Below are positions 1 to 64,000 of a stretch of 64,000 bases of DNA, piece by piece; positions within the stretch are counted from its first letter, which is position 1; each line of letters opens with the position of its first letter. The stretch is from an uncultured Thermoplasmata archaeon (lineage in GTDB: Archaea; Thermoplasmatota; DTKX01; GCA-020343715), in assembly GCA_965369625.1 (NCBI GenBank), contig CBDUQW010000003.1, positions 9,883 through 73,882 of the forward strand, read 5' to 3'. Both the position numbers and the translations under genes were made by a program. Under the pieces are notes generated by a model. It worked only from the letters and a program-made list of their open reading frames with translations. It did no database searches and had not been told where the DNA came from.

Positions 1-1
1 G

Positions 2-553
2 ACCGTAGCCGGTGTGGAGGTCAATATCGGAGAGGACGGCTCATTCCTCTACGAAGTGGACCTGCCGACCGAGACCACCCCCATCACCGTCATGGCCACC
101 GACAGGGCCGGCAACACCGCCAGCTACTACATCTCCTTCGTGTTCGACAACGTCAAACCGAACCTGCAGCTGACGGATGTACCTCCGGCGAAGACCACCA
201 GGCTGGTGATGTACGTCAACGGGACGGTCACCGACAACGTGGCCACCATATTGTTCGTCGAGATCCGGGGCGGGATGTATCCCGTCGTCGATGGCAAGTT
301 CAACGTGCTGCTCACCACGGACACCGCCGGGGATGGATGGAACAACTTCACCGTTATCGCGACCGACGATGCCGGGAACGTCGCCCTGCAGAGGGTGGAC
401 ACCCAGTACATCCGCGAGGACATCACTGATGATGACGGTCCGGAGGAAGAGACTTCCGATCTCCTGTGGTACATCGGCCTGCTGCTGATCCTAGCGGCGG
501 TGGTTATGTTCCTGACCGTCTTCGTATTCCACAAGAGGGGGGAGAGAGCATGA
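2..553 (+). CDS. C-terminal fragment of a large cell-surface protein (Ig-like modules, C-terminal TM anchor); 5' end lies outside the window
   Basis: The frame is open from the window edge. It carries the recurrent x-D-x-AGN module signature (ATDRAGNTA, ATDDAGNVA) also seen in the next two genes. This is followed by a hydrophobic stretch (LLWYIGLLLILAAVVMFLTVFVF) and basic residues. The stop overlaps the next start (ATGA at 550-553). Confidence 0.7.
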   Translation, partial: TVAGVEVNIGEDGSFLYEVDLPTETTPITVMATDRAGNTASYYISFVFDNVKPNLQLTDVPPAKTTRLVMYVNGTVTDNVATILFVEIRGGMYPVVDGKFNVLLTTDTAGDGWNNFTVIATDDAGNVALQRVDTQYIREDITDDDGPEEETSDLLWYIGLLLILAAVVMFLTVFVFHKRGERA

Positions 554-3500
554 ACGGACGCAGGATGATCCATCTGGCATTATTCATCATTGGAGCGGTG
601 GCCGTGATGGTGGCCGGCTCGGCCCTGGCGGACCCGGGGGACATCAGCAACCCACCCACCGAAGACTGGTTCTTCGATAGTGGCAACAGTATCGTGATCG
701 CCTACCGGACCTGGGACATCAACTACAACATAACGGTGGCCAACGACACCCTCCTGGTGTTCGACGAATGCACCTTCACCTTCAGCGACCCGGCGGACAT
801 CTACACCCGTTGGATCGAGGTCTGGTGGAACGGCTCCATGATCATCAACAACTGCACGTTCAAGAGCACTGGCAACGCCAAGTACTATATCATGGTGGAG
901 AACTCGACGAGAGTCATGGGCTCCGCCATCAGCGGGATGAAGGCACCGTACTCGTCCTCCGGAGGCTTTACCGCCTACGATAGCGACCTCACCTTCAGGA
1001 ACGTGGACATCAAGGACAACGAAGGCGTCGCCGTCTGGGCCGAGAACTGCAACCTGAACGGGGACAACCTGAAGGTCACGAACTCAGGCGTCGAAGGCAC
1101 CGACGGGGCCGGGTTCATGGCACTTTACACCTACACCGACCACATGGACTCCTACGCCCTTTACTTCCAGAATTGCGAATTCAGTGACAACGTGGGTAGA
1201 GGTTTCGGCCTCAGGGCCTACTCGAACTGGGCCGACATCATGGCCGAGTTCAACGGCTGCAACGTGGAGCGGAACGGCCAACGGGGCTTGGATATCTACT
1301 GGGGCAGGGACGGCTACTATGAGAGCACGAACGCATCCCTGGACCTGATCGTGTCCGACTGCTACTTCGCCGAGAACTACTGGGACGGGTTCCGATACCA
1401 ACAGTACAGAGCGATGTATGACGGGACCGCCTTCGTGAACATAACTCTGGAAGACAGCACCTTCGACGAGGTGAGGGGCAGCGGTGCGTTCATCAACGTG
1501 CAGTACGGTGACCAGACCTTCAACATCGTGGTGAACAACTGCGACTTCATGGACAACTCCGAGGGTGGCAGGGCTGGACTGGCTCTCAGCAACCAGTATA
1601 TCACCTCCGCCTGGAACGCCGAGATCACCAAATGCACGTTCACCGACAATGACGAGATCGGCCTGCACATCGAGCACAGGAGCTCCAATATTATCGGGAG
1701 CACTTACCTCATCAAGGACTGCGACTTCTCGGGACACAGGGATGCCATCTACTTCTACAACTACCGCTACGGCGACTATTACAACGACATCCTGATAGAG
1801 GACTGCGACTTCTCGGGCAACGAGGGCGCGGGTTTCCACCATCACATCGGATGGTCCGAACTCCCGCTCGATGTCACCATCCGGAACTGTGAGTTCATGA
1901 ACGGCGACGGGGGAGGCATCATGGCCACCGCCTCGTACGATGCGTCCGACGGTGTCATATGGGACATCGATGATTGCACCTTCGATCATCTTGGTGGCTA
2001 CGCCATCGACATCATGCTCGACGAGGTGATGAGCGGTGCGACCCTGGACATCGCCAACTGCATGATCAGCGATACCATGGGCATCCGATTCTACGTGATG
2101 GACAGTATGAGCGGCAGGATCGCTGAACATATCCTGATCATCGAGGGTGTGTCAATCACCGATTCGAAAGGGGCCGCCATCGATGCCTATGTCCTTGGTT
2201 ACTACGGGGTCGGGTTCACGGTGGATATAAAGGACGTTATCGTCGATACGGCGCTGTACAACGGCATCCGTGCCATGAGCGGCTCCAACTTCATCAGCAC
2301 CAGCCACTCGATCGATATCGACGTCACCATCCTGAACGTGACGATCTCTTCGGTGAATGGCAACGGTCTGAACCTGGGATCCGAACGCCTCGAGTACCGG
2401 GGCTCCCGGTTGCTCGATATCGACGACCTCGAGGTCACGACGACGAGGAAGGCCGTGGTGGTGTCCTCGATCAAGGGCAGGTTCGACCAGACCACCATAT
2501 CCAATTCCCTCAAGGAGGACTTCACCATCATCGTGGCCGACATCGAGGTCTTCGAGCCCGTCCTTGACTCCCTCGACGATAGGACGGCCATCGTCATCGA
2601 CAGCGGGTCGGTCAAGTTCTGGTACAAGCTCAAGGTGTACGTCGAGTGGGATACCGGAGAGGCAGTGGTGGGCGCTGTGGTGAGGATCATGGACAATGAG
2701 CACTCCCTCATCGGGGTCTACACCAACGAGGGCGCACAGGGTCTTCCCGAGCTGCTCCTCAACTCATTCCAGTTCCGCGAGACGGGCATGTTCACCAGGT
2801 CACCCTACATCATCGAGGTGACATTCAAGGCCATCACCGAGGGGGCCACGGTGAGCCTGGACCAGAACCGGGTCGCGACCGTCGTCCTCGTGGACCACGC
2901 ACCGCCCGAGATCTTCATCAACGACCCCATGGATGGCCATATCCAGGCCGCCAAGACCATCGATGTGCGGGGCTCGTCATACGACAGCGAGTCCTCGGTC
3001 AAGATGGTAGAGGTATCCATAGACGGCGTCACCTGGATCGACACCATGGGCACCACCAGCTGGCAGCACACCTTCGTGGTATCGGAGGATGATGTCATCG
3101 ACAACGGTGGGATGTTCACCATCCGCGCCCGTGCGTGGGACTTCGCGAACAACTCCGCCTTCGACCTGATCACGGTAGAGGTGGACCCGTTCCCGCCGTA
3201 CCTTCGCGTGGACTTCCCCTGGCCAGACCACCAGACCAACGATGCATCCCTGGAGGTGCTGGGCGTGACCGAGGAGGGAGCTTCCGTCCTCGTCAACGGC
3301 ATGGAGGTCTCCCTGATCGGGACATTGTTCCGCATGACCCTGGACCTGGTCGAGGGGCCCAATACGATAACCGTACAGGCCGCCGATGCCCTTGGGAACG
3401 TCATCGAGGAGAAGATGGAGGTGGTCCTCGATACCAAACCACCCTACGTCGTGCTGCTCACGCCCGAGGAGGAGGAGATGTTCACCGAACCCACGTGCGT

Positions 3501-4902
3501 GGTGAGCGGCCAGGCCGAGGACGGTCTGACCATCTGGGTCAACGACGCGAAGCTCTCCGACGAGCAGTACAACAACGGGACATTCGAGTACGTGCTCACC
3601 CTCAGGAGGGGGGACAACCTCATCATCGTCAAGGCCATGGACCAAGCGGGAAACGAGTTCATGGAGACCAGGACGGTGATACTGGACGATGTCCCGCCGA
3701 TGCTGGCAATCCAATCACCCCTGGATGGCTCTCACCATGCAATGGTCGAGGTCGCGGTGATAGGGACCACTGACCCCGACGCCATAGTCCTCGTCAATGA
3801 CATCGTGGTCGAACTCGACCACGGCCTGTTCACCGAAACCATCGTGGGCATCGAGGGCGCGAACACCATCGTCGTCGTCGCCATGGACATTGCAGGCAAC
3901 AAGGTCACAACGGAGCTCACGGTCCACGTGGACCTGGTCCCGCCGACGGGAAATATCACCCAGCCGGAGACGGACATGGAGATCGTCACGGACCCCGTCT
4001 TCACCATCACGGGAACCACCGTTGGTGCCAGCAACGTCACGATCAACGGGATGGACTATCCCGTCGAGGACAACGCGTTCTCCGTCGACGTGGAGTTGTA
4101 CGAGGGAGTGAACCGCTTCATCATCACCATCAAGGACCTTGCAGGGAACTCCGTGACCACCGAGCGGCGGATCATCCTTGATACCATCCCGCCGGTACTG
4201 GTCGTCCAGATCATGAACCTCGTCGAAGATGATAATGGGGACAGCGTTTTCAAGACCGAGAAGGGCCAACCAACGGTCATGCCCATCCTCGGGTTCACCG
4301 ACGATGCCATACAGGTGAGGATAAACGGTGAGCTGGTACCCGTCAGCTCCGAAGGGTACTTCGCCCTTGAGTACGCCATCAACGTCAACGAGGTGAACTC
4401 GATCACCATCGTCGCGACCGACGCGGCAGGGAACGAGGTCACCTGGGAGGATGACATCAGGCACCAGTACCTGAAGGCCAAGGAAGATGAGGGCTTCAAC
4501 TGGGGCTGGCTCATCCTGATACTCGGTCTCATCCTGCTCGTCTTCGCCATCGTAGCCGGCTGGTATCGCCTGGGCAAGGCAGAACCGGAGATGGAGATGC
4601 GCGAGGTGGAGGACGAGGAGGTCATGGCCCCCGCCGCGATGCCCGAGGTCGAGGAGGAGGACCTCGAGGAGGAAGAGGAGGACGAAGAGGACCTCGAGGG
4701 AGAAGAGGAGGAAGAGGTCATCGTCGAGGAGGAGGAGGTGCACGAGCTCACCCCGCCTCCCGAGCGACCGAGGACCGAGACCTCCAGGCCCACAGCCGCA
4801 CCCACCGACGAAGTGACCATCGAAGTCGAGGAGAAGGACCTCGAGGAGAAGGACGCGGACGCGGAGATTGGTGCAGACGATACCGATCAGGAGGGGATCT
4901 AA
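550..4902 (+). CDS. Giant surface protein: signal peptide, right-handed parallel beta-helix (PbH1-like) repeats, array of Ig-like modules, TM anchor, poly-acidic cytoplasmic tail
   Basis: ATG at 550 is preceded by a purine-rich RBS-like stretch and gives MNGRRMIHLALFIIGAVAVMVAGSALA (signal-like). At least 10 repeats of the type NCxF/DCDFxxN..G (e.g. IKDCDFSGH, IEDCDFSGNEGAG, IRNCEFMNGDGGG) are typical of beta-helix proteins. Repeated modules of about 90 aa each contain D-x-AGN. The TM segment is WGWLILILGLILLVFAIVAGWY, followed by an E/D-rich tail. The track ORF start at 466 is likely too far upstream. Confidence 0.85.
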   Translation: MNGRRMIHLALFIIGAVAVMVAGSALADPGDISNPPTEDWFFDSGNSIVIAYRTWDINYNITVANDTLLVFDECTFTFSDPADIYTRWIEVWWNGSMIINNCTFKSTGNAKYYIMVENSTRVMGSAISGMKAPYSSSGGFTAYDSDLTFRNVDIKDNEGVAVWAENCNLNGDNLKVTNSGVEGTDGAGFMALYTYTDHMDSYALYFQNCEFSDNVGRGFGLRAYSNWADIMAEFNGCNVERNGQRGLDIYWGRDGYYESTNASLDLIVSDCYFAENYWDGFRYQQYRAMYDGTAFVNITLEDSTFDEVRGSGAFINVQYGDQTFNIVVNNCDFMDNSEGGRAGLALSNQYITSAWNAEITKCTFTDNDEIGLHIEHRSSNIIGSTYLIKDCDFSGHRDAIYFYNYRYGDYYNDILIEDCDFSGNEGAGFHHHIGWSELPLDVTIRNCEFMNGDGGGIMATASYDASDGVIWDIDDCTFDHLGGYAIDIMLDEVMSGATLDIANCMISDTMGIRFYVMDSMSGRIAEHILIIEGVSITDSKGAAIDAYVLGYYGVGFTVDIKDVIVDTALYNGIRAMSGSNFISTSHSIDIDVTILNVTISSVNGNGLNLGSERLEYRGSRLLDIDDLEVTTTRKAVVVSSIKGRFDQTTISNSLKEDFTIIVADIEVFEPVLDSLDDRTAIVIDSGSVKFWYKLKVYVEWDTGEAVVGAVVRIMDNEHSLIGVYTNEGAQGLPELLLNSFQFRETGMFTRSPYIIEVTFKAITEGATVSLDQNRVATVVLVDHAPPEIFINDPMDGHIQAAKTIDVRGSSYDSESSVKMVEVSIDGVTWIDTMGTTSWQHTFVVSEDDVIDNGGMFTIRARAWDFANNSAFDLITVEVDPFPPYLRVDFPWPDHQTNDASLEVLGVTEEGASVLVNGMEVSLIGTLFRMTLDLVEGPNTITVQAADALGNVIEEKMEVVLDTKPPYVVLLTPEEEEMFTEPTCVVSGQAEDGLTIWVNDAKLSDEQYNNGTFEYVLTLRRGDNLIIVKAMDQAGNEFMETRTVILDDVPPMLAIQSPLDGSHHAMVEVAVIGTTDPDAIVLVNDIVVELDHGLFTETIVGIEGANTIVVVAMDIAGNKVTTELTVHVDLVPPTGNITQPETDMEIVTDPVFTITGTTVGASNVTINGMDYPVEDNAFSVDVELYEGVNRFIITIKDLAGNSVTTERRIILDTIPPVLVVQIMNLVEDDNGDSVFKTEKGQPTVMPILGFTDDAIQVRINGELVPVSSEGYFALEYAINVNEVNSITIVATDAAGNEVTWEDDIRHQYLKAKEDEGFNWGWLILILGLILLVFAIVAGWYRLGKAEPEMEMREVEDEEVMAPAAMPEVEEEDLEEEEEDEEDLEGEEEEEVIVEEEEVHELTPPPERPRTETSRPTAAPTDEVTIEVEEKDLEEKDADAEIGADDTDQEGI

Positions 4903-7900
4903 ATGAATGGGAACAGAAAAGCAATCCGTATCACCGTCATCGGAGGCCTGGCAACGCTGTTGCTGGCCTTGGTGGTCGTCCTTATGGCCAATCCTGCCGC
5001 AGCCTCTGGCTCAGGCGACTGGCCTCCACCGTTTATGGGTGACTGGGTCATCAACCAGCCCACGACCGTCATCGATGAGACCATCTACGTCTTCGACGGC
5101 AACATCACCGTGAACAGCAAGCTCTCCATCCAGAACTGCAACGTGTACACCATTGTGTGGTCCCAGATGGATTACTATGATGTCAAGGTCAACGCTGCCG
5201 GTTCCCTTCAGTCCAACGACAGTTACTGGAGCTCTTGGAACGCTATGTTCGGGTTCTACTGGGACTTCTACATGGACGGCACTTGTGACATCGACAACTG
5301 CGTATTTTACTACAATAACGATGTGGACATCAACGGCACCGCCACGTTCAATAACACCGTGTTCGACCACGTCTACGACGGGTTCAACTTAACTGGTTCG
5401 ATGGACTTCACCCACTCAGACCTGATCTACACCTACGGGGGTATCAACCTCGGTGGGACCTCGACTTTCGACGATGCCTACATCAGCAACGTCTATGATG
5501 GGTTCAAGATCTCCGGGTCGGCGGACTTCAACGGCAGCACCATCAGGTACGTGTACGATGCCTTCAACGTGACGGGCACCGCCAGCTTCGACTACCAGTA
5601 CATGTACCGGATATACGACGGCTTCAACATGATGGGGACCGTGGACATCTGGATGGGAAACCTGCAGTACCTCTACGAGGCCAACTTCACCGGGAACGTG
5701 GACATCGCTGAGACCTACTTCTACAGGATGTACGACGGGGTGAAGATGACGGGTAACATCCGCATAGCCAACTGCGACTTCGTGTACACCTACAAAGGGG
5801 TGTACATCAGCAGCAACGTCGCCATAGTCAACAGCACCTTCAACATGTACTACAAGGGCATCTTCATCGACAACTGCGACCCCACGTTCAACAACGTCAC
5901 GGTGTACGTCAGGAGCAGCTACAGCTACGACTACCACATTTCCACGGACATGTCCTGGTCCGAAGAGGACCGGCTCCCTATGGCCGTTGGCACGGGCATC
6001 TGGGTGGACAACGGCGTACCCAGCTTCACCGATGTGACCGTGGAGGCCGATGTGACGGCGAACTTCTACGTCGAGTACACCGGGACCGAGGAGGACGTCA
6101 CCCTCTACCTTATGGGGATGGTCTGCCCGGTGCTCATCGACTCGCCAGCCATGGACGTGGTGTCGGGCCTGACCGTCATGAACTCCTACTTCCACATGCG
6201 GTCCTACGCGGCGGCCACCGACCCCGGGATCAATCCGAAGTACTTTTATGTGGACTTCATGGGGGTCTCGGCCGGTATCGGGATAATCAACTACACCGAC
6301 ACCACCATCACCGACGTGGTCTCGTACAACAACTACTACGGCAGCATATACGGACCCTACGTATCCGGCTACTCCTATGGAGGGGGCGGATGGAGGGACT
6401 ACGGACCCGCGGTGCAAGTGGGCGCTGCCGCGTACGGCAGCTCCAGCACCGCACCCGACACGACGGTGACCGTATCGGACCTGACCATCGACGACGGGAC
6501 GAACTGGTTCGGCCACTTGTACTACTCTGGATTCAGCGGGGTCGGCGTACCGACCCTGAGCGATACCATCGTGATCCAGAACGTGATCGTGAATAGCGCG
6601 TCGGGAGTCGTGTTCGGGTTCGATATACAGCCCTCCTTTGCGGGGATACGCACGATAGACATCGACCTGAGGATCACCGACTGCACCTTCATGGACGTCG
6701 ATGGCGCCATCCTGATGTACTCCAGCAACGCGGGTCCCGGTATCGACCCCGATATGAAGATGGTCGACGTGACCGAGAACATCCTCATCGACAACAACAC
6801 GATAGACGAGTGCTTCTCCACGTGGACGTACTTCATCGTCGACTCCGTTGGGACGGACCACAAGTCCGACAGGTGGGACCGGACGCTCACCTTCGCGGAC
6901 AACGATTTCATCAACTCGTATGGCACACTGTTCGAGGTGGGTGGTCTCGACTACTACGACACGGGCACGTGCACGCTCAATGTCGTCAACAACAACATGG
7001 TCAACGTCACCGACGGCCCTTCGTCGAACAGCGGACCATACTACGCAGACGACTTCGAAGTCATCAGGTTCACTGGCAACACCATGACGGACATGCATTA
7101 CAGCCAGACGGGTGACTTCTACGACGTGGGCGGTGATGACAATGGGGTCAAGCCCGTCGACTGGCTGTTCAAGAACAACGTGATCACCAACTGCACCAAC
7201 GAGCGCTGGAGCGAGATAATCTTCCTGGAGTTCGGCGGTGCCGTCGTGGTCGAGGGGAACGAGATGTCCATGGGCAATGGCTTCCTGAGCATGTGGCACG
7301 AGACTATGTACACTGGCGTTGCCACCCTCGACATCGTGGACAACGAGTTCTATCAGATGTCCGCCTACATGGCGGAGTTCGGGAACACCGACGAGGGCAA
7401 CGTGAACTTCGTGGTGACGGTCAAGGACAACACCGTCTACGAGTGCGAGGACTTCTTCCTCAACTTCTGGGGGAGCGCCTCGAACATCAACCCGTACGAC
7501 CGGGACGCCACGTACGTCATCGAGGACAACCTCGTCCACAACAACACCGGTGGGTTCATCAACGTATGGGGCAAGGTGACCGTCCAGGACAACATGTTCT
7601 TCGACAACGCCGGTCCCCTCCTTTACATCGAGTACATCAACCTCAATCCGCCCGTGGTGTTGGGCAACCAGATGGCCAACAACATGGACCTGTTCATGTT
7701 CGTCGCCAAGGACAAGGGCTTCGAGCTGGTCCCATACGGGATGTCCAACGAGATGCTCTCCTGCACCGGGACGGCCTTCAGCTTCACCAACATGGAGGTC
7801 ACCCTCACTAGGGTCGACATCAGCGGCGCCGACCAACACATCTGGGCCTTCAACAGTGTCGTCAACGCCTACTCCAGCAGCATCGACGGGACCAAGTGCA

Positions 7901-9921
7901 CGGTGGTCGCCGACGGCAAGATAACCACCTGGTGGCCCATCGAGGTGAAGGTGACCTGGGGAGACGACATGGGGGTCGATAGCACCACTCCCGTGTCCGA
8001 GGCCTTGGTCGTGTTCTACGACGCCCAGGACGTCTACTACACCTCAGTGTACGCTGGTACGGATGGCATCCTTCCGGAGCACCTGTACATGGAATGGACC
8101 GTTGATACGGGTGGGATCTACGAGTTCTCCCCCCTCGAGGTCAAGGCCGCCTCGTCCGGCGCCACCAACGACACCGTAGTGACGCTGAACATGGACCTGG
8201 TGGGCCCCGACGCAGTGCACATCGTGCTGTGGGATGCCTTCGCGCCCACGGTGGCCATCACCGAACCCTACGATGGTTCCATCTTCAACAAGGACTCCAT
8301 CGAGGCCTACGGGTTCGTAACGGAGGTGGGCTCCGGTCTGGACATCATCGAGTACAGCCTGACCGGGAGCACCTGGTTGCCCCTTGAGATCTCCGACAGC
8401 GGAGATTGGTCGCTGCCACTAACTGAACTCGGGGAGGGTGACGTCACCCTGTGGGTGAGGGCGTCCGACATCGCCAGCAACCTGGCGACGACCAGCATCA
8501 CCATCACCATCGACACCATGCCACCGGACCTGACCATCAGCAGTGTGCCCGAACGGACAAACAACCCAGATCTGTTCATCACCGGGACCATCGAGGTGGG
8601 GGCGGACCTTTACGTCAACGGAATCTTCGTGGAGACCGCAGAGAGCAGCTCCCTCATGATAGCCCACACGCTCCATGAGGGGAGCAACATCATCCTCATC
8701 GAGGCGATGGACTCGGCGCACAACGTGGCGTTCGAGACCATAGAGACCGTTCTGGACACCCAGCTTCCAACGTTGGTACTGACCGGACCTGCCTACGGCA
8801 CGGTGACCAACCAGGAGACCGTCATGGTGACGGGCATTGTGGAGGGGGGAACCACCCTCACGGTGGGAGGCACCCCGGTCATTCCCGATACGGACGGCTC
8901 CTTCAGCCACGCATACACCCTCAGCTCCGGGGATAACATGATCGAGGTGAAGGCCACCGACCTCGCGAGCAACGTGGCCACCGTGACCGTGCTCGTCGAG
9001 CTGGACCTGCTGCCGCCCTCCGTGGAGATAGTGGAACCCTCCGAGGACTTCATCACGTCCGAGACCTTCATCGAGGTCAACATCCGCGCCGACGAGGACG
9101 CCACACTCTGGCTGAACGGCCGACCTACCGTCAACGATGGGGACTTCTGGAGGACCGTCCTGCTCCTTGAGGGGGACAACACCATAGTCGTCAAGGGCAT
9201 GGACCCCGCCGGGAACGTCGCAGAGGACAGCGTCATGGTCAAGCGCGATACCATGCCACCCGACCTTATGGTGCTGGTACCTGCCGACCTGGTCACGTGG
9301 AGCAACCAGATGATGCTGACCGTCTCCGGTCTCGCCCTCAACGCGACCGAGGGTGTCTTCGTCAACGGCGAGGCAGTGGACTCGTACAATCCGTCCACGG
9401 GCGCCTTCAGCCATTCGGTGACCATCACCAGTGGCGAGAACAACATCACCGTCGAGGCCAAGGACGAAGTGCACGTCGTGACCCACATGCTCAAGGCGAT
9501 GGTGAGCACCTCCACCCCCAAGCTGGTGATCAACACCGTCGAGTCGCCCGTGACGACCTCATCGGTCACCATCTCCGGCGAGACCGACTTGGGGATCGAG
9601 ACCGTCATGGTCGAGGTCGGGACGAAGACTATGGAGTTTGGTGTCATGTACGATGGGACCTTCTCCTTCACCTTGAACCTAGAGGACGGTAACTATATCG
9701 TGAAGGTCTCGGTGGATGACAGGTACGGTAACACGGCGACCGAGCAGACCAACAGCTTCGACGTAAAAGAGAAGGACTACTTCCCTGACGATGGAGGCGA
9801 AGTGGGCGAATCCGTCAGCATCGAACCGATTCACATCGGCCTGCTCCTGGCCGTGATCGGCATCACGCTGATCGTCGCGGCCCTTTGGGCCACGTGGAAG
9901 ATCTCCCGGCGAGGTGAGTAG
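4903..9921 (+). CDS. Giant surface protein (1672 aa): N-terminal signal/anchor, 20-aa YDGF solenoid repeats plus beta-helix region, Ig-like modules, C-terminal TM anchor
   Basis: ATG lies directly after the TAA of the previous gene with GGAGG upstream. The N-terminal hydrophobic segment ends in AAA-S. There are many N-x-S/T sequons. Ig-like modules carry the D-x-A-x-N signature (ASDIASNLA, AMDSAHNVA, ATDLASNVA, GMDPAGNVA). The C-terminus is IHIGLLLAVIGITLIVAALWATW plus basic residues. Confidence 0.85.
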   Translation: MNGNRKAIRITVIGGLATLLLALVVVLMANPAAASGSGDWPPPFMGDWVINQPTTVIDETIYVFDGNITVNSKLSIQNCNVYTIVWSQMDYYDVKVNAAGSLQSNDSYWSSWNAMFGFYWDFYMDGTCDIDNCVFYYNNDVDINGTATFNNTVFDHVYDGFNLTGSMDFTHSDLIYTYGGINLGGTSTFDDAYISNVYDGFKISGSADFNGSTIRYVYDAFNVTGTASFDYQYMYRIYDGFNMMGTVDIWMGNLQYLYEANFTGNVDIAETYFYRMYDGVKMTGNIRIANCDFVYTYKGVYISSNVAIVNSTFNMYYKGIFIDNCDPTFNNVTVYVRSSYSYDYHISTDMSWSEEDRLPMAVGTGIWVDNGVPSFTDVTVEADVTANFYVEYTGTEEDVTLYLMGMVCPVLIDSPAMDVVSGLTVMNSYFHMRSYAAATDPGINPKYFYVDFMGVSAGIGIINYTDTTITDVVSYNNYYGSIYGPYVSGYSYGGGGWRDYGPAVQVGAAAYGSSSTAPDTTVTVSDLTIDDGTNWFGHLYYSGFSGVGVPTLSDTIVIQNVIVNSASGVVFGFDIQPSFAGIRTIDIDLRITDCTFMDVDGAILMYSSNAGPGIDPDMKMVDVTENILIDNNTIDECFSTWTYFIVDSVGTDHKSDRWDRTLTFADNDFINSYGTLFEVGGLDYYDTGTCTLNVVNNNMVNVTDGPSSNSGPYYADDFEVIRFTGNTMTDMHYSQTGDFYDVGGDDNGVKPVDWLFKNNVITNCTNERWSEIIFLEFGGAVVVEGNEMSMGNGFLSMWHETMYTGVATLDIVDNEFYQMSAYMAEFGNTDEGNVNFVVTVKDNTVYECEDFFLNFWGSASNINPYDRDATYVIEDNLVHNNTGGFINVWGKVTVQDNMFFDNAGPLLYIEYINLNPPVVLGNQMANNMDLFMFVAKDKGFELVPYGMSNEMLSCTGTAFSFTNMEVTLTRVDISGADQHIWAFNSVVNAYSSSIDGTKCTVVADGKITTWWPIEVKVTWGDDMGVDSTTPVSEALVVFYDAQDVYYTSVYAGTDGILPEHLYMEWTVDTGGIYEFSPLEVKAASSGATNDTVVTLNMDLVGPDAVHIVLWDAFAPTVAITEPYDGSIFNKDSIEAYGFVTEVGSGLDIIEYSLTGSTWLPLEISDSGDWSLPLTELGEGDVTLWVRASDIASNLATTSITITIDTMPPDLTISSVPERTNNPDLFITGTIEVGADLYVNGIFVETAESSSLMIAHTLHEGSNIILIEAMDSAHNVAFETIETVLDTQLPTLVLTGPAYGTVTNQETVMVTGIVEGGTTLTVGGTPVIPDTDGSFSHAYTLSSGDNMIEVKATDLASNVATVTVLVELDLLPPSVEIVEPSEDFITSETFIEVNIRADEDATLWLNGRPTVNDGDFWRTVLLLEGDNTIVVKGMDPAGNVAEDSVMVKRDTMPPDLMVLVPADLVTWSNQMMLTVSGLALNATEGVFVNGEAVDSYNPSTGAFSHSVTITSGENNITVEAKDEVHVVTHMLKAMVSTSTPKLVINTVESPVTTSSVTISGETDLGIETVMVEVGTKTMEFGVMYDGTFSFTLNLEDGNYIVKVSVDDRYGNTATEQTNSFDVKEKDYFPDDGGEVGESVSIEPIHIGLLLAVIGITLIVAALWATWKISRRGE

Positions 9922-9996
9922 GGAACCACGCCGGGACCCTAAACAGGGGAGGTGGGCAACACCCAGGGTGGGGCCATAAGCCCCCGCCCGCACAAC

Positions 9997-10004
9997 TTAT
10001 TTAA
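9997..10004 (+). promoter_or_regulatory. Candidate archaeal TATA box upstream of trxB
   Basis: TTATTTAA lies about 40-48 nt upstream of the candidate trxB starts, in an otherwise GC-rich spacer. Confidence 0.35.
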
Positions 10005-10042
10005 CCGAAGGTCCCTTTTCTGGATTCTGCGTTCGCCCGGAG

Positions 10043-10975
10043 GTGCATAGAGTGGATGTCGATTATGACCTGGCAGTGATCGGTGCCGGCTGTGCTGGCC
10101 TGGCCGCAGGCGTCTATGGTGGAAGGGCCGGAATGAAGGTGTGCATCTTCGACAAGGGAAAGGCCGGTGGCCAGCTACTGATCACCCACAAGATCGAGAA
10201 CTACATCGGCTTCACCGACATCTCCGGCCCGGACCTGGCAGCGAAGATGCTCGAGCACGCCCGGCAGTACTCCGAGGTGAAGGAGTTCATCGAGGTCGAG
10301 GAGGTCAGGGACGAGGGCGACCACATCTGGATCAAGACCACCGAGGGGGAGTACACCGCGGCCGCCCTTCTCCTGTCCACCGGGGCGGACCACAAGCACC
10401 TGGGCGTTCCCGGCGAGGAGAAGCTGGCAGGCAAGGGGGTCTCCTACTGCGCCACCTGCGATGGGTTCTTCTTCCGGAACCGGAAGGTCATCATGGTCGG
10501 TGGTGGTTCCACCGCCGCAATAGAGTCGCTCTACCTCAAGGGCATCGATGTGGACGTGGCATTGGTCCATCGCCGGGACCGCCTGCGGGCCGAGTCAGCC
10601 CTCATCGAGGACGTGGAGAAGGCGGGGATACCCACCCACTTCAACAAGCGGGTCGTCGAGATACATGGGGAAAAGCGGGTCGAGAAGGTCACCCTTGAAT
10701 GCACCGATTCGGGGGAACACACCGAGATGGAGACCAGCGGCGTGTTCATCGCCATAGGTCTCATGCCCAACGACCAGCTGGCCAAACAGCTGGGTCTCGA
10801 GATGGACGATGAGGGGCTGGTGAAGGTGGATGCCGTCTACCGCACATCGAACCCCCGTGTCTTCGCCGCAGGAGACCTCATCGGAGGAGTCCGGCAGGCC
10901 ATCACCGCAGCGGGTGAGGGGACGGTCGCAAGCCTCAACGTCCTGCCCCTCGTCGGCAAGCAGTATCCGTGGTGA
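10043..10975 (+). CDS. trxB: Thioredoxin-disulfide reductase (NADPH type)
   Basis: It has the FAD GxGxxG motif (VIGAGCAGLAAG), the redox-active CATC motif (YCATCDGFFF), and the second dinucleotide site GGGSTA plus HRRDRLRA (NADPH-type HRRxxxR). The start is ambiguous: GTG 10043, or GTG 10052 which has GGAGG 8 nt upstream. Confidence 0.9.
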   Translation: MHRVDVDYDLAVIGAGCAGLAAGVYGGRAGMKVCIFDKGKAGGQLLITHKIENYIGFTDISGPDLAAKMLEHARQYSEVKEFIEVEEVRDEGDHIWIKTTEGEYTAAALLLSTGADHKHLGVPGEEKLAGKGVSYCATCDGFFFRNRKVIMVGGGSTAAIESLYLKGIDVDVALVHRRDRLRAESALIEDVEKAGIPTHFNKRVVEIHGEKRVEKVTLECTDSGEHTEMETSGVFIAIGLMPNDQLAKQLGLEMDDEGLVKVDAVYRTSNPRVFAAGDLIGGVRQAITAAGEGTVASLNVLPLVGKQYPW

Positions 10976-11053
10976 CCGGAGAGGCCTTCCGAGACCCCCT
11001 CTTTGGGGGGGTGCCAGTAGGTGTCTGAGAAGTAAAGCACCGAACGCCAAAGG

Positions 11054-11061
11054 TTATATAG
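11054..11061 (+). promoter_or_regulatory. Candidate TATA box for the aglB operon
   Basis: TTATATAG is preceded by an A-rich BRE-like CCAAAGG, about 44 nt upstream of the aglB start. Confidence 0.4.
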
Positions 11062-11104
11062 AGAAAGTGGTATAGCGAGTCCAATTCAGCCCTGTGGCTG
11101 ATGG

Positions 11105-14100
11105 GTGAAACAGATGACTGGACCCCACGGTGTAAGGGATAGGAAGGGACGGCCCAGCAAGACTGGCCGGTCCAGCCGCGGTCGCCAGGATGCCGCGGAG
11201 ACGTCCCGATCCAGCACCAGGGAGGGGTTGAAGCAGGTCAAGAGGTACCTATGGCAACGCAAGTACACCATCATCTACCTGCTCATCCTGATAATCCTCT
11301 CCTTCGCCGTAAGAGCGGTCTGGTACTACCCTGCGGCGTACACCGGCGGACCGACCCCACTTCTCTCGGGTAACGACCCCGACTATCACAAGCGCACCGT
11401 GGATGTCTTCCTCACGCAAAAGGAATTCCTCCAATGGGACCCTCTCCTGAACTACCCGGCTGGCGGCCCCAACCCCAACCCGCCGGCGTACTCCACATCG
11501 GTGGCATTGATAGGCCTGGCCATAACACCGTTCTACGATTCTGTGGACGCTGCCGTCTGGTTCTCGATGCAGATAGGGGCCTGTCTGTGGGCGGCCCTCA
11601 CGGTCATCCCGGTGTACCTGTTCACCAAGGAGATGTTCGGACGCAAGAGCGCCTACATGGCCGCGCTGTTCATCGCCTTCATGGCGGGCAACGTGGAGAG
11701 GACCCCCCTGGGGTTCTCTGACCACGACGCATTCTTCATGTTCTTCATCGTGGTGGGCTTCTTCTTCATGCTCAAGTCCCTGCGCCTGGTCAAGACGCGG
11801 GTGTACGTCAAGAGCTGGCGGGAGCCTGTCGACATCACGATAGGGCTCACAGAGTTCGTGCGTACAAACCGTATTGCACTTCTGTACTCGGTCATGGCCG
11901 GCTTCTCGCTGGCGGCGGTGGCGCTATCGTGGAAGGGTTTCCCATACGCCCTCGCGATCATCTTCGTGTACCTGCTGTTCCACATGTTGGTCAACAAGTT
12001 CAGGCGCATCGACAACACGGCCATAGGGCTGACCGTCCTCATCACCGTCTCGATCCTCATGCTGGTCTCGCTACCCTACTACATGGAGATGAACTTCATG
12101 AACTGGTACGAGGCCCCCTCGATCCTCTTCGCGGGCATCTGTCTGATCGTCGCCGTCTTCCTCTTCACAAGGGACCTGCCCTGGCTGCTGATACTGCCCA
12201 TCTTCCTGTTGATACTCGTGGTCGCCATGACCGCCATCTGGTTCCTTCTTCCAGATGTGTGGGCCAACGTCTTCAGCGGCGCGGGCTACTTCATCAGGAC
12301 CAAGCTGTATGGGACCATCGCTGAGGCGCAGCCACCCGACTTCAACCGTCTGGTGTTCGCCTACGGCATGACCACCTTCTTCCTGGCCCTCATCGGCGTC
12401 GTCATCATGATGAAGGACCTGCCCAAGGGCTGGAAGAACGACCACATCTTCACTACCATCTGGGCCCTTGTCTCCATCTACATGGCCGTCGCGGCCATAC
12501 GCTTCATGTACAACGCCACCCCCGTCTTCGCCATCCTGTCCGGCTGGATCACCTGGTCGGTCATAGAACGGCTTGACTACCGACGGATGGCACGGGTGTT
12601 CAGGAGCATGAGGGGGGACTTCTTCAAGGCCATCAAGGTCTCCATCAAGCTTCGTCACGTAGGAGGCGCCCTGTTCCTCGTCTTCCTGATACTGGCACCC
12701 AACATCTGGTACAGCGTGGACGCCGGGATCCCGTACGAGGACAAGAAGGAGAAGGACCTCCAGATCTACAACTGGATCCCGGAATTCATGCGACCGGACA
12801 AGGACCTTTTCGACCCCGACAGCAACAACCTGTGGTACCTGGGCTCCTTCGGGACCAGCTTCATGTCCCACTACTGGGCGGAAGGCATGTGGTGGCTGTC
12901 CGACCAGGACACATGGGTGCCCGAGGAGGAGAGGCCCGGCTTCATATCGTGGTGGGACTACGGTCACTGGTGCGTCAACGTGGGAGATCATCCCACGGCG
13001 GCGGACAACTTCCAGAACGGTGTGGAGTTCGCGGGGAACTTCATAGGGATAGACGGCGAGGAATCGGCCAACGCGCTGATGCTCGTGCGGTTGTTCGAGA
13101 CCAACGTCCGGAACGAGACCGTCGTGCAGTACATGAGGGACCAGATAGGCGATGAGGCGACCAACGAGCTCCTTGACCTTTACAGGAACCCCGCCAAGTA
13201 CACCGACGACATCCACAAGTACCCCGAGCGCTACGGCCTCAAGGACGACGACGTCTCGCCCAGGAACACCGTGTACATCCACGGCACCTGGGTCATCAAG
13301 CAGAGCGCCGACGATGTCCAGCGGATCGAGATGCTCCTTTGGTACGGAAGGGCGGTGGGGGACGAGTTCAGGTACTTCGCCGTGGACTCTCGGCTGATGC
13401 CGACCAGTTACCAGAACACGGGCATCTTCTACGCGCCCATCACCCTCTCCGACAGCCGGGTCGAGGACTACATCGAGATCGTCGCCATCTACAACGGCAA
13501 CCAGATCACCCTCGAACAGGCCTCGGAACTTCCTGCGGCGGAGCGCCAGAACCTCCAGTACCAGCTGGTCTGGAAGCGCCCCTTCTTCGAGTCCATGTTC
13601 TACCGGTGCTTCATCGGCTACAGCGGCTACGACCAGGGTCCTGAGTTCACCGACAAGGGCATCCCATACGTCACCGGGGACCTGGCCCAGTACCCGCCGC
13701 AGTACGCGTGGAACCAGAGCAACTGGGCGGCCGTCTCCCACACCGTCCACTGGAACCCCTACGACGCCGAGAACCTCAGCAAGCACCAGCGCGACTGGGA
13801 GGTCATCTCCTGGGAGGAGGGCGTCAGGGTCAAGCGGGAGGACACAGGGGTCGTCGATGACGCCATCCGGAACATCCAGCAGGGTGTCATCTACATCAAG
13901 TGGTACGCAGGGGCCTACATCAACGGCACCGTCACCACCGAGGCAGGAGATCCGATCCCCGGGGCCACCATAACCGTTCACGACGGCTTCAGGTACCTTG
14001 GCGGGTACATGGGACCCGAATACGTCGGTGTGCCCCATGGCACCACGACAACGGACGAGAACGGCAGGTACTCGATCCTAGCACCCTTCGGTAACGTCAC

Positions 14101-17100
14101 CGTCGTGGCCTCGAACGGAGGCAGCCTCGACTACCTGACCCTCCACGAGCGCAACACCCTCAACCAGACCAACCTGTTCATCTCCGACGACGCCGCGATG
14201 CGGAGGGGGGAGTACAACTTCACCGCGGACATGACGGTCCCGACGGCCTACCAGAACGGCATCCTCTTCATCGACACCAACGCCAACGGCAGGTACGACG
14301 AGGACGAGGACGAGCCCATGGCCAACGCGACGATGATGCTCGAGGGCGTCAAGGGGCTGAACGTCACCGAGAACCTGACCACCTACGCCAACGGATTCTA
14401 CGAGTTCAAGGACGCCCTGCCAGGCGAGTACAGTATCGACGTCCTGTACGATGACCACGAGATAGAGGACGTGGCGCTCATCGTCCTGTCCCCGGGCCAG
14501 ATCAAGAGCGAGGACATTCCCGTGATGCAGTCGGAGATCACCGGCACCATCTACCGTTTCGACGGCGAGGATGTCGAGGGCACCGAGGTGACCGTCAGGT
14601 ACCTACTGAAGAACACGACCACCGTGCAAGAGGCCGACGCCACCGGAGTGTACAGGTTCGATGACCTCCTGCCAGGCAATTACAGCATAGAGCTCTACGT
14701 TCCCGGCACCCAGCCCATCAACGAATCCGTGACCCTGGGCCTGGCCGAGGTGAGCTCCCACAACTTCACCCTGGTACCCATCGCCTTCGTCGAGGGCACT
14801 GTGTACCGGGACGACAACGGCAACGACATGCCTGACCCCGGTGAGGGCCTGGCGAACGTCACCATCACCTACCAGAGGCTCGACGCTGAACGCGGCATCC
14901 TCTCGACGGTCTCCAACGAGACGGGCCACTACAACGCCTCCGTCTCCGCGGGATACTGGTCCACTTACATCAACGAGTTCCGTGACGGTCTCGAGGGACA
15001 GACCGACAGCGAGCGCTTCGGTCACCTGTCGACCATGGTGGTGGACCCCGACAACTGGTCCTACTCCGTCAACCTGAGCGTCGTCGATTCTCACAGGGTC
15101 AACGGGACCGTGATGCGCGCCGCCTCCGACACCAACGATACCCTCATCCCGGCCGGACGCACGGTCATGGAGATCTGGAACCAGGACAGCCGCATGCAAG
15201 TGATGGCCAACTCGTCCGGCGTCTTCGACATCGCCCTGCCGACGGGCAACTACTCGCTGTTCGTCCAGAAGACCATCGGCGAGCGACCCCGCGTGAACCT
15301 CACCACCCTTGAGGTGACCGAGGACCTCGATCTGGACCAGGTGGTGCTCGAGAACGGCACCCGGCTGGAGGGGCACGTCTACTTCGACAAGAACGGCAAC
15401 AACGCCGTCAACCCTGGAGAGGGTATCAACAAGGCGGAGATGCTGTTCGAGTCGGAGGGCTATATCTTCAACCTGACGACATCGGACAACGGGAGCTACG
15501 CCCTGGTCGCGGCTCCACTGAACTTCACGGTCCACATCGAGGACCCCGCCTTCGAACCCTACGTTAGCCACATCAACGCGACGGGCAACGTCCCGCTCAC
15601 GAAGAAGAACTTCCCGCTGCAGCCGTACAACGTCTCGTACTCCGGCCTTGCCGGATACGACTGGGAGGGCGACAACAACCTGACGGGCAACGGCTTCCCC
15701 AACCTCAACATCTCCTTCATCGCCAAGGACCCGGACAACAATCCCAACGCCGTCTCCATCAACGTGACGACCGACGCCAAGGGCAACTACGAGGTCGAGC
15801 TGGCTCCGGGCCTGTACCGCGTGAAGGTGCTCCAGGACGAGGAGGAGGACCTGGGTCTGTTCAGGTACTCCTACAATGAGGAATGGGACATCGACCCCAG
15901 CACCGAGGACTCAACGCGGAACATCTGGCTCGACAGGAGTGTCAGGTTCAACGGCACCGTGGTGCTGTACGGCAACAACACCACCGTCAACACCAACATC
16001 AGGGTGGACGAGGGTGACCATAGGACATCCATATCCGTCATCCACGGCGAGTTCGACGACTACCTGATCGTCGGCGAGCACCTGCTCACCGCCACCTACT
16101 TCACGTCGCCGCCCGAGGGCGACCCGGTCCGGTACGAGCTGGAGATGATATACGACTTCGACCATCCGACCACCCTCGAGCTGGTCATGTATCCCACCAT
16201 CGAGTTCTCGGGCTACCTCTATTACGACTGGAACGAGAACGGCAAGTACGACCCGCCTGAGGACCCGAACGACCCGAACGACGTCGGCGAGGGCATCCAC
16301 GTGCCCAGCTTCACCCTGCAGGGGATCAGGGACCACGCGGTGCATCCCTTCGTCAACGGTTCGTTCAAATCCAAGGTCTTCCCTCACGACAACTACACCC
16401 TGTTCCTGGAGTACAGGCACTTCAACTCAACGGCCAGGGTCAATTACCAGTGGTTCAAGAACATGACCATCGACCTGTCCAATGACACCTACATCGAGAT
16501 ACCCCTTGACAGGCTTATGGAGCTCCGAGGGCAGGTGTTCTGGGACATCAACGAGGACGACCAGCCCTCCTTTGACGAGAGCATCGCCAACTCCACCGTC
16601 AACATCGTGGGCATGAACACCACCCACGAGTACGAGGCCATCACCGACGAAACTGGTCATTACAACGAGTGGGTCAATGTGAGGGTGAACGGCACCGCGA
16701 CCTACAACGTCACGGTGAACAGGTCCGGTTTCGAGCCCCTCGAGCCCTTCTGGATCCATACCATGGAGCCCACCGACATCCCCCTCAACCTTGAGATGAT
16801 GGCCAACAACGTGACCTTCAACGGCACCACCTTCCTGGACCAGAACTGGAACGGGAAGATGAACAGCTACGAGTTCCCTGTCCCGGTCGAGAACATCGAG
16901 CTCTGGAGCGCCCAGAACACCAGCGTCCACTACGTGACGTCGTCGGACGAGAACGGCAGCTTCATGATATCCGTGGAGCCAGGTGAGTACGACATCTATG
17001 CCTGGACCGACCTCAACGGGAGCTTCCTTGTCCACCTCGGTGCCCACGAGGTGGAGCCAGAGGGCGAGGTCCAGGACGTATTCCTTCCCATGGTCCCCGG

Positions 17101-18220
17101 GCGACGTGCCTCAGGCATCATGTTCTTCTACAACTACACCGAGCACAACGACACCGTTCAGGAGGTCAACCTCACCTTCGAGCAGATCGACGGCAACGGG
17201 AAGGTCCCCATCCTACCGGCCAGCGGAGGGGTGTTCTCGGCGGTCCTGCCCGAGGGACGCTACGATGTGAACGGTTCCTTCGAGAACTCAGAGTTCGGTG
17301 TGAACATGACCTACGAGCTAGAGGACGATTTCAGGATGGTCCTCAGCGACCTCGACGACGCCGAGCTCAACTTCACCAGGGTCAGCGAGTACAAGCTGGA
17401 CCTCTGGTGGGACGACCTGCCCATCAACATCGATGTCAACTCGTCTTACAACCTGACCGTCTACGCCAAGAACACCGGCTCTGAGAACGGCACCTTCGAC
17501 ATCGACCTGAAGACCCCGCCGGATTGGACCTACGAGACCGAGGTCGACAACGTGACCCTCAACCTCTCCCAGACCACCTCGTTCTGGCTCCAGATCAACT
17601 CCTCGGACCGCGCGGGGGCCGGACCCAACGACGTGACCGTTCGTGCCATCCCGAGGGACAGCAACGACGACCCCAGCGAGCTGGTCATCAACGTCAACAT
17701 CAACCAGTTCTACGGTTTCGAGATCAGTGAACCAGACCAACAGACGGGATTCTACCGGTGGGAGGCGGAGACCGACGGCGGGACCAGGCGCATGGTATCG
17801 TACTTCTTCTCGGCGGAGAACACGGGCAACGGCGAGGAGATGCTCAAGCTCACCCACTCATCCATTCCCAACTGGACCATAGATTTCCCTGAGGACACCA
17901 TCCTTCTCCTGCCCTTCGAGAAGAAGTCTGTTCCCTTCGAGGTCATACTCCCCGACAAGGATGAACTGAAGCCTCAGGTCCTCACCATCACGGCGGTGTC
18001 GCTGAACGATCCCAGCCAGGGGCCAGACGTCCTGGAACTGGAGCTCTCCTTCGCCCAGCTCACCATCTATCCTGAGGACATGAAGGGCGAGACGGAGGAT
18101 GGCGAGGAGATCGGTTCCCCTCCGAACGAGGCTCCGGGCTTCGGACTGCTGGGTGCCCTGGCGGTCCTCGGTGCGGCAGGGATGGCGGCCAGGCGTCGCA
18201 AGAGGGAGGTGGTGGAGTGA
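11105..18220 (+). CDS. aglB: Oligosaccharyltransferase AglB/STT3 fused to a roughly 1400-aa extracellular array of CarboxypepD_reg/SdrD-B-like beta-sandwich repeats, ending in a PGF-CTERM sorting signal
   Basis: The first ~600 aa form a multi-pass hydrophobic N-terminal half. The first-loop acidic motif is GNDPDYH. The catalytic WWDYG motif (ISWWDYGHW) lies at nt 12950-12964. From about nt 13927 there are a dozen or more repeats of the type ..G.V..D.NGN...D.GE.....V.......T.T...G.Y.F..L.PG.Y.. . The last 29 aa are PGFGLLGALAVLGAAGMAARRRKREVVE. The start could also be ATG 11114. Confidence 0.9.
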   Translation: MKQMTGPHGVRDRKGRPSKTGRSSRGRQDAAETSRSSTREGLKQVKRYLWQRKYTIIYLLILIILSFAVRAVWYYPAAYTGGPTPLLSGNDPDYHKRTVDVFLTQKEFLQWDPLLNYPAGGPNPNPPAYSTSVALIGLAITPFYDSVDAAVWFSMQIGACLWAALTVIPVYLFTKEMFGRKSAYMAALFIAFMAGNVERTPLGFSDHDAFFMFFIVVGFFFMLKSLRLVKTRVYVKSWREPVDITIGLTEFVRTNRIALLYSVMAGFSLAAVALSWKGFPYALAIIFVYLLFHMLVNKFRRIDNTAIGLTVLITVSILMLVSLPYYMEMNFMNWYEAPSILFAGICLIVAVFLFTRDLPWLLILPIFLLILVVAMTAIWFLLPDVWANVFSGAGYFIRTKLYGTIAEAQPPDFNRLVFAYGMTTFFLALIGVVIMMKDLPKGWKNDHIFTTIWALVSIYMAVAAIRFMYNATPVFAILSGWITWSVIERLDYRRMARVFRSMRGDFFKAIKVSIKLRHVGGALFLVFLILAPNIWYSVDAGIPYEDKKEKDLQIYNWIPEFMRPDKDLFDPDSNNLWYLGSFGTSFMSHYWAEGMWWLSDQDTWVPEEERPGFISWWDYGHWCVNVGDHPTAADNFQNGVEFAGNFIGIDGEESANALMLVRLFETNVRNETVVQYMRDQIGDEATNELLDLYRNPAKYTDDIHKYPERYGLKDDDVSPRNTVYIHGTWVIKQSADDVQRIEMLLWYGRAVGDEFRYFAVDSRLMPTSYQNTGIFYAPITLSDSRVEDYIEIVAIYNGNQITLEQASELPAAERQNLQYQLVWKRPFFESMFYRCFIGYSGYDQGPEFTDKGIPYVTGDLAQYPPQYAWNQSNWAAVSHTVHWNPYDAENLSKHQRDWEVISWEEGVRVKREDTGVVDDAIRNIQQGVIYIKWYAGAYINGTVTTEAGDPIPGATITVHDGFRYLGGYMGPEYVGVPHGTTTTDENGRYSILAPFGNVTVVASNGGSLDYLTLHERNTLNQTNLFISDDAAMRRGEYNFTADMTVPTAYQNGILFIDTNANGRYDEDEDEPMANATMMLEGVKGLNVTENLTTYANGFYEFKDALPGEYSIDVLYDDHEIEDVALIVLSPGQIKSEDIPVMQSEITGTIYRFDGEDVEGTEVTVRYLLKNTTTVQEADATGVYRFDDLLPGNYSIELYVPGTQPINESVTLGLAEVSSHNFTLVPIAFVEGTVYRDDNGNDMPDPGEGLANVTITYQRLDAERGILSTVSNETGHYNASVSAGYWSTYINEFRDGLEGQTDSERFGHLSTMVVDPDNWSYSVNLSVVDSHRVNGTVMRAASDTNDTLIPAGRTVMEIWNQDSRMQVMANSSGVFDIALPTGNYSLFVQKTIGERPRVNLTTLEVTEDLDLDQVVLENGTRLEGHVYFDKNGNNAVNPGEGINKAEMLFESEGYIFNLTTSDNGSYALVAAPLNFTVHIEDPAFEPYVSHINATGNVPLTKKNFPLQPYNVSYSGLAGYDWEGDNNLTGNGFPNLNISFIAKDPDNNPNAVSINVTTDAKGNYEVELAPGLYRVKVLQDEEEDLGLFRYSYNEEWDIDPSTEDSTRNIWLDRSVRFNGTVVLYGNNTTVNTNIRVDEGDHRTSISVIHGEFDDYLIVGEHLLTATYFTSPPEGDPVRYELEMIYDFDHPTTLELVMYPTIEFSGYLYYDWNENGKYDPPEDPNDPNDVGEGIHVPSFTLQGIRDHAVHPFVNGSFKSKVFPHDNYTLFLEYRHFNSTARVNYQWFKNMTIDLSNDTYIEIPLDRLMELRGQVFWDINEDDQPSFDESIANSTVNIVGMNTTHEYEAITDETGHYNEWVNVRVNGTATYNVTVNRSGFEPLEPFWIHTMEPTDIPLNLEMMANNVTFNGTTFLDQNWNGKMNSYEFPVPVENIELWSAQNTSVHYVTSSDENGSFMISVEPGEYDIYAWTDLNGSFLVHLGAHEVEPEGEVQDVFLPMVPGRRASGIMFFYNYTEHNDTVQEVNLTFEQIDGNGKVPILPASGGVFSAVLPEGRYDVNGSFENSEFGVNMTYELEDDFRMVLSDLDDAELNFTRVSEYKLDLWWDDLPINIDVNSSYNLTVYAKNTGSENGTFDIDLKTPPDWTYETEVDNVTLNLSQTTSFWLQINSSDRAGAGPNDVTVRAIPRDSNDDPSELVINVNINQFYGFEISEPDQQTGFYRWEAETDGGTRRMVSYFFSAENTGNGEEMLKLTHSSIPNWTIDFPEDTILLLPFEKKSVPFEVILPDKDELKPQVLTITAVSLNDPSQGPDVLELELSFAQLTIYPEDMKGETEDGEEIGSPPNEAPGFGLLGALAVLGAAGMAARRRKREVVE
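18134..18217 (+). other. PGF-CTERM-type archaeosortase recognition signal at the C-terminus of AglB
   Basis: A PGF tripeptide (18134-18142) is followed by a Gly/Ala/Leu-rich hydrophobic helix and an RRRKR cluster. Confidence 0.7.
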
Positions 18221-19176
18221 AGGGAGTCAGAACCCGGGTGAGGGGTGCGAACGCGCGACTCACCATCCTGCTCCTCATCGCCATGCTGGTCACCGTACCC
18301 ATGGCAAGCGCCTACCTCAATCCGCAGATCGACATGACGGAGTACGCCAGGGACGAGACGTGCTACTGCCACGGTGTGGAGGTCTCTCCGAACGTCACCA
18401 TCGTCATCGAAGTTGCGGACAAGGTCTTCTTCAACGACAACAACGACACCATCCCCGTCCAGGTTGGCATCCTTGGCGACCCCCAGAACATCACGGGGTT
18501 CGCGCTCTACCTCAACGGGACGGAGAGCAATGACAACCTGCGGTGGGAATACAGCTTCGGCCTCAGCGACGGTCAGGTGGAGAGGCCGCGCGAGTGGATC
18601 AAGATCAACGGGTCGGCCGTCTGGCCCATCGTCCCCGTCACTGAGAAGTACTTCAACCTCAGCTTCTTCCCAGGTAGCGTCGACCAGGGCGTGGTCATCA
18701 GCGTGACCGGGATGAGGGCGAACGGGAACGTCAACGAGACGGGGGACCTCTGGAACGTGGCCAGGACCACCGTGAAGGTCAGGGAGCAGCGCATGGCGAC
18801 CCTCAACGTGACGGTCACCAACTCCGAGCCCATCGCCGTGTCTGACGTGCTCGTCGACTTCTACGTCGACGACGGGTACATCGGCAACTACACCATACCC
18901 CACATCGGCGAGAACGGTCGCGAGAACGCCACCGTGCAGTGGGACATCACCTACGAGAAGGATGGCAAGCACGAGCTCCGGGCGGTCATCGATCCCGATG
19001 GGAGGATCACCGTCCTCGACCGTGACGAAATTGAGATAACCACGGAGATATGGCTCGGGGAGCGTCCTGAGGAGCCCGACTACGCCCTCTACTACGGTCT
19101 CGGGAGCGTGCTGGTGGGTGTCCTCATCATCGTGGCCATCTTCTGGTACTGGCGCAGGCGGCAGTACCGGTTCTGA
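18217..19176 (+). CDS. Membrane-anchored extracellular protein with a CARDB-like domain
   Basis: A GTG start overlaps the aglB stop (GTGA). The signal peptide ends in VPMASA. The segment VTVTNSEPIAVSDVLVDFYVDDGYIGNYTIPHIGENGRENATVQW..GKHELRAVIDPDG resembles CARDB. The C-terminal TM is LGSVLVGVLIIVAIFWYW plus RRRQ. Confidence 0.7.
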   Translation: MKGVRTRVRGANARLTILLLIAMLVTVPMASAYLNPQIDMTEYARDETCYCHGVEVSPNVTIVIEVADKVFFNDNNDTIPVQVGILGDPQNITGFALYLNGTESNDNLRWEYSFGLSDGQVERPREWIKINGSAVWPIVPVTEKYFNLSFFPGSVDQGVVISVTGMRANGNVNETGDLWNVARTTVKVREQRMATLNVTVTNSEPIAVSDVLVDFYVDDGYIGNYTIPHIGENGRENATVQWDITYEKDGKHELRAVIDPDGRITVLDRDEIEITTEIWLGERPEEPDYALYYGLGSVLVGVLIIVAIFWYWRRRQYRF

Positions 19177-19206
19177 TGGACCATGCCAGCGACACCTCGC
19201 GGGTTG

Positions 19207-19869
19207 TCAAACGCTGTGATTGTCCAGGATGAACGGTAGCACGAGCCTCAGGTCCCTACCCTCGACCACGTGAGCGGCGGCGCGTCTAGTGAGCTCGTCC
19301 ATCGGGTTGAAAGCGATCGACACCCTGGCCATGTCGAACATGGTCACGTCGACGGGCGTGTCCCCCACCACGGCGGTCTCCTCGACGGAGACACCGATAT
19401 CGTCCTGCATGGCCGAGACGACGCCTCCCTTCTCCCTCAGAGGTACATGGACGATGCCCCCGCCGGTCAGGTATCCGTCCCCGTCCACCTCCACGTCGTT
19501 GGCGAGGACGAGGTCCACCTCACCCATCGCCCCGACGCGTTCCGCCAGGTACAGTAGCCCTCCCGAGACAATTGCGGTGACCACCCCATGTCGCCTCAGC
19601 TCCTTCAGGGTCTCAATGGCCCCCGGGAAGATGGGAGCGGTGTCGAGGATGCCATGGACCTCCTCCTGGGACACCCTCCCCCTGACCCCGGTCCAGCGTT
19701 CCACATCCCTCCGGATGAACTCCATGTCGTCGATCTCTCCCCTCAGGAAGGCCTGGAGGCTGTCCTCGTTGTCGGTCCCGAATTGACGATGGACCAGGAC
19801 CCAGCTGCTGTAAGAATCGATCAGCACCCCGTCCATGTCGAACACCGTCAGTCTCACCCTGGGGCCCAC
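19207..19869 (-). CDS. HAD-superfamily hydrolase (phosphatase)
   Basis: HAD motif I is VFDMDGVLID, motif II is VSGG, and motif IV is VVGDTPVDVTM. Confidence 0.8.
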   Translation of the reverse strand: MGPRVRLTVFDMDGVLIDSYSSWVLVHRQFGTDNEDSLQAFLRGEIDDMEFIRRDVERWTGVRGRVSQEEVHGILDTAPIFPGAIETLKELRRHGVVTAIVSGGLLYLAERVGAMGEVDLVLANDVEVDGDGYLTGGGIVHVPLREKGGVVSAMQDDIGVSVEETAVVGDTPVDVTMFDMARVSIAFNPMDELTRRAAAHVVEGRDLRLVLPFILDNHSV

Positions 19870-19996
19870 AGGAAACTCCTCCTTCTGGGCCAGCGAGGAA
19901 CTGGATGGCCCGGACGCAAAACGTTATTACGGCTCCCGTATATTACCTCTTTCCACCTCAGTGAGCGTGGCCTAGGTTATATGCTGGAGGGCATGA

Positions 19997-21283
19997 TTGG
20001 CCGATGAGGAAGGGTGGGACGACGGGTCCAAGGACCCTGACGAAGAGGGCCAGGAGCAAGAGCCACGCAGGGTCAGGCCCCTATTCCGGTTCCGACGCAA
20101 CAAGAACAAGGGGGAGGAGGCAGAACCCCGACCCGAGGAACCGACCGAGGAGGTCGAGGAGGAGGCCCCCGACGACGAGACCTACCCTGCCAGGGTCCGA
20201 CCGGTCCGTGTCGTGAAGTTCGTGCCCGACTCGGACCAACCAATGTCATCAGAGGATGGGGAGGAGGCCCCACACGAGGAGGCCGAGGTCATCGAGGAGG
20301 AGGAGGCCCCGTTCGCATTCACCGAGGAGTTCGGCGCGGAGCAGGCTCCCTTCGAGGAGGCCGAGGATATTGGTGATGAGGCCACTCCCTTCGCCGAGGT
20401 TGATATTATCAAAGAGGAGGAAGCTCCATTCGCGGAGGCTGACGCCGGCGGAGAAGAGGAGACCCCTTTCTCAGATGCCGAGGTCATCGACGAGGGGGAG
20501 CAGGAGCCTCCGTTCGCGGAGGCCGAGGTCGTTGACGAGGAGAAGAAGGAGCCTCCGTTCGCGGAGGCCGAGGTCGTTGACGAGGAGGAGGAGCCTCCAT
20601 TCGTGGAGGCCGAGGTCGTTGACGATGGGGAGGCCCCCTTCACGGTCGAGGAAGCCACAGGGACAGGGATGGCCTTCACAGAGGTCGTCGAGGAGGAACA
20701 GCCCTTCGTTGTCGCCGAGGAGGGGGACGATGTCCCCGAGGTCCCCTTCGCGGTGATCGAGGAGGTGGAACGGGAGGAGGTCGTGGATGATGGCGTCAGT
20801 GCCGAGGAGGAGGCTGAGATGAGCGAGGACCTGGATTTCCGTCAGGAGGAGACCCCCGTCAAGTTCGAACGCAAGGAACCTACGTTCGATGAGGGACCAG
20901 GGAGCTCACCCGATCCTGGCCATGGAGGAGGGATCCCTGCCGTCCCCCTAACCACGACCGAACCAGGCCATGAGGAGATGCCCCACTATCACAAGTACCT
21001 CAAACCCGACGAGGATCTGGTGTCCCGACCCCAGGCCAGGGGTAGGCCCACGGGTTTCGACCAGGACCTGGAGAGCGAGGCCGGTGAGATTGACTTCGGC
21101 ATAGACCTCATCGACCCCCACGAGCGCAAGAAGAAGAAAGCGCCCAAGAAGAGCGGGGACCAATCCACACAACTAAAGAAGGGGACCATCGGAAGCCACG
21201 ATAGCGATGGCGAGGTGGGGACCCGAGAGCTGGGTGTGGACATTGGCGTTGACTATTCCAAGCGGAGGAAGAGGAGGCTCTGA
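19997..21283 (+). CDS. Highly acidic, low-complexity protein with about 11 PF-centred short repeats and a basic C-terminal tail; function unknown
   Basis: The ORF has high GC3. It contains repeats such as EEAPFAEADA, QEPPFAEAEVVDE, KEPPFAEAEVVDE and EEPPFVEAEVVDD. The C-terminus is KKKKAPKK...KRRKRRL. The track start is TTG, so the true start is uncertain. Confidence 0.6.
   Translation: MADEEGWDDGSKDPDEEGQEQEPRRVRPLFRFRRNKNKGEEAEPRPEEPTEEVEEEAPDDETYPARVRPVRVVKFVPDSDQPMSSEDGEEAPHEEAEVIEEEEAPFAFTEEFGAEQAPFEEAEDIGDEATPFAEVDIIKEEEAPFAEADAGGEEETPFSDAEVIDEGEQEPPFAEAEVVDEEKKEPPFAEAEVVDEEEEPPFVEAEVVDDGEAPFTVEEATGTGMAFTEVVEEEQPFVVAEEGDDVPEVPFAVIEEVEREEVVDDGVSAEEEAEMSEDLDFRQEETPVKFERKEPTFDEGPGSSPDPGHGGGIPAVPLTTTEPGHEEMPHYHKYLKPDEDLVSRPQARGRPTGFDQDLESEAGEIDFGIDLIDPHERKKKKAPKKSGDQSTQLKKGTIGSHDSDGEVGTRELGVDIGVDYSKRRKRRL
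20504..20630 (+). repeat. Tandem direct repeat (units of 45, 42 and about 40 bp) inside the acidic protein gene
   Basis: GAGCCTCCGTTCGCGGAGGCCGAGGTCGTTGACGAGGAG... starts at 20504, 20549 and 20591 with near-perfect nucleotide identity. Confidence 0.85.
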
Positions 21284-21332
21284 CACCACTTGAACGTTCA
21301 TTTGGAGACCACGAGGGAAGGTGGCTGGTAGG

Positions 21333-22490
21333 ATGATACCACAATCAGAGATCGCGTCGATACTCGAGGGATACGATTTCTCGAAGGCGAAGATAGGCAT
21401 GATAGCCTCGCACTCAGCGTTGGATGTTTGCGACGGGGGGAAGGACGAGGATTTCGAGACCATCGCGTTCTGCCAGAAGGGCAGGGAGCGGACCTACTCC
21501 GAGTACTTCAAGTCCCACTACGACGACGGTGGGAACCTGGTCCGGGGAATGGTGGACCGCACCGTGGTCTACGACAGGTTCAAGGAGATAATGGCCCCCG
21601 AGGAGCAGCGGAAGATCATCGATGACAACATCCTGTTCATCCCGAACAGGTCGTTCACCTCCTACGTTGACATGGGTGAGATAGAGGAGAACTTCAGGGT
21701 GCCCATGTTCGGCAACCGCTCGATGCTCAGGACCGAGGAGAGGGAGGAGGAGAAGAGCTACTACTGGCTCCTGGAGAAGGCTGGCCTGCCCTTCCCTGAG
21801 AGGATCGAGGACCCGGCGGACATCGATTCCCTGGTCATGGTCAAGTTGCACCACGCCGTGAAGAAGCTGGAGCGTGGTTTCTTCACCGCTGCATCCACCG
21901 CCGAGTACCACGAGAAGGCCCGGATTCTTATCAAGCAGGGCGTGATAACCGAGGAGGACCTGGCCATCGGTCGTATCGAGAGGTACATCATCGGACCGGT
22001 CTTCAATTTCGACATGTTCTACTCCCCCATCGAGACCCATGGCAGCAAGCTGGAGCTCCTCGGGATCGACTGGAGGTTCGAGACCTCCCTTGACGGGCAT
22101 GTCAGGTTGCCCGCTCCCCAGCAGATGTCGCTGCTCGAGTCGCAGACCTACCCTGAGTACACCGTCTGCGGGCACAACTCGTGCACCCTTCGCGAATCAC
22201 TGCTGGAGAAGGCCTTCAAGCTGGGCGAGATATTCGTGGAGGCCGCGAAGGAGCATTACCATCCGGGTGTGATCGGCCCGTTCTGTCTCCAGACCTGTGT
22301 GGACAAGGACCTGAACTTCTACATATACGATGTCGCTCCCAGGGTCGGAGGGGGTACCAACGTGCATATGAGCGTGGGCCACCCGTACGGGAACGCACTA
22401 TGGAGGGTGCCTGTGAGCACTGGACGGAGGATCGCCATGGAGGTCCGTCGCGCCATCGAGGCCGACAAGGTCTCCGAGGTGTTCTGGTAA
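21333..22490 (+). CDS. purP: 5-formaminoimidazole-4-carboxamide ribonucleotide (FAICAR) synthetase, archaeal ATP-grasp PurP
   Basis: The N-terminus ...KIGMIASHSALDVCDGGKDEDF... and the overall length match the PurP family. ATG 21333 has GAAGGTGG upstream. The track start at 21321 is a GTG 12 nt further up. Confidence 0.85.
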   Translation: MIPQSEIASILEGYDFSKAKIGMIASHSALDVCDGGKDEDFETIAFCQKGRERTYSEYFKSHYDDGGNLVRGMVDRTVVYDRFKEIMAPEEQRKIIDDNILFIPNRSFTSYVDMGEIEENFRVPMFGNRSMLRTEEREEEKSYYWLLEKAGLPFPERIEDPADIDSLVMVKLHHAVKKLERGFFTAASTAEYHEKARILIKQGVITEEDLAIGRIERYIIGPVFNFDMFYSPIETHGSKLELLGIDWRFETSLDGHVRLPAPQQMSLLESQTYPEYTVCGHNSCTLRESLLEKAFKLGEIFVEAAKEHYHPGVIGPFCLQTCVDKDLNFYIYDVAPRVGGGTNVHMSVGHPYGNALWRVPVSTGRRIAMEVRRAIEADKVSEVFW

Positions 22491-22504
22491 AGGAAAAGGA
22501 GGAT

Positions 22505-23242
22505 GTGCACACGAAGGACGAGGAACCCAAGGGACCGGTCGACCCCGAAGCCGAGGATGGACCGGAAGGTGAACCCGACATCGTGGAGGGAGAGACCGAG
22601 GATACCGAGGCCGAGTCAGAGGAGGAGGAGGGACCCACCTCTGAGCACGCCGGCATGATCCAAGACCTGGACCGCCTCTTGTGCGTCTACTACAGCGAGC
22701 AGGTGGCGAACGACCTCATGGAGCTGGTGGAGGGCATCGACGTGCTCCTGGTGGGGTGCGAGGACGGGTACGCCCTCAGCTCCCTCGCCCTGGCTGGCCA
22801 CAACGTCACCGCCCTGGACTTCGACCCAGGACACCTGCGCAGGTGCCAGAAGGTGCTCCGCGGGTGGCACCAGATCCGCTTCGTCAGGCTGGAGGGCAAC
22901 GCCTTCCCCTTCGCGGCTGGTTCCTTTGACACCGTGCTCGTCAGCCTCTTCGTCCACCACGCGACCAATCCTGCCCGGGTGTTCGTCGAGTGCGCCCGGG
23001 TACTCAGGCCAGGAGGGAAGGTCGTCATCGCCGACCTGGTAAAGCACGAGGAGACATGGATGATGGACACCCTCCGCGACGTCTGGCTCGGCTTCACCTC
23101 GGATGAGGTCAGGGGTTGGATGGAGGACGCGGACCTTAGCGACATCGTGGTCCACGACATCGACTCCAAGTGCACCGGTCCCGACTTCGATGAGCACGAG
23201 GCCTCGGTGGACATCCTCGTGATAACGGCGAAGAAGAAGTAG
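22505..23242 (+). CDS. Class I SAM-dependent methyltransferase with an acidic N-terminal extension
   Basis: Motif I-like VLLVGCEDGYAL, post-I VTALDFD, and ARVLRPGGKVVIADL are typical of the Methyltransf_11/25 type. The track ORF (from 22181) overlaps purP and is a run-on. GTG 22505 follows GGAGG. ATG 22655 is an alternative start. Confidence 0.75.
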   Translation: MHTKDEEPKGPVDPEAEDGPEGEPDIVEGETEDTEAESEEEEGPTSEHAGMIQDLDRLLCVYYSEQVANDLMELVEGIDVLLVGCEDGYALSSLALAGHNVTALDFDPGHLRRCQKVLRGWHQIRFVRLEGNAFPFAAGSFDTVLVSLFVHHATNPARVFVECARVLRPGGKVVIADLVKHEETWMMDTLRDVWLGFTSDEVRGWMEDADLSDIVVHDIDSKCTGPDFDEHEASVDILVITAKKK

Positions 23243-23262
23243 CGGTCCGGTCCCGACCCGAC

Positions 23263-24114
23263 CTAAGGTGCCTTCGTGGTGCTGTCCACCTGGTACTCCA
23301 CAGACCATTCGAAGGTGTAGTGGTTCCCACCATCCCCGAGGTTGGGTCTCGGGTCGTCCGTTGTCCAGGGGCCGCAGTCCTCGGTCGACACGATGAAGTC
23401 GATCCGGATCATCTGGTAGTACGGTTCAGGAAGGTACTTGGCCCCCTGGGGAGAGGCCACCGCGATGGGTGCGCCCAGCTCCTCCACCAGGTCGATGTCG
23501 ATGGTGATCTCGGCCTGCTGACCGATGGTGTTGAAAACGAGTTCGGTCTCCCACTCGCCCAGCCCATCCTGGATGATGATGCGGAGCTTGAACCCGTCGG
23601 GCTGGTTGGTGTAGCCGATGGCGGGCGCGGAGGTCGGTGGCGAGGTCTCATCCGCCCAGGTGACGTGACCAACGAGACGGGTGACGAAGATGACCTCGGA
23701 GGCATTGGCCTGGATACGGACCAGGTATGGAGAGTTCTGGCCGACCAGGTTGGTGTTATCCGAAGTGTCGCTGTCGACCTCCGTTGCCAGCCCTGACCGG
23801 TCCCACTCGGAGACGGGGATGTGGACGACGTTATCGCCGCCGTTCCCGATGCCTCCGGAACCAGTGATCCAGATCGATAACATGACCACGAACAGGACGA
23901 TGGCCAGGAAGCCCACCAGGACGACCATCTTGTCCCGCTTGTCCAGGCCCCCGTACCAATCCTTTCCCTTCTGGTAGGTCCGGCCAGGCATGGCGGTGAC
24001 CTTGGCCGCCGACCCCTTGGCACCAGACGCGTCAGCGACGGCGCTGGGGGCGGCCTCCTCGCGAGGCGCGACCTGGATGTCAGCTTCTCCAACATCAACT
24101 TCGTCGTCAGCCAT
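23263..24114 (-). CDS. Single-pass membrane protein with a beta-rich extracellular domain; function unknown
   Basis: The protein has an acidic N-terminus, one TM (MVVLVGFLAIVLFVVMLSIWITG) and a roughly 200-aa C-terminal domain. GC3 is high. ATG is at 24114, with GTG 24120 as an alternative. Confidence 0.6.
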   Translation of the reverse strand: MADDEVDVGEADIQVAPREEAAPSAVADASGAKGSAAKVTAMPGRTYQKGKDWYGGLDKRDKMVVLVGFLAIVLFVVMLSIWITGSGGIGNGGDNVVHIPVSEWDRSGLATEVDSDTSDNTNLVGQNSPYLVRIQANASEVIFVTRLVGHVTWADETSPPTSAPAIGYTNQPDGFKLRIIIQDGLGEWETELVFNTIGQQAEITIDIDLVEELGAPIAVASPQGAKYLPEPYYQMIRIDFIVSTEDCGPWTTDDPRPNLGDGGNHYTFEWSVEYQVDSTTKAP

Positions 24115-24197
24115 GGGCACACCTGGCTCGATGGTGAAGGTGATTTACCCAGATAAGGGTTTTGCGTTTACTGCCGGCGGGGGGTGTCGTGGAGCCA

Positions 24198-24527
24198 TCA
24201 TTCACCCAGGGCTTCCTTGTACAATGCCTTTGTCTCCAGCTCGGTAGTTATCCGCTGGCGATCGGGTTGGGAGATCACGACGTTGTAGGGCACTAACTCC
24301 TCGTCGAAGTCATCCATCGTCTTGCCCGCGTCCAGGAAGACGACGAAATGAGAACTGGTGCCATGGACGTTGAATATCGCGACAGCGTCCTGGGGGTCGA
24401 CCTCGCGTTTCTCGATGGTCGCCCTGAACAAAACGAACGGTTTGAGGTCCTCGACGACCTGCCTTACCTTCGTGATGGTCAGGAGGACGGCTCGGAACTT
24501 GCCGGGTTTCCTGCCCTCTTCACCCAA
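24198..24527 (-). CDS. Small hypothetical protein (109 aa) immediately downstream of hdrB, probably cotranscribed
   Basis: The start lies 11 nt downstream of the hdrB stop on the same strand. GC3 is high. I recognised no motif. The start is TTG in the track. Confidence 0.5.
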   Translation of the reverse strand: MGEEGRKPGKFRAVLLTITKVRQVVEDLKPFVLFRATIEKREVDPQDAVAIFNVHGTSSHFVVFLDAGKTMDDFDEELVPYNVVISQPDRQRITTELETKALYKEALGE

Positions 24528-24538
24528 TCGATCACGAC

Positions 24539-25399
24539 CTAGATATCCACGGGAGTGTCGTGCAGACCGAAGCCCATCAGCTTCCTGTCCATCCCGAAGG
24601 CCAAGCCGTACAGCTGCGACAGGTGGAGCACGGGGTACTGCTTCTCCCTTCCAAGGTCCTTCTGTCCCCTGTCATACTGCAGATGACAGAAGGGGCACAC
24701 GTCGAGGATGAGGTCGACCTCCACCTCGTCAAGGTACTTCAGCTTCTCCTCCGTCATCTTCAGGGCGACGTCGGGGGTGTTCGCCCGAACACCTCCACCG
24801 GCCCCACAGCACATCTGCTTGTGGCGATATTCAACCGACTTCGCACCCGTGGCCTCCACCAGGTCCTCCAGGAGGTGGGGGGTCTCCGGGTTGTCCAGGT
24901 TCCTGACCGCACTGGGCTTGAGGAAGTGGCAGCCGTAATGGATGGCGATGTTGAGATGGTCCAGCGAGTGCGTGACCTTCTTCGCTATGGCGTCGGGTCC
25001 AAGGTCCTTATGCAAGACCTCGGCGAAGTGGCGGACCTGGGTCTTGCCCTTGTACTCCTTGCTGCCGGCCTTCTTCAAGATCTTGTTGACCTCATCGCGC
25101 TTCGCATCGTCGTGGTTGAGGACGTGGGCGGCCTCGTCGAGGGAGCCATAGCAGCCGTTGCACACCGTCAGGATGTCCAGCTTGGCCTCTTGCGCGGCCA
25201 CCAGATTATGGGCGGCCAGCGACAGCCAAGTGGGGGAATGGAGGGAACGGGTGACGCCAGGCGCCGGGCAACAGGAGAACTCCTCCACGTCCACAAGTTC
25301 GAAGCCCAGCTCCTTCATGATCTCCCGGGTCGAACTCTCGATGCCGGGATAGCGCATCGGCATGATACAGCCAAGGAAGAACGCGTACTTGGACATCAC
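24539..25399 (-). CDS. hdrB: Heterodisulfide reductase subunit B (two CCG domains)
   Basis: It has FFLGCIMPMRYPGIE, SCCPAPG, VCNGC, MCCGAGGG and VCPFCHLQY, which is the canonical HdrB cysteine pattern. It overlaps hdrC by 4 nt. Confidence 0.92.
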   Translation of the reverse strand: MMSKYAFFLGCIMPMRYPGIESSTREIMKELGFELVDVEEFSCCPAPGVTRSLHSPTWLSLAAHNLVAAQEAKLDILTVCNGCYGSLDEAAHVLNHDDAKRDEVNKILKKAGSKEYKGKTQVRHFAEVLHKDLGPDAIAKKVTHSLDHLNIAIHYGCHFLKPSAVRNLDNPETPHLLEDLVEATGAKSVEYRHKQMCCGAGGGVRANTPDVALKMTEEKLKYLDEVEVDLILDVCPFCHLQYDRGQKDLGREKQYPVLHLSQLYGLAFGMDRKLMGFGLHDTPVDI

Positions 25400-25914
25400 T
25401 TACCCCCCTTCTTAACCAAGTCGAAGAAACCGGTTTCCTTCATTATCTTCAGGACGACCTCCTGGTTCTTCTTGTTGGAAAGTACCGTGGGCGGGGTCTC
25501 GGCCAACCCCAGGGCCTTGCGGGCCTTCATCATGGGCTCCTTGAGCGGGACCATGTGACCCGTCTTTGCCAGCGCCCTTCCGACGCGGATGTGTTGTTCT
25601 TGCATGTATCCCGCCTCCACGGCCATGTTCCGCATGACCATGACTATGTCCGTCACCTCGACCCCTCGCGGGCACCGCTCCTGGCACGTGTAGCACGTGG
25701 TGCACATCCAAAGGTCCTCGGATGCGAGGACCTTGTCAGCGATGCCCAGCTGGGCCCATCGGATGAGCTTCCGGATCCTGAAGGCCGTCTGACGCCCCGA
25801 GGGACAGCTCCCGGTGCAGGTCCCGCACTGGAAGCATCGTAAAAGAGTCGTTCCACCCCGCTCTATGATCTGCTGGGGGAACTTGTTATCAGGTTTGAAT
25901 ACTGCTTCACCCAT
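25396..25914 (-). CDS. hdrC: Heterodisulfide reductase subunit C (2x[4Fe-4S] ferredoxin-like)
   Basis: It has CFQCGTCTGSCPSG and CTTCYTCQERCPRGV. Confidence 0.92.
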   Translation of the reverse strand: MGEAVFKPDNKFPQQIIERGGTTLLRCFQCGTCTGSCPSGRQTAFRIRKLIRWAQLGIADKVLASEDLWMCTTCYTCQERCPRGVEVTDIVMVMRNMAVEAGYMQEQHIRVGRALAKTGHMVPLKEPMMKARKALGLAETPPTVLSNKKNQEVVLKIMKETGFFDLVKKGGK

Positions 25915-26148
25915 GGTAAGTCCCGAGGCTGAACCGGTAAATCCATATTTATAATTATGCTGCTGGCCCGTTTTGGTTTACCATTAGGGGTAAATCAATA
26001 TCATAAAGATTGCCAGTAAGGATGCGTACCATGAAAAGCGATGTGAATTATTCATCGGTCTGACCTTGATCCTTCAAACTGTGTAAACAAAAGACATTGA
26101 GACGATAGACAAGCATAAAATAGTAAGTGCGAACATGATGCCAGTGAG

Positions 26149-26601
26149 ATGTCGGGTGATTTCTTGGACATAAGAGGGATAATCAAAACGAAGGACATCG
26201 AGATGGTCGATGGGACCTCCACCGTAGCTGATGTCGTCGGGAAGATGATGGACCGTAGGATTGGAAGTGTGATCGTCAAACGGAACACTACTAACGAGCC
26301 GTACGGTATCATCACGCGCCGGGACGTGCTGTTCCGGGTGATCGCCGAGGGCCTCGACCCGCGGGAGGTCAAGGCGACGGAGATCATGTCCTCCCCGGTG
26401 GTCATCCTCAACAACGTGGACCTGGACGTGAGGTACGCCGCGAAGGCGATGGCCAACGCGGGGGTGTCCAACCTGGTCATCTTCGATGGTGGAGACGTTT
26501 ACGGGTTCCTCTCCTCGACGGACATCATCGATGCCATCAGAATGAACCTGACCGTCAAGGCCCTCGCCTCCAATACCGAGGACATATCCGGCGGTTGCTG
26601 A
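26149..26601 (+). CDS. CBS-domain pair protein
   Basis: Two CBS-like units are present (..VADVVGKMMDRRIGSVIVK.. and ..VRYAAKAMANAGVSNLVIFD..), in a protein of 150 aa. Confidence 0.75.
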   Translation: MSGDFLDIRGIIKTKDIEMVDGTSTVADVVGKMMDRRIGSVIVKRNTTNEPYGIITRRDVLFRVIAEGLDPREVKATEIMSSPVVILNNVDLDVRYAAKAMANAGVSNLVIFDGGDVYGFLSSTDIIDAIRMNLTVKALASNTEDISGGC

Positions 26602-26627
26602 GCCGGGGTCGACCCCACCATGGACCG

Positions 26628-27443
26628 TCATCGGCCACGGGTTAGCTCCATGAGCACGCCTTGGACCTTGGTCTCCGAATCCTCGTGGACAACACCGAGT
26701 ATCGTGTAGTCCGTGATCACCTTGGTACTGATGCTACGCCTCGTGAGGCCCTTGCGCAATGATATGCTCTCGTTGATGAAGAATGAGAGGTGTGAGTCGA
26801 GGAGGCTGTCCGACTCAGAGACGAACCTCACCACCTTGTGTGGTATGCCTTGCTCCTTCAGGTATTCGAACCCGATGCGCTGGGGGCCGTACCTGAACAG
26901 GGCGAACTCCTCCCCCCGGTCCACCCAGAGGAGCGAGTCGTGACCCACCTCCTTGATAGTGTGGTCCCTGAAGGTCTCGTAGGCGAATATCGGGTCATCC
27001 AGGATCATAAGGTCAACCTGACCCGCTATGAACAGGCGCATGTTGGTCTCATCGTCGCTCACCATCACCGATACCCGCCGTCGCTCCCGCTCGATGCGCG
27101 AGAGGGCCTGGTGGACACGGGGGCGCGTGATCGGGGTGCACGCCACCACAGGATTCGTGGCTGGTCGCGTCCGCCTCGAGAATTCATCGTAGGCCATGAT
27201 AAGGTCGCGGCCCACCTCCGTCAGGCGGGTGCCCCTGTTGTCGGTCACCACCAGGGCCTCTCCTACCTTCCTCTCCGCCCGGGAGAGGCGACGGTGCAGC
27301 ACGGGCAGCGATATCCTAAGTTCCTCGGCGGCGTCCTTCTGGGAGCCCTTCTTCGCTACCGCTATAAGGGCGTTCAGCTCACGCTCGGTGACCTGACCGT
27401 TCTCGAAGGAGAAGGTGATGCAGGGTCGGGCCTTGAGGCGCAC
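26628..27443 (-). CDS. LysR/ModE-type HTH transcriptional regulator with a periplasmic-binding-protein-like effector domain
   Basis: The HTH region is LNALIAVAKKGSQKDAAEELRISLPVLHRRLSRAERKVGEALVV..RGTRLTEVG. A C-terminal alpha/beta domain of about 190 aa follows. The gene is divergent from hdrA. Confidence 0.7.
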   Translation of the reverse strand: MRLKARPCITFSFENGQVTERELNALIAVAKKGSQKDAAEELRISLPVLHRRLSRAERKVGEALVVTDNRGTRLTEVGRDLIMAYDEFSRRTRPATNPVVACTPITRPRVHQALSRIERERRRVSVMVSDDETNMRLFIAGQVDLMILDDPIFAYETFRDHTIKEVGHDSLLWVDRGEEFALFRYGPQRIGFEYLKEQGIPHKVVRFVSESDSLLDSHLSFFINESISLRKGLTRRSISTKVITDYTILGVVHEDSETKVQGVLMELTRGR

Positions 27444-27641
27444 GACCGTGAATCGCTTCCAAGATATCTTAGCTTTGCCCCATTGTATTTGTATAGCATG
27501 ATATATCTCATACCCCCAAGTTTGGTTCGAGACTCCGTCAATCTAAAAATATATGCCCCATTTCTTAGAGTGCATGAGCAGTGTAAAATAATCGATTGGG
27601 TTTGGTACTGGGGGTAAACCCAACGCGGATTCTCTCAAGGG

Positions 27642-27650
27642 TTTAAATAA
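27642..27650 (+). promoter_or_regulatory. Candidate TATA box for the 19.4-kb hdr/mvh operon
   Basis: TTTAAATAA lies 68 nt upstream of the hdrA start. It is flanked by a GGGTTT...AAACCC inverted repeat (27599-27622). Confidence 0.45.
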
Positions 27651-27717
27651 GATACTGGAGCCCTCGTCACGGAGTGTCACGGTAGCGTTATAACCCCATT
27701 GGGTCTACATCCCAGCG

Positions 27718-29727
27718 GTGGTCAGCGCTAGGGTGGTGCAGAGCTTGACGAAGTTAAGGATCGGAGTATACGTTTGCCATTGCGGTCACAACATCGGCGG
27801 TGTCGTCGATTCCCACGGGGTGGCGGAGTACGCGAAAGGCCTGGAAGGGGTTGTCGTTGCAAGGGACAACAAGTACACTTGCTCCGACCGTGGACAGGAC
27901 GAGATCAAGGTCGACATAAAGAAGCACAAGCTGAACAGGGTGGTCGTCGCCTCCTGCTCACCGAACCTCCACGAGAGGACATTCAGGAGGACGGTGGCGG
28001 ATGCCGGGCTCAACCCGTACCTTTTCCAAATGGTCAACATCCGTGAACAGGTCTCGTGGGTCCACGCTGACGATCACGACGCGGCGACCCGGAAGGCCAA
28101 GGACCTTGTCCGTATGGGTGTGGCGAGAGTGAGGTTGCTGGAGCCCCTCAAGGACCGGCGGGTGGAAATGGAGAGGTCGGTGATGGTCGTCGGCGGGGGT
28201 ATCTCGGGTATTGAGGCATCGCTACAGCTGGCGGCGCTGGGCATCAAGAGCTACCTGGTCGAGAAGACCCCAAGCATCGGCGGCCGGATGGCCCAGCTGG
28301 ACAAGACCTTCCCCACGACGGACTGCTCGATATGCATCCTTGCCCCCAAGATGGTGGAGGTGGCCTCCGAACCCAACATCGAACTGCTCACCTACACCGA
28401 GGTCGAGAACATCGAGGGTTACATCGGCAACTTCACCGTCACCCTCAGGAAGAAGGCCCGACACGTCGACCTGGACAAGTGCATCGGGTGCGGATCGTGC
28501 TCGGATGTGTGCCCGGTCGAGGTCCCCTCCGAGTTCGACATGGAGGTCGGCAACCGCAAGGCCGCCTACATACCGTTCCCCCAGGCCGTGCCGATAAAGT
28601 ACACCATAGACGAGGCCAACTGCCTCTACTTCAAGACCGGCAAGTGCCAGTTGTGCGTCGAGGCATGTCCCACCGATGCCATCGAGCACGACACCACCGA
28701 CGAGCTGGTGGACATCAAGGTGGGGTCCATCGTGCTGGCCACCGGTTTCGACCCGTACAAGCCCATGATCTCCGATTACCTGGGCTACGGAGAGTATCCC
28801 AACGTGATCACCGCGATGGAGTTCGAGCGGATCATCAACGCGTCGGGACCCACCAAGGGGCATGTCCTCAGGCCCTCGGACGGGAAGGTCCCCAAGACCT
28901 TCGCCTTCATCCAGTGTGTGGGGTCCCGGAACAGGAAGATCGGAAACGAGTACTGCTCGAACGTGTGCTGTATGTACACGATGAAGAACGCCCAGCTGAT
29001 CAAGGAGCACTACCCCGACGCAGTGGTGACGGTGTACTACATCGACATCCGTGCCCATGGCAAGGGCTTCGAGGAGTACTACCACCGACTCCGTGAGAAC
29101 TACCAGATCGAATACATCCGTGGCAGGCCGGCGAAGGTCTGGCAGAACGAGAGGACCAAGAACATCACCATCCGGGCCGAGGAGACCCTCCTCAACCTGA
29201 TCACCCAGAGGGAGTTCGACCTGGTCATCCTGTCCGTGGGCCTCGTTCCCGCAGAAGGCACCGACCAGCTCGTTAAAATGCTCAACCTGTCCAAGAGCAC
29301 CGACGGGTTCCTCCAGGAGGCACATCCCAAGCTCCGACCGGTGGAGACCACCACGGCAGGCGTCTTCCTAGCGGGGTGCGTCCAGGGACCCAAGGACATC
29401 CCCTCCTGCGTCGCCCAGGCCAGGGCGGCCGCCGCGGCTGCCGCTGGACCCATCCTGAAGGGCGAGTACGCCATCGAACCCCTGGTCGCCCAGGTCGACC
29501 AGGACAAGTGCATGGGCTGCGGCCTGTGCGTCGAAGTGTGCCCCTACGGGGCTCCCAGGCTCGTGGACCAGGAGGTTGGCCAGAAGGCGGAGATCCTTGA
29601 GGTGCTCTGCAGAGGTTGTGGCACGTGCGTGGCGGCATGCCCCTACCACGCCATCACCGCGGAGCAGTTCTCCGACGAACAGCTGGAACATGAGCTGATG
29701 GCCGCGCTCGAAGTGGAGGTGAAGTAG
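27718..29727 (+). CDS. hdrA: Heterodisulfide reductase subunit A, canonical architecture
   Basis: The N-terminal cluster domain is IGVYVCHCGHNIGGVVD ... VVASCSP. The FAD site is VVGGGISGIEASL. The HdrA signature is GGRMAQLDKTFPTTDCSIC. The inserted ferredoxin has CIGCGSCSDVCP and CQLCVEACP. It also has FIQCVGSRN..YCSNVCCMY and a C-terminal ferredoxin (CMGCGLCVEVCP, CRGCGTCVAACP). The exact start is uncertain. Confidence 0.92.
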   Translation: MVSARVVQSLTKLRIGVYVCHCGHNIGGVVDSHGVAEYAKGLEGVVVARDNKYTCSDRGQDEIKVDIKKHKLNRVVVASCSPNLHERTFRRTVADAGLNPYLFQMVNIREQVSWVHADDHDAATRKAKDLVRMGVARVRLLEPLKDRRVEMERSVMVVGGGISGIEASLQLAALGIKSYLVEKTPSIGGRMAQLDKTFPTTDCSICILAPKMVEVASEPNIELLTYTEVENIEGYIGNFTVTLRKKARHVDLDKCIGCGSCSDVCPVEVPSEFDMEVGNRKAAYIPFPQAVPIKYTIDEANCLYFKTGKCQLCVEACPTDAIEHDTTDELVDIKVGSIVLATGFDPYKPMISDYLGYGEYPNVITAMEFERIINASGPTKGHVLRPSDGKVPKTFAFIQCVGSRNRKIGNEYCSNVCCMYTMKNAQLIKEHYPDAVVTVYYIDIRAHGKGFEEYYHRLRENYQIEYIRGRPAKVWQNERTKNITIRAEETLLNLITQREFDLVILSVGLVPAEGTDQLVKMLNLSKSTDGFLQEAHPKLRPVETTTAGVFLAGCVQGPKDIPSCVAQARAAAAAAAGPILKGEYAIEPLVAQVDQDKCMGCGLCVEVCPYGAPRLVDQEVGQKAEILEVLCRGCGTCVAACPYHAITAEQFSDEQLEHELMAALEVEVK

Positions 29728-29728
29728 C

Positions 29729-30316
29729 ATGACCGGTGAGACCGAGCAGACCTTCATCGGAGCCTCCAAGACGACCATCGTCGAGGAGAAGGTCATCCTC
29801 GACGAGGAGTACGACCCGAATTTCGCCGCCGAGATCGTCAAGTACGGTGGGCGCGACGTCAAGACCTGTCACCAGTGCGGGAACTGCACCGGTGTCTGCC
29901 CTTACAGCCTCAAGACCGCCTACAAGACGCGCAACATCATCAAGATGTGCCAGCTGGGCCTCAAGAGCCTGGTGCTCCATACACCCTGGCTTTGTGCCAC
30001 ATGCTACCGTTGCTACGAGCACTGCCCCGAGGACATCAACGCCGCGGAGGTCATGATCGCACTGCGCCACATAGCCATCCGAGACGGGAACATCCCCGAT
30101 TTCATCGTCCGGGTGAGCAAGAACGTCGTCAAGTACGGTCAGAGCATCGCACCATCGCGAGAGGTGGAGGTGCTACGCGAGCAGCTAGAGCTGGGACCCC
30201 TGCCGTACGCCCGACCGAAGCACGCAAAGAACATCACCGAGATCCAGCACATCATAAGGGCTACGGGCTACGACGAGCTGATACACATCAGTGCCAGACC
30301 TGAGGAGGATGAGTGA
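29729..30316 (+). CDS. hdrC: Heterodisulfide reductase subunit C (divergent, 195 aa)
   Basis: It has CHQCGNCTGVCP and CATCYRCYEHCPEDI. It starts 1 nt after the hdrA stop. Confidence 0.88.
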   Translation: MTGETEQTFIGASKTTIVEEKVILDEEYDPNFAAEIVKYGGRDVKTCHQCGNCTGVCPYSLKTAYKTRNIIKMCQLGLKSLVLHTPWLCATCYRCYEHCPEDINAAEVMIALRHIAIRDGNIPDFIVRVSKNVVKYGQSIAPSREVEVLREQLELGPLPYARPKHAKNITEIQHIIRATGYDELIHISARPEEDE

Positions 30317-31241
30317 CATGACCTACGGACTCTTCATGGGATGCCTCATCCCCAACCGTTACCCCGGCATCGAGTGGGCGACCGAGTTCCTCCTCAATAA
30401 AAAGCAGCTCAACGTGCATGCTGACAGGATCGATGACTTCACCTGTTGTCCGGTCCCGGGCATCTTCTACTCCGCGGACAAGGAGACCTGGCTGGCGCTG
30501 GCGGCACGCAACCTCGTGTTGGCCCAGGAGAACGAGAAGGAGATCCTCACCCTGTGCAACGGATGCTACATGTCGCTGCACAAGGCTTCCGAGAAGCTAC
30601 AGGACCCGAAGCAGCGGTCGAGGACGAACAAGGTGCTGAAGGGAGTGGGCAAGCGCTACGTCGGTGAGGAGATCCCCACGGAAGGGCGTGTCAAGCAGTA
30701 CCGGCCCATCCAGGTCAAGCACCTGGTCGAGATCCTCATCCACGACGTGGGCCTCGAGAAGCTGGAGGAGAAGTTGGTCCATCCCCTCACGGGCCTCCGG
30801 GTGGCCGTGCACTACGGTTGCCATTACCTACGCCCCTCCGAGAACCACCAGATCGAGAACCCCAACCGACCCAGGTACATCGACGACATCGTCAAGGCGT
30901 GCGGCGCCACGTCGGTGGATTACGACGAGAAGCTCTCCTGCTGTGGTGCCGGCGGGGGCGTCCGCTCCCATGTCAAGGAGCTGGCCGACGCCCTCACCGA
31001 CGACAAGATAAAGAGCATCACCAAGGCAAGGGCCGACGTCATCGTGACCCCATGTCCCTTCTGCCTGCTGCAGTTCGATACGGCCCAGTCATCGCTTCCA
31101 GGGGTCAACATCCCCGCCATCCACCTCTCGAGCTTCGTGGCCCTCGCCTTGGGAGCCGACCCGCTGTTCCTGGGCTTCGACCTGCACAACATCTCGGTCA
31201 ATCCGCTGCTTCGGAAGCTGCGAAGGGGGGCGATAGCGTGA
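30309..31241 (+). CDS. hdrB: Heterodisulfide reductase subunit B (divergent, with an insertion)
   Basis: ATG 30309 follows GGAGG and overlaps the hdrC stop. It has FMGCLIPNRYPGIE, TCCPVPG, LCNGC, SCCGAGGG and PCPFCLLQF. Confidence 0.88.
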   Translation: MSDMTYGLFMGCLIPNRYPGIEWATEFLLNKKQLNVHADRIDDFTCCPVPGIFYSADKETWLALAARNLVLAQENEKEILTLCNGCYMSLHKASEKLQDPKQRSRTNKVLKGVGKRYVGEEIPTEGRVKQYRPIQVKHLVEILIHDVGLEKLEEKLVHPLTGLRVAVHYGCHYLRPSENHQIENPNRPRYIDDIVKACGATSVDYDEKLSCCGAGGGVRSHVKELADALTDDKIKSITKARADVIVTPCPFCLLQFDTAQSSLPGVNIPAIHLSSFVALALGADPLFLGFDLHNISVNPLLRKLRRGAIA

Positions 31242-31714
31242 CCGGGAAGGCGAAGGAGTCTGGGAAGAAGGAGGCCGCCGCCGTCGAGGGATTCGACCCG
31301 AGGGTGATAATCTTCGCATGCAACTGGTGCTCGTACTCGGGCGCCGACCTTGCAGGCACCTCCCGATACCAGTATGCGCCGAACGTGCGCATCATCCGTG
31401 TCATGTGCTCTGGCCGTGTGGACCCCAGCCTCATCCTGAAGGCGCTGCGGAACGGCGCCGACGGAGTGCTGGTATCGGGCTGCCATCCTGCAGACTGCCA
31501 CTACATCAACGGGAACCAGAAGGCCGAGGTCCGGGTATCCTTCCTCAAGCGCTTCCTTCCCCACGTGGGCATCGACCCCCGGAGGCTCCGCCTGGAGTGG
31601 ATATCCGGGTCGGAGGGCGAGCTGTTCGCCCGGATCGCCACCACCTTCACAGAGGAGATCCGGGAACTCGGACCCAACCCCCTGACCGGGGACGACGTGC
31701 CGGAGGTGAGGTAG
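31238..31714 (+). CDS. mvhD: MvhD-type [2Fe-2S] electron-transfer protein (D0, plain)
   Basis: A GTGA overlap joins it to hdrB. It has ACNWCSYSGADLAG, VMCSGRVDP and GCHPADCHY. The track ORF (from 30818) is a run-on in an alternative frame of hdrB. Confidence 0.88.
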   Translation: MTGKAKESGKKEAAAVEGFDPRVIIFACNWCSYSGADLAGTSRYQYAPNVRIIRVMCSGRVDPSLILKALRNGADGVLVSGCHPADCHYINGNQKAEVRVSFLKRFLPHVGIDPRRLRLEWISGSEGELFARIATTFTEEIRELGPNPLTGDDVPEVR

Positions 31715-34700
31715 ATGGCGGACAAGGCGATCGGGGCTGTGATGGTGGTCGGCGGAGGCATCGCTGGCACGCAAGCGGCCCTCGACCTGGCCGACGGCGG
31801 CTTCAAGGTCTATGTCATCGAGCGCAGCCCCTCCATCGGAGGCGTGATGGCGCAATTGGACAAGACCTTCCCGACCAACGACTGCTCGATGTGCATCCTG
31901 GCCCCGAAACTGGTGGACGCGGGAAGGCACCCCAACATCGAGCTCAAGATCCTCTCCGAGGTGACGGGGTTCAAGGGCAAGCCAGGTAACTTCAAGGTGG
32001 AGCTCACCCGGAAGACCCTCTCCGTCGACGAGGACAAGTGCACGGGCTGCGGCGAGTGCGCCGACATATGCCCTGTGGAGGGGACGAACCCCTTCGACGA
32101 GAACATCGGCGTCCGGAAGGCCATCTACGTGCCCTTCCCCCAGGCTGTGCCCCTGGTCTACACCATCGACAGGAGCATGTGCATAGGCTGCGGCGAGTGC
32201 GAGAAGTTCTGCGGGGCCAACGCCATCGTGTACGAGATGGAGGAGACGGTCACGGAGTCCATCAAGGTGGGCGCTGTCATCCTGGCCCCCGGCTTCGAGG
32301 AGTTCGACCCTTCGAAGCTCACCGCCTACGGATACAAGGACTTCCCCAACGTGGTCACCTCCATCGAGTTCGAGCGGATGATGAGCGCCTCGGGTCCCAC
32401 GGGCGGGCACATCCTCAGGCCCTCCGACGGCAGGACCCCCGATAACGTCGCCTTCCTACACTGCATCGGTTCGCGCGACGTCAGCCTGGGGATCACCTAC
32501 TGCTCTTCCGTCTGCTGCATGTACTCCCTCAAGGAGGCCATCATCGCCCAGGAGCACACACCGGGCCTCAAGACCCACCTGTTCGCGATGGACTTCCGCG
32601 CGGTGGGCAAGCAGTTCGAGGAATACAGGATCCGCGCCGAGAACGATCTGGGCATCAAGATCACAAGGAACAACCGCGTCGGTTCACTCGAGGAGGACCC
32701 CGTGACCCGGAAGCTCACGGTCAGGTACATCGAGGGGGACCATATATTGGACGAGGAGTTCGACATGGTCGTGCTCAGCGTCGGGCTGCGTCCCCCCATA
32801 AACGGTGACTACCTGGCACGCACCTTCGGGGTGGAGCTCAACGAGCACGGGTTCACCGCCCACTCCACGTTCAAGCCCCTCGAGACCAACGTCCCCGGGG
32901 TCTTCGTGGCCGGGGCCTTCAGATCGCCCAAGGACATCCCGGATACGGTGGCCGAGGCCTCCGGCGCCGCAGCCCTGGCCGCTGCGGTCGTGGTGGAGGG
33001 TCGAGGCGACCTCGTCACCGAGGTCGAGTACCCCGAGGAACGGGATGTCGAGGGCCAGGAGGCGCGTGTCGGGGTCTTCGTGTGCCACTGCGGCACCAAC
33101 ATCGGTGGTGTGGTCGACGTGCCCGGTGTCACGGAGTACGCCCGGGGCCTTCCTGGAGTGGTCTTCGCCGATGACAACCTATACACCTGCTCCCAGGACA
33201 CCAACAAGTACATCGCGAACATGATCAGGGAGCACGACCTCAACCGGGTCGTCGTGGCATCGTGCACACCCCGCACCCACGAGCCCCTGTTCCGGCAGAC
33301 GCTGAAGGAGGCCGGGCTCAACCCCTACCTTTTCGAGATGGCCAACATCCGGGACCACTGCTCGTGGATCCACATGCACGAGCCGAACGAGGCCACCGAG
33401 AAGTCCAAGGACCTGGTGCGTATGACCGTAGCGAAGGCCCGACTGCTGGAACCTCTCCAGAAGCACCGCATCCCCATCACGCCAAGGGCGCTGGTGATCG
33501 GCGGGGGACTTTCAGGCATGACAGCGGCCCTGGAGATCGCGGAGCAGGGTTTCGAGGTGGACCTCGTCGAGAAGACCAACGCCCTTGGTGGCAACCTTCG
33601 GAGGGTGACCCACAGCATCACTGGCGAGAAACCCCAGGACATCCTCAAGGAGACCATCGCTGCCATCAACGAACAGAGGCTCATAACCCTCCACACGGGT
33701 ACCGAGATCGAGATACTGAGCGGGTACATGGGCAACTTCGACGTGGTCCTCAAGGACGGAACCGCAATGAAGGTGGGGGCCATCATCGTCGCCAGCGGCG
33801 CCATCGAGTACAAGCCGACGGAGTACTACTACGGCAAGAACCCGAATGTCATCACCCAGCTGGAGCTGGAGGAGGAGATGACCAAGGGCGCCTTCGCCCC
33901 CAAGAACGTGGTCATCATCCAATGCGTAGGAGCCCGCGATGAGAACCATCCGAACTGCAGCCGCATCTGCTGCACCACGTCGGTGAAGAACGCCATCGCG
34001 CTCAAGAGGGCCAACATGAACACCAATGTCTACATCATCTACAAGGACATCCGGACCTACGGTTTCAACGAGGACGCGTACCTGGAGGCGGCCCGGCTCG
34101 GGGTCGTCTTCGCCCGCTACAGTGACGAGTCGAAACCCAAGCTCTCCTACACCAAGAAGGGTCTGGTCTTCCGCGTCCTTGACCGGTTCACCAACACCGA
34201 GATCACCATCGTCCCGGACCTGGTGGTCCTCAACGCTGCAACCCATCCCGACCCCAAGAACAAGGTGCTGGCCGGGTTGCTCAAGGTGCCCCTCACCCAT
34301 GAGGGGTACTTCCTGGAGGCCCACATGAAGCTGCGCCCAGTGGAGTTCGCCACCGACGGTATCTTCGCATGCGGCCTGGCACTGGGTCCGAAGTTCATCA
34401 GCGAGTCCATCAACCAGGCGACGGCGGCGGCGGGGAAGGTGGCGGCGGTGCTCTCCAAGGAGTTCGCCGAGGCCGAGGCCAACACCGCCGAGGTTGACGC
34501 CGAGATCTGCACCGGCTGCGGTACCTGCATCCAGGTGTGCCCGTACAGTGCCATCGAGCGGGGCGAGGACCGCAAGGCGGTGGTGAACGCCGTCCTGTGC
34601 AAGGGCTGCGGCACATGCGTGGCGACCTGCCCCGAGAAGGCCATCGACATCCATCACTTCACCAACGAGCAGCTGTACCAACAGGCCATCGCCCTCATCC

Positions 34701-34720
34701 AGAACGGAGGTGGTGCATGA
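31715..34720 (+). CDS. Long two-module HdrA-like flavoprotein L1 (1001 aa)
   Basis: The domain order is FAD module A with inserted ferredoxin, an internal HdrA N-domain-like cluster domain, FAD module B, then a C-terminal 2x[4Fe-4S] ferredoxin. Module A has VVGGGIAGTQAAL, GGVMAQLDKTFPTNDCSMC, CTGCGECADICP, CIGCGECEKFC and CIGSRD..YCSSVCCMY. The internal domain is VGVFVCHCGTNIGGVVD..VVASCTPRTHEPLF..NIRDHCSW. Module B has VIGGGLSGMTAAL and IIQCVGARD..CSRICC. The C-terminal ferredoxin has CTGCGTCIQVCP and CKGCGTCVATCP. Confidence 0.88.
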   Translation: MADKAIGAVMVVGGGIAGTQAALDLADGGFKVYVIERSPSIGGVMAQLDKTFPTNDCSMCILAPKLVDAGRHPNIELKILSEVTGFKGKPGNFKVELTRKTLSVDEDKCTGCGECADICPVEGTNPFDENIGVRKAIYVPFPQAVPLVYTIDRSMCIGCGECEKFCGANAIVYEMEETVTESIKVGAVILAPGFEEFDPSKLTAYGYKDFPNVVTSIEFERMMSASGPTGGHILRPSDGRTPDNVAFLHCIGSRDVSLGITYCSSVCCMYSLKEAIIAQEHTPGLKTHLFAMDFRAVGKQFEEYRIRAENDLGIKITRNNRVGSLEEDPVTRKLTVRYIEGDHILDEEFDMVVLSVGLRPPINGDYLARTFGVELNEHGFTAHSTFKPLETNVPGVFVAGAFRSPKDIPDTVAEASGAAALAAAVVVEGRGDLVTEVEYPEERDVEGQEARVGVFVCHCGTNIGGVVDVPGVTEYARGLPGVVFADDNLYTCSQDTNKYIANMIREHDLNRVVVASCTPRTHEPLFRQTLKEAGLNPYLFEMANIRDHCSWIHMHEPNEATEKSKDLVRMTVAKARLLEPLQKHRIPITPRALVIGGGLSGMTAALEIAEQGFEVDLVEKTNALGGNLRRVTHSITGEKPQDILKETIAAINEQRLITLHTGTEIEILSGYMGNFDVVLKDGTAMKVGAIIVASGAIEYKPTEYYYGKNPNVITQLELEEEMTKGAFAPKNVVIIQCVGARDENHPNCSRICCTTSVKNAIALKRANMNTNVYIIYKDIRTYGFNEDAYLEAARLGVVFARYSDESKPKLSYTKKGLVFRVLDRFTNTEITIVPDLVVLNAATHPDPKNKVLAGLLKVPLTHEGYFLEAHMKLRPVEFATDGIFACGLALGPKFISESINQATAAAGKVAAVLSKEFAEAEANTAEVDAEICTGCGTCIQVCPYSAIERGEDRKAVVNAVLCKGCGTCVATCPEKAIDIHHFTNEQLYQQAIALIQNGGGA

Positions 34721-35532
34721 TGACCCCACCCGCAAAGGCAAAGGGGAAGGCCGCGGATGCGGCATCGTGGGAACCTCGGATAGTCGCGTTCTGCTGCAAC
34801 TGGTGCTCCTACGCCGGGGCAGACCTGGCGGGCGTCTCAAGGGTCCAGATGCCCACGAGCTTCCGCATGATCCGGATCATGTGCTCCGGCAGGATCGACC
34901 CCGAGCTCTGCGTAAGGCTCCTGCGGGAGGGTCTGGACGGTGTGCTGGTCCTGGGTTGCCATCCCGGGGACTGCCACTACATCGAGGGCAACTACTTCGC
35001 CGAGATCAAGATGGAGTGGGCCCGGCACTTGCTGGACAAGACGGCGTTCGGTAGCGGGAGGGTCCTCCTGGACTGGGTATCGGCCTCAGAGGACCAGCTC
35101 TTCGCCTCCATAGTCACGGATTTCATCGACTCCGTCAAGGAGATGGGCCCGAACCCGATAGACGATGCAGGGAGCCAGGAAATGCGGGACGAGCTGGATG
35201 CGGTCCTCATGACCCTGTCCGACTTCCGCCTCCGTGCCCTCATGGGCAAGGTCAGGACCATCCGGGACAACGGGAACGTGTACGGCGAGAACGTCCGTCG
35301 CAGCGAGCTGGACGCCCTGGTCGGGGACGCTGTGGAATCAGAGTTCCTGCGGAACGCCATCCTCGTCCTCGCAAGGGAGAAGGACATGTCCGTCCCGCAG
35401 CTCGCCCAGCGGTTGGACCGCGACCCCCAGGTGATCATGAAGCAGGTGGTACGCCTCAGGCAGCGGAACGCCCTCGAGTTCACGACTATCAAAGGGAACG
35501 ATCCCTACTACAAGACCATGGGAGGTTTCTAA
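34717..35532 (+). CDS. MvhD domain fused to a roughly 120-aa C-terminal helical plus winged-helix-like extension (D1-X)
   Basis: An ATGA overlap joins it to L1. The core has CCNWCSYAGADLAG, IMCSGRIDP and GCHPGDCHY. The extension (nt 35167-35532) has ..LSDFRLRALMGKVRTIRDNGNVYGE.. followed by DMSVPQLAQRLDRDPQVIMKQVVRLRQRNALEFTTIKGNDPYYK. Confidence 0.85.
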   Translation: MMTPPAKAKGKAADAASWEPRIVAFCCNWCSYAGADLAGVSRVQMPTSFRMIRIMCSGRIDPELCVRLLREGLDGVLVLGCHPGDCHYIEGNYFAEIKMEWARHLLDKTAFGSGRVLLDWVSASEDQLFASIVTDFIDSVKEMGPNPIDDAGSQEMRDELDAVLMTLSDFRLRALMGKVRTIRDNGNVYGENVRRSELDALVGDAVESEFLRNAILVLAREKDMSVPQLAQRLDRDPQVIMKQVVRLRQRNALEFTTIKGNDPYYKTMGGF

Positions 35533-35533
35533 C

Positions 35534-38500
35534 ATGACGGCCAAGGACAAGGTCGGCGCGGTGATGGTCGTCGGGGGCGGCATCTCCGGGATGCAGTCCT
35601 CCCTCGACCTTGCAGAATCGGGTTTCAAGGTGTACCTGTTGGACAACAAGCCCACCATCGGAGGCGCCATGGCCCAGCTGGACAAGACCTTCCCGACCAA
35701 CGACTGCTCGATGTGCATCATGGCACCGAAGCTGGTGGAGGTCGGACGGCACGAGAACATCGAGATCGTCACCAACGCAAACGTGTCCTCGGTGGACGGC
35801 GATGTGGGGGCCTTCACCGTCACGCTGACGAAGACCCCGAGGCGCGTGGACGAGGAACTTTGCACCGGGTGCGGCATATGCTCCCAGAAGTGCCCCGTCG
35901 AGGCCATCGACATGTACAACGAGGGCCTCATGGCCCGCGCCGCCATCTACGTCGACTACCCGCAAGCGGTGCCCCTCAAGTTCCACATCGACAAGGAGCG
36001 CTGCATAGGATGCGGCATATGCGAGGGCGAGTGCCCCGCCGGTGCCATCCTCTACGACCAGGCCGAGGAGATCATGAAGCTCAAGGTGGGTTCCATCATC
36101 CTGTCCCCGGGTTTCGACGAGTTCGACCCCACCCCCCTCAGGGAGTACGGCTACGGGCGGTACCCGAACGTCGTGTCCTCCATCGAGTTCGAGCGCATGC
36201 TGTCGGCGTCCGGACCCTTCCGCGGCCTTGTCATGAGACCCTCCGATGGGAAGGTCCCCGAGAAGGTGGCCTTCATCCAGTGCGTGGGGTCGCGGGACGA
36301 GCACATCGGCCACAACTACTGCTCGTCGGTGTGCTGCATGCACGCCATCAAGGAGGCGATGATCGCCCAGGAACACACCGAGGGCCTGTCCTCCCACATA
36401 TTCTTCATGGACATCAGGGCCTTCGGCAAGGAGTTCGACGACTACGTCACCCGGGCCCGCGACGAGTTCGGAATCGGCATCACCCGGGGCAACCGTGTGG
36501 CCGACATCACCCAGAATCCCAAGACCAAGGACCTGCGGGTGCGTTACATCGAGGGTGGCGACATCAAGTACGAGAGGTTCAACCTCGTCGTGCTGTCCGT
36601 GGGCCTCCACGCCCCCAGGACGGCGAAGGACCTGTCGACTGCCTTCGGTATCGAGCTCAACCAGTACAACTTCGTGGACACCAAGACCTTCTCCCCCCTG
36701 GAGACCAACGTCCCGGGCATCTACGCTTCGGGCGCCTTCTCGGGCCCCAAGGACATCCCCACCACGGTGGCGGAGGCCTCCGGGGTGGCAGCGAAGGCCG
36801 CCGCGGACATCCATGAGGCCCGCAACACCCTCCTCACCGACGTCCAGCTCCCTCCCGAGCGTGACGTCACAGGAGAGGAACCACGCATCGGCGTGTTCGT
36901 CTGTCACTGCGGCATCAACATCGGGGGAGTCGTCGACGTACCCAGCGTGATGGAATACGCGTTGACGCTCCCCAACGTGGTGTTCTCGGACGCCAACCTC
37001 TACACCTGCTCCCAGGACACCCAGGAGCGCATACGGGAGATGGTGGAGGAGCATGACCTCAACCGCGTCATCGTCGCCTCGTGCACGCCCCGCACCCACG
37101 AGCCGCTGTTCAGGAACACCGTCAGGGAGGCAGGGCTCAACCCGTACCTCTTCGAGATGGCGAACATCCGGGACCAGTGCTCGTGGGTCCACATGCACGA
37201 GCCCGAGGCAGCCACCCTGAAGTCCAAGGAGCTGGTGAGGATGGCCGTTGCCAAGGCCCGGTTGCTCGAACCCCTGGAGAAGGCCTCCATCCCCGTGACC
37301 AACAGGGCCCTTGTCATCGGGGGCGGCGTGTCCGGCATGACCGCGGCCCTCGACATCGCGGACCAGGGTTTCACCACGTACCTGGTGGAACGCGAGAAGA
37401 AGCTCGGTGGCATTGCGAGGCGCCTCTATACCACGATAAGGGGCGACAACGTGAAGGCCGAGCTGGAGGAGATGGTGACCAGGGTCAAGGAGCACCCGAA
37501 CATCGAGCTGTTCCTCGACGCTGACGTGGACCACATCGACGGGACCGTGGGGAACTTCCTGACCATGCTGAAGGGCCATGAGGAGGCCCTCGAGCACGGC
37601 GTCGTTGTCATCGCCACCGGTGGCGTGGAGTACGAGCCCGAGGAGTACCTGTACGGGAAGGACGAACGTGTCGTCACCCAGCTCCAGTTCGAGGAGGAGC
37701 TGGCGAAGACCAAGGCCAAGAACCTCCCCTCGACGGCCGTCTTCATCCAGTGCGTGGGTTGCAGGAACGAGGAACGGCCCTACTGCAGCCGCGTGTGCTG
37801 CGGTTCCAGCGTGAAGCAGGCGCTCCTGCTCAAGGGGAAGTGCCCCGACGCCCAGGTGTTCGTGCTGTACCGCGACCTACGGACCTATGCCTTCAAGGAG
37901 GACGCCTACAGGGAGGCCGCGGAGGCGGGTGTGATCTTCATCCGCTTCGACGAGGACAGGGAGCCCAAGGTATCGAAGGGCAAGTCGAAGGACGCCCCCC
38001 TCGTGGTGACGGTCTACGAGGAGCTGCTGGAGGAGAACATCAGGATCGATGCGGACCGCATCATCCTGGCGGCTGCCATACTCCCGCCCGAGGGGAACGA
38101 GCGGATGGCCCAGCTGCTCAAGCTCCCCCTCTCCAAGGACGGGTTCTTCCTGGAGGCCCACATGAAGCTTCGCCCCCTGGACTTCGCCACCGACGGGGTC
38201 TTCCTCGCCGGCCTCGCCCACTCACCGAAGTACATCGAGGAGAGCATGGCACAGGCATCCGGCGCGGCGGCGAGGGCCGTCACCATTCTTTCGAAGGACA
38301 CGCTGCTCGCCGAGGGCGTGATCTCCTCCATCGATGCCGAGAAGTGCACCGGCTGCGGCACTTGCATCGAACTATGCCCCTACAGCGCCATCGAGCGGAC
38401 GGAGGATGACAAGGCCCATGTGATCGAGGTGCTCTGCAAGGGCTGCGGGATATGTGCGGCCAGCTGTCCCGAGCGGGCCATCGACATCCGGGGCTTCACC

Positions 38501-38554
38501 CTTGAACAGATAATCGCACAGATGTCGTCCGTGATGAACGGGGGAGGGATGTGA
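35534..38554 (+). CDS. Long two-module HdrA-like flavoprotein L2 (1006 aa)
   Basis: It has the same domain order and motifs as L1 (VVGGGISGMQSSL, DKTFPTNDCSMC, IGVFVCHCGINIGGVVD, VIGGGVSGMTAAL, CTGCGTCIELCP, CKGCGICAASCP). Confidence 0.88.
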   Translation: MTAKDKVGAVMVVGGGISGMQSSLDLAESGFKVYLLDNKPTIGGAMAQLDKTFPTNDCSMCIMAPKLVEVGRHENIEIVTNANVSSVDGDVGAFTVTLTKTPRRVDEELCTGCGICSQKCPVEAIDMYNEGLMARAAIYVDYPQAVPLKFHIDKERCIGCGICEGECPAGAILYDQAEEIMKLKVGSIILSPGFDEFDPTPLREYGYGRYPNVVSSIEFERMLSASGPFRGLVMRPSDGKVPEKVAFIQCVGSRDEHIGHNYCSSVCCMHAIKEAMIAQEHTEGLSSHIFFMDIRAFGKEFDDYVTRARDEFGIGITRGNRVADITQNPKTKDLRVRYIEGGDIKYERFNLVVLSVGLHAPRTAKDLSTAFGIELNQYNFVDTKTFSPLETNVPGIYASGAFSGPKDIPTTVAEASGVAAKAAADIHEARNTLLTDVQLPPERDVTGEEPRIGVFVCHCGINIGGVVDVPSVMEYALTLPNVVFSDANLYTCSQDTQERIREMVEEHDLNRVIVASCTPRTHEPLFRNTVREAGLNPYLFEMANIRDQCSWVHMHEPEAATLKSKELVRMAVAKARLLEPLEKASIPVTNRALVIGGGVSGMTAALDIADQGFTTYLVEREKKLGGIARRLYTTIRGDNVKAELEEMVTRVKEHPNIELFLDADVDHIDGTVGNFLTMLKGHEEALEHGVVVIATGGVEYEPEEYLYGKDERVVTQLQFEEELAKTKAKNLPSTAVFIQCVGCRNEERPYCSRVCCGSSVKQALLLKGKCPDAQVFVLYRDLRTYAFKEDAYREAAEAGVIFIRFDEDREPKVSKGKSKDAPLVVTVYEELLEENIRIDADRIILAAAILPPEGNERMAQLLKLPLSKDGFFLEAHMKLRPLDFATDGVFLAGLAHSPKYIEESMAQASGAAARAVTILSKDTLLAEGVISSIDAEKCTGCGTCIELCPYSAIERTEDDKAHVIEVLCKGCGICAASCPERAIDIRGFTLEQIIAQMSSVMNGGGM
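36248..36609 (+). repeat. 362-bp block 100% identical to 50153-50514 (L2 versus L4)
   Basis: I compared the two stretches base by base and found no mismatch. The flanks are similar but clearly diverged. Confidence 0.9.
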
Positions 38555-38555
38555 G

Positions 38556-39341
38556 ATGACGAAGGACAAGTTCGAACCGAGGATCATCGGATACCTGTGC
38601 AACTGGTGCAGCTACGCGGGGGCGGACCTGGCGGGCGTGAGCCGGTTCCAGTATCCCACGAACATCCGAGCGATAAGGGTGATGTGCTCCGGTCGGCTGG
38701 ACCCGGTAGTCATCCTGGAGACCTTCATCCGGGGGGCCGATGGCGTCATGATCGGGGGCTGCCACCTCGGCGACTGCCACTACATGGACGGGAACCACCA
38801 GGCCCAGCGGAAGATCTGGCTCACCCATGCCATTATGGAGCGTGCTGGGTTCGATCCCGCGAGGCTGAGGCTCGAGTGGATCTCCGCGTCCGAGGGCGAC
38901 CGTTTCGCCGAGGTCGTGAGCGACTTTACTGACCAGCTGACCAAGATGGGTCCCTCGCCCATCAAGGGCGAGAGGACGGACCCGGAGGTCCTTGAACGCA
39001 TCAGGGCCGCCCAGCGGGTGGTGGAGGACTTCCGCATCCGGGCGCTGATATCCAAGGAGTACAAGCTTACCACCGAGGGCAACGTCTATGGGGAGGTCCT
39101 CGAGGAGGACTACGTCAAGGACACCATCCTCGAGGCGATGGACGCCGAGTACGTCCGCAACCAGATCCTCATCCAGACCACGGACAAGGCCATGTCGGTC
39201 AAGGAGATCGCCAGCGCCATCGACGTTCCCTCCCCGAACGTGCTCAACCACGTGGTGCGGCTACGGCAGAAGAACCTCTTGACCCTTGCATCCATCGATG
39301 AGACAACCCCCAGGTACAAGGCAATGGGAGGAGGGATGTGA
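38556..39341 (+). CDS. MvhD domain fused to the C-terminal helical plus winged-helix-like extension (D2-X)
   Basis: It has LCNWCSYAGADLAG, VMCSGRLDP and GCHLGDCHY. The extension is ..FRIRALISKEYKLTTEGNVYGE.. AMSVKEIASAIDVPSPNVLNHVVRLRQKNLLTLASIDETTPRYK. Confidence 0.85.
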   Translation: MTKDKFEPRIIGYLCNWCSYAGADLAGVSRFQYPTNIRAIRVMCSGRLDPVVILETFIRGADGVMIGGCHLGDCHYMDGNHQAQRKIWLTHAIMERAGFDPARLRLEWISASEGDRFAEVVSDFTDQLTKMGPSPIKGERTDPEVLERIRAAQRVVEDFRIRALISKEYKLTTEGNVYGEVLEEDYVKDTILEAMDAEYVRNQILIQTTDKAMSVKEIASAIDVPSPNVLNHVVRLRQKNLLTLASIDETTPRYKAMGGGM

Positions 39342-42300
39342 AGATGACTGATGACAAGAAGGCCGGGAGCGGGAAGGGCCCCATCGGCTCCGTGATGGTC
39401 GTCGGGGGCGGCATCTCCGGGATGCAGTCGTCCCTGGACCTGGCGGATTCGGACATCCTCGTCTACCTGGTGGACAACAAGCCGACCATCGGCGGCGTGA
39501 TGGCACAGCTGGACAAGACCTTCCCGACCAACGACTGCGCCATGTGCATCATGGCCCCGAAACTGGTGGCCACGGGTCGACACCACAACATCCAGCTGAT
39601 AACCAACACGGACATCAGGTCCTGCGAGGGCGAGCCTGGCAACTTCAAGGTGACGCTGACCCAGAATCCCAGGAGGGTCGACCCGGAAAAGTGCACCGGT
39701 TGTGGCGTTTGCGCCCTGAAGTGCACCGTGGAGGCCATCGACGCCTTCCAGGAGAACACCATGCAGCGGGGAGCGATATACGTGGACTACCCGCAGGCCG
39801 TTCCCCTCGTCTACAAGATCGACCGGGACCGCTGCATAGGTTGCGGCGTCTGCGAGGGCGAGTGCAAGGCCAAGGCGATAGTCTACGACGAGGAGGAGAA
39901 GGAGATCGTCCTCAACGTGGGGTCCATCATCCTGTCCCCGGGTTTCGACGAGTTCGAACCGGGCAGGCTGACCGAGTACGGCTACGGTCGCTACCTCAAC
40001 GTGCTCAGCAGCATAGAGTTCGAGCGTCTCCTCTCCGCCACCGGACCCCACCGCGGCCTCGTGCTGCGCCCGTCGGACGGTGACATACCGAAGAAGGTGG
40101 CGTTCCTTCAGTGCGTGGGCTCCCGCGACGACCGCATCGATGCGGGCTTCTGCTCGTCGGTGTGCTGCATGTACTCCCTCAAGGAGGCCGTCATCGCCCA
40201 GGAGCACACCCCTGGGCTCTCCGCCCACATCTTCTTCATGGACGTTCGCGCCTTCGGCAAGGAGTTCGACGATTACGTCACCCGTGCCCAGAACGAGTTC
40301 CACATCGGTATCACCCGCCACACGCGCGTCCCGCAGGTGACGGAGGTCCCCGGGTCCCGAAACCTCATGCTCAGCTACATAGAGAAGGGAGAGCTCAGGG
40401 AGGAGGAGTTCGACATGGTGGTGCTGGCCGTGGGACTCCACGCCCCCAAGTCCGCCGGGATGATATCGGATGCCTTCGGCATCGACCTGAACAAGTACAA
40501 CTTCGCCGCAACGGGCACCTTCTCGCCCCTCGAGACCTCCCGCCCCGGTGTCTTCGTCAGCGGTGCCTTCTCGGGCCCCAAGGACATCCCCACCACGGTG
40601 GCAGAGGCCTCCGGGGCCGCCGGCAAGGCCCAGGAGATCATTTCATCGGCCAGGGGGACCCTGGTGACCGAGAAGGAGTTCCCACCCGAGATCGATGTGA
40701 TCGACCAGGAACCACGCATCGGCGTGTTCGTATGTCACTGTGGCATAAACATCGGCGGCGTGGTGGACGTGCCGGGTGTCGTGGAGTACGCCAAGACCCT
40801 CCCGGGGGTGGTGTACTCGGAGCACAACCTCTACACCTGCTCACAGGACACACAGGAGCGCATCCAGGAGCTCATCGGGGAGCATGACCTCAACAGGGTC
40901 ATCGTCGCCTCGTGCACGCCCCGGACCCACGAGCCCCTGTTCCAGAACACCATCCGCGAGGGGGGCCTCAACCGCTACCTGTTCGAGATGGCCAACATCC
41001 GGGACCAGTGCTCCTGGATCCACATGCACATGCCCGCAGAGGCCACTAGGAAGTCCAAGAGCCTCGTGCGGATGGCGGTGGCGAAGGCCACGTACCTCGA
41101 ACCCCTGGAGACCGCTGAGATCCCCGTCACCAGGGCCGCCCTGGTCCTCGGGGGCGGGCTCACCGGCCTGACCGCCGCCCTGAGCCTCGGGGAGCAGGGT
41201 TTCACGACCTACCTGGTGGAACGGGAGAAGGAGCTGGGCGGGAACCTGCGCAGGATCCGGACCACGGTGACCGGGGAGGACCCGCAGGCCAAGCTGAAGG
41301 AGCTGGTGGCCGCCGTCAAGAAGGAGCCCAACATCGAGCTCATAACGGGGGCGGAGATCGAGAACATGGGCGGATACGTCGGCAACTTCGAGACCCAGAT
41401 AAAGGGCCGCGAGGAGACCATCGAGACCGGTGCCATAATCATCGCCACTGGCGCCACCGAGATGAAGCCCGACGGGCTCTTCCTCTACGGCAAGGACAAG
41501 CGCGTGCTCACCCAGCTGGAGTTCGAGGGAGAGTTGGCCGACACCGGCAAGGCACCCAGTTCCGTGGTGATGATACAGTGCGTCGGCTCCCGGGAGGAGG
41601 ATAGGCCCTGGTGCAGTCGCGTCTGCTGCACCAACGCGGTGAAGAACGCCATCCGTGTGAAGGAGATGAGCCCCGACACCCCTGTCTACATACTGTACCG
41701 CGACCTCAGGACCTACGGCTTCAAGGAGGACTTCTACCGTGACGCCTCCGAACTGGGGGTCATCTTCATCCGCTTCGACGAGGACAAGCCCCCCAAGGTG
41801 AAGGCCACGTCGAAGGGCATCGCCGTGATGGTGGAGGACATGACCATGGGCAAGACCATAGGTCTTTCAGCAGACCGATTGGTCCTCAGCTCGGCCATCC
41901 TCCCCCAGGATGACAACGAGCTCATCGCCCAGTTCCTGAAGGTGCCTTTAAGCAAGGACGGCTTCTTCCTCGAGGCCCACATGAAGCTGCGCCCGGTGGA
42001 CTTCGCCACCGAGGGTGTCTACCTAGCAGGGCTCTGCCATTCCCCCAAGTTCATCGATGAGAGCATCGCCCAGGCCGTCGGCGCGGTGGCCAGGGCGGTG
42101 ACCATCATTTCGAAGGAGACACTGACCAGCGAGGGCATCATCGCCATGGTCAACGAGGACATCTGCGACGGGTGCGGCATCTGCCGGCCCATCTGCGAGT
42201 ACAACGCCATCGAGATAGACGACGAGAAGAAGCTCGCCATCATCAACGAGGGGCTGTGCAAGGGTTGTGGCGCCTGCGTGGGCGCGTGCCCGTCAGGCGC

Positions 42301-42385
42301 CATGGAGCAGAAGGGGTACAAGGACAACCAGCTGGTGGCGATGATCGAAGCTGCCCTAGAGGACATCGAAGAGGAGGTGATCTGA
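39338..42385 (+). CDS. Long two-module HdrA-like flavoprotein L3 (1015 aa)
   Basis: A GTG start overlaps the D2-X stop (ATG 39344 is an alternative). The motif set matches L1 and L2. The C-terminal ferredoxin has CDGCGICRPICE and CKGCGACVGACP. Confidence 0.88.
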   Translation: MKMTDDKKAGSGKGPIGSVMVVGGGISGMQSSLDLADSDILVYLVDNKPTIGGVMAQLDKTFPTNDCAMCIMAPKLVATGRHHNIQLITNTDIRSCEGEPGNFKVTLTQNPRRVDPEKCTGCGVCALKCTVEAIDAFQENTMQRGAIYVDYPQAVPLVYKIDRDRCIGCGVCEGECKAKAIVYDEEEKEIVLNVGSIILSPGFDEFEPGRLTEYGYGRYLNVLSSIEFERLLSATGPHRGLVLRPSDGDIPKKVAFLQCVGSRDDRIDAGFCSSVCCMYSLKEAVIAQEHTPGLSAHIFFMDVRAFGKEFDDYVTRAQNEFHIGITRHTRVPQVTEVPGSRNLMLSYIEKGELREEEFDMVVLAVGLHAPKSAGMISDAFGIDLNKYNFAATGTFSPLETSRPGVFVSGAFSGPKDIPTTVAEASGAAGKAQEIISSARGTLVTEKEFPPEIDVIDQEPRIGVFVCHCGINIGGVVDVPGVVEYAKTLPGVVYSEHNLYTCSQDTQERIQELIGEHDLNRVIVASCTPRTHEPLFQNTIREGGLNRYLFEMANIRDQCSWIHMHMPAEATRKSKSLVRMAVAKATYLEPLETAEIPVTRAALVLGGGLTGLTAALSLGEQGFTTYLVEREKELGGNLRRIRTTVTGEDPQAKLKELVAAVKKEPNIELITGAEIENMGGYVGNFETQIKGREETIETGAIIIATGATEMKPDGLFLYGKDKRVLTQLEFEGELADTGKAPSSVVMIQCVGSREEDRPWCSRVCCTNAVKNAIRVKEMSPDTPVYILYRDLRTYGFKEDFYRDASELGVIFIRFDEDKPPKVKATSKGIAVMVEDMTMGKTIGLSADRLVLSSAILPQDDNELIAQFLKVPLSKDGFFLEAHMKLRPVDFATEGVYLAGLCHSPKFIDESIAQAVGAVARAVTIISKETLTSEGIIAMVNEDICDGCGICRPICEYNAIEIDDEKKLAIINEGLCKGCGACVGACPSGAMEQKGYKDNQLVAMIEAALEDIEEEVI

Positions 42386-42828
42386 TGGCCGCTGCCACGG
42401 ACAAGAAGGCGGATGACAACACCTTCCGCCCGAGGATCATCGTCTTTTGCTGCAACTGGTGCTCCTACGCGGGCGCGGACCTGGCTGGCGTGAGCCGGCT
42501 CCAGATGCCCTCGGACTTCAGGGTCATCAGGGTGATGTGCTCGGGTCGTGTCGACCCCGAGCACATCCTCAAGGCCTTCTCCCTGGGCGCCGACGGGATC
42601 CTCGTGGCGGGCTGCCACCCGGCGGACTGCCACTACATCGGCGGCAACTACAGGACCCGTCGTCGCATCCCGTTGCTCCAGATCATGATCGAGCAGTTCG
42701 GGATGGACAGGTCCAGGCTGCAGCTGGAGTGGATCTCGGCCTCGGAGGGAGAACGCTTCCAGCAGGTCATCACCAACTTCATCCAGCACATCAAGGGGCT
42801 GGGCCCAAGCCCTGTAGGGGGTGGATAG
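42385..42828 (+). CDS. mvhD: MvhD-type [2Fe-2S] protein (D3, plain)
   Basis: A TGATG overlap joins it to L3. It has CCNWCSYAGADLAG, VMCSGRVDP and GCHPADCHY. It directly precedes the stand-alone X ORF and mvhGA. Confidence 0.88.
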   Translation: MAAATDKKADDNTFRPRIIVFCCNWCSYAGADLAGVSRLQMPSDFRVIRVMCSGRVDPEHILKAFSLGADGILVAGCHPADCHYIGGNYRTRRRIPLLQIMIEQFGMDRSRLQLEWISASEGERFQQVITNFIQHIKGLGPSPVGGG

Positions 42829-43216
42829 ATTGAAGAAACTCAGCGATAGGATGGACGCGGCGATGGAGGTCATGGACGACGAGCGGGTCCGCTGGCTATT
42901 GGGGAAGAAGCTCACCATCACCCGGGAGGAGAACGTCTTCGGCAAGCAGATCGCAGAGGCCAGGTACGACCTGATCCTCCACAACGCTGCCCAGGCCGAG
43001 CTTTACAGGAAGCTCATCGCAGACGAGATCCGCGACACACCGAGGTCGACCGTGGACATCGCAGAGGCGCTGGACATGGAACCCTCCGAGGTGCTCCGTC
43101 ACCTCATCGCCATGAGGAAGTGGCGATTGATCGAGGAGGCCGGGAGGAAGGACGGGTACGTCCTGTTCCGAACGATAGAACCCGCGGAAGAGACCGATAA
43201 GGGCTCAGGAGTGTGA
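42821..43216 (+). CDS. Stand-alone homologue of the X extension (helical plus winged-helix-like, 131 aa)
   Basis: ..ERVRWLLGKKLTITREENVFGKQIAE.. and PRSTVDIAEALDMEPSEVLRHLIAMRKWRLIEEAGRKDGYVLFR align by eye with the C-terminal halves of D1-X, D2-X and D4-X. The start overlaps the D3 stop. The start codon is uncertain (GTG 42821, TTG 42830 or ATG 42851). Confidence 0.7.
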   Translation: MDRLKKLSDRMDAAMEVMDDERVRWLLGKKLTITREENVFGKQIAEARYDLILHNAAQAELYRKLIADEIRDTPRSTVDIAEALDMEPSEVLRHLIAMRKWRLIEEAGRKDGYVLFRTIEPAEETDKGSGV

Positions 43217-43220
43217 ACCC

Positions 43221-44228
43221 ATGGTAGACAAGATCAAACTGGCACTATACTGGGGCGGCACCTGCGGCGGTTGCGACGTCGCGGTACTGGACATCGACGA
43301 GAACATCTTGGACGTGGCCGCCATCGCGGACATCGTCTTCTGGCCCATCGCCATGGACTTCAAGGTAAGCGACGTGGAGGCGATGGCGGATGGGGAGATA
43401 ACCTGCACCATCTACAACGGCGTCATCAGGAACACCGAGAACCTGCACATGGCCAAGCTCCTGCGGAAGAAGTCCGTCCTGATGGTGGCCTTCGGCTCGT
43501 GCGCCTGCTTCGGCGGCATCGCAGGGCTGGCCAACGTGACCAACAGGGAGCAGATCCTCCGGAAGGTCTACAAGGACACCATTTCCACGGACAACCCCGA
43601 CTTCGTCACCCCCCAGCCCGTGCTGGAGGTGCCCGAGGGTACCCTCACGCTGCCGGAACTGTTCGACACCGTGGTCTGCGTCGACGATGTGGTGGACGTG
43701 GACTACTACGTCCCCGGTTGCCCGCCCACCACCAACCTGATCATGGACTTCCTCGGGGCCGTCAAGGCCTTCGTCCTCGAGGGCACGCCCCTTCCCCCGA
43801 AGGGGACCGTCATCGCCTCGGACAAGACGCTCTGCGACGAGTGCCCGAGGGAGAAGAAGGACAAGATGCTCACCCGCATCTACAGGCCCCACGAGATCCA
43901 GATCGACCCCGAGACGTGCATCCTGGACCAGGGGGTCATCTGCCTGGGTCCGGCCACCAGGGCCGGTTGCGGGGCCAAATGTATTAATGCGAACATGCCT
44001 TGCCGCGGCTGTATGGGGCCGACAGCGGCAGTCATGGACCATGGTGGTAGCATGCTTGCCGCACTGACATCCATCCTCAACATCACCGACCGCGAGCACG
44101 AGATGTCGGAGGAGGACATCTACGAGATAGTCTCGCAGGTCAAGGACCCGTTGGGGACGTTCTACCGGTTCTCCATGCCGAAGTCGCTGCTAAAGCGCAC
44201 GGTCAAAGAGAAGAGCGGAGGGAAGTAA
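43221..44228 (+). CDS. mvhG: F420-non-reducing (group 3c) [NiFe] hydrogenase small subunit
   Basis: The N-terminus is LALYWGGTCGGCDVAVLD. Cysteine clusters are GSCACFGG, PGCPP, CDECP, CLGPATRAGCGAKC and MPCRGC. It is adjacent to mvhA. Confidence 0.9.
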   Translation: MVDKIKLALYWGGTCGGCDVAVLDIDENILDVAAIADIVFWPIAMDFKVSDVEAMADGEITCTIYNGVIRNTENLHMAKLLRKKSVLMVAFGSCACFGGIAGLANVTNREQILRKVYKDTISTDNPDFVTPQPVLEVPEGTLTLPELFDTVVCVDDVVDVDYYVPGCPPTTNLIMDFLGAVKAFVLEGTPLPPKGTVIASDKTLCDECPREKKDKMLTRIYRPHEIQIDPETCILDQGVICLGPATRAGCGAKCINANMPCRGCMGPTAAVMDHGGSMLAALTSILNITDREHEMSEEDIYEIVSQVKDPLGTFYRFSMPKSLLKRTVKEKSGGK

Positions 44229-45740
44229 ATGACTGGACCGATAATGCCAGGTGAGACCCACAAGGTGGAGGGCAAGCGGATCACGATAGATCCCATCACC
44301 CGCCTCGAGGGACACGGGAAGATAGAGATCTTCCTCGACGACGACGGGAACGTGGCCAACACGTACTTCCAGATACCCGAACTGCGGGGCTTCGAGCAGT
44401 TCTGCATAGGCAGGCCCATCGAGGAGCTGCCGCGCATCACCCCGCGCCTGTGCGGCGTGTGCCCGGGCGCCCACCACGTGGCCTCGACGAAGGCCCTGGA
44501 CCGCGTGTACAAGACCCACCCGACCCCTGCGGCCGAGCACCTCAGGCGCCTGTTCTACGAGGCGCACTTCATCCACAGCCACATCGCCCACTTCTTCGCC
44601 CTCGCGGCCCCCGACTTCGTCCTGGGTCCCGGCGCTCCCAAGGCGTCGCGCAACGTGCTGGGCGTGATCGACGCCGTCGGCCTCGAGATCGGCGGCGCCG
44701 TCCTGAAGGCCCGCTCCGACGCCCAGTGGATACAGGAGATGCTGGGAGGCAAGGCCACCCATCCCGTCAACGGCCTCCCCGGAGGCGTGAGCAAGGGCAT
44801 GAACGAGGAGGAGTGGGAGAAGGTCAAGACCATCGCCGGCGAGCTGCTGGAGTTCTCCAAGTTCACCCTCGGGAGCGTCCTGACCCCCATCGTCCTCGAG
44901 AACCAGGACTACCTCAACATCATCCTGAACAAGGACCTCTATTACCAGGAGTCCTATTACATGGGGTTGGTGGACGAGAACGACAAGGTGAACTTCTACG
45001 ACGGCACCGTCAAGGTCGTGGACCCCAGCGGCAAGGAGTTCGCCAACTTCCATCCCGACGACTACCTGGAGCACGTCTCCGAGCACGTGGAGCCCTGGTC
45101 CTACCTCAAGTTCCCCTTCCTGAAGAAGATCGGATGGAAGGGCTTCAAGGAGGGACCCGACAGCGGGATCTTCCGCGCCGCGCCCCTGGCCCGCCTCAAC
45201 GTGGCCGAGGGGATGGCCACCCCCCTGGCCCAGAAGGCCTACGAGGCGTACATCAATACCCTCGGAAAGCCCGTGCACCACACCCTGGCGATGCACTGGG
45301 CCAGGATCATCGAGCTGCTCTACTCCGCGGAGCACCTGGTGGAACTGGCCAACGACGACATCTGCCTCTCGGACGACCTGCGTGCCGAGCTGGGAGAGCC
45401 TGGCGAGGGCATCGGCATCCTCGAGGCCCCGCGCGGCACCCTCATCCATCATTACTGGGCAGACTCGGAGGGCATGACCACGGACCTCAACCTCATCGTC
45501 TCGACGGCCCACAACAACGCGGCCATCTGCATGGGGACCAAGAAGGTGGCCACCGCCCTCATCAAGGACTTCCAGGTCTCTGACGGCCTGCTGAACATGG
45601 TGGAGATGTGCTTCAGGGCGTACGACCCGTGCTTCGCCTGCGCGACACACAGCGTGCCAGGGGAGCTTCCCCTCATGATCAGCATCCGTAACGCGGACGG
45701 GACAGTGCGTGAGACCATCTCTCACAGCGGGGGCAAGTGA
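44229..45740 (+). CDS. mvhA: F420-non-reducing [NiFe] hydrogenase large subunit
   Basis: The N-terminal Ni-Fe ligand motif is RLCGVCPGAHH. The C-terminal motif is DPCFACATH, followed by a 29-aa extension expected to be removed by the maturation protease. Confidence 0.93.
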   Translation: MTGPIMPGETHKVEGKRITIDPITRLEGHGKIEIFLDDDGNVANTYFQIPELRGFEQFCIGRPIEELPRITPRLCGVCPGAHHVASTKALDRVYKTHPTPAAEHLRRLFYEAHFIHSHIAHFFALAAPDFVLGPGAPKASRNVLGVIDAVGLEIGGAVLKARSDAQWIQEMLGGKATHPVNGLPGGVSKGMNEEEWEKVKTIAGELLEFSKFTLGSVLTPIVLENQDYLNIILNKDLYYQESYYMGLVDENDKVNFYDGTVKVVDPSGKEFANFHPDDYLEHVSEHVEPWSYLKFPFLKKIGWKGFKEGPDSGIFRAAPLARLNVAEGMATPLAQKAYEAYINTLGKPVHHTLAMHWARIIELLYSAEHLVELANDDICLSDDLRAELGEPGEGIGILEAPRGTLIHHYWADSEGMTTDLNLIVSTAHNNAAICMGTKKVATALIKDFQVSDGLLNMVEMCFRAYDPCFACATHSVPGELPLMISIRNADGTVRETISHSGGK

Positions 45741-45768
45741 GGGGTGACGGTTGGTTGGGGTGGTGAAG

Positions 45769-46278
45769 ATGACTGCTGATAATGTCCCGGACACCGCGTG
45801 GAAGGCCACGCTACTCGACGATGTGGGCGAGACGCTCAACCTGTGCTTCCAGTGTGGAACATGCACGAGCAGTTGTCCCTCGGGGAGGATGACGGCCTTC
45901 AGGACCCGTCAGATACTCCGCAAGGCCCAGTTCGGCCTCCCGGAGCTTATCCTTCCCTCGGACGACCTCTGGTACTGCACAACGTGCTACACGTGCTACG
46001 AACGTTGCCCGCGGGGCGTCGAGATCGTGGATATAATCACCGCTCTCCGGAACATGGCCGTTAGGGCCGGGTTCATGTCGGAGAACCACAAGGACCTGGT
46101 CAAGACCCTCTACGAGACGGGTCACCTCATCCCGACCTCCGACAAGATCATGGCCCTCAGGAAGGGCCTGGGCCTGGACGAGGTGCCCAACACCGTGCTC
46201 AAGGACGAGGAGGCCCTCAAGCAGGTCCAGTACATCATGGAGCAGACACGGCTCCTCATGATAATCAAGGGGGACTGA
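45769..46278 (+). CDS. hdrC: Heterodisulfide reductase subunit C
   Basis: It has CFQCGTCTSSCPSG and CTTCYTCYERCPRGV. I prefer ATG 45769 over the track start at 45751. Confidence 0.9.
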   Translation: MTADNVPDTAWKATLLDDVGETLNLCFQCGTCTSSCPSGRMTAFRTRQILRKAQFGLPELILPSDDLWYCTTCYTCYERCPRGVEIVDIITALRNMAVRAGFMSENHKDLVKTLYETGHLIPTSDKIMALRKGLGLDEVPNTVLKDEEALKQVQYIMEQTRLLMIIKGD

Positions 46279-46282
46279 TAAC

Positions 46283-47140
46283 ATGGACATCGCCTTCTTC
46301 TTAGGATGTATCGCACCCCTTCGGTACCCTGGCATCGAGTCAGCGACCCGGGAGGTCCTCGACAGGCTGGGGGTCTCCATACGTGACCTGGACGGGGCAT
46401 CCTGCTGCCCGGCCCCCGGTGTGACGCGCAGTTTCGATGTCAAGACCTGGGTCACCATGGCAGCCCGCAACATCGCCCTCGCCGAGCGCCAGGGCTTGAA
46501 TATCCTGACCGTCTGCAACGGCTGCTTCGGTTCCCTGTTCGAGGCGGCATACCGGCTGGGGGAGGAACCCGATCTCCTCAGGGAGGTCAACGGCATACTG
46601 GAGGGGCTCAACATGACGGTGACGCCCCACGGCGTCGAGGTCAGGCACTTCGCGGAGTTCCTGGCAAAGGACGTGAACGAGAACACGATCAAGAAGTCGT
46701 TCAAGCGCAAGCTCGACCTGGATGTGGCCGTGCACTACGGCTGCCACTTCCTGAAACCCTCCAAGATAAAGCAGCTCGACGACCCCGAGAGGCCGACCAT
46801 GGTGGACAAGCTGGTGAGGCTCACCGGCGCCCGCAGCCTGGAGTACAGGGAGAAGCAGATGTGCTGCGGGGCCGGCGGCGGCGTGCGCGCGCGCCACCCG
46901 GACACCGCACTGGCCATGACCAAGGACAAGGTGGATATAATCAAGGAGGCGGGAGCCGACTGCATCGTCGACGTGTGCCCCTTCTGCCACCTCCAGTACG
47001 ACAAGGGCCAGAAGGCCCTGGGCAAGGAGTACGACATCCCCGTCCTCCACCTGGCGCAGCTGTACGGCCTGGCGATGGACATCGACCCGAAGCTCCTGGG
47101 CTTCGAGGCCCACGCGGTGCCGGTGAACCTGGAAATCTGA
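46283..47140 (+). CDS. hdrB: Heterodisulfide reductase subunit B
   Basis: It has FFLGCIAPLRYPGIE, SCCPAPG, VCNGC, MCCGAGGG and VCPFCHLQY. Confidence 0.92.
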   Translation: MDIAFFLGCIAPLRYPGIESATREVLDRLGVSIRDLDGASCCPAPGVTRSFDVKTWVTMAARNIALAERQGLNILTVCNGCFGSLFEAAYRLGEEPDLLREVNGILEGLNMTVTPHGVEVRHFAEFLAKDVNENTIKKSFKRKLDLDVAVHYGCHFLKPSKIKQLDDPERPTMVDKLVRLTGARSLEYREKQMCCGAGGGVRARHPDTALAMTKDKVDIIKEAGADCIVDVCPFCHLQYDKGQKALGKEYDIPVLHLAQLYGLAMDIDPKLLGFEAHAVPVNLEI

Positions 47141-47276
47141 GCAGAGCCATGGCGCCACCGACCCGACCCCTCGCATCGGTCCGGATAAGCTCACCGTGGC
47201 CGGAGTAGACCAGCAGCTTCATGGGAGGAAGGTCCTGACCCCCCCGAAGGCCCTCCCCACGAAAGGCCTCGTCCAT

Positions 47277-48353
47277 CTAGAGATATGATGGATCGGTGGC
47301 GGATTCTGATGGGATCCTTCCGTAGAGGACCTCCTTTCGATCCCTTATGATGCTCATGGGTATCTTCGTGAAATCGATGGGGGTGCTCATCTTGGGGGAG
47401 AGGTAGATCTTCTTCATCCCGCCCAGGGCGCCCGGGAACCGCTCATCGTATATCTCCTCCCATTTGAAGTGCTCTTCCACACTGAAGAAGACACCGAAGA
47501 GCAGTACATTGTACCGCTTGACGCTCGCCTCAAGGGCGAGGGGGATGTGGGGGTCAGCTCTTATCGCCCGGATCAGATCCTTGTACCCCTTCTTGATCTC
47601 GAGAAGATAGTAGACAAGGATCTGACCAGGTGCCACGAACAGGTTGGGGAACCTGCACATGGGTTTCCCGATGATACCCGCCACGAGCATGGCGGAGATG
47701 CGGCGTTCAATGGTCTTCCTGTGAACATTGAGATCCTTCGCGAGCGTGGTCTCATTTGTCCTTATCCCCTCCCCCTGCACGAGCTTTTTCAGGATCTCGA
47801 AGCAGACATCGCACATCTTGTACCCGTTGATCTGGATCTCCTCGCCCTTCTTGTACTTGTCTTCGATGACCCGGATCGCGGCATTGGGCTTGTACTTGAT
47901 GAAGTGCCTCACATCGAAGAAAAGTGAGTCCGGGGGGATCCTGTTCTCCCGCGAGGGTATCTTCTTATCGTCCACGATCTTCTTCCTCCACACCCCGTAT
48001 GAATGCAGGTCCTTGTGGTACTCTATCAACAGCGTGTTGAATTCCTCGTCCCTGACGAAGTAGGCCGACATGATGTGCTCGTCCTCCATGAGGAAACGGT
48101 TGATCTCCTCGTTCTTCGGCAGATCGGCCCTGGATACTACGAGCAGCGGGTACTCTTGGTACATCCACGGGAAGGGGTATATGGGCTCGTTCAACACGCC
48201 GCCCTCTAAGAGATTGTTGACATGGGACTTTATGGTGTTCCTGTGCTTCTTGAGGGAGGTTGCGAGGGCGCTTATGTTCAACTCGACCCCGGTCCCATGG
48301 CATATTCGCTCGAGGATTTCCAGGTTGAGGAGATTTTTCAGCAATTCTGTCAT
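47277..48353 (-). CDS. Transcriptional regulator made of two tandem wHTH plus Lrp/AsnC-RAM-like units
   Basis: Two HTH segments are present (ISALATSLKKHRNTIKSHVNNLLEGGVL and ETTLAKDLNVHRKTIERRISAMLVAGII). Each is followed by an alpha/beta segment of about 100 aa. GC is visibly lower (about 50% in spot counts) than in the neighbours. Confidence 0.65.
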   Translation of the reverse strand: MTELLKNLLNLEILERICHGTGVELNISALATSLKKHRNTIKSHVNNLLEGGVLNEPIYPFPWMYQEYPLLVVSRADLPKNEEINRFLMEDEHIMSAYFVRDEEFNTLLIEYHKDLHSYGVWRKKIVDDKKIPSRENRIPPDSLFFDVRHFIKYKPNAAIRVIEDKYKKGEEIQINGYKMCDVCFEILKKLVQGEGIRTNETTLAKDLNVHRKTIERRISAMLVAGIIGKPMCRFPNLFVAPGQILVYYLLEIKKGYKDLIRAIRADPHIPLALEASVKRYNVLLFGVFFSVEEHFKWEEIYDERFPGALGGMKKIYLSPKMSTPIDFTKIPMSIIRDRKEVLYGRIPSESATDPSYL

Positions 48354-48621
48354 ATCATGACCATTGAATTAGCAATTGAAATATTTTTTCATGTGAATAT
48401 TGGATGAAATGCTATTTTTCCCCCTTTCTTATTCAATAGTGATTGCATTAAGATTTCGAGTGTTGTATTGAAGTGATATTTTTTTAATAGCATATTGGAC
48501 ATAAATGATATAATATGTCCATCAGAATATACATTCATTTGAAATATCATCGTGTTGCTATGATGTCGTGCTCAATCTCTGCGGAAGAATACCACCGATG
48601 TAAGAATGGACCACCTCTCGG
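48354..48621. promoter_or_regulatory. AT-rich divergent control region between the regulator and the D4-X/L4 operon
   Basis: One 60-nt spot count gave about 27% GC. There are several TATA-like runs (AAATATTTTTT, TTTTTTTAATAG, TTTGAAATAT). Confidence 0.5.
48496..48521. promoter_or_regulatory. Perfect 7-bp inverted repeat TGGACAT-N12-ATGTCCA (candidate operator)
   Basis: Read directly from the sequence: TGGACATAAATGATATAATATGTCCA. The spacer is itself TATA-like. Confidence 0.4.
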
Positions 48622-49449
48622 GTGATGACTGTGATGAAAACAGAAACGAAGACCTCTGTCGCGGGGAGGCCGTGGGAACCCAGCATCCTGATGCTCTGCT
48701 GTAAGAGGGCCGCTGCCGCGGATGCTCGTCTGGCAAGGATCTCCCGTATCCAGATGATCATGGACCCCAGGATCCTGCACCTCCCTTGCTCCGGTAATAT
48801 GGACCCAGCGTTGTGTGTACAGTTGCTCAGGGAAGGAATGGACGGTGTACTGGTGCTCGGGTGCCATCCCGGTGACTGCTGCAATTCCAACGGAAACCAC
48901 TTCGCTGAGATGAAGATGTCCTGGACCCGGCTGATCCTCAAGAAGACCGAGCTGGATGATGAGCGGCTCCGCATCGATTGGATGTCGGCCTCCGAGGACC
49001 AGCTCTTCACAGGTATCGTCTCGGACTTCATGGATAGGTTGCGGGCGTTTGGCCCCAACCCCGTCAATGACCCCGACAGGGTACAGATGCGCGAGCAGCT
49101 GGAAGCGGCGATCCTAACGTTGAACGACCTCCGCATCCGTGCCCTCATGGACAAGGTCCGCACGTTAGAGGACCAGGGGAACGTCTACGGTGAGGCCGTT
49201 GACCGGGAAGAGCTCAACGCGGCGGTGGTGTCTGCTTTGGAGTCCGAGTACCTGAGAAAGTCCGTCCTGGTCATGCTCAAGGGCAACGACATGACCGTCC
49301 CGCAGCTTGCGCGGAGGCTGAGCCTCAGCCCCGAGACCATCATGACACAGGTGGTCCGACTGAGGCAGAGGAACCTACTGGACATCTCGAGGATCGATGG
49401 TCTTGATCCATCCTACAAGATATCTGGAGGTGTAATCGATGACCGCTAA
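48622..49449 (+). CDS. MvhD-like domain with a degenerate cysteine motif, fused to the X extension (D4-X)
   Basis: It is a clear paralogue of D1-X (CVQLLREGMDGVLVLGCHPGDC; VPQLARRLSLSPETIMTQVVRLRQRNLL). However, CNWCSYAGADLAG is replaced by CKRAAAADARLAR and DCHY by DCCN. Confidence 0.8.
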   Translation: MMTVMKTETKTSVAGRPWEPSILMLCCKRAAAADARLARISRIQMIMDPRILHLPCSGNMDPALCVQLLREGMDGVLVLGCHPGDCCNSNGNHFAEMKMSWTRLILKKTELDDERLRIDWMSASEDQLFTGIVSDFMDRLRAFGPNPVNDPDRVQMREQLEAAILTLNDLRIRALMDKVRTLEDQGNVYGEAVDREELNAAVVSALESEYLRKSVLVMLKGNDMTVPQLARRLSLSPETIMTQVVRLRQRNLLDISRIDGLDPSYKISGGVIDDR

Positions 49450-52400
49450 GGGGAAAACCGGTGCCGTCCTCGTCGTGGGGGGAGGCATATCAGGGATGCA
49501 ATCGGCCCTCGACCTAGGTGATGCAGGCTTCAGGGTCTACTTGGTGGAGCGGAAGCCGACGATAGGCGGCGCCATGGCCCAACTTGACAAGACCTTCCCG
49601 ACCAACGACTGCTCGATGTGCATCATGGCACCCAAGCTGGTCGCGGTCGACAAGCACCCGAACATCGAGATAATCTCGAACGCAGAGGTCGAGAAGGTGA
49701 CTGGAAGGCCCGGTCGATTCCTGGTCTCGCTGATCAAACACCCCCGTTACGTGGACGAGGATAAGTGCACAGGCTGTGGGCAATGCAGCATGAAGTGCCC
49801 AGTCGAGGCCATCGACATGTACAACGAGGGCCTCATGACCCGCGCCGCCATCTACGTCGACTACCCGCAAGCAGTGCCCCTCAAGTTCCGCATCGACAAG
49901 GAGCGCTGCATAGGATGCGGCATATGCGAGGGCGAGTGCCTGGCGAATGCCATCGACTTCAACCAGAAAGAGGAGCTGATGAAGGTCAGGGTGGGCTCCA
50001 TCATCCTGTCCCCGGGTTTCGACGAGTTCGACCCCACCGCCCTGAGGGAGTACGGCTACGGGCAGTACCCGAACGTCGTTTCCTCCATCGAGTTCGAGCG
50101 CATGCTGTCGGCATCCGGACCCTTCCGCGGCGTTGTCATGAGACCCTCCGACGGGAAGGTCCCCGAGAAGGTGGCCTTCATCCAGTGCGTGGGGTCGCGG
50201 GACGAGCACATCGGCCACAACTACTGCTCGTCGGTGTGCTGCATGCACGCCATCAAGGAGGCGATGATCGCCCAGGAACACACCGAGGGCCTGTCCTCCC
50301 ACATATTCTTCATGGACATCAGGGCCTTCGGCAAGGAGTTCGACGACTACGTCACCCGGGCCCGCGACGAGTTCGGAATCGGCATCACCCGGGGCAACCG
50401 TGTGGCCGACATCACCCAGAATCCCAAGACCAAGGACCTGCGGGTGCGTTACATCGAGGGTGGCGACATCAAGTACGAGAGGTTCAACCTCGTCGTGCTG
50501 TCCGTGGGCCTCCATGCCCCCAGGACGGCGAAGGACCTGTCGGCAGCCTTCGGTATCGATCTCAACCGGTACAACTTCGCGGAAACCAGGACCTTCTCTC
50601 CCCTGGAGACCAACGTCCCGGGCATCTTCGTCTCGGGCGCCTTCTCGGGTCCCAAGGACATCCCCACCACGGTGGCCGAGGCCTCCGGGGCGGCCGCGAA
50701 GGCCGCCGCGGACATCCACGAGGCCCGCAACACCCTCCTCACCGAGGTCCAGCTCCCTCCCGAGCGTGACGTCATGGGGGAGGAGCCGAGGATCGGCGTG
50801 TTCGTCTGTCACTGCGGCATCAACATCGGGGGCGTGGTGGATGTGCCGGATGTGGTGGAGTACGCGAAGAGCCTCCCGGGGGTGGTGTACGCGGAGCACA
50901 ACCTCTACACCTGTTCCGCGGACACCCAGGAGCGCATCAAGGAGAGGATAGTGAAGCTCGACCTCAACCGGGTGGTGGTGGCATCGTGCACGCCCCGTAC
51001 CCACGAGCCGCTGTTCAGGAGCACCGTCCGGGAGGCGGGGCTCAATCCCTACCTCTTCGAGATGGCCAACATCCGGGACCAGTGCTCCTGGGTCCACATG
51101 CACGAGCACGAGGCCGCCTCGTTGAAGGCCAAGGACCTGGTGAGGATGGCGGTATCCAGGGCTTGCTTGCTCGAGCCGCTCCAAAGGGCTGTCATCCCCG
51201 TCACCCAGAGGGCCCTTGTCATCGGGGGCGGCGTGTCTGGCATGACCGCGGCCCTCGACATCGCGGACCAGGGCTTCACCACGTACCTCGTTGAACGTGA
51301 GAAGAAACTTGGAGGCATTGCGAGGCACCTTCATACGACCCTCCAGGGCGACGATGTCCAGACCGAGCTGGAGCGTATGATCTCCAAGGTCTGGGCACAC
51401 CCGAACATTCAGGTCATCATCGGTTCAGAGATCGAAGACGTCAAGGGGAGCGTCGGCAACTTCAGTACCAAGCTGAGAGGGAATGAGGAGACGCTGGAGC
51501 ATGGCGTCATCCTGGTCACCACTGGCGGCATGGAGTACAAGCCTGAAGAGCACCTCTACGGGAAGGACGACCGCGTCGTCACCCAGCTGGAGTTCGAGGA
51601 GGAGCTGGTCAATGCCGATCCCGAAGACCTCCCCTCGACCGCCGTCTTCATCCAGTGCGTGGGGTGCAGGAACGAGGAACGGTCCTACTGCAGCCGCGTA
51701 TGCTGCGGCACCTCGGTGAAGCAGGCGCTGTTGCTCAAGAAGGAACGCCCGGACGCCCAGGTGTTCGTGCTGTACCGCGACCTCCGGACCTATGCATTCA
51801 AGGAGGACGCCTACAAGGAGGCCGCGGAGGCGGGCGTGGTCTTCATCCGCTTCGACGAAGACAGGGAACCCAAGGTCTCGAAGGACAAATCGAAGGATGG
51901 CCCCCTCGAGGTCATGGTCTACGAGGAGCTGCTGGAGGAGAATCTCCGTATCGAGGCGGACCGCCTGATCCTCGCAGCCGCCATCCTCCCGCCGGAGGAT
52001 AACGAGCGGTTGGCCCAGCTGCTCAAGCTCCCCCTCTCCAAGGACGGGTTCTTCCTCGAGGCCCACATGAAGCTGCGCCCCCTGGACTTCGCCACCGACG
52101 GGGTCTTCCTCGCCGGCCTCGCCCACTCGCCGAAGTACCTGGACGAGTGCATCGCCCAGGCCTCCGGTGCTGCGGCCAGAGCGCTGTGCATCCTCTCAAG
52201 GCCAACCTTCGAGGCAGAGGGGATCGTGGCCTCGGTGGAGACCGCTCTGTGCAGGGGCTGTGGTCGCTGTCGCGAGGCCTGCGTGTACGGCGCCATCGAC
52301 ATCGAGGAGGTGGAGCCGGAGGTGTTCATATCGCGGGTCAACGAGGCGCTGTGCAAGGGCTGCGGGACCTGTGCGGTCACATGTCCGAGCAAGGCGATCA

Positions 52401-52468
52401 GGATGAGCCACTTCACAGAGGACCAGATCCTGGCGACGATGAGATCATTACTGCTGGAGGCCATCTGA
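49439..52468 (+). CDS. Long two-module HdrA-like flavoprotein L4 (1009 aa), the closest paralogue of L2
   Basis: It has the same motif set as the other long copies. Long stretches are near-identical to L2, including the perfect 362-bp block. The C-terminal ferredoxin is divergent (CRGCGRCREACV, CKGCGTCAVTCP). Confidence 0.88.
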   Translation: MTAKGKTGAVLVVGGGISGMQSALDLGDAGFRVYLVERKPTIGGAMAQLDKTFPTNDCSMCIMAPKLVAVDKHPNIEIISNAEVEKVTGRPGRFLVSLIKHPRYVDEDKCTGCGQCSMKCPVEAIDMYNEGLMTRAAIYVDYPQAVPLKFRIDKERCIGCGICEGECLANAIDFNQKEELMKVRVGSIILSPGFDEFDPTALREYGYGQYPNVVSSIEFERMLSASGPFRGVVMRPSDGKVPEKVAFIQCVGSRDEHIGHNYCSSVCCMHAIKEAMIAQEHTEGLSSHIFFMDIRAFGKEFDDYVTRARDEFGIGITRGNRVADITQNPKTKDLRVRYIEGGDIKYERFNLVVLSVGLHAPRTAKDLSAAFGIDLNRYNFAETRTFSPLETNVPGIFVSGAFSGPKDIPTTVAEASGAAAKAAADIHEARNTLLTEVQLPPERDVMGEEPRIGVFVCHCGINIGGVVDVPDVVEYAKSLPGVVYAEHNLYTCSADTQERIKERIVKLDLNRVVVASCTPRTHEPLFRSTVREAGLNPYLFEMANIRDQCSWVHMHEHEAASLKAKDLVRMAVSRACLLEPLQRAVIPVTQRALVIGGGVSGMTAALDIADQGFTTYLVEREKKLGGIARHLHTTLQGDDVQTELERMISKVWAHPNIQVIIGSEIEDVKGSVGNFSTKLRGNEETLEHGVILVTTGGMEYKPEEHLYGKDDRVVTQLEFEEELVNADPEDLPSTAVFIQCVGCRNEERSYCSRVCCGTSVKQALLLKKERPDAQVFVLYRDLRTYAFKEDAYKEAAEAGVVFIRFDEDREPKVSKDKSKDGPLEVMVYEELLEENLRIEADRLILAAAILPPEDNERLAQLLKLPLSKDGFFLEAHMKLRPLDFATDGVFLAGLAHSPKYLDECIAQASGAAARALCILSRPTFEAEGIVASVETALCRGCGRCREACVYGAIDIEEVEPEVFISRVNEALCKGCGTCAVTCPSKAIRMSHFTEDQILATMRSLLLEAI
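50153..50514 (+). repeat. 362-bp block 100% identical to 36248-36609
   Basis: Base-by-base comparison; see the partner feature at 36248-36609. Confidence 0.9.
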
Positions 52469-54108
52469 TGTCCGCGTTTGAACCTGAGAGCCTGGCCCTG
52501 TGCTGCAACTGGTGCGGCTATGCGGGGGCGGACCTCGCCGGGGTCAGCAGGATCCAATACCCGCCCAACATCAGGATCATGAGGATCATGTGCTCGGGAA
52601 GGGTGGAGATCAACCACCTGTTGACAGCGCTCATGTTCGGGGCGGACGGCGTCATGGTGGTGTGCTGCCACCCCGGGGACTGCCACTACGTCTCTGGCAA
52701 CGAGAGGGCGGAGAAGAACTTCGAAACGACCAAGGAGCTGCTCCGATACCTTGACATGGAGGACCGGGTCCGAATGGAGCCCATCTCGGCTGCCGAGGGG
52801 ACCAAGTTCGGCAAGGTGGTCTCCGAGTTCACCGAGGACCTGAGGAAGCTGGGCCCCAACCCCATGAAGAAGGTCCGACACCGCTTCTCTCCGGACCGAA
52901 AAGGCATCACCCAAGAGGAGTTCCAAGGGAACATGGCAGATATTGTGGAAATCACGGGGGTGTACGACTGCCTTGAATGCGGCAAGTGCGCCGCAAGCTG
53001 CCCCAACACCAGGATGGACCACAATTACTCCCCGATGCTCACGGTCGAAAGGGTCCATAGGGGGCTGATCGACGAGATAGCTGAGGACCCGGGCATCTGG
53101 ACCTGCATGACATGCGGGACCTGCAGTTACCGCTGTCCCTCCGGTGTTGACTACACGGGTTTCATAAGACGCGTGAGGGCGCTCAAGGTGGGGACCGGGG
53201 GAAGGTGCTCCCACGGGGGCGTCTTCACCACGCTGGCGAAACTGATGTCGAACCCCGAGGTCATCCAGAAGGACCGGCTCCGATGGGTGTCGGACGACCT
53301 CTCGGTCTCGAAGAAGGGCGACCTGGTGTACTTCACAGGCTGCCTGCCCTACTTCGACCCCATCTTCAGGGACATCAACGTCCATTGCACCGAGATCGCG
53401 AGGAGCACGGTGCGAATACTGAACAAGGCGGGCATCACGCCCGCTGTCATGGAGGACGAGCGGTGCTGCGGCCATGACCTCCTCTGGAGCGGGGAGGACG
53501 AGGGCATGGTCCAGGACCTGGCACGGATCAATCTCGGGGCCCTGAAGGAAGCCGGTGCCAAGAGGGTGGTCATGAGCTGTCCAGAATGCTACAGGACCTT
53601 CGTGAAGGACTATCCCGAGTACGCAAGCGGGAGCGCCATGGACTTCGAGGTGCTGCACACCTCCGAGCTATTCGCGGAGCTGATCGAGGAGGGGAAGCTG
53701 GAGTTCGACGGCAAGGCCGGGGACATCGTGCCTATCACCTACCAGGACCCGTGCAGGCTGGGGCGCCATCTGGGTGTGTTCGACCAGCCACGGACCGTCC
53801 TGGAGAGCCTCCCCGGCGTTGAGCTCCGTGAGATGGAGGAAAGCCGCGGAAACGCGATCTGCTGCGGGACCTCGGCATGGATGAACTGCGGCACCTTCTC
53901 GAAGCGCGTACAGATGGATCGGTTACGGGAGGCGGCCGCGACGGACGCAGGGACCCTTGTCACCGCATGTCCCAAGTGCATGATCCACTTCAACTGCACA
54001 CTCTACGAGCCCGCCGACCCGGACCTGCCGACCAAGCCGGACATCACGGTCAGGGACCTCTCAACGTTCATGGCCGAGGCGATGGGCCTCAAGGGGGAAT
54101 CCGGATGA
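52468..54108 (+). CDS. Triple fusion of MvhD domain, HdrC-like 2x[4Fe-4S] domain and HdrB-like double CCG domain (MvhD-HdrD-like, D5)
   Basis: A TGATG overlap joins it to L4. The MvhD part has CCNWCGYAGADLAG, IMCSGRVE and CCHPGDCHY. The ferredoxin part has CLECGKCAASCP and CMTCGTCSYRCP. CCG domain 1 has FTGCLPYF..ERCCGHD..MSCPECY and CCG domain 2 has QDPCRLG..AICCGTS..TACPKCM. The track ORF start at 52147 is a run-on. Confidence 0.85.
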   Translation: MSAFEPESLALCCNWCGYAGADLAGVSRIQYPPNIRIMRIMCSGRVEINHLLTALMFGADGVMVVCCHPGDCHYVSGNERAEKNFETTKELLRYLDMEDRVRMEPISAAEGTKFGKVVSEFTEDLRKLGPNPMKKVRHRFSPDRKGITQEEFQGNMADIVEITGVYDCLECGKCAASCPNTRMDHNYSPMLTVERVHRGLIDEIAEDPGIWTCMTCGTCSYRCPSGVDYTGFIRRVRALKVGTGGRCSHGGVFTTLAKLMSNPEVIQKDRLRWVSDDLSVSKKGDLVYFTGCLPYFDPIFRDINVHCTEIARSTVRILNKAGITPAVMEDERCCGHDLLWSGEDEGMVQDLARINLGALKEAGAKRVVMSCPECYRTFVKDYPEYASGSAMDFEVLHTSELFAELIEEGKLEFDGKAGDIVPITYQDPCRLGRHLGVFDQPRTVLESLPGVELREMEESRGNAICCGTSAWMNCGTFSKRVQMDRLREAAATDAGTLVTACPKCMIHFNCTLYEPADPDLPTKPDITVRDLSTFMAEAMGLKGESG

Positions 54109-55436
54109 ACAACGTTGACGATGACGTGCTGATAATCGGCGCTGGGATCGCCGGCATCCAGGCCTCGTTGGACCTGGCCACGGCTGGGATCCAGGTCAGA
54201 TTGGTGGAGAAGGAGCCCAGCATCGGAGGCCGCATGGCTCAACTCGACAAGACGTTCCCCACCAACGACTGTTCCATCTGCATCCTGGCGCCCAAGATGC
54301 TCGAGTGCTTCGACCACGAGAACATCGACGTGATGACCTACTCCGAGGTGAAATCAGTGAGGGGCGAGGTCGGGAACTTCACCGTGGAGGTGCTGAAGAA
54401 GCCCAGATACGTGGACGCCGAGAGGTGCACAGGCTGCGGTGCGTGCATGGAGAAGTGTCCAACGAAGGTGCCGGACGAGTTCGACATGAACCTGCGCATG
54501 CGGAAGGCCATATACTTTCCCTTCGCCCAGGCAGTGCCCCGGATAGCTACCATCGACGAGGAGAACTGCCTCTACTTCAAGACGGGCAAGTGCAAGATAT
54601 GCGAGAAGGTCTGCCAGGCCAAGGCCATCGACCACGATATGAAGCCCGAGGTGGTGACCCTCAAGGTGGGCGTCATCATCGTTGCCTCGGGGTTCGAGAC
54701 CTACATGCCTCACGAGCTGGAGGAGTACGGGTACGACCGGTTCGCCAACGTGGTCACGGCGATGGAGTTCGAGCGGATCATCAATGCGGCAGGTCCCACG
54801 GGCGGGCACCTGCAGCGGCTCTCGGAGGACCACGAAAGGCCCAGGAGGCTAGCGTTCATCCAGTGCGTCGGCTCACGCGATACCCGTGTCAAGAGGCCCT
54901 ACTGCTGCGCTGTGTGCTGCATGTACTCCACCAAGGAGGCGATGCTTGCGAGGGAGCATTACTCTGATATAGAGTCCACCATTTTCTACACGGACATCAG
55001 GGCATTCGGGAAGGGGTTCACGGAGTACATCGAACGCGCCAAGAGGGAGTACGGGGTCAAGTACATCCGTGCCAAGCCTGGCGAGATCAGGGAGGAAAGG
55101 GACACCAAGAACCTGGCCATCTACTACCGGGACCCGGACACGCAGCACATCGAGGCCTTCGAGGCGGATTTCGTGGTGCTCGCCACCGCCCTAATACCCC
55201 GTAAGGGCGTGGAGGACCTCGCCAAGGTCCTGGGCGTGGAGCTGGACGAGTTCAACTTCTTCAGATCGCCGGACCCGGACGTCTTTCCGATGGAGACCAC
55301 GGTGAGAGGGATCTTCTCGGCGGGGTACTGTCAGAAACCGATGGACATACCCGAGGCGGTGGCCGAGGGCAGCGCGGCGGCCGCAAGGGCGATCGAGACG
55401 ATGAGCATGCAGGTGAACGGGGGTGAGACCGCATGA
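54105..55436 (+). CDS. Split long HdrA, part a: FAD module A with inserted ferredoxin (L5a, 443 aa)
   Basis: An ATGA overlap joins it to D5. It has IIGAGIAGIQASL, GGRMAQLDKTFPTNDCSIC, CTGCGACMEKCP, CKICEKVCQ and FIQCVGSRD..YCCAVCCMY. It ends where module A ends in L1-L4. Confidence 0.88.
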   Translation: MNNVDDDVLIIGAGIAGIQASLDLATAGIQVRLVEKEPSIGGRMAQLDKTFPTNDCSICILAPKMLECFDHENIDVMTYSEVKSVRGEVGNFTVEVLKKPRYVDAERCTGCGACMEKCPTKVPDEFDMNLRMRKAIYFPFAQAVPRIATIDEENCLYFKTGKCKICEKVCQAKAIDHDMKPEVVTLKVGVIIVASGFETYMPHELEEYGYDRFANVVTAMEFERIINAAGPTGGHLQRLSEDHERPRRLAFIQCVGSRDTRVKRPYCCAVCCMYSTKEAMLAREHYSDIESTIFYTDIRAFGKGFTEYIERAKREYGVKYIRAKPGEIREERDTKNLAIYYRDPDTQHIEAFEADFVVLATALIPRKGVEDLAKVLGVELDEFNFFRSPDPDVFPMETTVRGIFSAGYCQKPMDIPEAVAEGSAAAARAIETMSMQVNGGETA

Positions 55437-57169
55437 GCGATGCGGGGTCGGCCGATCCAGGGTCCGAACCGAGGATAGGCGTGTTCGTCTGCCATTGCGG
55501 GACGAACATCGGGGGCGTCGTCGACGTCCCAGCGGTGGTGGAGTACACAAAAGGCCTACAACACGTCGTACACGCGGAGGGTAACCTCTATACCTGTGCT
55601 TCGGACGGCATCGCCGCCATCCAACATGCGATCAAGGAGCACGACCTCAACAGGGTCGTCGTGGCGTCGTGCACGCCACGGACCCACTCGACGCTGTTCA
55701 TGAGGGCGTGCGCCGATGCGGGCCTCAACCCCTACCTCTTCGAGTTCGTCAACATCCGGGACCAGTGCTCCTGGGTCCACATGCGCGAACCGGAGAAGGC
55801 CACCGAGAAGGCCAAGGACCTGGTGAGGATGGGGGTGGCCAAGGCGGCTCTGCTGGAGCCCCTGGAGAAGATAGAGATCTCCATGGAGCCGGTGACGTTG
55901 GTGATCGGCGGGGGCGTGGCAGGGCTCAAGGCAGCAAGCGTCATCGGGAACAGCGGGTTCGAGGTCTACCTGGTGGAGAAGGAGGCCGAGCTCGGTGGGA
56001 TGGTCAGGAGCTTCTATCGCGTCTACCCGTCCAACAGGTTGGCCTCGGAATTCCTCGAACCCATCATCAGGTCCGTGGAGGAGAACGACAACGTCCATGT
56101 CCTCACCTCCACCATGGTCAAGGATGTCAAGGGTTACGTGGGCAACTTCGAGGTGACGGTCGCTACATCGGGCAATCGAGGTGAAACGACGTTCAAGGTC
56201 GGCACGATCATCGTCGCCACGGGCGCTGAGGTGCTCAGACCCGACGGCCTATACGGTTACGGGGAGTACACCAAGGTGATGAACCAGATGGAGCTCGACC
56301 ATTACATCAGCAAGGGCGACATCCAGGACCTGCAAAGCGTTGTGATGATCCAGTGCTGTGGTACCAGGGACGAGAATAGGCTGACCTATTGCTCCAGGGT
56401 CTGCTGTATGGCCGCGCTCAAGAACGCGTTGGCGATCAAGGAGATGGACCCGACCTCGGACGTGACCATACTTTACAGGGATGTCCAGACCCAAGGGATC
56501 CGTTACGAGGCGCTCTACAGGGCAGCGAGGCAGGCCAGGGTACGGTTCATCAGATACAGTCCGGCAAGGGAACCCAAGGTGGAGGCAGTGACATCCCCCG
56601 ACGGCATGTTGAGGGTCGATTTCTTCGATGAGCTGATAGGTCGCCAGTCCAGCATCGAGTGCGATCGCGTCGTGCTGTCCTCTCCCCTCGTCCCGCACCA
56701 CGACAGTCTGGACCTGTCGAAGATCCTGCGGGTGCCGAGGGGCAAGGACAAGTTCTTCTTCGAGGCGCACGTGAAGCTGAGGCCTGTAGACTTCGCCACG
56801 GACGGTATATTCCTCTGCGGCACCGCGCATGGGCCAAAGGACATCACCGACTCCATCATCCAGGCACTGGGTGCGGCGGGGCGTGCCCTTGCTCTCCTCA
56901 GGAACGAACGGATAGAGGGCGAACCCATCGTGTCCATCGTAGACGAGAGCCTCTGCACCGGTTGTGGCACGTGCATCGAACTATGCCCCTATGGAGCGAT
57001 AGAGCGGACAGAGGATGACAAGGCGAGGGTGGTCGAGGCGCTCTGCAAGGGGTGCGGCGTCTGCACCTCCAGCTGCCCAGAGTTCGCGATCAACCTCCAG
57101 GGCTTCACCAACGAACAGATCCTTGCCCAGATGCGTTCCGCGCTGCAGGATGTCCCAGAAGCGAATTAG
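55433..57169 (+). CDS. Split long HdrA, part b: cluster domain, FAD module B and C-terminal ferredoxin (L5b, 578 aa)
   Basis: An ATGA overlap joins it to L5a. It has IGVFVCHCGTNIGGVVD..VVASCTPRTHSTLF..NIRDQCSW, VIGGGVAGLKAAS, MIQCCGTRD..YCSRVCCM, CTGCGTCIELCP and CKGCGVCTSSCP. Confidence 0.88.
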   Translation: MSDAGSADPGSEPRIGVFVCHCGTNIGGVVDVPAVVEYTKGLQHVVHAEGNLYTCASDGIAAIQHAIKEHDLNRVVVASCTPRTHSTLFMRACADAGLNPYLFEFVNIRDQCSWVHMREPEKATEKAKDLVRMGVAKAALLEPLEKIEISMEPVTLVIGGGVAGLKAASVIGNSGFEVYLVEKEAELGGMVRSFYRVYPSNRLASEFLEPIIRSVEENDNVHVLTSTMVKDVKGYVGNFEVTVATSGNRGETTFKVGTIIVATGAEVLRPDGLYGYGEYTKVMNQMELDHYISKGDIQDLQSVVMIQCCGTRDENRLTYCSRVCCMAALKNALAIKEMDPTSDVTILYRDVQTQGIRYEALYRAARQARVRFIRYSPAREPKVEAVTSPDGMLRVDFFDELIGRQSSIECDRVVLSSPLVPHHDSLDLSKILRVPRGKDKFFFEAHVKLRPVDFATDGIFLCGTAHGPKDITDSIIQALGAAGRALALLRNERIEGEPIVSIVDESLCTGCGTCIELCPYGAIERTEDDKARVVEALCKGCGVCTSSCPEFAINLQGFTNEQILAQMRSALQDVPEAN

Positions 57170-57332
57170 GACGACACACCCGGCAGCAAGGCCTGTTGTT
57201 ATGTTGTCATCGCCACGGCTCGTGAAACGGTCGTTCCCATCGCAGGCGATCGGTCGCTGCATATCCTCGAGGGATGGAGGTAGCGAACCTCCCAACCCTG
57301 TAAGCACCCTAGCATCGAGCGCCATCACCCCC

Positions 57333-58088
57333 TCATATGAGGAAGGTCTTGACCAGAACGAAGGCGCCCAACGCGATGGTCAGCAGACCCACGAACCGGA
57401 GGGCGAGCCTGGGGTCCATCGATCTCGTTCCCAGGGGACCCAATGGGGTCGCGGCCACCGCACCCAACGTCAGCACTATGGGCAGCCAGGGGTCTATCCC
57501 CTCTCCCCATGCGAGGTACAGGATGAAGCTGGTGATGCAGATGGGTCCCTCAGCCAGGGTGGTTATGCCGATGGACCGTTTGACATCGACACCCGATATT
57601 ATCTGACCGCACGTGACGACCGGTCCGAACCCACCGCCCGACATCGACTTGTTGAACGCGCTCAGAGCTCCTATTCCGACCAGCCTTCGCCACGAGAAGG
57701 CGAAGGTCCTGCAAGTGAGGATTATCACCCCCATGGTCATGACGAGCACGCCGATGTACGTCTTGAGGGCCCACGTCGGGAGGTTGAGGGCCACGGTGAC
57801 CCCCAAGAACACGGCGACGAGACCCACCCCAATGATGAGCAGGGCGATACGTCGGTCCCTGCCGTCGCTCTTGATGTCCATGTTCTTGAACCGCTGGTGG
57901 AACATGGCGGCAGAGAGACCTGCGATCGCCTGGGACAACAGGATGGACGGGACGACCTGGAGAGGGTCCATGCCCATTATGATGAGCAAAGGTGCCAGTA
58001 TCGTACCGTAGCCCATACCCAGGGAGCTGTCCATGTACTCACAGCCGAAGGCCAGGAGGAGGAGGATTAAGGCAGCGATGATTTCCAA
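57333..58088 (-). CDS. TauE/SafE (TSUP) family anion exporter/permease
   Basis: It is a 251-aa polytopic protein with the internal duplication and glycine-rich motif (SGGGFGPVV) typical of the family. Confidence 0.8.
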   Translation of the reverse strand: MEIIAALILLLLAFGCEYMDSSLGMGYGTILAPLLIIMGMDPLQVVPSILLSQAIAGLSAAMFHQRFKNMDIKSDGRDRRIALLIIGVGLVAVFLGVTVALNLPTWALKTYIGVLVMTMGVIILTCRTFAFSWRRLVGIGALSAFNKSMSGGGFGPVVTCGQIISGVDVKRSIGITTLAEGPICITSFILYLAWGEGIDPWLPIVLTLGAVAATPLGPLGTRSMDPRLALRFVGLLTIALGAFVLVKTFLI

Positions 58089-58089
58089 G

Positions 58090-58287
58090 CTATCGCCTGT
58101 TCCCTACGTGGTTGATGATGATCCTGCCATCCTTGAACAGGACCCACCTCAACCGATCCCCGTCCTTCATGCCCAGTGCCTCCACGATGCTCTTGGGCAC
58201 CGTGGTCCGTCTCCTAGAACCTCGGACCGTGAGGGACGTTTCGGAGACATATGCTATATCATCGAGGTCGACTTGCATGGGGGGCAC
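58090..58287 (-). CDS. AbrB/SpoVT (MazE-like) swapped-hairpin DNA-binding protein
   Basis: RRRTTVPKSIVEALGMKDGDRLRWVLFKDGRIII matches the SpoVT-AbrB pattern. There is a 1-nt gap to the tauE-like gene. Confidence 0.7.
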   Translation of the reverse strand: MPPMQVDLDDIAYVSETSLTVRGSRRRTTVPKSIVEALGMKDGDRLRWVLFKDGRIIINHVGNRR

Positions 58288-58306
58288 CCTCTCCTATTAG
58301 TGCACT

Positions 58307-58320
58307 AATTATATATAATT
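58307..58320. promoter_or_regulatory. Palindromic TATA element AATTATATATAATT (candidate bidirectional promoter)
   Basis: It is a perfect 14-bp palindrome. Its centre lies about 26 nt from the abrB-like start codon, which implies a leaderless transcript on the minus strand. Confidence 0.45.
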
Positions 58321-58456
58321 ATTTGGTGTGAATCCAATGTATTATGGTGTACATATGGTGCCACGGCCGGGGGTGGCGGGGCTGGGGGTCAACATCGTCG
58401 CCGTGCCATCACCTGGAGGATGGCCATCTTGGGAAAGTTTCAATACCGGGGGTGGC

Positions 58457-58963
58457 ATGTCGAGACCGAACATCATGCGAGTGCTGCTGCTGGTCCTGGG
58501 CAACCCCATCCTCTGCGACGACGGCGTCGCCTTCCACGTGCTCGAGCACATGCGCCACCGGTTGCCCGGGTCGGAGGACCTGGCCATCGAGGAGGCCTGC
58601 ACGGGGGGCATGGACCTCCTCGTCTACATGCTCGACTTCGACCGCGTCCTCATCATCGACGCCGTCAAGACCAGACGTGAGCCCCCGGGCCACGTGGCCG
58701 TCTTCCGCGTGGAGGACCTGGAGGACTCCATCCACGTCGACTCCCCCCACCACACCAACTTCGCCACCGCCATCGAGCTGGGCAGGATGGTGCACCCGAC
58801 CAGGATGCCCGAGGAGATCGCCATCGTGGGCATCGAGGTGGACAACATCATGGACTTCACCGAGGAGATGACGCCCCCCGTCGAGGCGGCGGTGCCAGGA
58901 GCCGCTGAGATGGCGATGGGCATCCTCAGGGAGTGGGGCGTCCCCCTGTCCACCGATGACTGA
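58457..58963 (+). CDS. [NiFe] hydrogenase maturation endopeptidase (HycI/FrhD/HyaD family)
   Basis: It has VLGNPILCDDGVAFHV (the GNxLxxDDG motif), LIIDAV and SPHH. ATG 58457 or ATG 58475 is the likely start. The track ORF start at 58328 adds an atypical 43-aa extension. Confidence 0.85.
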   Translation: MSRPNIMRVLLLVLGNPILCDDGVAFHVLEHMRHRLPGSEDLAIEEACTGGMDLLVYMLDFDRVLIIDAVKTRREPPGHVAVFRVEDLEDSIHVDSPHHTNFATAIELGRMVHPTRMPEEIAIVGIEVDNIMDFTEEMTPPVEAAVPGAAEMAMGILREWGVPLSTDD

Positions 58964-58965
58964 CC

Positions 58966-59376
58966 TCACCCTACCGAAGCATCGTTGGGACGTGTCAACC
59001 ATGACAACACCACAAGGGCGAGCCCTGCGTATCCTATACCAGCTATCGCGAAGGTCCTCCAGGGCTGACCCAGCCCGTGGAATACCCACAGGATCGTCAC
59101 GAAGGCGACCGCAACGAGGGCCAACACCCACCACTTCCTCTCTCGATCGAGAATTACCATTGCGAACGCGAGATTGGCAAAGAAATTGAGGGCGATGAAG
59201 AAGATAGCTCCGAAGATGTAGCTGGGGGTGTACAGGTCGACATTTATACCCAGGTCTATCAGGATGTAGATCATGACCAAGGTGATGGTCAAGGAGAAGG
59301 TCACCCCTCCGAAGAAGAGCATGTTGTCAAGACCCTCTTCTGGACCAGTATCCTCTCCCTCACCCTGGGCAGACAT
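58966..59376 (-). CDS. Small polytopic membrane protein (136 aa, 3-4 TM); function unknown
   Basis: Only the distal part of track ORF 58966-60048 is plausible. ATG is at 59376. The hydrophobic segments are FFGGVTFSLTITLVMIYILI, IFGAIFFIALNFFANLAFAMVIL, WWVLALVAVAFVTILWVF and FAIAGIGYAGLALVVLSWL. The rest of the ORF is antisense to hypE. Confidence 0.55.
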   Translation of the reverse strand: MSAQGEGEDTGPEEGLDNMLFFGGVTFSLTITLVMIYILIDLGINVDLYTPSYIFGAIFFIALNFFANLAFAMVILDRERKWWVLALVAVAFVTILWVFHGLGQPWRTFAIAGIGYAGLALVVLSWLTRPNDASVG

Positions 59377-59463
59377 CGTCCTCGACTGTGATAACCAACG
59401 GTCAGATATCCTTTTTCCGCCTTGGCACAACAGTTTTATCGCATCGGGGCGGTTCACGGGTCT

Positions 59464-60525
59464 GTGACGGAAGAAAAGCTGGTCAGCATGGCCGACGGGG
59501 CAGGCGGCGAGAGGATGCAGGCCCTCATCTCCAAGGTGATACTGGAGAACCTGCCCTTCTCCCGTGGTGCGGGGGAGGTCCCGCTGGAGAGCCTGGACGA
59601 CGGAGCCGTCGTCGGCGACGTGGTAATCTCCACCGACATGCACACGGTGAAGCCGATATTCTTCCCCGGGGGTGACATCGGTGTCCTCTCGGTGGCGGGT
59701 ACCGTCAACGACGTCGCATCCATGGGCGCCAAGCCCATTGCGCTGTCCATCGCCTTCGTGGTCGAGGAGGGCTTCCCCGTCGAGGACCTGGCCAGGCTCA
59801 CCGCCAGCGCGGACGCCACGGCCAGGGAGGCCGGCGTGCCCATTGTCACAGGCGATACCAAGGTGGTCGAGAGGGGCGCTGCGGAGGGGCTGTTCGCCTG
59901 CACCACTGGCATGGGTTTCCGGACCCACGCCATCGACCACAACAATCGCGTCGTCGAGGACCATGTAGGCAAGCCCCAACGCTGGCTGCTGGACAGCCAG
60001 GTCACGCCTGGCGCCGCCATCATCCTCTCGGGGTACGTGGGCGACCACGGCCTCGCCGTACTGGCCCTACGGGAGGGCTACGGCTTCGACACCGAGGTGG
60101 TGTCCGACGTGGGGCCCATCAACCACCTGGTCGACGCCGCCATGAACGTGGGCGGTGTCCTGGCTGCCAAGGACCCCACCCGGGGCGGCATCGCTAACGC
60201 CCTGAACGAGTGGGCCGACAAGAGCGGTGTGGGCATCCTCGTGAGCGAGGACGACATCCCCATCCGACCCGCCGTCCTCCACGGCTGCGAGCTCCTGGGC
60301 ATCGACCCCTACGAGATAGGCAACGAGGGCAAGATACTCCTGGCCGTCGTCCCGGACCGGGCCCAGTCCATCGTCGACGCGCTTCACGGCCTTCCCAGGG
60401 GTGGCGAGGCAACGATCATCGGTCATGCCACAGAGGAGGTGGATGGGGTCGTCCTCGAGACCTCTGTTGGCGGCAGACGCATCGTCGAGCCCCCTGTATC
60501 CGATCCTATTCCCAGGATCTGCTGA
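59464..60525 (+). CDS. hypE: Hydrogenase maturation protein HypE (carbamoyl dehydratase)
   Basis: It has the AIR-synthase-like fold motifs and ends in the family-specific PRIC. I chose GTG 59464 so the N-terminus aligns with the usual short leader before the glycine-rich motif (here ADGAGGE). The track start is 59422. Confidence 0.88.
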   Translation: MTEEKLVSMADGAGGERMQALISKVILENLPFSRGAGEVPLESLDDGAVVGDVVISTDMHTVKPIFFPGGDIGVLSVAGTVNDVASMGAKPIALSIAFVVEEGFPVEDLARLTASADATAREAGVPIVTGDTKVVERGAAEGLFACTTGMGFRTHAIDHNNRVVEDHVGKPQRWLLDSQVTPGAAIILSGYVGDHGLAVLALREGYGFDTEVVSDVGPINHLVDAAMNVGGVLAAKDPTRGGIANALNEWADKSGVGILVSEDDIPIRPAVLHGCELLGIDPYEIGNEGKILLAVVPDRAQSIVDALHGLPRGGEATIIGHATEEVDGVVLETSVGGRRIVEPPVSDPIPRIC

Positions 60526-60543
60526 ACGGACCTGTCGGAACCA

Positions 60544-61665
60544 TCAGTGCATCTTACCGTACTTCAGCGCGATGGTGCAACCACCCTCTCGGGACACCAT
60601 GCAGGGCCCCACCGGTGTCGCGGGCTTGCAGGCGTTCCCGAAAAGGGGGCACTCGTTGGGCTCCAGCACGCCCCGTAGGACCTCGCCACACCTGCATCCC
60701 GGTGGCTCCTTGAAGTCCTGGTTCCACACGATCTCCAGCAGGTCCTCGTTCGACTTCCTTGCGTCATGAGTGACGTATTCCTCTCGTATCCCCATGGCGC
60801 TGTCGGGGATGAGGCCGAAGCCCCGCCACTTCTCCGACCGGGGCTCGAAGACCATGTCCATGGCGTCCTGGGCTGGGACGTTGCCCTCCTCGCGAACGAC
60901 CCGGGAGTACTCGTTCTCCACCTCCGTCCTGCCCTCGGCCCGCTGCCGGGTCAACATGTAGACCCCCATCAGCAGGTCCAGCGGTTCGAAGCCCGCCACC
61001 ACCTGGGGGATGCCCCACTGCTCGGCGATGGGTTCGTAGGGGCGGGTCCCGATGATGGTGCTCACGTGCCCGGGCTCTATGAGGCCGTCCAGCCTCACCT
61101 CGCCGAGGGACAGGACCGCCTCGAGGGCGGGGGGCAGCAGCCTGTGCATGGACAGGACGGTGAAGTTGTCCACCTGGTCCCGGTCGGCCATCTGGATGGC
61201 CACCGCGGTGGAGGGAGCGGTGGTCTCGAAACCGATGCCGATGTACACCACCTCCTTGTTCACGTGCTCCTTGGCGTACGAGAGCGCATCCTCCACCGAG
61301 TATACTATCCTCAGGTCCACCTCGCCCCTGGCCTTGAGGTCCATGAGGGTACCCGAGGGTCCCGGGATGCGCATGAAGTCGCCGAAGACGGCGATGGTCC
61401 TCCCTCCACGGGCCAGGGCGAAGACCTCCTCGGTCTCACCGGGTGATGTGACGCAGACGGGGCAGCCGGGCCCCTGACGTATCTCGACCCCCACCTCGGC
61501 CAGGCTCTGCTCCAGACCGAACCTGACCAGGGTGTCCTGGTGGGTCCCGCAGACGTGCATGTACCTTCCAGGCCGGTCGAGGTCCTTGATCCCCTTGAGT
61601 ATCCTGTCCGCCATCTCCCGGTCACGGAACCGGAAGAGACCGCTCTCGATGCTCTGCTCCCCCAT
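60544..61665 (-). CDS. hypD: Hydrogenase maturation protein HypD
   Basis: It has GPGCPVCVT, GFETTAP, and C-terminal PGCRCGEVL and CPLFG motifs. Confidence 0.9.
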   Translation of the reverse strand: MGEQSIESGLFRFRDREMADRILKGIKDLDRPGRYMHVCGTHQDTLVRFGLEQSLAEVGVEIRQGPGCPVCVTSPGETEEVFALARGGRTIAVFGDFMRIPGPSGTLMDLKARGEVDLRIVYSVEDALSYAKEHVNKEVVYIGIGFETTAPSTAVAIQMADRDQVDNFTVLSMHRLLPPALEAVLSLGEVRLDGLIEPGHVSTIIGTRPYEPIAEQWGIPQVVAGFEPLDLLMGVYMLTRQRAEGRTEVENEYSRVVREEGNVPAQDAMDMVFEPRSEKWRGFGLIPDSAMGIREEYVTHDARKSNEDLLEIVWNQDFKEPPGCRCGEVLRGVLEPNECPLFGNACKPATPVGPCMVSREGGCTIALKYGKMH

Positions 61666-61668
61666 GGC

Positions 61669-62082
61669 CTATTCCCCCTGTGCTCCTGCCACTTCAACAT
61701 CCTCGGGGACCTGCAGACGGATGTCCCGGATGATAAGGTCCCGTCCCTCGGTCACCTCGACTAGCTCGCCGCATTGGGGACAGTCGAGGACGGGAGTCGT
61801 GAAATGGCTGTCGGGAAAGTCCACGATCTTGAGAGGGCCGGTGTACCCGCACGCGGCACAGTTGCCCCTGCCGTGCAACCTCTCGAGGGTCAGCTCCGCA
61901 CCCTCCAGGGGCGGCCCGATGTTCCTCTGGTATATCTCCCACGCGAACTCCAGCTGGTCGAACTCGAGGAACGTGAGCTCTCCCACCTGGAGCAGGACGG
62001 ACTCCACCTGGAGCGCCTCCTTCTCCCTCGCCAGGTCTACTATCGACTCCGCGACCTGGCTCATCACCGAGAGCTCGTGCAA
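61669..62082 (-). CDS. hypA: Hydrogenase nickel-insertion protein HypA
   Basis: Zn-site CxxC pairs are present (CAACG ... CPQCG). A TTG start at 62082 yields the conserved N-terminal M-H-E-L Ni-binding motif. The upstream ATG at 62109 would bury that motif. The track ORF (to 62523) is a run-on. Confidence 0.8.
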   Translation of the reverse strand: MHELSVMSQVAESIVDLAREKEALQVESVLLQVGELTFLEFDQLEFAWEIYQRNIGPPLEGAELTLERLHGRGNCAACGYTGPLKIVDFPDSHFTTPVLDCPQCGELVEVTEGRDLIIRDIRLQVPEDVEVAGAQGE

Positions 62083-62089
62083 GGGCGCC

Positions 62090-62332
62090 TCACGCTCCTT
62101 CCTCGGCATCCAGCTTGTCCTGGAACTCGAGGAACTCCCGCCAGGTCTCGAGGGATTCCATCGCCTCCTTCTCATCCATAACGGAGATGGCGAAGCCCGC
62201 GTGGACGATGACGTACTGCCCTGGCTCGACCCTGACCAGTGCGACATTGACGGCGCGGCTGGCGCCCCCGAAGTCCACCTGGGCCGTGTTGCCATCCACG
62301 GAGATGACCTTTGCTGGCACCGCGAGGCACAT
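62090..62332 (-). CDS. hypC: Hydrogenase maturation chaperone HypC
   Basis: It has the N-terminal MCLAVPAKV (essential Cys2) and is 80 aa long. Confidence 0.9.
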   Translation of the reverse strand: MCLAVPAKVISVDGNTAQVDFGGASRAVNVALVRVEPGQYVIVHAGFAISVMDEKEAMESLETWREFLEFQDKLDAEEGA

Positions 62333-62371
62333 GTGCCAGGCATACCCGACGCCTCATAAATAGGTTGTCCC

Positions 62372-64000
62372 CTAGTGGTCCAGGCCACGGCCCACGATGA
62401 CCGCCTGGCCGGCCGAGATGCCGCCGTCCCCAGGAGGGATCCGGTCGTGGAGCAAGAGATCCAGGCCCCTGGCCTCCACCCTTGCCGCGATGAGGTCGAG
62501 GATGGGCAGGGAATAGGCCACACCGCCGGTCACCCCCACGGGAAGCCCACGTCGCTCCGCCTCGTCGCCTGCGGCGTCGGCAAGACCAACGACGACGGCC
62601 TCCACAGCCGACCGGGCAGCGTCGCATCGGTCCTGGTGGGTCGGGAGGTCGAGGGAGAACAGGGTGTCCAGCACCGAAAGCACGCCGATCTGGCCCGAGG
62701 TGGTGCGCTCCACCTTGAATTCCCATTCAGGCCGTTGTCCACCAGCCTCCAGCAGAGGCTCGAGACGCATGGCGGGCTCTCCGTCGTAGGTCATCCTCTC
62801 CGCCGCGCCGAGGTGGACCGCAACAGTGTCCAGGAAGCGGCCCATCCCGGAGGTGCGAGGGGACCTTGGCAACACCTGCTCCCAGACCCGGGCCTCCTCA
62901 TCCGAGGCGATCCCCTCACGCCAGTCGTCCCGTCCCAGGAGGTGATGGGCCACCCAGACGAGACGTCTCGGGTCCAGAACCGCCGCCTCGCCCCCGGGCA
63001 TGGGTAACTCCTCGAGATGGGCGACCCGGTCGTACCTGTCCAGGTCGGCCGCGAGCACCTCACCGCCCCAAAGCGTCCCGTCGGGGCCGTAGCCCAGGCC
63101 GTCGATGGCGATGACCACCCCCTCCTCGCGACCGGCGTCGAGTAGCAGTGATGCGGCGTGGGCATGATGGTGCTGGACCTGCTCGAGAGGCAACCCCTCC
63201 TCGTCGGCCCACCGCCGGGCGATGCGCAGGGTGGAGTATCGGGGATGGAGGTCTGCTGCCACCGCCTCCAGCTCGTTGATGCCGAACATGTTGCGGAAGT
63301 GTCCGACTGCGCTCTCCAGGAAGCGCTGGGTAGGTTGCTTGGAGCTCTCACCGATGTACTGGGTGAGGAACATCTTGCCGTCCTTGGTGAGGGCCGCCAC
63401 CACGTTCATCTGGGCGCCCACGGCCAGCACGGACCGGTCGTGACCGGCGGGCACGGGCGTGGGAACCACGCCTCGGGACCTCCTGATGAACAGCCTTTGG
63501 TCGCCCCTGACCTTCACAACGCTGTCATCGGCCCTCTCGATTATCTCCCGGTCGTGGAGCAGGTACACGTCCAGGTCAAGCCCCAGGGCCTGCTCGCGGG
63601 TGACGGCGATGGGTTCCCCCGGATGGTTGGCCGAGGTGAAGACGAGGACGTCCGTCTCCAGGTGGTCGAAGAGCAGCATCTGGGAGGGGGTATAGGGGAG
63701 CATCACCCCCACGTTGCCCAGCCCGGGGGCGACGCCCTGGAGGTCCTCGACGTTCCGCTTGTGGACCAGCACTATGGGTCGGACGTGACCTGTGAGCATC
63801 TCCTCCTCCCCAGGCGTCATCGAGGTGATGCGCCGGGCGGTCTCGATGTCCCGGACGAGGATGGCGAATGGCTTCGCCGGTCGGTGGTACCGTTCCCTGA
63901 GGACGTCGGCCACCTGGGGGAGGCATACTATATGCATGCCGCCCCAGCCCTTCATCACCCCAAGGCCGCCGTCCATCACACGGTCGGCGAAACCCGTGAA
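62372..64000 (-). CDS. hypF: Carbamoyltransferase HypF, C-terminal roughly 540 aa (N-terminus outside the window)
   Basis: The frame stays open to the window edge (..FTGFADRVMDGG..). It has the YrdC-like KGWGGMHIVC motif and a Kae1-like domain with QHHHAH. Confidence 0.88.
   Translation of the reverse strand, partial: FTGFADRVMDGGLGVMKGWGGMHIVCLPQVADVLRERYHRPAKPFAILVRDIETARRITSMTPGEEEMLTGHVRPIVLVHKRNVEDLQGVAPGLGNVGVMLPYTPSQMLLFDHLETDVLVFTSANHPGEPIAVTREQALGLDLDVYLLHDREIIERADDSVVKVRGDQRLFIRRSRGVVPTPVPAGHDRSVLAVGAQMNVVAALTKDGKMFLTQYIGESSKQPTQRFLESAVGHFRNMFGINELEAVAADLHPRYSTLRIARRWADEEGLPLEQVQHHHAHAASLLLDAGREEGVVIAIDGLGYGPDGTLWGGEVLAADLDRYDRVAHLEELPMPGGEAAVLDPRRLVWVAHHLLGRDDWREGIASDEEARVWEQVLPRSPRTSGMGRFLDTVAVHLGAAERMTYDGEPAMRLEPLLEAGGQRPEWEFKVERTTSGQIGVLSVLDTLFSLDLPTHQDRCDAARSAVEAVVVGLADAAGDEAERRGLPVGVTGGVAYSLPILDLIAARVEARGLDLLLHDRIPPGDGGISAGQAVIVGRGLDH

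What the first reader, a model, noticed from the sequence alone, without database searches (positions are those of the whole stretch)
11105..18220. Giant AglB (2371 aa) with about 1400 aa of extracellular beta-sandwich repeats and a PGF-CTERM archaeosortase signal
The STT3/AglB core (WWDYG at 12950-12964) normally accounts for about 800-1000 aa. Here it is followed, from about 13927, by a dozen or more CarboxypepD_reg/SdrD-B-like repeats that are rich in N-x-S/T sequons. The protein ends with PGF, a hydrophobic helix and RRRKR, which is the recognition signal of archaeosortase A. That enzyme normally processes and lipid-anchors S-layer glycoproteins. A polytopic enzyme that is also an archaeosortase substrate would be anchored at both ends. 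Alternatively, the repeat array may be cleaved off or act as a surface scaffold. None of the neighbouring surface proteins carries PGF-CTERM.
Basis: partly seen in the sequence, partly recalled or inferred. Interest (0 to 1): 0.7.

Follow-up and report, generated by a model that had tools for sequence, protein, structure and literature searches.

The report
Giant double-anchored archaeal N-glycosylation enzyme
This is an intact gene for the enzyme that attaches sugars to archaeal surface proteins, carrying a very long sugar-site-rich stalk and a second membrane anchor that looks like a sortase signal; this form is standard across the phylum Thermoplasmatota, but I found no paper describing it.

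Summary
ORF 11105-18220 (probable ATG start 11114, 2368 aa) is an uninterrupted AglB/STT3 with all catalytic motifs. It continues into 12 CarboxypepD_reg-like and 2 NEW3/CARDB-like beta-sandwich domains, a disordered linker, then PGF, a 16-residue Ala/Gly-rich hydrophobic stretch and RRRKR.

It is not a fusion artefact. More than 200 protein clusters and 455 hits among species-representative genomes share the collinear 2100-2800 aa architecture, and all named sources are Thermoplasmatota-type.

Every complete relative ends in a membrane anchor, so anchoring at both ends is the conserved design. Only two coherent clades, including this one, carry PGF[G/E]. The stalk holds four times more N-x-S/T sites than its composition predicts. 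A small CARDB membrane protein is co-encoded directly downstream, and appears fused to AglB in the longest forms.

The PGF-CTERM model score is borderline. However, similar tails sit on another secreted protein beside a PGF-type aglB, and on a protein next to a genuine archaeosortase A gene. No archaeosortase gene could be shown in this genome or its clade, so processing remains inferred.

This is a new variant of a known enzyme and moderately interesting.

The parts
11114..18220 (+). Giant aglB gene (2368 aa from the ATG at 11114; an in-frame GTG at 11105 would add 3 codons).
   Evidence: Uninterrupted ORF. It is identical to database protein P0001. Full-length homologues show 50-75% identity over 98-100% of the length, and about 30% in more distant lineages.
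11114..13918 (+). AglB/STT3 catalytic core: basic cytoplasmic N-tail, multi-pass membrane domain and extracellular C-terminal domain. Motifs: GNDPDYH 11369-11389, SDHDAF 11717-11734, TIAEAQ 12314-12331, WWDYG 12950-12964.
   Evidence: Pfam STT3 57 bits and AglB_core 27.3 bits. Residues 47-639 align with A. fulgidus AglB-L structures 3WAJ/5GMY. D88, D203-H204-D205, E404 and W613-G617 are invariant in 14 diverse homologues.
13919..17389 (+). Array of 12 transthyretin-like (CarboxypepD_reg/SdrD_B-like) beta-sandwich domains. Domain starts are at residues 936, 1047, 1142, 1226, 1329, 1418, 1509, 1612, 1698, 1804, 1902 and 1999. The array is dense in N-x-S/T sites.
   Evidence: Pfam CarboxypepD_reg 156 bits and SdrD_B 78 bits. 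There are 54 sequons against 13.6 expected. The AlphaFold model is all-beta. Foldseek finds only generic multi-beta-sandwich arrays. G/Y positions are conserved domain by domain across the phylum.
17390..18058 (+). Two NEW3/CARDB-like beta-sandwich domains (residues 2093-2199 and 2200-about 2315). They resemble the 'choice-of-anchor T' module.
   Evidence: Weak hits only: Pfam NPCBM_assoc (13.4 bits) and NCBIfam choice_anch_T (19 bits, cut-off 70). The AlphaFold model gives pLDDT of about 85-92 in this region.
18059..18217 (+). Disordered acidic/Pro linker followed by a three-part C-terminal signal: PGF 18134-18142, a 16-residue Ala/Gly-rich hydrophobic stretch, and RRRKR 18191-18205.
   Evidence: TIGR04126 scores 18.5 bits on the full protein and 24.6 bits on the last 100 aa (cut-off 24.5). 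The linker has pLDDT below 50, and the only helix in the model is the tail. The motif is conserved in 51 clusters. The hydrophobic stretch is shorter and richer in Ala/Gly than the plain anchors of other lineages.
18217..19176 (+). Co-encoded partner of 319 aa: signal peptide, choice-of-anchor-V-like domain, CARDB domain and a plain C-terminal transmembrane helix with a basic tail. It carries 10 sequons, and its start overlaps the aglB stop.
   Evidence: Pfam CARDB 35.9 bits and NCBIfam choice_anch_V 30 bits (below the cut-off of 42). It lies directly downstream of giant aglB in at least 41 of 59 evaluable loci, and in every PGF-type locus fetched that has sequence downstream. Its CARDB+TM half aligns with the C-terminus of the 2450-2790 aa AglB forms.

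Best explanation
**What is shown**
- The gene encodes the Thermoplasmatota-type giant AglB, with every catalytic motif of the oligosaccharyltransferase intact.
- Its extracellular C-terminal domain continues into a fixed-length stalk of 14 beta-sandwich domains. The stalk is tied back to the membrane by a second, C-terminal anchor.
- The stalk and a co-encoded CARDB membrane protein are several-fold enriched in N-glycosylation sites.

**What is inferred**
- The enzyme probably glycosylates its own stalk. Together with the partner, the stalk would form a heavily glycosylated arch or canopy on the cell surface.
- In the window's clade, the plain transmembrane anchor of other lineages has been replaced by a PGF + short Ala/Gly-rich hydrophobic + Arg-run tail.
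- That tail is most likely a genuine archaeosortase-type sorting signal. It would be cleaved and exchanged for a lipid anchor, which leaves the both-ends-anchored topology unchanged.
For: **The architecture is real and conserved**
- 209 homologous clusters were found, nearly all 2100-2800 aa.
- 455 relatives were found among species-representative genomes.
- Collinear matches to the array occur almost only in giant AglBs or their fragments, among 1.84 billion representative proteins.

**The enzyme looks functional**
- The catalytic residues are invariant, and the core aligns with solved AglB-L structures.

**The stalk**
- It is all-beta at pLDDT 81.5, with no specific fold match.
- Sequon enrichment is 4-fold here and 3-fold as the family median.

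**The distal anchor is universal**.

**The tail behaves like a sorting signal**
- P/G/F are conserved 51/46/46 of 51 in a variable context, with a median of 27 aa from the motif to the C-terminus.
- PGF-type tails form two coherent clades on the core tree.
- The hydrophobic stretch has a median of 15 aa and 44% Ala+Gly, against 19 aa and 22% in plain tails.
- Some PGFE-type relatives exceed the curated cut-offs of the Loki-CTERM or Heimdall-CTERM models.
- A signal-peptide-bearing NosD/PKD protein 6.5 kb from a PGF-type aglB ends in nearly the same FIPGFE tail (L168).
- A PGFE-tailed protein lies 5 kb from a genuine ArtA gene and scores equally below threshold (L097).

**ArtA exists in the phylum**
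- ArtA (TIGR04125, 128-147 bits against a cut-off of 75) is found in Thermoplasmatota, and twice lies within 10 kb of a giant aglB.
Against: - No archaeosortase gene is present in the 64-kb window or in about 400 kb around 14 PGF-type aglB genes.
- In the genomes where ArtA lies on the same contig as aglB (L015, L054, and probably P0189 with P0062, linked only by matching contig length), the AglB tail is a plain transmembrane helix.
- TIGR04126 is below or just at its cut-off for this clade.
- The known ArtA substrates described in PMC7157517 are Sec or Tat secreted proteins, not multi-pass enzymes.
- Self-glycosylation and the canopy role are inferred only from sequon density and topology.
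Confidence: 0.6

Rival explanations
1. The C-terminal tail is simply a permanent transmembrane anchor, as in the other Thermoplasmatota lineages. The PGF motif would be a clade-specific structural feature at the membrane interface, or a relic, and no sortase acts on it.
For: - Most orthologues have plain transmembrane tails in the same position.
- No ArtA was found in the window or near any PGF-type aglB.
- Neighbouring anchored proteins, including the operon partner, use plain tails.
- PGF_CTERM scores 18.5-24.6 bits against a cut-off of 24.5.
Against: - The motif is retained down to about 30% overall identity while its flanks vary.
- It co-occurs with a shortened, Ala/Gly-rich hydrophobic stretch and an Arg run.
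- The same tail type appears on an unrelated secreted protein on a PGF-type aglB contig, and on a protein next to a genuine ArtA gene.
Confidence: 0.3
2. After synthesis the stalk is cut away from the enzyme and acts as a separate, sortase-anchored surface (S-layer-like) glycoprotein. The gene would then be a polyprotein.
For: - The array with its PGF tail resembles a typical sortase-anchored surface protein, and it is highly glycosylatable.
- The partner's CARDB+TM half aligns with the C-terminus of the longest AglB forms, so this locus seems to tolerate fusion and separation of modules.
Against: - The representative-protein search returned no clear free-standing homologue of the array. Collinear matches are giant AglBs or partial genes, and no stand-alone array was identified.
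- No conserved linker or cleavage motif was seen at the core-array junction. The first repeat follows the AglB C-domain directly.
- The fused state is kept in hundreds of genomes.
Confidence: 0.08
3. A frameshift or assembly error joined aglB to a separate downstream surface-protein gene.
For: None beyond the unusual length.
Against: - The ORF is uninterrupted and its G+C content is even.
- Independent assemblies from NCBI, ENA, JGI and Logan give the same 2100-2800 aa collinear protein, including proteins on closed chromosomes.
Confidence: 0.01

Closest known systems
Long-type archaeal oligosaccharyltransferase AglB-L (for example Archaeoglobus fulgidus AglB-L, PDB 3WAJ/5GMY)
   Same: It has the same multi-pass STT3 core and the same catalytic motifs: two acidic motifs, TIxE and WWDYG. 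Residues 47-639 align with the solved structures.
   Different: Solved AglB-L is 875 aa. This protein adds about 1430 aa: 14 beta-sandwich domains, a linker and a second membrane anchor. It also has a dedicated downstream partner gene.
TIGR04154, 'oligosaccharyl transferase, archaeosortase A system-associated'
   Same: It is the best-scoring NCBIfam family, with a match over residues 56-839. The family name already links AglB-type enzymes to the ArtA system. The basis for that link as I recall it, co-occurrence of the two in the same genomes, is from my own memory of the family description and was not checked here.
   Different: The score is 253.5 bits, far below the cut-off of 450. As I recall the family description, the link is co-occurrence only and does not make the transferase itself a sortase substrate.
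PGF-CTERM / archaeosortase A substrates such as the Haloferax volcanii S-layer glycoprotein (PMC7157517)
   Same: It has the same three-part C-terminus: PGF, a hydrophobic stretch and a basic cluster at the extreme end, preceded by a flexible linker and a glycosylated extracellular region.
   Different: Known substrates are secreted through Sec or Tat with a cleavable signal peptide. This one would be a multi-pass enzyme. The model score is borderline, and the cognate ArtA has not been shown in this genome.
Eukaryotic NOMO (nodal modulator)
   Same: NOMO is described, from my own knowledge and not checked here, as a chain of about 12 transthyretin/Ig-like domains ending in one transmembrane helix in the ER lumen. 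Sub-threshold Pfam hits to NOMO_5th, NOMO_6th and NOMO1-like_2nd were seen.
   Different: The Pfam matches are weak and below cut-off. NOMO is not fused to STT3. This is an architectural analogy only, and no homology is claimed.
SdrD/Cna B-repeat stalks of Gram-positive adhesins
   Same: Pfam SdrD_B scores 78 bits. Foldseek matches include the B. anthracis TIE protein and pilins. Both are tandem rigid beta-sandwich stalk domains followed by a C-terminal sortase-type signal.
   Different: In adhesins the stalk projects a ligand-binding head away from the cell. Here the other end of the stalk is the membrane enzyme itself, so both ends are tethered.

Membership tests
AglB/STT3 oligosaccharyltransferase | N-terminal multi-pass membrane domain that matches the STT3 model. 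| tested here: met
   PF02516 scores 57.2 bits (cut-off 24.5) over residues 85-480. The region aligns with 3WAJ/5GMY.
AglB/STT3 oligosaccharyltransferase | Acidic metal-binding motifs in the first and second external loops, and the TIxE motif of the fifth loop. | tested here: met
   GNDPDYH (D88), SDHDAF (D203-H204-D205) and TIAEAQ (E404) are present and invariant in 14 diverse homologues.
AglB/STT3 oligosaccharyltransferase | WWDYG motif in the extracellular C-terminal domain. | tested here: met
   W613-G617 at 12950-12964 is invariant. PF22627 AglB_core scores 27.3 bits (cut-off 27).
AglB/STT3 oligosaccharyltransferase | DK/MI-type motif downstream of WWDYG. | tested here: inconclusive
   There is a conserved block, YFAVDSRLMP...TGIFYAPI, with D758 and R760 invariant. 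I did not map it onto the structural DK/MI motif.
AglB/STT3 oligosaccharyltransferase | Transfer of a lipid-linked glycan to Asn in N-x-S/T. | not testable with these tools
   This needs a biochemical assay.
TIGR04154 archaeosortase-A-system-associated STT3 | Score at or above the curated cut-off of 450 bits. | tested here: not met
   The score is 253.5 bits.
PGF-CTERM sorting domain (TIGR04126) | Score at or above the curated cut-off of 24.5 bits. | tested here: inconclusive
   The score is 18.5 bits on the full protein and 24.6 bits on the last 100 aa. Close relatives score 18.5-23.4 bits. A tail encoded next to a genuine Thermoplasmatota-like ArtA scores only 19.3 bits.
PGF-CTERM sorting domain (TIGR04126) | PGF motif, a hydrophobic stretch and a basic cluster at the extreme C-terminus (PMC7157517). 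| tested here: met
   The tail reads APGFG-LLGALAVLGAAGMAA-RRRKR-EVVE. The motif is conserved in 51 clusters.
PGF-CTERM sorting domain (TIGR04126) | A cognate archaeosortase A gene in the same genome. | tested here: inconclusive
   None is present in the window or in about 400 kb around PGF-type aglB genes. The rest of the genome is not available. ArtA does exist in other Thermoplasmatota.
PGF-CTERM sorting domain (TIGR04126) | C-terminal cleavage and covalent lipid attachment. | not testable with these tools
   This needs proteomics or lipid labelling.

The most novel reading that the evidence does not exclude
In the often S-layer-less Thermoplasmatota (a characterisation from my own knowledge, not tested here), the oligosaccharyltransferase itself would be a main structural element of the cell coat. 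It would be a self-glycosylating, 14-domain arch of fixed length, tethered at both ends and working with a dedicated CARDB partner. In the window's clade the far end would be cleaved and lipid-anchored by an archaeosortase. As far as I know, that would make it the first multi-pass membrane enzyme known to be a sortase-type substrate.
Probability: 0.25. Interest if true: 0.75.

Novelty: new variant of a known kind. Interest (0 to 1): 0.55.

Why it matters
As I understand it, AglB is usually described as a single-subunit enzyme of about 600-1000 aa. This gene shows that a whole phylum uses a form two to three times larger. That phylum includes Methanomassiliicoccales, marine groups II and III, and DHVE2.

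The larger form has a conserved stalk, a second anchor and a fixed partner gene. I found no description of it in the searchable literature.

If the stalk is the enzyme's own main substrate and part of the glycocalyx, it links glycosylation machinery and envelope architecture in a single protein. If the PGF tail is processed, the substrate range of archaeosortases extends from secreted proteins to multi-pass enzymes.

Both ideas can be tested directly. The tail could be fused to a reporter in Haloferax, and enrichment cultures could be examined by glycoproteomics.

Tried and rejected
**Looking for artA in the window**
- Two multi-TM ORFs (57333-58088 and 58966-60048, both minus strand) have no NCBIfam hit.
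- An ArtA profile search over all window ORFs found nothing.

**Retrieving the window's own contig**
- P0001 is not on record in the contig look-up, so the remaining roughly 47 kb of the 110,955-bp contig could not be read.

**Linking ArtA to PGF-type AglB genomes**
- Contig-length fingerprints gave only one match: ArtA P0189 and the non-PGF AglB P0062 both report a longest contig of 129,604 bp, so they probably share a contig.
- NCBI accession ranges showed no overlap.
- Ten contig look-ups of PGF-type AglBs found no PF09721 gene.

**Metagenome scan with an ArtA profile**
- The 80 loci recovered contain no AglB and share no genes with the window clade.

**Fold search of the stalk**
- It returned only generic beta-sandwich arrays with TM-scores of 0.23 or less, so it gave no functional clue.

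**Literature**
- Searches for a description of giant Thermoplasmatota AglB found nothing.
- Haft et al. 2012 (PMC3256604) is not held in the library.

**A caveat on the ArtA probe**
- The ArtA probe was typed from my memory of the H. volcanii sequence. It was used only after it scored 346 bits on TIGR04125. All conclusions rest on database proteins found with it or with profiles built from them.

**Rejected reading**
- An assembly or fusion artefact is rejected.
Full report
**1. Observation**

ORF 11105..18220 on the plus strand is open for 2371 codons from a GTG. The public gene call (P0001) starts at the ATG at 11114 and gives 2368 aa. G+C content is even across the gene.

Pfam finds STT3 at residues 85-480 and AglB_core at 608-659. 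It also finds strong CarboxypepD_reg (156 bits) and SdrD_B (78 bits) repeats, and a weak NEW3 (NPCBM_assoc) match near the end. NCBIfam's best family is TIGR04154, the 'archaeosortase A system-associated' STT3, but at 253 bits against a cut-off of 450. PGF_CTERM scores 18.5 bits on the whole protein and 24.6 bits on the last 100 aa, against a cut-off of 24.5.

The repeats start at 13919. The tail reads ...SPPNEAPGFGLLGALAVLGAAGMAARRRKREVVE.

**2. Not an artefact, and not unique**

A homology search returned 209 clusters at E <= 1e-10. Almost all are 2100-2800 aa and align over 96-100% of the query. They come from NCBI, ENA, JGI and Logan assemblies. Where a source gives a name, it is Thermoplasmata, Thermoplasmatota, Methanomassiliicoccales or Euryarchaeota.

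A scan of one genome per GTDB species found 455 relatives. The 80 fetched loci include Methanomassiliicoccales (several closed chromosomes), DHVE2, Poseidoniia (marine group II), marine group III, Halarchaeoplasma and Natronoplasma.

A full HMMER scan of 1.84 billion representative proteins with the last 1197 aa found only 223 hits. The collinear ones are giant AglBs or fragments of them. I saw no free-standing version of the array. The giant form is therefore the ordinary AglB of this phylum. I found no paper describing it.

**3. Anatomy**

- **Core.** In 14 diverse homologues D88, D203-H204-D205, the TIAEAQ glutamate and WWDYG are invariant. Residues 47-639 align with the solved A. fulgidus AglB-L. 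The enzyme looks functional.
- **Stalk.** Twelve domains of about 97 aa follow (starts at residues 936 to 1999), then two domains of about 107 aa (starts at 2093 and 2200). An AlphaFold model of residues 1172-2368, built with a 19-sequence alignment, has mean pLDDT 81.5 and is entirely beta. The exceptions are a disordered linker and the terminal helix.
- **Fold matches.** Foldseek finds only generic beta-sandwich chains: alpha-2-macroglobulin domains, the B. anthracis TIE protein and integrin legs. I see no sign of a hidden catalytic or lectin domain.
- **Conservation.** Conserved Gly and Tyr positions recur domain by domain across the phylum, and total length is tightly distributed. The stalk therefore looks like an old structure of fixed length, not a fast-evolving adhesin.

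**4. Glycosylation sites**

The protein has 65 N-x-S/T sites. Of these, 54 fall in the 1165-aa array, at 4.6 per 100 aa, where composition predicts 13.6. The core has 0.2-0.7 per 100 aa, and the two large neighbouring surface proteins have about 1 per 100 aa. Across 118 homologues the median observed/expected ratio in the extension is 3.0. The stalk is most simply read as a major substrate of its own enzyme. That reading is an inference.

**5. The distal anchor**

Every complete homologue ends in a hydrophobic helix plus basic residues, so tethering at both ends is the conserved design. Three tail types occur:

- a plain transmembrane helix, which is the most common;
- a CARDB domain plus a transmembrane helix, in the 2450-2790 aa forms;
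- PGF-type tails.

On a neighbour-joining tree of the cores, the PGF type fills two coherent clades. One of them contains the window protein.

In 51 PGF-type clusters, P is present in 51, G in 46 and F in 46. The next residue is E in 31 and G in 11. The flanking positions vary, and the motif sits a median of 27 aa from the C-terminus. The hydrophobic stretch after the motif has a median of 15 aa and 44% Ala+Gly, against 19 aa and 22% in plain tails. These features fit the three-part signal defined for ArtA substrates (PMC7157517).

**6. Is it a real sorting signal?**

*For:*
- The clade-wide conservation described above.
- Several PGFE-type relatives exceed the curated cut-offs of the related Loki-CTERM or Heimdall-CTERM models.
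- On contig L168, a 518-aa NosD/PKD protein with a signal peptide lies 6.5 kb from a PGF-type aglB. It ends ...GFIPGFEAPVLVISLVAALVLVWRRKAN, and the AglB on the same contig ends ...AFIPGFEPLLVMGALVVACAAIYVRRKGGERA.
- On contig L097, a PGFE-tailed protein lies 5 kb from a genuine ArtA gene. Its tail scores only 19.3 bits on PGF_CTERM. Sub-threshold scores are therefore normal for this phylum.

*Against:*
- No archaeosortase gene is present in the window or in about 400 kb around 14 PGF-type aglB genes.
- ArtA genes are plentiful in Thermoplasmatota. Two lie within 10 kb of a giant aglB (L015 directly upstream, L054 downstream). A third, P0189, probably shares a contig with P0062, judging by matching contig length. 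In all three cases the AglB has a plain tail.

I put the chance that the tail is processed by an archaeosortase-family enzyme at a little over one half.

**7. Partner gene**

The 319-aa ORF at 18217-19176 overlaps the aglB stop. It has a signal peptide, a choice-of-anchor-V-like domain, a CARDB domain, a plain transmembrane tail and 10 sequons. A homologue sits in the same position in at least 41 of 59 evaluable loci. It is also present in every PGF-type locus fetched that has sequence downstream, including ones only 30% identical. Its CARDB+TM half aligns with the C-terminus of the longest AglB forms, which suggests a fusion in those lineages.

**8. Mechanism proposed**

*Shown:*
- An intact AglB core.
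- A conserved 14-domain extracellular stalk.
- A distal membrane anchor.
- Sequon enrichment.
- A fixed partner gene.

*Inferred:*
- The stalk is glycosylated in cis.
- Together with the partner, it forms a glycan-covered arch on the surface of organisms that, as I understand it, often lack an S-layer.
- In this clade the distal anchor is a sortase signal that is swapped for a lipid.

Because orthologues with plain helices share the same topology, exchanging the helix for a lipid would preserve the tethering rather than release the array.

**9. Comparison with known systems**

It is an AglB by every sequence test I could run. It does not meet the TIGR04154 cut-off. Its membership of PGF-CTERM is undecided: the form is met, the score is borderline and the enzyme is unseen. 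The stalk resembles NOMO and SdrD-type stalks in architecture only.

**10. Verdict**

The feature is real and conserved. It is a new variant of a known enzyme, already present in databases as unnamed or generically named proteins, but I found no description of it in the literature I could search. Interest is moderate at 0.55. It would be higher if the self-made canopy or sortase processing of a multi-pass enzyme were confirmed.

Noticed in passing
window 18217-19176 (+): A 319-aa CARDB / choice-of-anchor-V-like membrane protein is translationally coupled to aglB. It is conserved directly downstream of giant aglB across the phylum, and its CARDB+TM half aligns with the C-terminus of the longest (2450-2790 aa) AglB forms.
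   Followed up: partly
L054 19035-20612 (-); proteins P0122-P0125, P0134: In some Thermoplasmatota-type metagenome contigs, archaeosortase A is fused to an archaetidylserine decarboxylase (PssD-like) domain in a single protein of about 510-530 aa. Some of these clusters have more than 100 members. The fusion fits the ArtA-PssA/PssD functional link reported for Haloferax (PMC7157517).
   Followed up: partly
L015 8254-9177 (+) and L015 9887-16489 (+): An archaeosortase A gene (TIGR04125, 128 bits) lies directly upstream of a giant aglB, yet that AglB has a plain transmembrane tail.
   Followed up: partly
L168 23534-25090 (+): A secreted NosD/PKD protein of 518 aa ends in FIPGFE + hydrophobic stretch + RRK. 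This is nearly the same tail as the giant AglB 6.5 kb away on the same contig.
   Followed up: yes
window 466-4902 (+) and 4903-9921 (+): Two adjacent very large surface proteins (1478 and 1672 aa) carry Glucodextran_B and Big_13 repeats, and the first also has a beta-helix. The second ends in a plain transmembrane anchor, and the first ends in an extremely acidic tail. The same pair lies upstream of aglB in L001, and a similar ~1500-aa anchored surface protein lies upstream in L012.
   Followed up: no
window 24539-57169: There is a dense cluster of heterodisulfide-reductase-type genes:
- four HdrA-like paralogues of about 1000 aa (31715-34720, 35534-38554, 39338-42385, 49439-52468);
- shorter HdrA-like genes (27718-29727, 53877-55436, 55433-57169);
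- three CCG-domain HdrB-like genes (24539-25399, 30291-31241, 46283-47140);
- two MvhD/FlpD-like genes (38556-39341, 48622-49449);
- a NiFe hydrogenase small and large subunit pair (43221-45740).
   Followed up: partly
window 58328-63979: Hydrogenase maturation genes lie at the end of the window: a maturation protease (58328-58963), HypD (60544-61665, minus strand), a HypA-like gene (61669-62523, minus strand) and HypF (62372-63979, minus strand).
   Followed up: no
window 19997-21283 (+): A 428-aa protein rich in charged low-complexity sequence has no Pfam or NCBIfam hit. A family-less gene occupies the same position in L001 (413 aa) and L169 (614 aa).
   Followed up: no

Follow-up and report, generated by a model that had tools for sequence, protein, structure and literature searches.

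Gene content and layout of the region

The window analysed here is a stretch of 64,000 nucleotides from an uncultured Thermoplasmata archaeon (contig CBDUQW010000003.1); all coordinates are positions in this window, and the gene set was obtained by ORF calling and Pfam searches. Between 24539 and 57169 these searches identify one canonical HdrA, four fused double HdrAs (~1000 aa), one split double HdrA, six FlpD/MvhD domains, three hdrCB pairs, one MvhD-HdrCB fusion and one mvhGA; 11 GxGxxG/FAD modules are counted by motif, and four proteins carry two CCG domains apiece. The [NiFe] large subunit occurs in single copy, its top PDB match being MvhA (5odc_F, E=3e-116). The counts of a first-pass annotation (11 FAD modules, six MvhD domains, four HdrB-type proteins, one hydrogenase) are therefore reproduced by ORF calling, Pfam and motifs. 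Four of its five long HdrAs are fused and the fifth is split in two (L5a, L5b), as the annotation itself had said, while its single supercluster survives as a gene set but is divided into two runs, 27718-47140 and 48634-57169, the second on an 11.3 kb segment. All genes of the region are intact, Pfam E-values range from 1e-20 to 1e-55 and every cluster-binding Cys is conserved; together with the dN/dS values of 0.07-0.24 reported below, these E-values and ligands argue that the pattern is not due to chance.

On the reverse strand, hdrB1 (24539..25399, 286 aa; HdrB-type, Pfam CCG x2, E=1.9e-38, 56% identical to hdrB3) overlaps by 4 nt with hdrC1 (25396..25914, 172 aa; HdrC-type, two [4Fe-4S] clusters, Pfam Fer4_8/Fer4_17). 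The first run consists of 15 tightly packed forward-strand genes, with gaps or overlaps of at most ~28 nt, the largest before hdrC3, and on the basis of this spacing it is most likely a single operon. It begins with the canonical hdrA (27718..29727, 669 aa), whose four domains align end to end with PDB 5odc_A (E=3e-263) and which has the full set of Cys ligands, Cys194/197 included, followed by hdrC2 (29729..30316, 195 aa; Fer4_9/Fer4_8), hdrB2 (30309..31241, 310 aa; CCG x2, E=1.3e-32) and D0, a plain MvhD (31238..31714, 158 aa; FlpD, E=1.2e-54). Fused double HdrAs and MvhD proteins then alternate: L1 (31715..34720, 1001 aa, module A then module B; dN/dS 0.14), D1X (34717..35532, 271 aa; FlpD E=3e-46, weak HTH matches, X-domain alignment A1), L2 (35534..38554, 1006 aa), D2X (38556..39341, 261 aa; FlpD E=3e-50), L3 (39338..42385, 1015 aa; dN/dS 0.11) and, by the hydrogenase genes, the plain MvhD D3 (42385..42828, 147 aa; FlpD E=1e-53). 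The run ends with the stand-alone X3 (42821..43216, 131 aa; dN/dS 0.17), the hydrogenase small subunit mvhG (43221..44228, 335 aa; Oxidored_q6) and large subunit mvhA (44229..45740, 503 aa; NiFeSe_Hases), hdrC3 (45769..46278, 169 aa; Fer4_8) and hdrB3 (46283..47140, 285 aa; CCG x2, E=1.9e-38).

The second run comprises five forward-strand genes: D4X (48634..49449, 271 aa; FlpD E=1.9e-31, weaker than for the other five MvhD domains), the fused double HdrA L4 (49439..52468, 1009 aa; 80% identical to L2), the MvhD-HdrC-HdrB triple fusion D5CB (52468..54108, 546 aa; FlpD E=4.9e-49, Fer4_8, CCG x2 E=3.4e-24), and the stand-alone modules A and B of the split protein, L5a (54105..55436, 443 aa; aligned to canonical HdrA residues 151-562) and L5b (55433..57169, 578 aa; residues 14-243 and 333-665). 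Divergent from D4X, across a 280-bp AT-rich spacer, a reverse-strand HTH protein (47277..48353, 358 aa; weak HTH_36/HTH_20/HTH_11 matches and a Sta1-family match below cut-off) is a candidate regulator of the second operon. Hydrogenase maturation genes are found at 58328..63979 (HycI-type protease, HypE, HypD, HypA and HypF; Pfam HycI, AIRS/AIRS_C, HypD, HypA, HypF_C).

Architecture of the double HdrAs and their adaptors

Module boundaries were drawn by BLASTP against the canonical HdrA of the window, with Cys197 mapped through 5odc_A; L1-L4 were assigned from these matches and from their Cys ligands (for L3 and L4 also from Pfam). The long HdrAs each unite the two halves of an asymmetric HdrA dimer in a single chain. 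In module A the HA4 cluster and the Cys194/Cys197 pair belong to a TrxR-FAD domain, and a two-cluster ferredoxin is inserted; module B contains an N-terminal cluster domain, a second TrxR-FAD domain with HA4, and a C-terminal two-cluster ferredoxin. The Cys ligand patterns of the two modules are fully complementary in 5/5 long HdrAs. Each chain thus has 2 FAD and the Cys ligands of 7 [4Fe-4S] clusters, but a single complete low-potential exit and a single MvhD docking site. Both modules show the motifs of FAD binding and of the flavin environment, and in L2 the residues C58/C61, K273 and K761 are invariant. In the split protein, Cys194/197 and the inserted ferredoxin are in L5a, while L5b has the N-domain and the C-terminal ferredoxin and lacks Cys197. 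The AF2 model of L2 (pTM 0.81) has HdrA chains as its top structural matches, and the best 120 of its more than 8000 homologues are ~1000 aa long. L1 is 55-57% identical to L2-L4, and L2 is 64% identical to L3; an NJ tree separates two old double-HdrA types that match the position in the conserved unit described below, and groups L5a and L5b with the split 'type 1' double HdrAs found in other genomes. The proposal that the long proteins are two-module flavoproteins of HdrA type is thus borne out by BLASTP modules, Cys ligands and FAD motifs. A defined non-Hdr function did not emerge: the NCBIfam search gave no family above cut-off, and the nearest characterised relative, BamE, is itself of the bifurcating HdrA type.

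D1X, D2X and D4X carry an extra C-terminal domain X of ~120 aa, made up of a helical linker with a winged helix resembling that of ArsR. The fourth X of the region, X3, follows D3 as a separate ORF and aligns with the X of the other three; since the same split is found in a related contig (L082, X as a separate 128-aa ORF), it is not a frameshift artefact, and X is commonly encoded on its own, as a protein of 110-130 aa, in the family. In its AF2 model (pLDDT 90, pTM 0.87), D2X has an MvhD fold (matching 5odc_D with TMt 0.9) that continues through a helical linker into a winged helix of ArsR/SmtB type; the Foldseek matches of X to ArsR-family proteins are weak (E ~0.01, TM 0.55-0.6). D4X has degenerate motifs (CCKRAAAAD in place of CCNWCSYAGAD, GDCCNS in place of GDCHY), with the four invariant Cys retained.

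Conserved gene order in other genomes

Synteny was studied in 81 loci from other species, containing 34 D-X genes, 30 of them evaluable upstream and 29 downstream; the hosts are archaeal (Thermoplasmata, Methanomassiliicoccales, Bathyarchaeia, Asgard) and bacterial (Chloroflexota, Clostridia, Desulfobacterota, WOR-3). The gene directly upstream of D-X encodes an HdrA module in 28/30 cases, and the gene directly downstream a double HdrA in 29/29. Plain MvhD, instead, lies downstream of its HdrA in 55/68 cases; the gene after it is mvhG or one not recognised as Hdr/Mvh, and seldom an HdrA. A-B-D triple fusions with MvhD at the C-terminal end also occur and tie MvhD to the upstream HdrA, as also in the available excerpts of PMC11237513; X is found downstream of such a fusion as well (locus L025). 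Given the 55/68 count, the fusions and the two D-X counts, the HdrA to which MvhD belongs is most likely the upstream one, and X correlates with the downstream one. The recurring unit proposed earlier, MvhD(-X) followed by a long HdrA, covers only half of this arrangement, applying to D-X and rarely to plain MvhD, while the MvhD(-X) proteins stand as dedicated adaptors. The conserved unit is CB, A+B, D-X, A-B, D, (mvhGA), tandemly amplified in the window, where two exceptions to the order are seen: plain D0 precedes L1, and X3 precedes mvhG rather than an HdrA. Closed genomes of Thermoplasmata and Methanomassiliicoccales (L001, L002) have similar triple arrays, and D-X Hdr clusters elsewhere have MetF, an FdhA-like molybdopterin protein or an FrhB-like protein as neighbours.

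Selection and origin

In a relative with 88% nucleotide identity, 14 shared genes could be compared, and dN/dS is 0.07-0.24 in 14/14, including L1-L3, D1X, D2X, D3 and X3. These values indicate purifying selection on the comparable copies, which do not behave as pseudogene-like paralogues. The second run sits on an 11.3 kb segment missing from this relative, and the L2 versus L4 comparison gives a dN/dS of 0.34, above the orthologue pairs. We envisage that the A-B/D-X part of an ancestral unit CB, A+B, D-X, A-B, D, (mvhGA) was amplified in tandem, and that a second, circularly shifted copy (D4X-L4-D5CB-L5a-L5b) would have been gained on the 11.3 kb segment.

Comparison with known Hdr systems

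The hdrA-hdrC2-hdrB2-D0 and mvhGA genes have close homologues in MvhADG-HdrABC of methanogens (PDB 5odc, 7bkb, 8rvu, 9sw2; E-values of 3e-263 for HdrA, 3e-116 for MvhA and 2.6e-51 for MvhD), with the same cofactor ligands. The methanogen enzyme, however, pairs two identical HdrA chains symmetrically, each served by one MvhD and one hydrogenase, whereas the window has five asymmetric fused or split pseudo-dimers per single hydrogenase.

According to the available excerpts of Chadwick et al. 2022 (PMC9012536), ANME archaea possess a fused HdrA3/4, tandem HdrA5/6 and 12/13, and more HdrA than HdrBC copies; the logic of a heterodimer in one chain is laid out there, and varied input modules are proposed for the paralogues. 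As in the window, the N-domain is in one half and Cys197 in the other, and L5a/L5b resemble the tandem pairs, but the fused ANME proteins have the N-domain half first, while those of the window have the Cys197 half first, like BamE and the Sporomusa ovata HdrA. The same excerpts make no mention of an MvhD-winged-helix adaptor. Excerpts of two catalogue-level reports describe, for Asgard/TACK archaea, duplicated-HdrA fusions in up to six copies per genome, some fused C-terminally to MvhD (Padalko et al. 2024, PMC11237513), and, for Asgard, an hdrA-frhD (hdrA-mvhD) adjacency that always holds (PMC11227280). Several double HdrAs per genome adjoining mvhD are thus shared with the window; the D-X adaptor, the positional double-HdrA types and the conserved unit are not described in these excerpts. 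[quoted passage not shown] It is without the inserted ferredoxin (five clusters versus seven), has a plain MvhD (14.4 kDa) for an adaptor, and is a single copy linked to MetVF.

The closest parallel is BamBCDEFGHI of Geobacter metallireducens, known from a 2026 cryo-EM preprint (bioRxiv 10.64898/2026.04.10.717634). There BamE is a fused HdrA dimer whose N-terminal TrxR1 domain holds the bifurcating FAD (Cys59-Cys62 pair, Lys280, Gln768); it has seven [4Fe-4S] clusters, and its C-terminal ferredoxin is the entry. HdrB and HdrC are fused in BamD, and BamF is an MvhD lengthened by >100 residues, among them a winged helix by which the input module BamI is docked. The likeness was judged by architecture, residue spacing and protein size rather than by alignment: L2 C58/C61, K273 and K761 are spaced as BamE C59/C62, K280 and Q768, with 488 residues from Lys to Lys in L2 and from Lys to Gln in BamE, and the Bam gene order D-E-F corresponds to CB, A-B, D-X. 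The differences are that D-X is followed here by another double HdrA and in Bam by bamG, that module B has Lys where BamE has Gln, that Sec19 of BamF corresponds to a Cys in the adaptor, and that the unit recurs three to five times. Genes for BamB/C (tungsten AOR) and BamGHI (NuoEFG/HydABC-like) were found neither in the window nor in the bacterial D-X loci checked. With these precedents in BamD/E/F, fused and tandem HdrAs (excerpts of PMC9012536) and hdrA-mvhD adjacency (excerpts of PMC11227280), the array, whose earlier description the first-pass annotation had left open, cannot be called undescribed.

Discussion

The region is a modular Hdr/Mvh-type flavin-based electron-bifurcation system, built of blocks common to MvhADG-HdrABC of methanogens and BamDEF of class II benzoyl-CoA reductase. 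The explanation that we consider best, with a probability of about one half, is that D-X proteins chain several double HdrAs into one assembly with the single hydrogenase. By reference to the BamE and HdrA structures, the bifurcating flavin would be that of module A, receiving electrons from the MvhD [2Fe-2S] cluster and the C-terminal ferredoxin of module B; one electron would pass through HA4 to an HdrC/HdrB-type site, and the other would reach ferredoxin or a bound partner by way of the N-domain cluster and the inserted ferredoxin. The MvhD encoded just downstream would serve as adaptor of each long HdrA, and X would tether the double HdrA encoded directly downstream, as the BamF winged helix clamps BamI; this docking is proposed from gene order and the BamF-BamI analogy, BamI being a different kind of partner. 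L1-D1X-L2-D2X-L3-D3/X3-MvhGA might then form one linked multi-HdrA assembly, fed by the hydrogenase (or, in the reverse direction, vented by it) and discharging to HdrBC-type sites. The ratio of four HdrB-type sites to six HdrA-dimer equivalents, which leaves some modules without an assigned high-potential exit, counts against such an assembly. The Lys characteristic of bifurcating flavins is retained in module B, BamE having Gln at that place, and the picture of a structural second FAD in BamE might therefore not transfer to the long HdrAs.

It is also possible, though we would give it only tentative credence, that each long HdrA with its MvhD(-X) is an independent bifurcating complex with its own donors and acceptors (disulfides, F420, formate or MetF-like proteins encoded elsewhere, for example), X conferring specificity by recruiting some partner that is not the adjacent HdrA, and the gene clustering merely reflecting tandem duplication. 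The old divergence of the paralogues noted above would fit subfunctionalisation, and this reading agrees with the varied modules adjoining D-X clusters elsewhere, with the varied inputs proposed for ANME paralogues in the excerpts of PMC9012536, and with a second operon that has its own AT-rich upstream spacer and an adjoining regulator. It leaves unexplained, however, why a double HdrA directly follows D-X without exception, unlike plain MvhD; genes for alternative donors or acceptors are absent from the two operons of the window, and the tight junctions from L1 to hdrB3 suggest joint, stoichiometric production.

That the D-X proteins are redox-sensing transcription factors, with a [2Fe-2S] MvhD sensor and a DNA-binding winged helix autoregulating the hdr operon, appears improbable. 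X has weak Pfam matches to HTH_20, HTH_5, MarR_2 and HTH_38 and a fold like the ArsR/SmtB repressors NolR, HlyU, CzrA and BigR, and some source annotations read 'FrhD/predicted transcriptional regulator'; yet three to four copies per operon wedged between hdrA genes would be atypical of a regulator, BamF is the same kind of fusion and acts as a structural adaptor within an enzyme complex, AF2 packs X onto the MvhD domain as a single body, and X also occurs downstream of A-B-D fusions. Even harder to credit is that recent tandem duplication and insertion left mostly superfluous, decaying copies: the absence of the second operon from the close relative, the loss of several near-invariant MvhD residues in D4X and the raised L2/L4 dN/dS point in that direction, but no ORF is broken and no cluster ligand has been lost, the orthologues of L1-L3, D1X, D2X, D3 and X3 are constrained, and comparable triple arrays persist in closed genomes.

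The individual parts of this system are all known, and no published description of the D-X/double-HdrA syntax was found; the novelty is the strict gene-order syntax of D-X between double HdrAs, not the parts. Under the chained-assembly reading, the modules would be wired in series, and the placement of D-X between double HdrAs suggests a physical chain of several electron-bifurcating modules.

Gene content of the region

The gene inventory drawn up in the first-pass annotation for positions 24539-57169, in which paralogous HdrA and MvhD modules surround a single [NiFe] hydrogenase, was matched almost gene for gene by the ORF listing, the translations and the Pfam scans. The minus strand carries hdrB1 (24539-25399) and hdrC1 (25396-25914), both identified from the ORF listing and Pfam. 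A first plus-strand run of 15 genes (27718-47140), in which neighbouring genes overlap or lie no more than ~28 nt apart, opens with the canonical hdrA (27718-29727, 669 aa), followed by hdrC2, hdrB2 and a gene for a plain MvhD (D0, 158 aa). The long HdrAs and their adaptors come next, in the order L1 (1001 aa), D1X (271 aa), L2 (1006 aa), D2X (261 aa) and L3 (1015 aa); then a second plain MvhD (D3, 147 aa) and the small protein X3 (131 aa), whose ORFs overlap by 8 nt (42385-43216); and finally mvhG, mvhA, hdrC3 and hdrB3, with which the run closes at 47140. A divergently oriented gene for an HTH protein (47277-48353, minus strand) lies between this run and a second one, and is separated by an AT-rich spacer of 280 bp from D4X (48634-49449), the first of five plus-strand genes that continue with L4 (1009 aa), the MvhD-HdrC-HdrB fusion D5CB (546 aa), L5a (443 aa) and L5b (578 aa), ending at 57169. 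Directly after L5b the minus strand encodes a TauE/SafE-family anion permease, or 'sulfite exporter' (57333-58088; Pfam E=4e-25), and the hydrogenase maturation genes HycI, HypE, HypD, HypA and HypF are found downstream of the second run. Thus mvhA, mvhG, mvhD, hdrA, hdrB (with 2 CCG domains) and hdrC are all present and clustered, constituting the MvhADG-HdrABC set of a group 3c [NiFe] hydrogenase system; the nearest match to MvhA is its counterpart in the solved Mvh-Hdr complex (5odc_F, E=3e-116).

The G+C content of the window is ~62%, and scans of it with Rfam and for tRNA gave no matches. Three very large ORFs of 1478, 1672 and 2371 aa occupy the upstream positions 466-18220: those of 1478 and 1672 aa contain Glucodextran_B repeats and, taken together, beta-helix and Ig-like domains, and that of 2371 aa has an AglB/STT3 oligosaccharyltransferase N-terminus fused to long CarboxypepD_reg and prealbumin-like repeats. 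A stand-alone thioredoxin-reductase-like flavoprotein (10043-10975, plus strand; Pyr_redox_2, E=2.7e-48) is encoded between these giant surface-protein genes. The presence of AglB/STT3 and PurP among the upstream genes identifies the host as an archaeon. A DUF749 protein gene (24198-24527, minus strand) is directly downstream of hdrB1, while between hdrC1 and hdrA are an ORF resembling, by eye, a CBS-pair protein (26149-26601, plus strand) and a gene for a LysR-type HTH protein (26628-27443, minus strand; Pfam HTH_1, E=1.7e-11), both of which are possible regulators of the divergent hdr genes.

Architecture of the long HdrAs

In a canonical (Methanothermococcus-type) HdrA a single chain holds an N-terminal cluster domain, a TrxR-FAD domain with Cys197 and HA4, and an inserted and a C-terminal ferredoxin, each with 2x[4Fe-4S]. 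The product of 27718-29727 is the sole HdrA of the window with this full set: it aligns end to end with the HdrA chain of the solved complex (5odc_A, E=3e-263), with all the Cys columns present. This chain served as the BLASTP reference for the module boundaries of the long proteins, which comprise four fused double HdrAs (L1-L4) and a split one (L5a plus L5b). Module A (~residues 1-415) corresponds to canonical residues 151-565, and module B (~residues 451-1000) to canonical residues 14-244 plus 333-665. When all the modules were aligned with MAFFT, the Cys ligands of A and B turned out to be perfectly complementary in L1-L4 and in the split pair. Module A contains a DCSxC pair, in which the 5odc_A alignment equates the second Cys with Methanothermococcus Cys197, together with the ligands of the inserted ferredoxin (eight Cys) and of HA4 (four Cys), but neither an N-domain nor a C-terminal ferredoxin. 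In module B the N-domain Cys, HA4 and all eight Cys for a C-terminal ferredoxin are present, and Cys197 and the inserted ferredoxin are missing. Neither module of L1-L5 alone contains the canonical four-domain set, which is complete only as the sum of A and B; from this content it follows that each long chain has 2 FAD and ligands for 7 [4Fe-4S] clusters, with one N-domain cluster, one low-potential exit and one C-terminal ferredoxin entry.

Both modules keep the GxGxxG motif along with the two residues, Methanothermococcus E356 and K409, that PMC9430772 takes as the signature of bifurcating HdrA flavins; only L5b has Asp in place of Glu. An AF2 model of L2, calculated from a 36-sequence alignment, has a pTM of 0.81 and finds HdrA chains as its top structural matches. 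C58/C61, K273 and K761 of L2 are invariant, the module-B Lys (K761) being conserved in at least 90% of the 36 family members. An assignment of the complete bifurcation site to module B was rejected, as in BamE, a subunit of the class II benzoyl-CoA reductase of Geobacter metallireducens, it is the N-terminal TrxR, the counterpart of module A, that is described as the site of both the Cys pair and the bifurcating FAD.

The MvhD adaptors and domain X

Pfam FlpD recognises each of the six MvhD domains (E=1e-31 to 1e-55), and C15, C44, C69 and C74 of the domain are invariant across 40 sequences. The adaptors D1X, D2X and D4X carry ~120 extra C-terminal residues (domain X), for a total of 261-271 aa versus 147-158 aa for plain MvhD, and alignment with these extensions identifies X3 as domain X in a separate ORF. 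In the AF2 model of D2X (pLDDT 90, pTM 0.87) the MvhD fold (5odc_D, TMt 0.9) is followed by a three-helix linker and a winged helix: a single alpha/beta domain plus helices, with the helices at 143-207 and the winged helix at 215-256. The winged helix bears a weak Foldseek resemblance to the ArsR/SmtB proteins NolR, HlyU, CzrA, SmtB and BigR (TMt 0.55-0.60, E ~0.01), and every match of X to the HTH families of Pfam is under the gathering score.

A word-index protein search with X alone, which needs shared 5-mers, returned only 2 matches; a profile searched exhaustively against 1.84 billion representative proteins recovered only 299 clusters with X at E<=0.001. Most of these matches are either ~255-270 aa long, with X behind an N-terminal stretch of MvhD length, or stand-alone proteins of 110-130 aa, the latter found inside hdr operons. 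Full-length MvhD-X proteins (D-X) have thousands of relatives, named in their sources 'hydrogenase iron-sulfur subunit' or 'FrhD/predicted transcriptional regulator'. No NCBIfam family reached its cut-off for the long HdrAs, D-X, X3 or D5CB; the sole match to D2X in the plasmid collection was a plain MvhD; and sequence and fold searches of the PDB copies used here for a solved double HdrA or extended MvhD returned only HdrA chains of ~650 aa and MvhD chains of ~140 aa.

D4X is an outlier, in that it has lost several MvhD residues conserved in at least 90% of the family (as an example, CCKRAAAAD replaces CCNWCSYAGAD, and GDCCNS replaces GDCHY), while keeping the four invariant Cys. Among the residues lost is a Cys (C18 in D2X), replaced by Ala in D4X, which is the equivalent, by position only, of Sec19 in BamF, the adaptor of the benzoyl-CoA reductase. 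A redox-active thiol has been proposed for MvhD at this Cys position.

Gene order in other genomes

More than 8000 homologues of L2 are found at E<1e-50; the top 120 of these are nearly all ~1000 aa long, 58-94% identical and known by generic names only, and their named sources are Thermoplasmata, Methanomassiliicoccales, Bathyarchaeia and Freyarchaeota MAGs. A look-up for a protein identical to L2 gave no record, and the closest homologues of known origin, from Thermoplasmata and Methanomassiliicoccales MAGs, place the host only roughly within the archaea. Current names in these genomes are limited to 'HdrA family protein' or 'hydrogenase iron-sulfur subunit'. A closed Thermoplasmata genome (locus L001, CP070726.1) contains a comparable array with three D-X genes. 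It also has three ORFs of ~100 aa without Pfam match adjoining the D-X and long hdrA genes (5598-5900, 9693-10004 and 13015-13308), two of them between a D-X gene and the next long hdrA and one just past a long hdrA, for which the window has no counterpart.

Scanning the D-X alignment against one genome per GTDB species produced 80 loci, with a best D-X identity of 55%, so that the genome of the window is not one of these representatives. Full-length D-X occurs in Methanomassiliicoccales, Thermoplasmata, Bathyarchaeia, Thermoproteota and Promethearchaeia/Hermodarchaeota among the archaea, and in Chloroflexota, Clostridia, Desulfobacterota, Syntrophorhabdus and WOR-3 among the bacteria. We annotated the loci with our own ORF and BLASTP scheme and then counted the neighbours of 34 D-X genes. 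An HdrA module (B or A-B) is directly upstream of D-X in 28 of 30 evaluable cases, and a double HdrA is directly downstream in all 29 that could be evaluated. In 55 of 68 cases the gene before a plain MvhD is of the HdrA type; the gene after it is mvhG in 14, no recognised Hdr/Mvh gene in 40, and HdrA in only 7. The window has its own exceptions to this syntax: the plain D0 is followed by L1, and X3 by mvhG rather than by a double HdrA.

The recurrent unit has the order CB (or hdrC plus hdrB), A+B, D-X, A-B, D, (hdrCB), (mvhGA), where CB stands for HdrC and HdrB, and triple fusions of A, B and D (~1160-1230 aa) occur in Asgard and other loci. In a NJ tree the double HdrAs fall into two types. 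Type 1, which includes L5a plus L5b, is usually split, lies upstream of D-X and often follows CB; type 2 is fused, lies downstream of D-X, and includes L1-L4 as well as the amplified copies of L001 and of a second locus, L002. The second operon of the window (DX, AB, D·CB, A, B) has the recurrent unit in circularly shifted order, as can be seen by comparison with locus L007 (AB, D, CB, A, B, DX, AB, D, mvhGA). In two bacterial loci, L027 and L029, some of the double HdrAs upstream of D-X are ~1470-1510 aa long, near the length of Moorella HdrA, which has an NAD(P)H-binding GltD insertion; a MetF gene is near the D-X locus of L027.

Selection and an 11.3 kb indel

A JGI metagenome contig (L082) is colinear with positions 28571-47136 at 88% nucleotide identity, with identical gene order down to the separate X3 ORF. 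JGI 3300041086 also contains a close relative. Nei-Gojobori dN/dS values for the 14 genes common to the two sequences are 0.07-0.24, and thus all 14, including L1-L3, D1X, D2X, D3 and X3, are under purifying selection. A frameshift artefact as the origin of the D3/X3 split was ruled out, because the split recurs in this independent relative and X3 is under purifying selection.

L082 runs directly from hdrB3 to HycI, and positions 47137-58473 of the window are therefore an 11.3 kb indel, which contains the genes for the HTH regulator, D4X, L4, D5CB, L5a, L5b and the TauE/SafE permease. It is either a recent insertion in the window or a deletion in L082. The permease inside it may be a hint that the second operon has to do with sulfur compounds. 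L2 and L4 share 80% identity (dN/dS 0.34). The dS of the D1X/D4X pair (1.04) is much larger than that of their respective neighbours L2 and L4 (0.40), which points to gene conversion of L4 or else to different histories of D4X and L4.

Comparison with known systems

The first-pass annotation had read the array as an expanded family of bifurcation modules with dedicated adaptor proteins. The observation itself stands, and the interpretation is supported in part. Components of these types, and their occurrence in many copies, have been described before, and the array is therefore not a new kind of system. Chadwick et al. (PMC9012536) described HdrAs >1000 aa and tandem HdrAs in ANME, noted the complementarity of N-domain and Cys197, and proposed heterodimers or self-heterodimers; by their description the fused HdrA3/4 of ANME have the N-domain half first and the Cys197 half second, whereas L1-L4 have the opposite order. 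Padalko et al. (PMC11237513) report fusions of duplicated HdrAs in Asgard/TACK archaea, 17 of 54 of which are further fused to MvhD, and according to PMC11227280 hdrA is always adjacent to frhD/mvhD in Asgard archaea. The HdrA of Sporomusa ovata (PMC9430772) has the A-B order of the window, but is without the inserted ferredoxin.

The closest likeness is to the class II benzoyl-CoA reductase, whose cryo-EM structure has recently been reported in a preprint (PDB 29QY/29RC; bioRxiv 10.64898/2026.04.10.717634). There, BamE is described as 'a fused HdrA dimer', with the bifurcating FAD in the N-terminal TrxR1 (Lys280), a Cys59-Cys62 pair, and a second, non-bifurcating FAD beside Gln768; cluster E3 comes from the N-domain, E5/E6 from the inserted ferredoxin, and E1/E2 from the C-terminal ferredoxin, which is the entry. 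BamD is an HdrBC fusion, and BamF, an MvhD adaptor that exceeds the usual length by >100 aa, touches BamI of the input module with its winged helix. Judged by this description, the long HdrAs resemble BamE in having two TrxR-FADs, with the Cys-pair/inserted-ferredoxin half first and the N-domain/C-terminal-ferredoxin half second; the spacing from Lys to Lys in L2 (K273, K761) and from Lys to Gln in BamE is 488 residues in both. D1X, D2X and D4X likewise resemble the described BamF in joining an MvhD domain with the conserved Cys set to a C-terminal winged-helix extension of >100 aa, and the bam gene order D-E-F equals CB, A-B, D-X. There are also differences. At the second flavin module B of L1-L4 and L5b has Lys where BamE has Gln768; BamF has Sec19 next to its [2Fe-2S] cluster where the window adaptors have Cys, or Ala in D4X, an equivalence of position and not of alignment; and two Rossmann-fold domains are described for BamF, taken here from the text and not from coordinates, as against the one alpha/beta domain plus helices of the D2X model. 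Finally, BamB/C and BamGHI belong to the Bam system, while no AOR or NuoEF-like genes, the Bam-type neighbours, were found in the window or in the bacterial D-X loci checked.

A literature search of limited coverage found no paper that ties Bam subunits to archaeal arrays or describes the D-X syntax. What is new here is the link, proposed by analogy, of widespread archaeal and bacterial genes to BamD/E/F, together with the two positional types of double HdrA and the strict position of the winged-helix adaptor between double HdrAs. With these elements, the 'excess of HdrA genes' already on record leads to a model of coupled bifurcation modules that can be tested.

Possible coupling of bifurcation modules

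Going by the structures of HdrA and BamE, module A would house the flavin at which bifurcation takes place. Electrons would enter through the MvhD [2Fe-2S] cluster and the C-terminal ferredoxin of module B; the high-potential electron would leave through HA4 to an HdrC/B-type partner, and the low-potential one by way of the cluster in the N-domain and those of the inserted ferredoxin. Taken with the analogy to BamF, synteny and the A-B-D fusions further suggest that the MvhD domain works for the HdrA encoded upstream, while X is predicted to dock on and grip the double HdrA encoded downstream. If MvhD serves the upstream HdrA and X holds the downstream one, then L1-D1X-L2-D2X-L3-D3/X3-MvhGA would constitute a physically linked multi-HdrA assembly on one hydrogenase; this is our main reading, at about even odds. 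Six HdrA-dimer equivalents are encoded in the window, versus only four HdrB-type sites. A bolder reading, to which we assign a probability of about 0.2, is that the D-X adaptors wire several bifurcating HdrAs in series (H2 -> MvhAG -> L3 -> L2 -> L1), with HdrBC-type sites taking the high-potential electrons, and that this system is widespread.

Alternatively, each long HdrA may form an independent isoenzyme complex with its MvhD or MvhD-X, which would fit both how far the paralogues have diverged and how varied the neighbours of D-X are in other genomes; this is a serious possibility, although we hold it at well below even odds, and it leaves unexplained why a double HdrA is downstream of D-X in every evaluable case. 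The ArsR-like fold of the winged helix could instead indicate that D-X is a redox-sensing regulator. Such a role agrees poorly with the copy number and position of the D-X genes and with the precedent of BamF, and we regard it as improbable. Least probable of all is that the array represents decaying redundancy, a view that both the dN/dS values and the intactness of the ligands contradict.

Were the wiring in series correct, it would amount to a bifurcation cascade, or 'bifurcating wire', by which potentials below those of one bifurcation step could be reached; in reverse, several weak donors could be confurcated onto one hydrogenase. Such a system would be widespread, occurring in Thermoplasmatota, Bathyarchaeia and Asgard archaea as well as in several phyla of bacteria, and the coupling of two modules recently described in benzoyl-CoA reductase would become one case of a general principle.

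Hdr-type electron bifurcation has a central place in the energy conservation of methanogens, and probably in that of those Asgard, Bathyarchaeia and Thermoplasmatota lineages from which no heterodisulfide is known. For the many double HdrAs without an explained role in these lineages, the D-X syntax offers a concrete hypothesis, namely that they are physically coupled modules. If this is refuted, the arrays are batteries of isoenzymes, and the present analysis still helps the annotation of these genomes; if it is confirmed, the principle of 'coupled bifurcation modules' would reach from one specialised bacterial enzyme to a widespread archaeal and bacterial system.

Follow-up and report, generated by a model that had tools for sequence, protein, structure and literature searches.

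A gene in the analysed window, which here means the whole 64,000-nucleotide stretch of contig CBDUQW010000003.1 from an uncultured Thermoplasmata archaeon, encodes a type II (fused) HdrA (L1). Comparison of its sequence and those of three paralogues in the window (L2-L4) indicates that these type II proteins likely fold as intramolecular pseudo-heterodimers, each with one bifurcation unit based on the flavin of module A. HdrA, the model subunit for flavin-based electron bifurcation, is an obligate homodimer in the solved complexes. The architecture of L1 has already been published and is widespread among archaea and anaerobic bacteria; L1 adds a further example of it and does not represent a novel enzyme type. 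The coordinates of L1, its domains and the neighbouring genes are listed in Table 1.

Table 1. L1, its domains and related genes in the window (positions counted from the first letter of the window)
Feature	Position	Strand	Evidence or remark
canonical (type I) hdrA (669 aa), hdrC, hdrB	27718..31241	+	Pfam, sequence
mvhD1, 158 aa	31238..31714	+	FlpD E 6e-54; stop codon abuts L1 start codon
L1, type II (fused) hdrA, 1001 aa	31715..34720	+	ORF, HdrA match, AF2 model
L1 module A, aa 1-445: FAD domain and inserted 2x[4Fe-4S] ferredoxin, A6-like	31715..33049	+	alignment
L1 internal HdrA N-terminal cluster domain (N-domain), aa 446-590	33050..33484	+	phmmer, conserved cysteines
L1 module B, aa 591-1001: second FAD domain and C-terminal 2x[4Fe-4S] ferredoxin	33485..34720	+	alignments
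mvhD2, long MvhD, 271 aa	34717..35532	+	FlpD E 5e-46; start overlaps L1 stop (ATGA)
L2, type II HdrA paralogue, 1006 aa	35534..38554	+	57% identical to L1
mvhD3, long MvhD, 261 aa	38556..39341	+	between L2 and L3
L3, type II HdrA paralogue, 1015 aa	39338..42385	+	followed by mvhD-mvhG-mvhA
mvhD4 (147 aa), mvhG (43221-44228), mvhA (44229-45740)	42385..45740	+	FlpD, Oxidored_q6, NiFeSe_Hases (Pfam)
L4, type II HdrA paralogue, 1009 aa	49439..52468	+	80% identical to L2
MvhD-HdrC-HdrB triple fusion	52468..54108	+	3' of L4; FlpD, Fer4 and CCG
unfused pair S_A (54105-55436) and S_B (55433-57169), complementary halves as in type II	54105..57169	+	domains, alignment

Domain anatomy of L1

The L1 ORF opens with ATG, just 5' of which lies GGAGGTGAGG, and closes with TGA. 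Its phmmer match to the HdrA of M. thermolithotrophicus (5odc_A; E 4e-218) is split into three pieces, in which L1 residues 10-373, 448-620 (229 bits) and 855-993 correspond to HdrA residues 147-510, 2-174 and 507-648, respectively. The gap in this match is filled by the canonical HdrA encoded in the window, residues 333-665 of which align with L1 685-996 (36% identity, E 2e-48, blastp). Residues 154-565 are the sole part of the canonical protein aligned with module A, and residues 14-244 and 333-665 align with the N-domain and module B; the inserted ferredoxin (residues 245-332) has no equivalent in module B in either the blastp comparison or the alignment. Pyr_redox_2 matches and FAD motifs at about residues 8-430 and 590-900 show that a single chain holds two FAD domains of thioredoxin-reductase type, with GxGxxG invariant in both halves in the alignment of relatives; in type II proteins the halves are connected by a conserved linker some 20 residues long.

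Module A contains the DKTFPTNDC motif region (DKTFPTNDCSMC, residues 49-60), the cysteines of the inserted ferredoxin (C109/112/115/119 and C156/159/162/166) and a CIGSRD..YCSSVCC cluster site, and has neither an N-domain nor a C-terminal ferredoxin. The equivalents of Cys194 and Cys197, C57 and C60, occur in this module only. The seventh-ranked Foldseek match of the L1 model, the HdrA core 8rwn_A (TM 0.97, rmsd 1.3 A, 430 columns, 49% identity), is placed on module A on the basis of match length and identity.

The internal N-domain carries CHCGTNIGG (residues 457-465) and ASCTPRTHEPLF (515-526). In module B, FAD motifs are found at 596-601 (GGGLSG), E619, GG625-626 and T880/G882/G887/P892, a QCVGARD..NCSRICC cluster site lies at 736-753 (QCVGARDENHPNCSRICC), and the C-terminal ferredoxin contains two CxxCxxCxxxCP motifs (932-942 and 962-972). 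This module, which together with the N-domain is A12-like, has no DKTFPTNDC motif and no inserted ferredoxin. The top Foldseek match, 5odc_A (TM(target) 0.76, 653 columns, 38% identity), was assigned by inference to this N-domain and module B half. Every motif quoted in the sequence-only reading is thus present in L1, and its account of two HdrA-type FAD modules with an internal N-domain is borne out by phmmer, blastp, alignment and Foldseek, as is, by the alignment, the restriction of the inserted ferredoxin and DKTFPTNDC to module A. The same reading had allowed that module B might be a misread GltD/NfnB-type domain. This identity, which would place L1 with type III HdrA or HdrL-like proteins, was rejected, since module B aligns with HdrA over its whole length with the blastp and Foldseek scores given above, and contains no NAD-binding insert; the Pfam domain search found no match to PF14691 (Fer4_20) in L1-L4, unlike in a 1481-aa protein of Desulforamulus putei and in P0009.

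The AF2 model of L1 has a pLDDT of 85.9 and a pTM of 0.88, and the latter value, for a multidomain chain of 1001 aa, argues for defined packing of module A against module B. Within the model, pLDDT falls below 50 only at residues 51-57 and 548-551, two cysteine-bearing loops (C57 and C549) that may share a cofactor site absent from the model. Among NCBIfam models, L1 scores 993 bits against HdrA2 (NF040770; cutoff 1100), 720 against NF041778 (cutoff 1400) and 697 against NF041891 (cutoff 1300), the latter two being HdrA equivalogs. Since these scores are below the curated cutoffs, L1 can be named only as an HdrA family protein, the name that NCBI gives to its relatives. Membership in HdrA2, the MvhD-fused type Ia, was rejected because L1-L4 contain no FlpD and the score is below the cutoff.

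Fused and unfused copies in the window

L1-L4 are collinear and share the domain order that had been claimed for all four, with mutual identities of 55-80%. Directly 5' lies the hdrA-hdrC-hdrB block, whose genes are translationally coupled through overlapping stop and start codons. An mvhD accompanies each of the window's type II genes, and mvhG and mvhA encode [NiFe] hydrogenase subunits. The Mvh-linked copy of Methanomassiliicoccales has its best match in L3. Downstream, S_A is A6-like, with DKTFPTNDCSIC and an inserted ferredoxin, and S_B is A12-like, with an N-domain and a C-terminal ferredoxin and with neither that motif nor the inserted ferredoxin. S_A aligns with L1 9-412 (47% identity) and S_B with L1 447-997 (49%), and their overlapping stop and start codons indicate translational coupling.

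The unfused A6/A12 pair could be taken as a sign that the long ORF is an artefact, in which faulty sequencing or assembly had joined adjacent A6 and A12 genes. However, the window holds four independent fused paralogues, the best 120 database relatives, at a query coverage of at least 97%, are 992-1051 aa long with the exception of one 1697-aa protein, and all 78 distinct GTDB loci kept show collinear matches to module A, the N-domain and module B, joined by the conserved linker. On the strength of these paralogues and collinear homologues, an artefact is vanishingly improbable and was rejected.

The 78 loci span archaea and bacteria, including the cultured D. putei DSM 12395, and mvhD lies directly 3' of the type II gene in nearly all loci that extend that far. 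The numerous Methanomassiliicoccales loci retrieved have an Mvh-linked HdrA gene of the fused type. The D. putei cluster comprises hdrC, hdrB, a 1481-aa GltD-bearing type II gene, a 1018-aa type II gene and mvhD; a Moorella-like MetFV context was looked for at this cluster and was not found. In relatives with a requirement for NAD(P)H, a separate GltD-like insert appears to have been acquired.

Relation to published HdrA classes

Type II HdrA, comprising classes A3 and A4, is described by Lyu, Yu and Lu (2025; PMC12054007) as a fusion of A6 and A12, and Chadwick et al. (2022; PMC9012536) read the fused HdrA3/HdrA4 as self-contained proteins that act as their own heterodimeric partner. As in the type II/HdrA3/4 proteins of the passages cited, L1 has two thioredoxin-reductase-like FAD domains per chain, an A6-like N-terminal and an A12-like C-terminal half (judged with S_A and S_B of the window as comparators) and an associated mvhD. 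It also has the equivalents of E356 and K409 in both halves, as reported for both domains of 75% of type II proteins (PMC12054007), and so carries the features by which Lyu et al. recognise the type. Chadwick et al. noted that Cys197 and the N-terminal cluster domain lie in opposite halves, and this complementarity is likewise found in L1. The genomic contexts differ: in the cited passages, the stress lies on type II/HdrA3/4 clusters of ANME and Methanosarcinales, with FdhB and a non-catalytic molybdopterin protein, whereas L1 belongs to a Thermoplasmata-related archaeon and is accompanied by hdrACB, four mvhD/type II units and mvhGA.

Chadwick et al. (PMC9012536) assign the HdrA of the MetFV-HdrABC-MvhD complex from Moorella thermoacetica to the fused class, and the review of Buckel and Thauer (PMC5861303) credits Mock et al. 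(2014) with having shown two FAD in this protein. Like L1, it is encoded beside mvhD and hdrBC (PMC5861303, PMC9012536); unlike L1, it is bacterial and, according to the passages cited, tied to methylene-H4F reductase and NADH. Its collinearity with L1 rests on this literature and on Bacillota relatives (loci L066 and L077). The novelty implied by the sequence-only reading is accordingly not upheld, as the architecture had been published (PMC9012536, PMC12054007) and the two-FAD Moorella protein credited earlier (PMC5861303). A literature search found no solved type II structure or type II biochemistry beyond the papers cited, a PDB sequence search with L1 returned no chain of ~1000 residues of this class, its best matches all being HdrA of about 650 aa, and in the text of the bioRxiv preprint on HdrA evolution the words fusion, fused, tandem and duplication do not occur.

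The canonical HdrA homodimer of HdrABC-MvhAGD (PDB 5ODC; also 7BKB and 8RVU) is composed of the same four domain types as L1, with the same FAD and cluster motifs, 36-50% identity per segment and a fold TM of 0.76-0.97. In L1, however, one polypeptide replaces the two identical protomers, the N-domain is internal, and the N-domain, inserted ferredoxin and C-terminal ferredoxin are each present once. The tandem unfused HdrA5/6 and HdrA12/13 of ANME, as described in the cited part of PMC9012536, show the same complementary split over two genes, and the S_A/S_B pair is of the same kind.

Conservation of cluster ligands and flavin-N5 residues

Across 68 relatives every ligand cysteine is conserved without change, with C457, C459, C492, C517 and C549 of the N-domain recorded as invariant or present in 67 of the 68. 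The equivalents of E356/K409 in L1 are E220/K273 in module A and E719/K758 in module B, and L2-L4 likewise have both pairs. In module A, G13/G15/G18, C57, C60, E220, K273 and C250/263/267/268 are identical in 68/68 sequences. In module B, Glu is retained in 35 and Lys in 36 of the 68; the two are lost together in about 45% of the aligned relatives, a loss never seen in module A. Of 48 proteins taken from the window and the loci, 11 have Gly and Ala together at these module B positions, and the proteins that have lost Glu and Lys include syntenic counterparts of L1 in other Thermoplasmata. This asymmetry in sequence conservation suggests that the essential flavin site is the one in module A.

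Proposed mechanism and alternatives

We propose that in type II HdrA an A6-like HdrA, with its FAD domain, inserted ferredoxin and Cys197, is covalently joined to an A12-like HdrA, and that the resulting pseudo-heterodimer would reproduce the canonical homodimer with each accessory domain present once. The prediction drawn from the cysteine motifs is 2 FAD and 7 [4Fe-4S] clusters per L1, versus 2 FAD and 12 clusters per homodimer. MvhD, which is encoded by an adjacent gene and carries a [2Fe-2S] cluster, would dock at the N-domain/C-terminal-ferredoxin side of module B. According to published accounts (PMC9012536, section 15; PMC13518236), the N-domain cluster is part of the low-potential path and depends on Cys197 supplied by the partner protomer. 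In L1, we infer that Cys60 of module A, the Cys197 equivalent, would complete the internal N-domain cluster across the modules. This cluster would connect the module A flavin to the sole inserted ferredoxin, the putative low-potential exit to ferredoxin, and the clusters of the thioredoxin-reductase domains would form the high-potential exit to HdrC/HdrB. Because the N-domain cluster and the only inserted ferredoxin would link to the module A flavin, this flavin is the candidate bifurcating centre. The module B flavin would serve as a scaffold or relay, and is perhaps catalytically competent in the copies of this window, all of which keep the N5-contacting Glu and Lys.

The strict partition of domains is consistent with the pseudo-heterodimer: module A alone has Cys57/Cys60 and the inserted ferredoxin, and module B alone is accompanied by the N-domain and C-terminal ferredoxin. 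The coupled but unfused gene pair with an identical split in the same window is consistent with it too. The suggestion in the sequence-only reading that fusion would change the geometry was not supported; the complementary halves, the unfused pair and the pTM value instead suggest that the fusion keeps the canonical dimer geometry, in an asymmetric form. Two statements in the cited passages stand against the pseudo-heterodimer: the order of the halves given for HdrA3/4 in the text of Chadwick et al. (PMC9012536) is opposite to that in L1, and Lyu et al. (PMC12054007, Discussion) favour two bifurcation sites for type II.

If both flavins bifurcated, in series or in parallel, the electron stoichiometry would be altered relative to (HdrABC)2. 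Besides the proposal of Lyu et al., the equivalents of E356/K409 and the FAD-binding motifs in both modules of L1-L4 agree with such an arrangement, and the retention of the Glu/Lys pair and FAD motifs in module B makes a second active flavin possible. However, module B has neither a Cys197-completed N-domain cluster nor an inserted ferredoxin of its own, and therefore offers no identifiable low-potential exit. Moreover, the joint loss of the module B Glu and Lys in many relatives, set against their constant retention in module A, makes a second site appear dispensable for the core function of the family. We consider bifurcation at both flavins unlikely.

Alternatively, the module B flavin could accept electrons from a two-electron donor (NAD(P)H or F420H2, for example), with the gap left by the missing partner domains giving such a soluble cofactor access to the flavin. 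Such a role has been suggested before for Moorella (NADH) and for HdrA2: the Moorella complex, the HdrA of which reportedly contains two FAD, oxidises NADH (PMC5861303), and Lyu et al. discuss, in the part cited here, a space near FAD in HdrA2B2C2 as allowing direct binding of F420 (PMC12054007). Against this, an mvhD beside each type II gene and mvhGA after L3 point to protein-mediated electron input, module B retains a [4Fe-4S] site at the position where thioredoxin reductases have their NADPH-binding motif, and relatives with a need for NAD(P)H seem to gain the separate GltD-like insert instead. Direct donor entry at module B is thus distinctly improbable, and a pseudo-heterodimer bifurcating at the module A flavin remains the preferred reading.

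It is conceivable, though unlikely, that the second flavin is active in lineages such as this one, where all type II copies keep the module B Glu and Lys, with the window's array of four type II HdrA/MvhD units, set around one HdrABC and one MvhAG, forming alternative or higher-order complexes. If so, these complexes would run two coupled bifurcations or take different donors, relatives with Gly and Ala would be single-site enzymes, and the E/K versus G/A split would mark two mechanistic subclasses of fused HdrA.

Implications

The window adds no architecture to those known; within one operon region it provides a compact natural comparison set made up of a canonical HdrA, four fused paralogues and an unfused pair. 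What it offers beyond the cited literature is the presence of the unfused pair beside fused copies and the distinction between flavin-N5 residues that are invariant in module A and lost in module B. As type II proteins hard-wire an asymmetric dimer, they present a clean system in which to ask whether a single half is enough and which of the two flavins is the bifurcating one. The fused Mvh-linked HdrA of Methanomassiliicoccales bears, in addition, on models of the energy metabolism of these archaea.

Domain architecture of the fused HdrA proteins

The L1 gene, immediately preceded by the ribosome-binding-like GGAGGTGAGG, encodes a fused HdrA sharing 55-57% identity with each of its paralogues L2-L4, which are 63-80% identical among themselves over their full length. 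A phmmer search against the PDB matched L1 to the HdrA of Methanothermococcus thermolithotrophicus (5odc_A, 654 aa; E 4e-218) in three pieces of non-canonical order, with L1 residues 10-373 corresponding to HdrA 147-510 (thioredoxin-reductase-like FAD domain with the inserted ferredoxin), 448-620 to HdrA 2-174 (N-terminal cluster domain and the beginning of the second FAD domain), and 855-993 to HdrA 507-648. The stretch missed by phmmer was covered by alignment to the canonical HdrA of the window, residues 333-665 of which match L1 685-996 (36% identity, E 2e-48); canonical residues 245-332, the inserted ferredoxin, are unmatched in module B.

A joint alignment combined the canonical HdrA with the module A and module B segments of all four fused proteins and with the nearby unfused gene pair. 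Module A (residues 1-445) carries GGGIAG, DKTFPTNDCSMC, eight ferredoxin cysteines, and CIGSRD..YCSSVCC, with C57 and C60 of DKTFPTNDCSMC equivalent to canonical Cys194 and Cys197, and lacks an N-domain and a C-terminal ferredoxin. The N-domain preceding module B contains CHCG, YTCS, ASCTPR, and DHCSW, while module B itself has GGGLSG and QCVGARD..NCSRICC, ends in two CxxCxxCxxxCP motifs, and is devoid of both DKTFPTNDC and the inserted ferredoxin, as the sequence-only reading had claimed. All motifs quoted in that reading occur at the relative positions it gave, and its domain order (module A, N-domain, module B, C-terminal ferredoxin) is borne out by the phmmer matches, the canonical HdrA alignment, and the motif alignment. 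A GltD/NfnB-type identity of module B, which it had named as a possible misreading, is ruled out because Pfam detected no Fer4_20/GltD-type element in L1-L4; module B is HdrA-type. Ligand and FAD-motif residues of both modules and the N-domain are invariant or nearly so in 68 full-length relatives, and counting cysteine motifs predicts 2 FAD and 7 [4Fe-4S] clusters in L1.

The unfused pair reproduces this arrangement, with S_A sharing 47% identity with L1 9-412 and S_B 49% with L1 447-997. The two genes are translationally coupled and have lost complementary domains in the way the fused proteins have; thus, a stretch of 25 kb encodes the complementary halves in single genes as well as in a coupled pair.

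Coordinates of genes and residues in and around the Hdr region
Feature	Position	Length (aa)	Description
Giant predicted surface protein	466-4902		
Giant predicted surface protein	4903-9921		
AglB/STT3	11105-18220	2371	oligosaccharyltransferase
Canonical hdrA	27718-29727	669	
L1	31715-34720 (+)	1001	ATG to TGA
E356 equivalent, L1 module B	about 33869-33871		L1 residue 719
K409 equivalent, L1 module B	about 33986-33988		L1 residue 758
Long mvhD	34717-35532		
L2	35534-38554	1006	
Long mvhD	38556-39341		
L3	39338-42385	1015	
HdrB-like gene	46283-47140		stand-alone CCG domain, between mvhA and L4 cluster
Long mvhD	48625-49449		
L4	49439-52468	1009	
Triple fusion	52468-54108		MvhD (FlpD), HdrC-like (Fer4), HdrB-like (CCG) in one gene
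S_A	54105-55436		module A-like (A6-like)
S_B	55433-57169		N-domain and module B-like (A12-like)

Gene neighborhood

L1 lies in a translationally coupled string with overlapping or abutting stop and start codons, in the order canonical hdrA, hdrC, hdrB, mvhD1, L1, mvhD2, L2, mvhD3, L3, mvhD4, followed after a gap of ~390 bp by mvhG and mvhA. Further 3' are the HdrB-like gene, mvhD5, L4, the MvhD-HdrC-HdrB triple fusion, and the unfused pair. By tblastn, the HdrB-like gene has matches immediately 5' of type II (fused) hdrA in many bacterial loci, and matches of the triple fusion adjoin type II hdrA or its mvhD on the 3' side in many Thermoplasmata and Thermodesulfobacteriota loci. Of the five mvhD genes, three specify long proteins (261-274 aa) whose C-terminal extension of ~120 residues contains a conserved VVRLRQ(R/K)N segment. 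For this extension, Pfam gave only sub-threshold helix-turn-helix matches and the PDB no sequence match past residue 139; long MvhD is also found 3' of type II hdrA in Desulfomonile and other bacterial loci. The CNWCSY cysteines are lost from mvhD5. Genes 5' of the Hdr region include PurP-type DUF1246/DUF1297 domains, two giant predicted surface proteins with beta-helix, Glucodextran_B, and Ig-like domains, and an AglB/STT3 that bears CarboxypepD_reg and SdrD_B repeats and looks unusually long for AglB. The AglB/STT3 and the PurP-type domains suggest an archaeal source.

Predicted structure

The structure prediction proposed in the sequence-only reading was performed with AlphaFold2 from a 68-sequence alignment (A1), giving a mean pLDDT of 85.9 and a pTM of 0.88, the latter indirectly supporting a defined packing of module A against module B. 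The C-terminal tail aside, pLDDT fell below 50 only at residues 51-57 (including C57) and 548-551 (including C549), two cysteine-bearing loops that may share one unmodelled cofactor site. In a Foldseek search against the PDB, HdrA chains ranked first, followed at far weaker scores by HdrA-like proteins of sulfur oxidizers and thioredoxin reductases; therefore, both halves of L1 are predicted to be HdrA folds. Because the output lacks query coordinates, matches were assigned from length and identity, by which the HdrA core chain 8rwn_A (TM(target) 0.97, rmsd 1.3 A, 49% identity, 430 columns) would correspond to module A and full-length 5odc_A (TM(target) 0.76, 653 columns) to the N-domain, module B, and C-terminal ferredoxin.

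Distribution and relation to published HdrA classes

The L1 protein search returned at least 8000 candidates, every scored one with E ≤1e-50. The best 120 of these are 992-1051 aa long, except one of 1697 aa, and that protein aside they cover at least 97% of L1. From a scan of one genome per GTDB species, 78 distinct loci were retained, and in every one of them (78/78) module A, the N-domain, and module B are encoded in collinear order. They belong to archaea (Thermoplasmata, many Methanomassiliicoccales, and Bathyarchaeia) and bacteria (Thermodesulfobacteriota, including Desulfomonile and Syntrophaceae, Planctomycetota, WOR-3, Latescibacterota, and Bacillota, with the cultured Desulforamulus putei DSM 12395). 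The nearest public loci are from the 'Methanobacteriota archaeon' MAGs CSMAG_707 and CSMAG_327 (94% identity) and an uncultured Thermoplasmata archaeon (76%). In almost all loci reaching beyond the type II gene, mvhD lies directly 3' of it; the Methanomassiliicoccales order (type II hdrA, mvhD, mvhG, mvhA) is that of L3, and the counterpart of L1 in Thermoplasmata loci has hdrACB-mvhD on its 5' side. Relatives of 1481-1697 aa combine type II HdrA with a GltD/NfnB-like module (Fer4_20 and NAD-binding Pyr_redox_2), such as the 1697-aa protein (P0009) and a D. putei gene (locus L066, 5524-9969) that is directly followed by a type II gene of the usual kind (1018 aa).

The novelty implied by the sequence-only reading does not hold because the architecture and the two-flavin idea are already published. 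Section 15 of Chadwick et al. 2022 (PMC9012536) describes HdrA genes, tandem or fused, in which Cys197 and the N-terminal domain are complementary. Type II HdrA was defined by Lyu, Yu and Lu 2025 (PMC12054007), with 176 sequences and class A3 as the commonest; their genome set includes Methanomassiliicoccales. According to Buckel and Thauer (PMC5861303), the Moorella HdrA was shown by Mock et al. 2014 to contain two FAD. L1 is thus a further member of the described type II class, for which searches of the PDB and literature found no solved structure. However, the text of Chadwick et al. on fused HdrA3/4 places the N-domain half N-terminally and the Cys197 half C-terminally, whereas the A6+A12 description of Lyu et al. 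and every sequence examined here have the A6-like half first. Either the halves are swapped in that sentence or a permuted fused form occurs in ANME.

Flavin sites and a proposed bifurcation unit

In published HdrA structures (PMC9012536; PMC13518236), the low-potential route leading from FAD to the inserted ferredoxin passes through the N-domain [4Fe-4S] cluster, position 197 of the partner protomer supplies one ligand or contact, and the flavin is contacted in turn by MvhD and the mobile N-domain. Applied to L1, these structures would allow only one complete unit, in which Cys60 of module A would complete the N-domain cluster, the module A flavin and inserted ferredoxin would take part, and the C-terminal ferredoxin of module B and the N-domain would face MvhD. 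The most likely mode of action of L1 is that of an asymmetric HdrA 'dimer' formed within one polypeptide and containing a single bifurcation unit.

The equivalents of the flavin-N5 residues E356 and K409 of canonical HdrA are present in module A of all sequences (68/68), and in module B Glu is kept in 35/68 and Lys in 36/68, with Gly (31/68) and Ala (30/68) replacing them in most others. Among 48 proteins from the window and loci, module B has Glu and Lys in 30 and Gly and Ala together in 11, the latter including syntenic L1 counterparts of other Thermoplasmata (loci cited for this split: L003-L011, L013, L067, and L073). As these residues are invariant in module A and often lost from module B, their conservation favors placing the essential flavin site in module A. 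Lyu et al. report conserved K409 and E356 in both domains of 75% of type II HdrA and suggest two bifurcation sites per protein; a second active flavin in module B is possible in this organism, since L1-L4 retain both Glu and Lys there.

Collectively, the window contributes mainly a paralogue-rich example of type II HdrA and a conservation clue, with S_A/S_B as a natural split control beside four fused copies.
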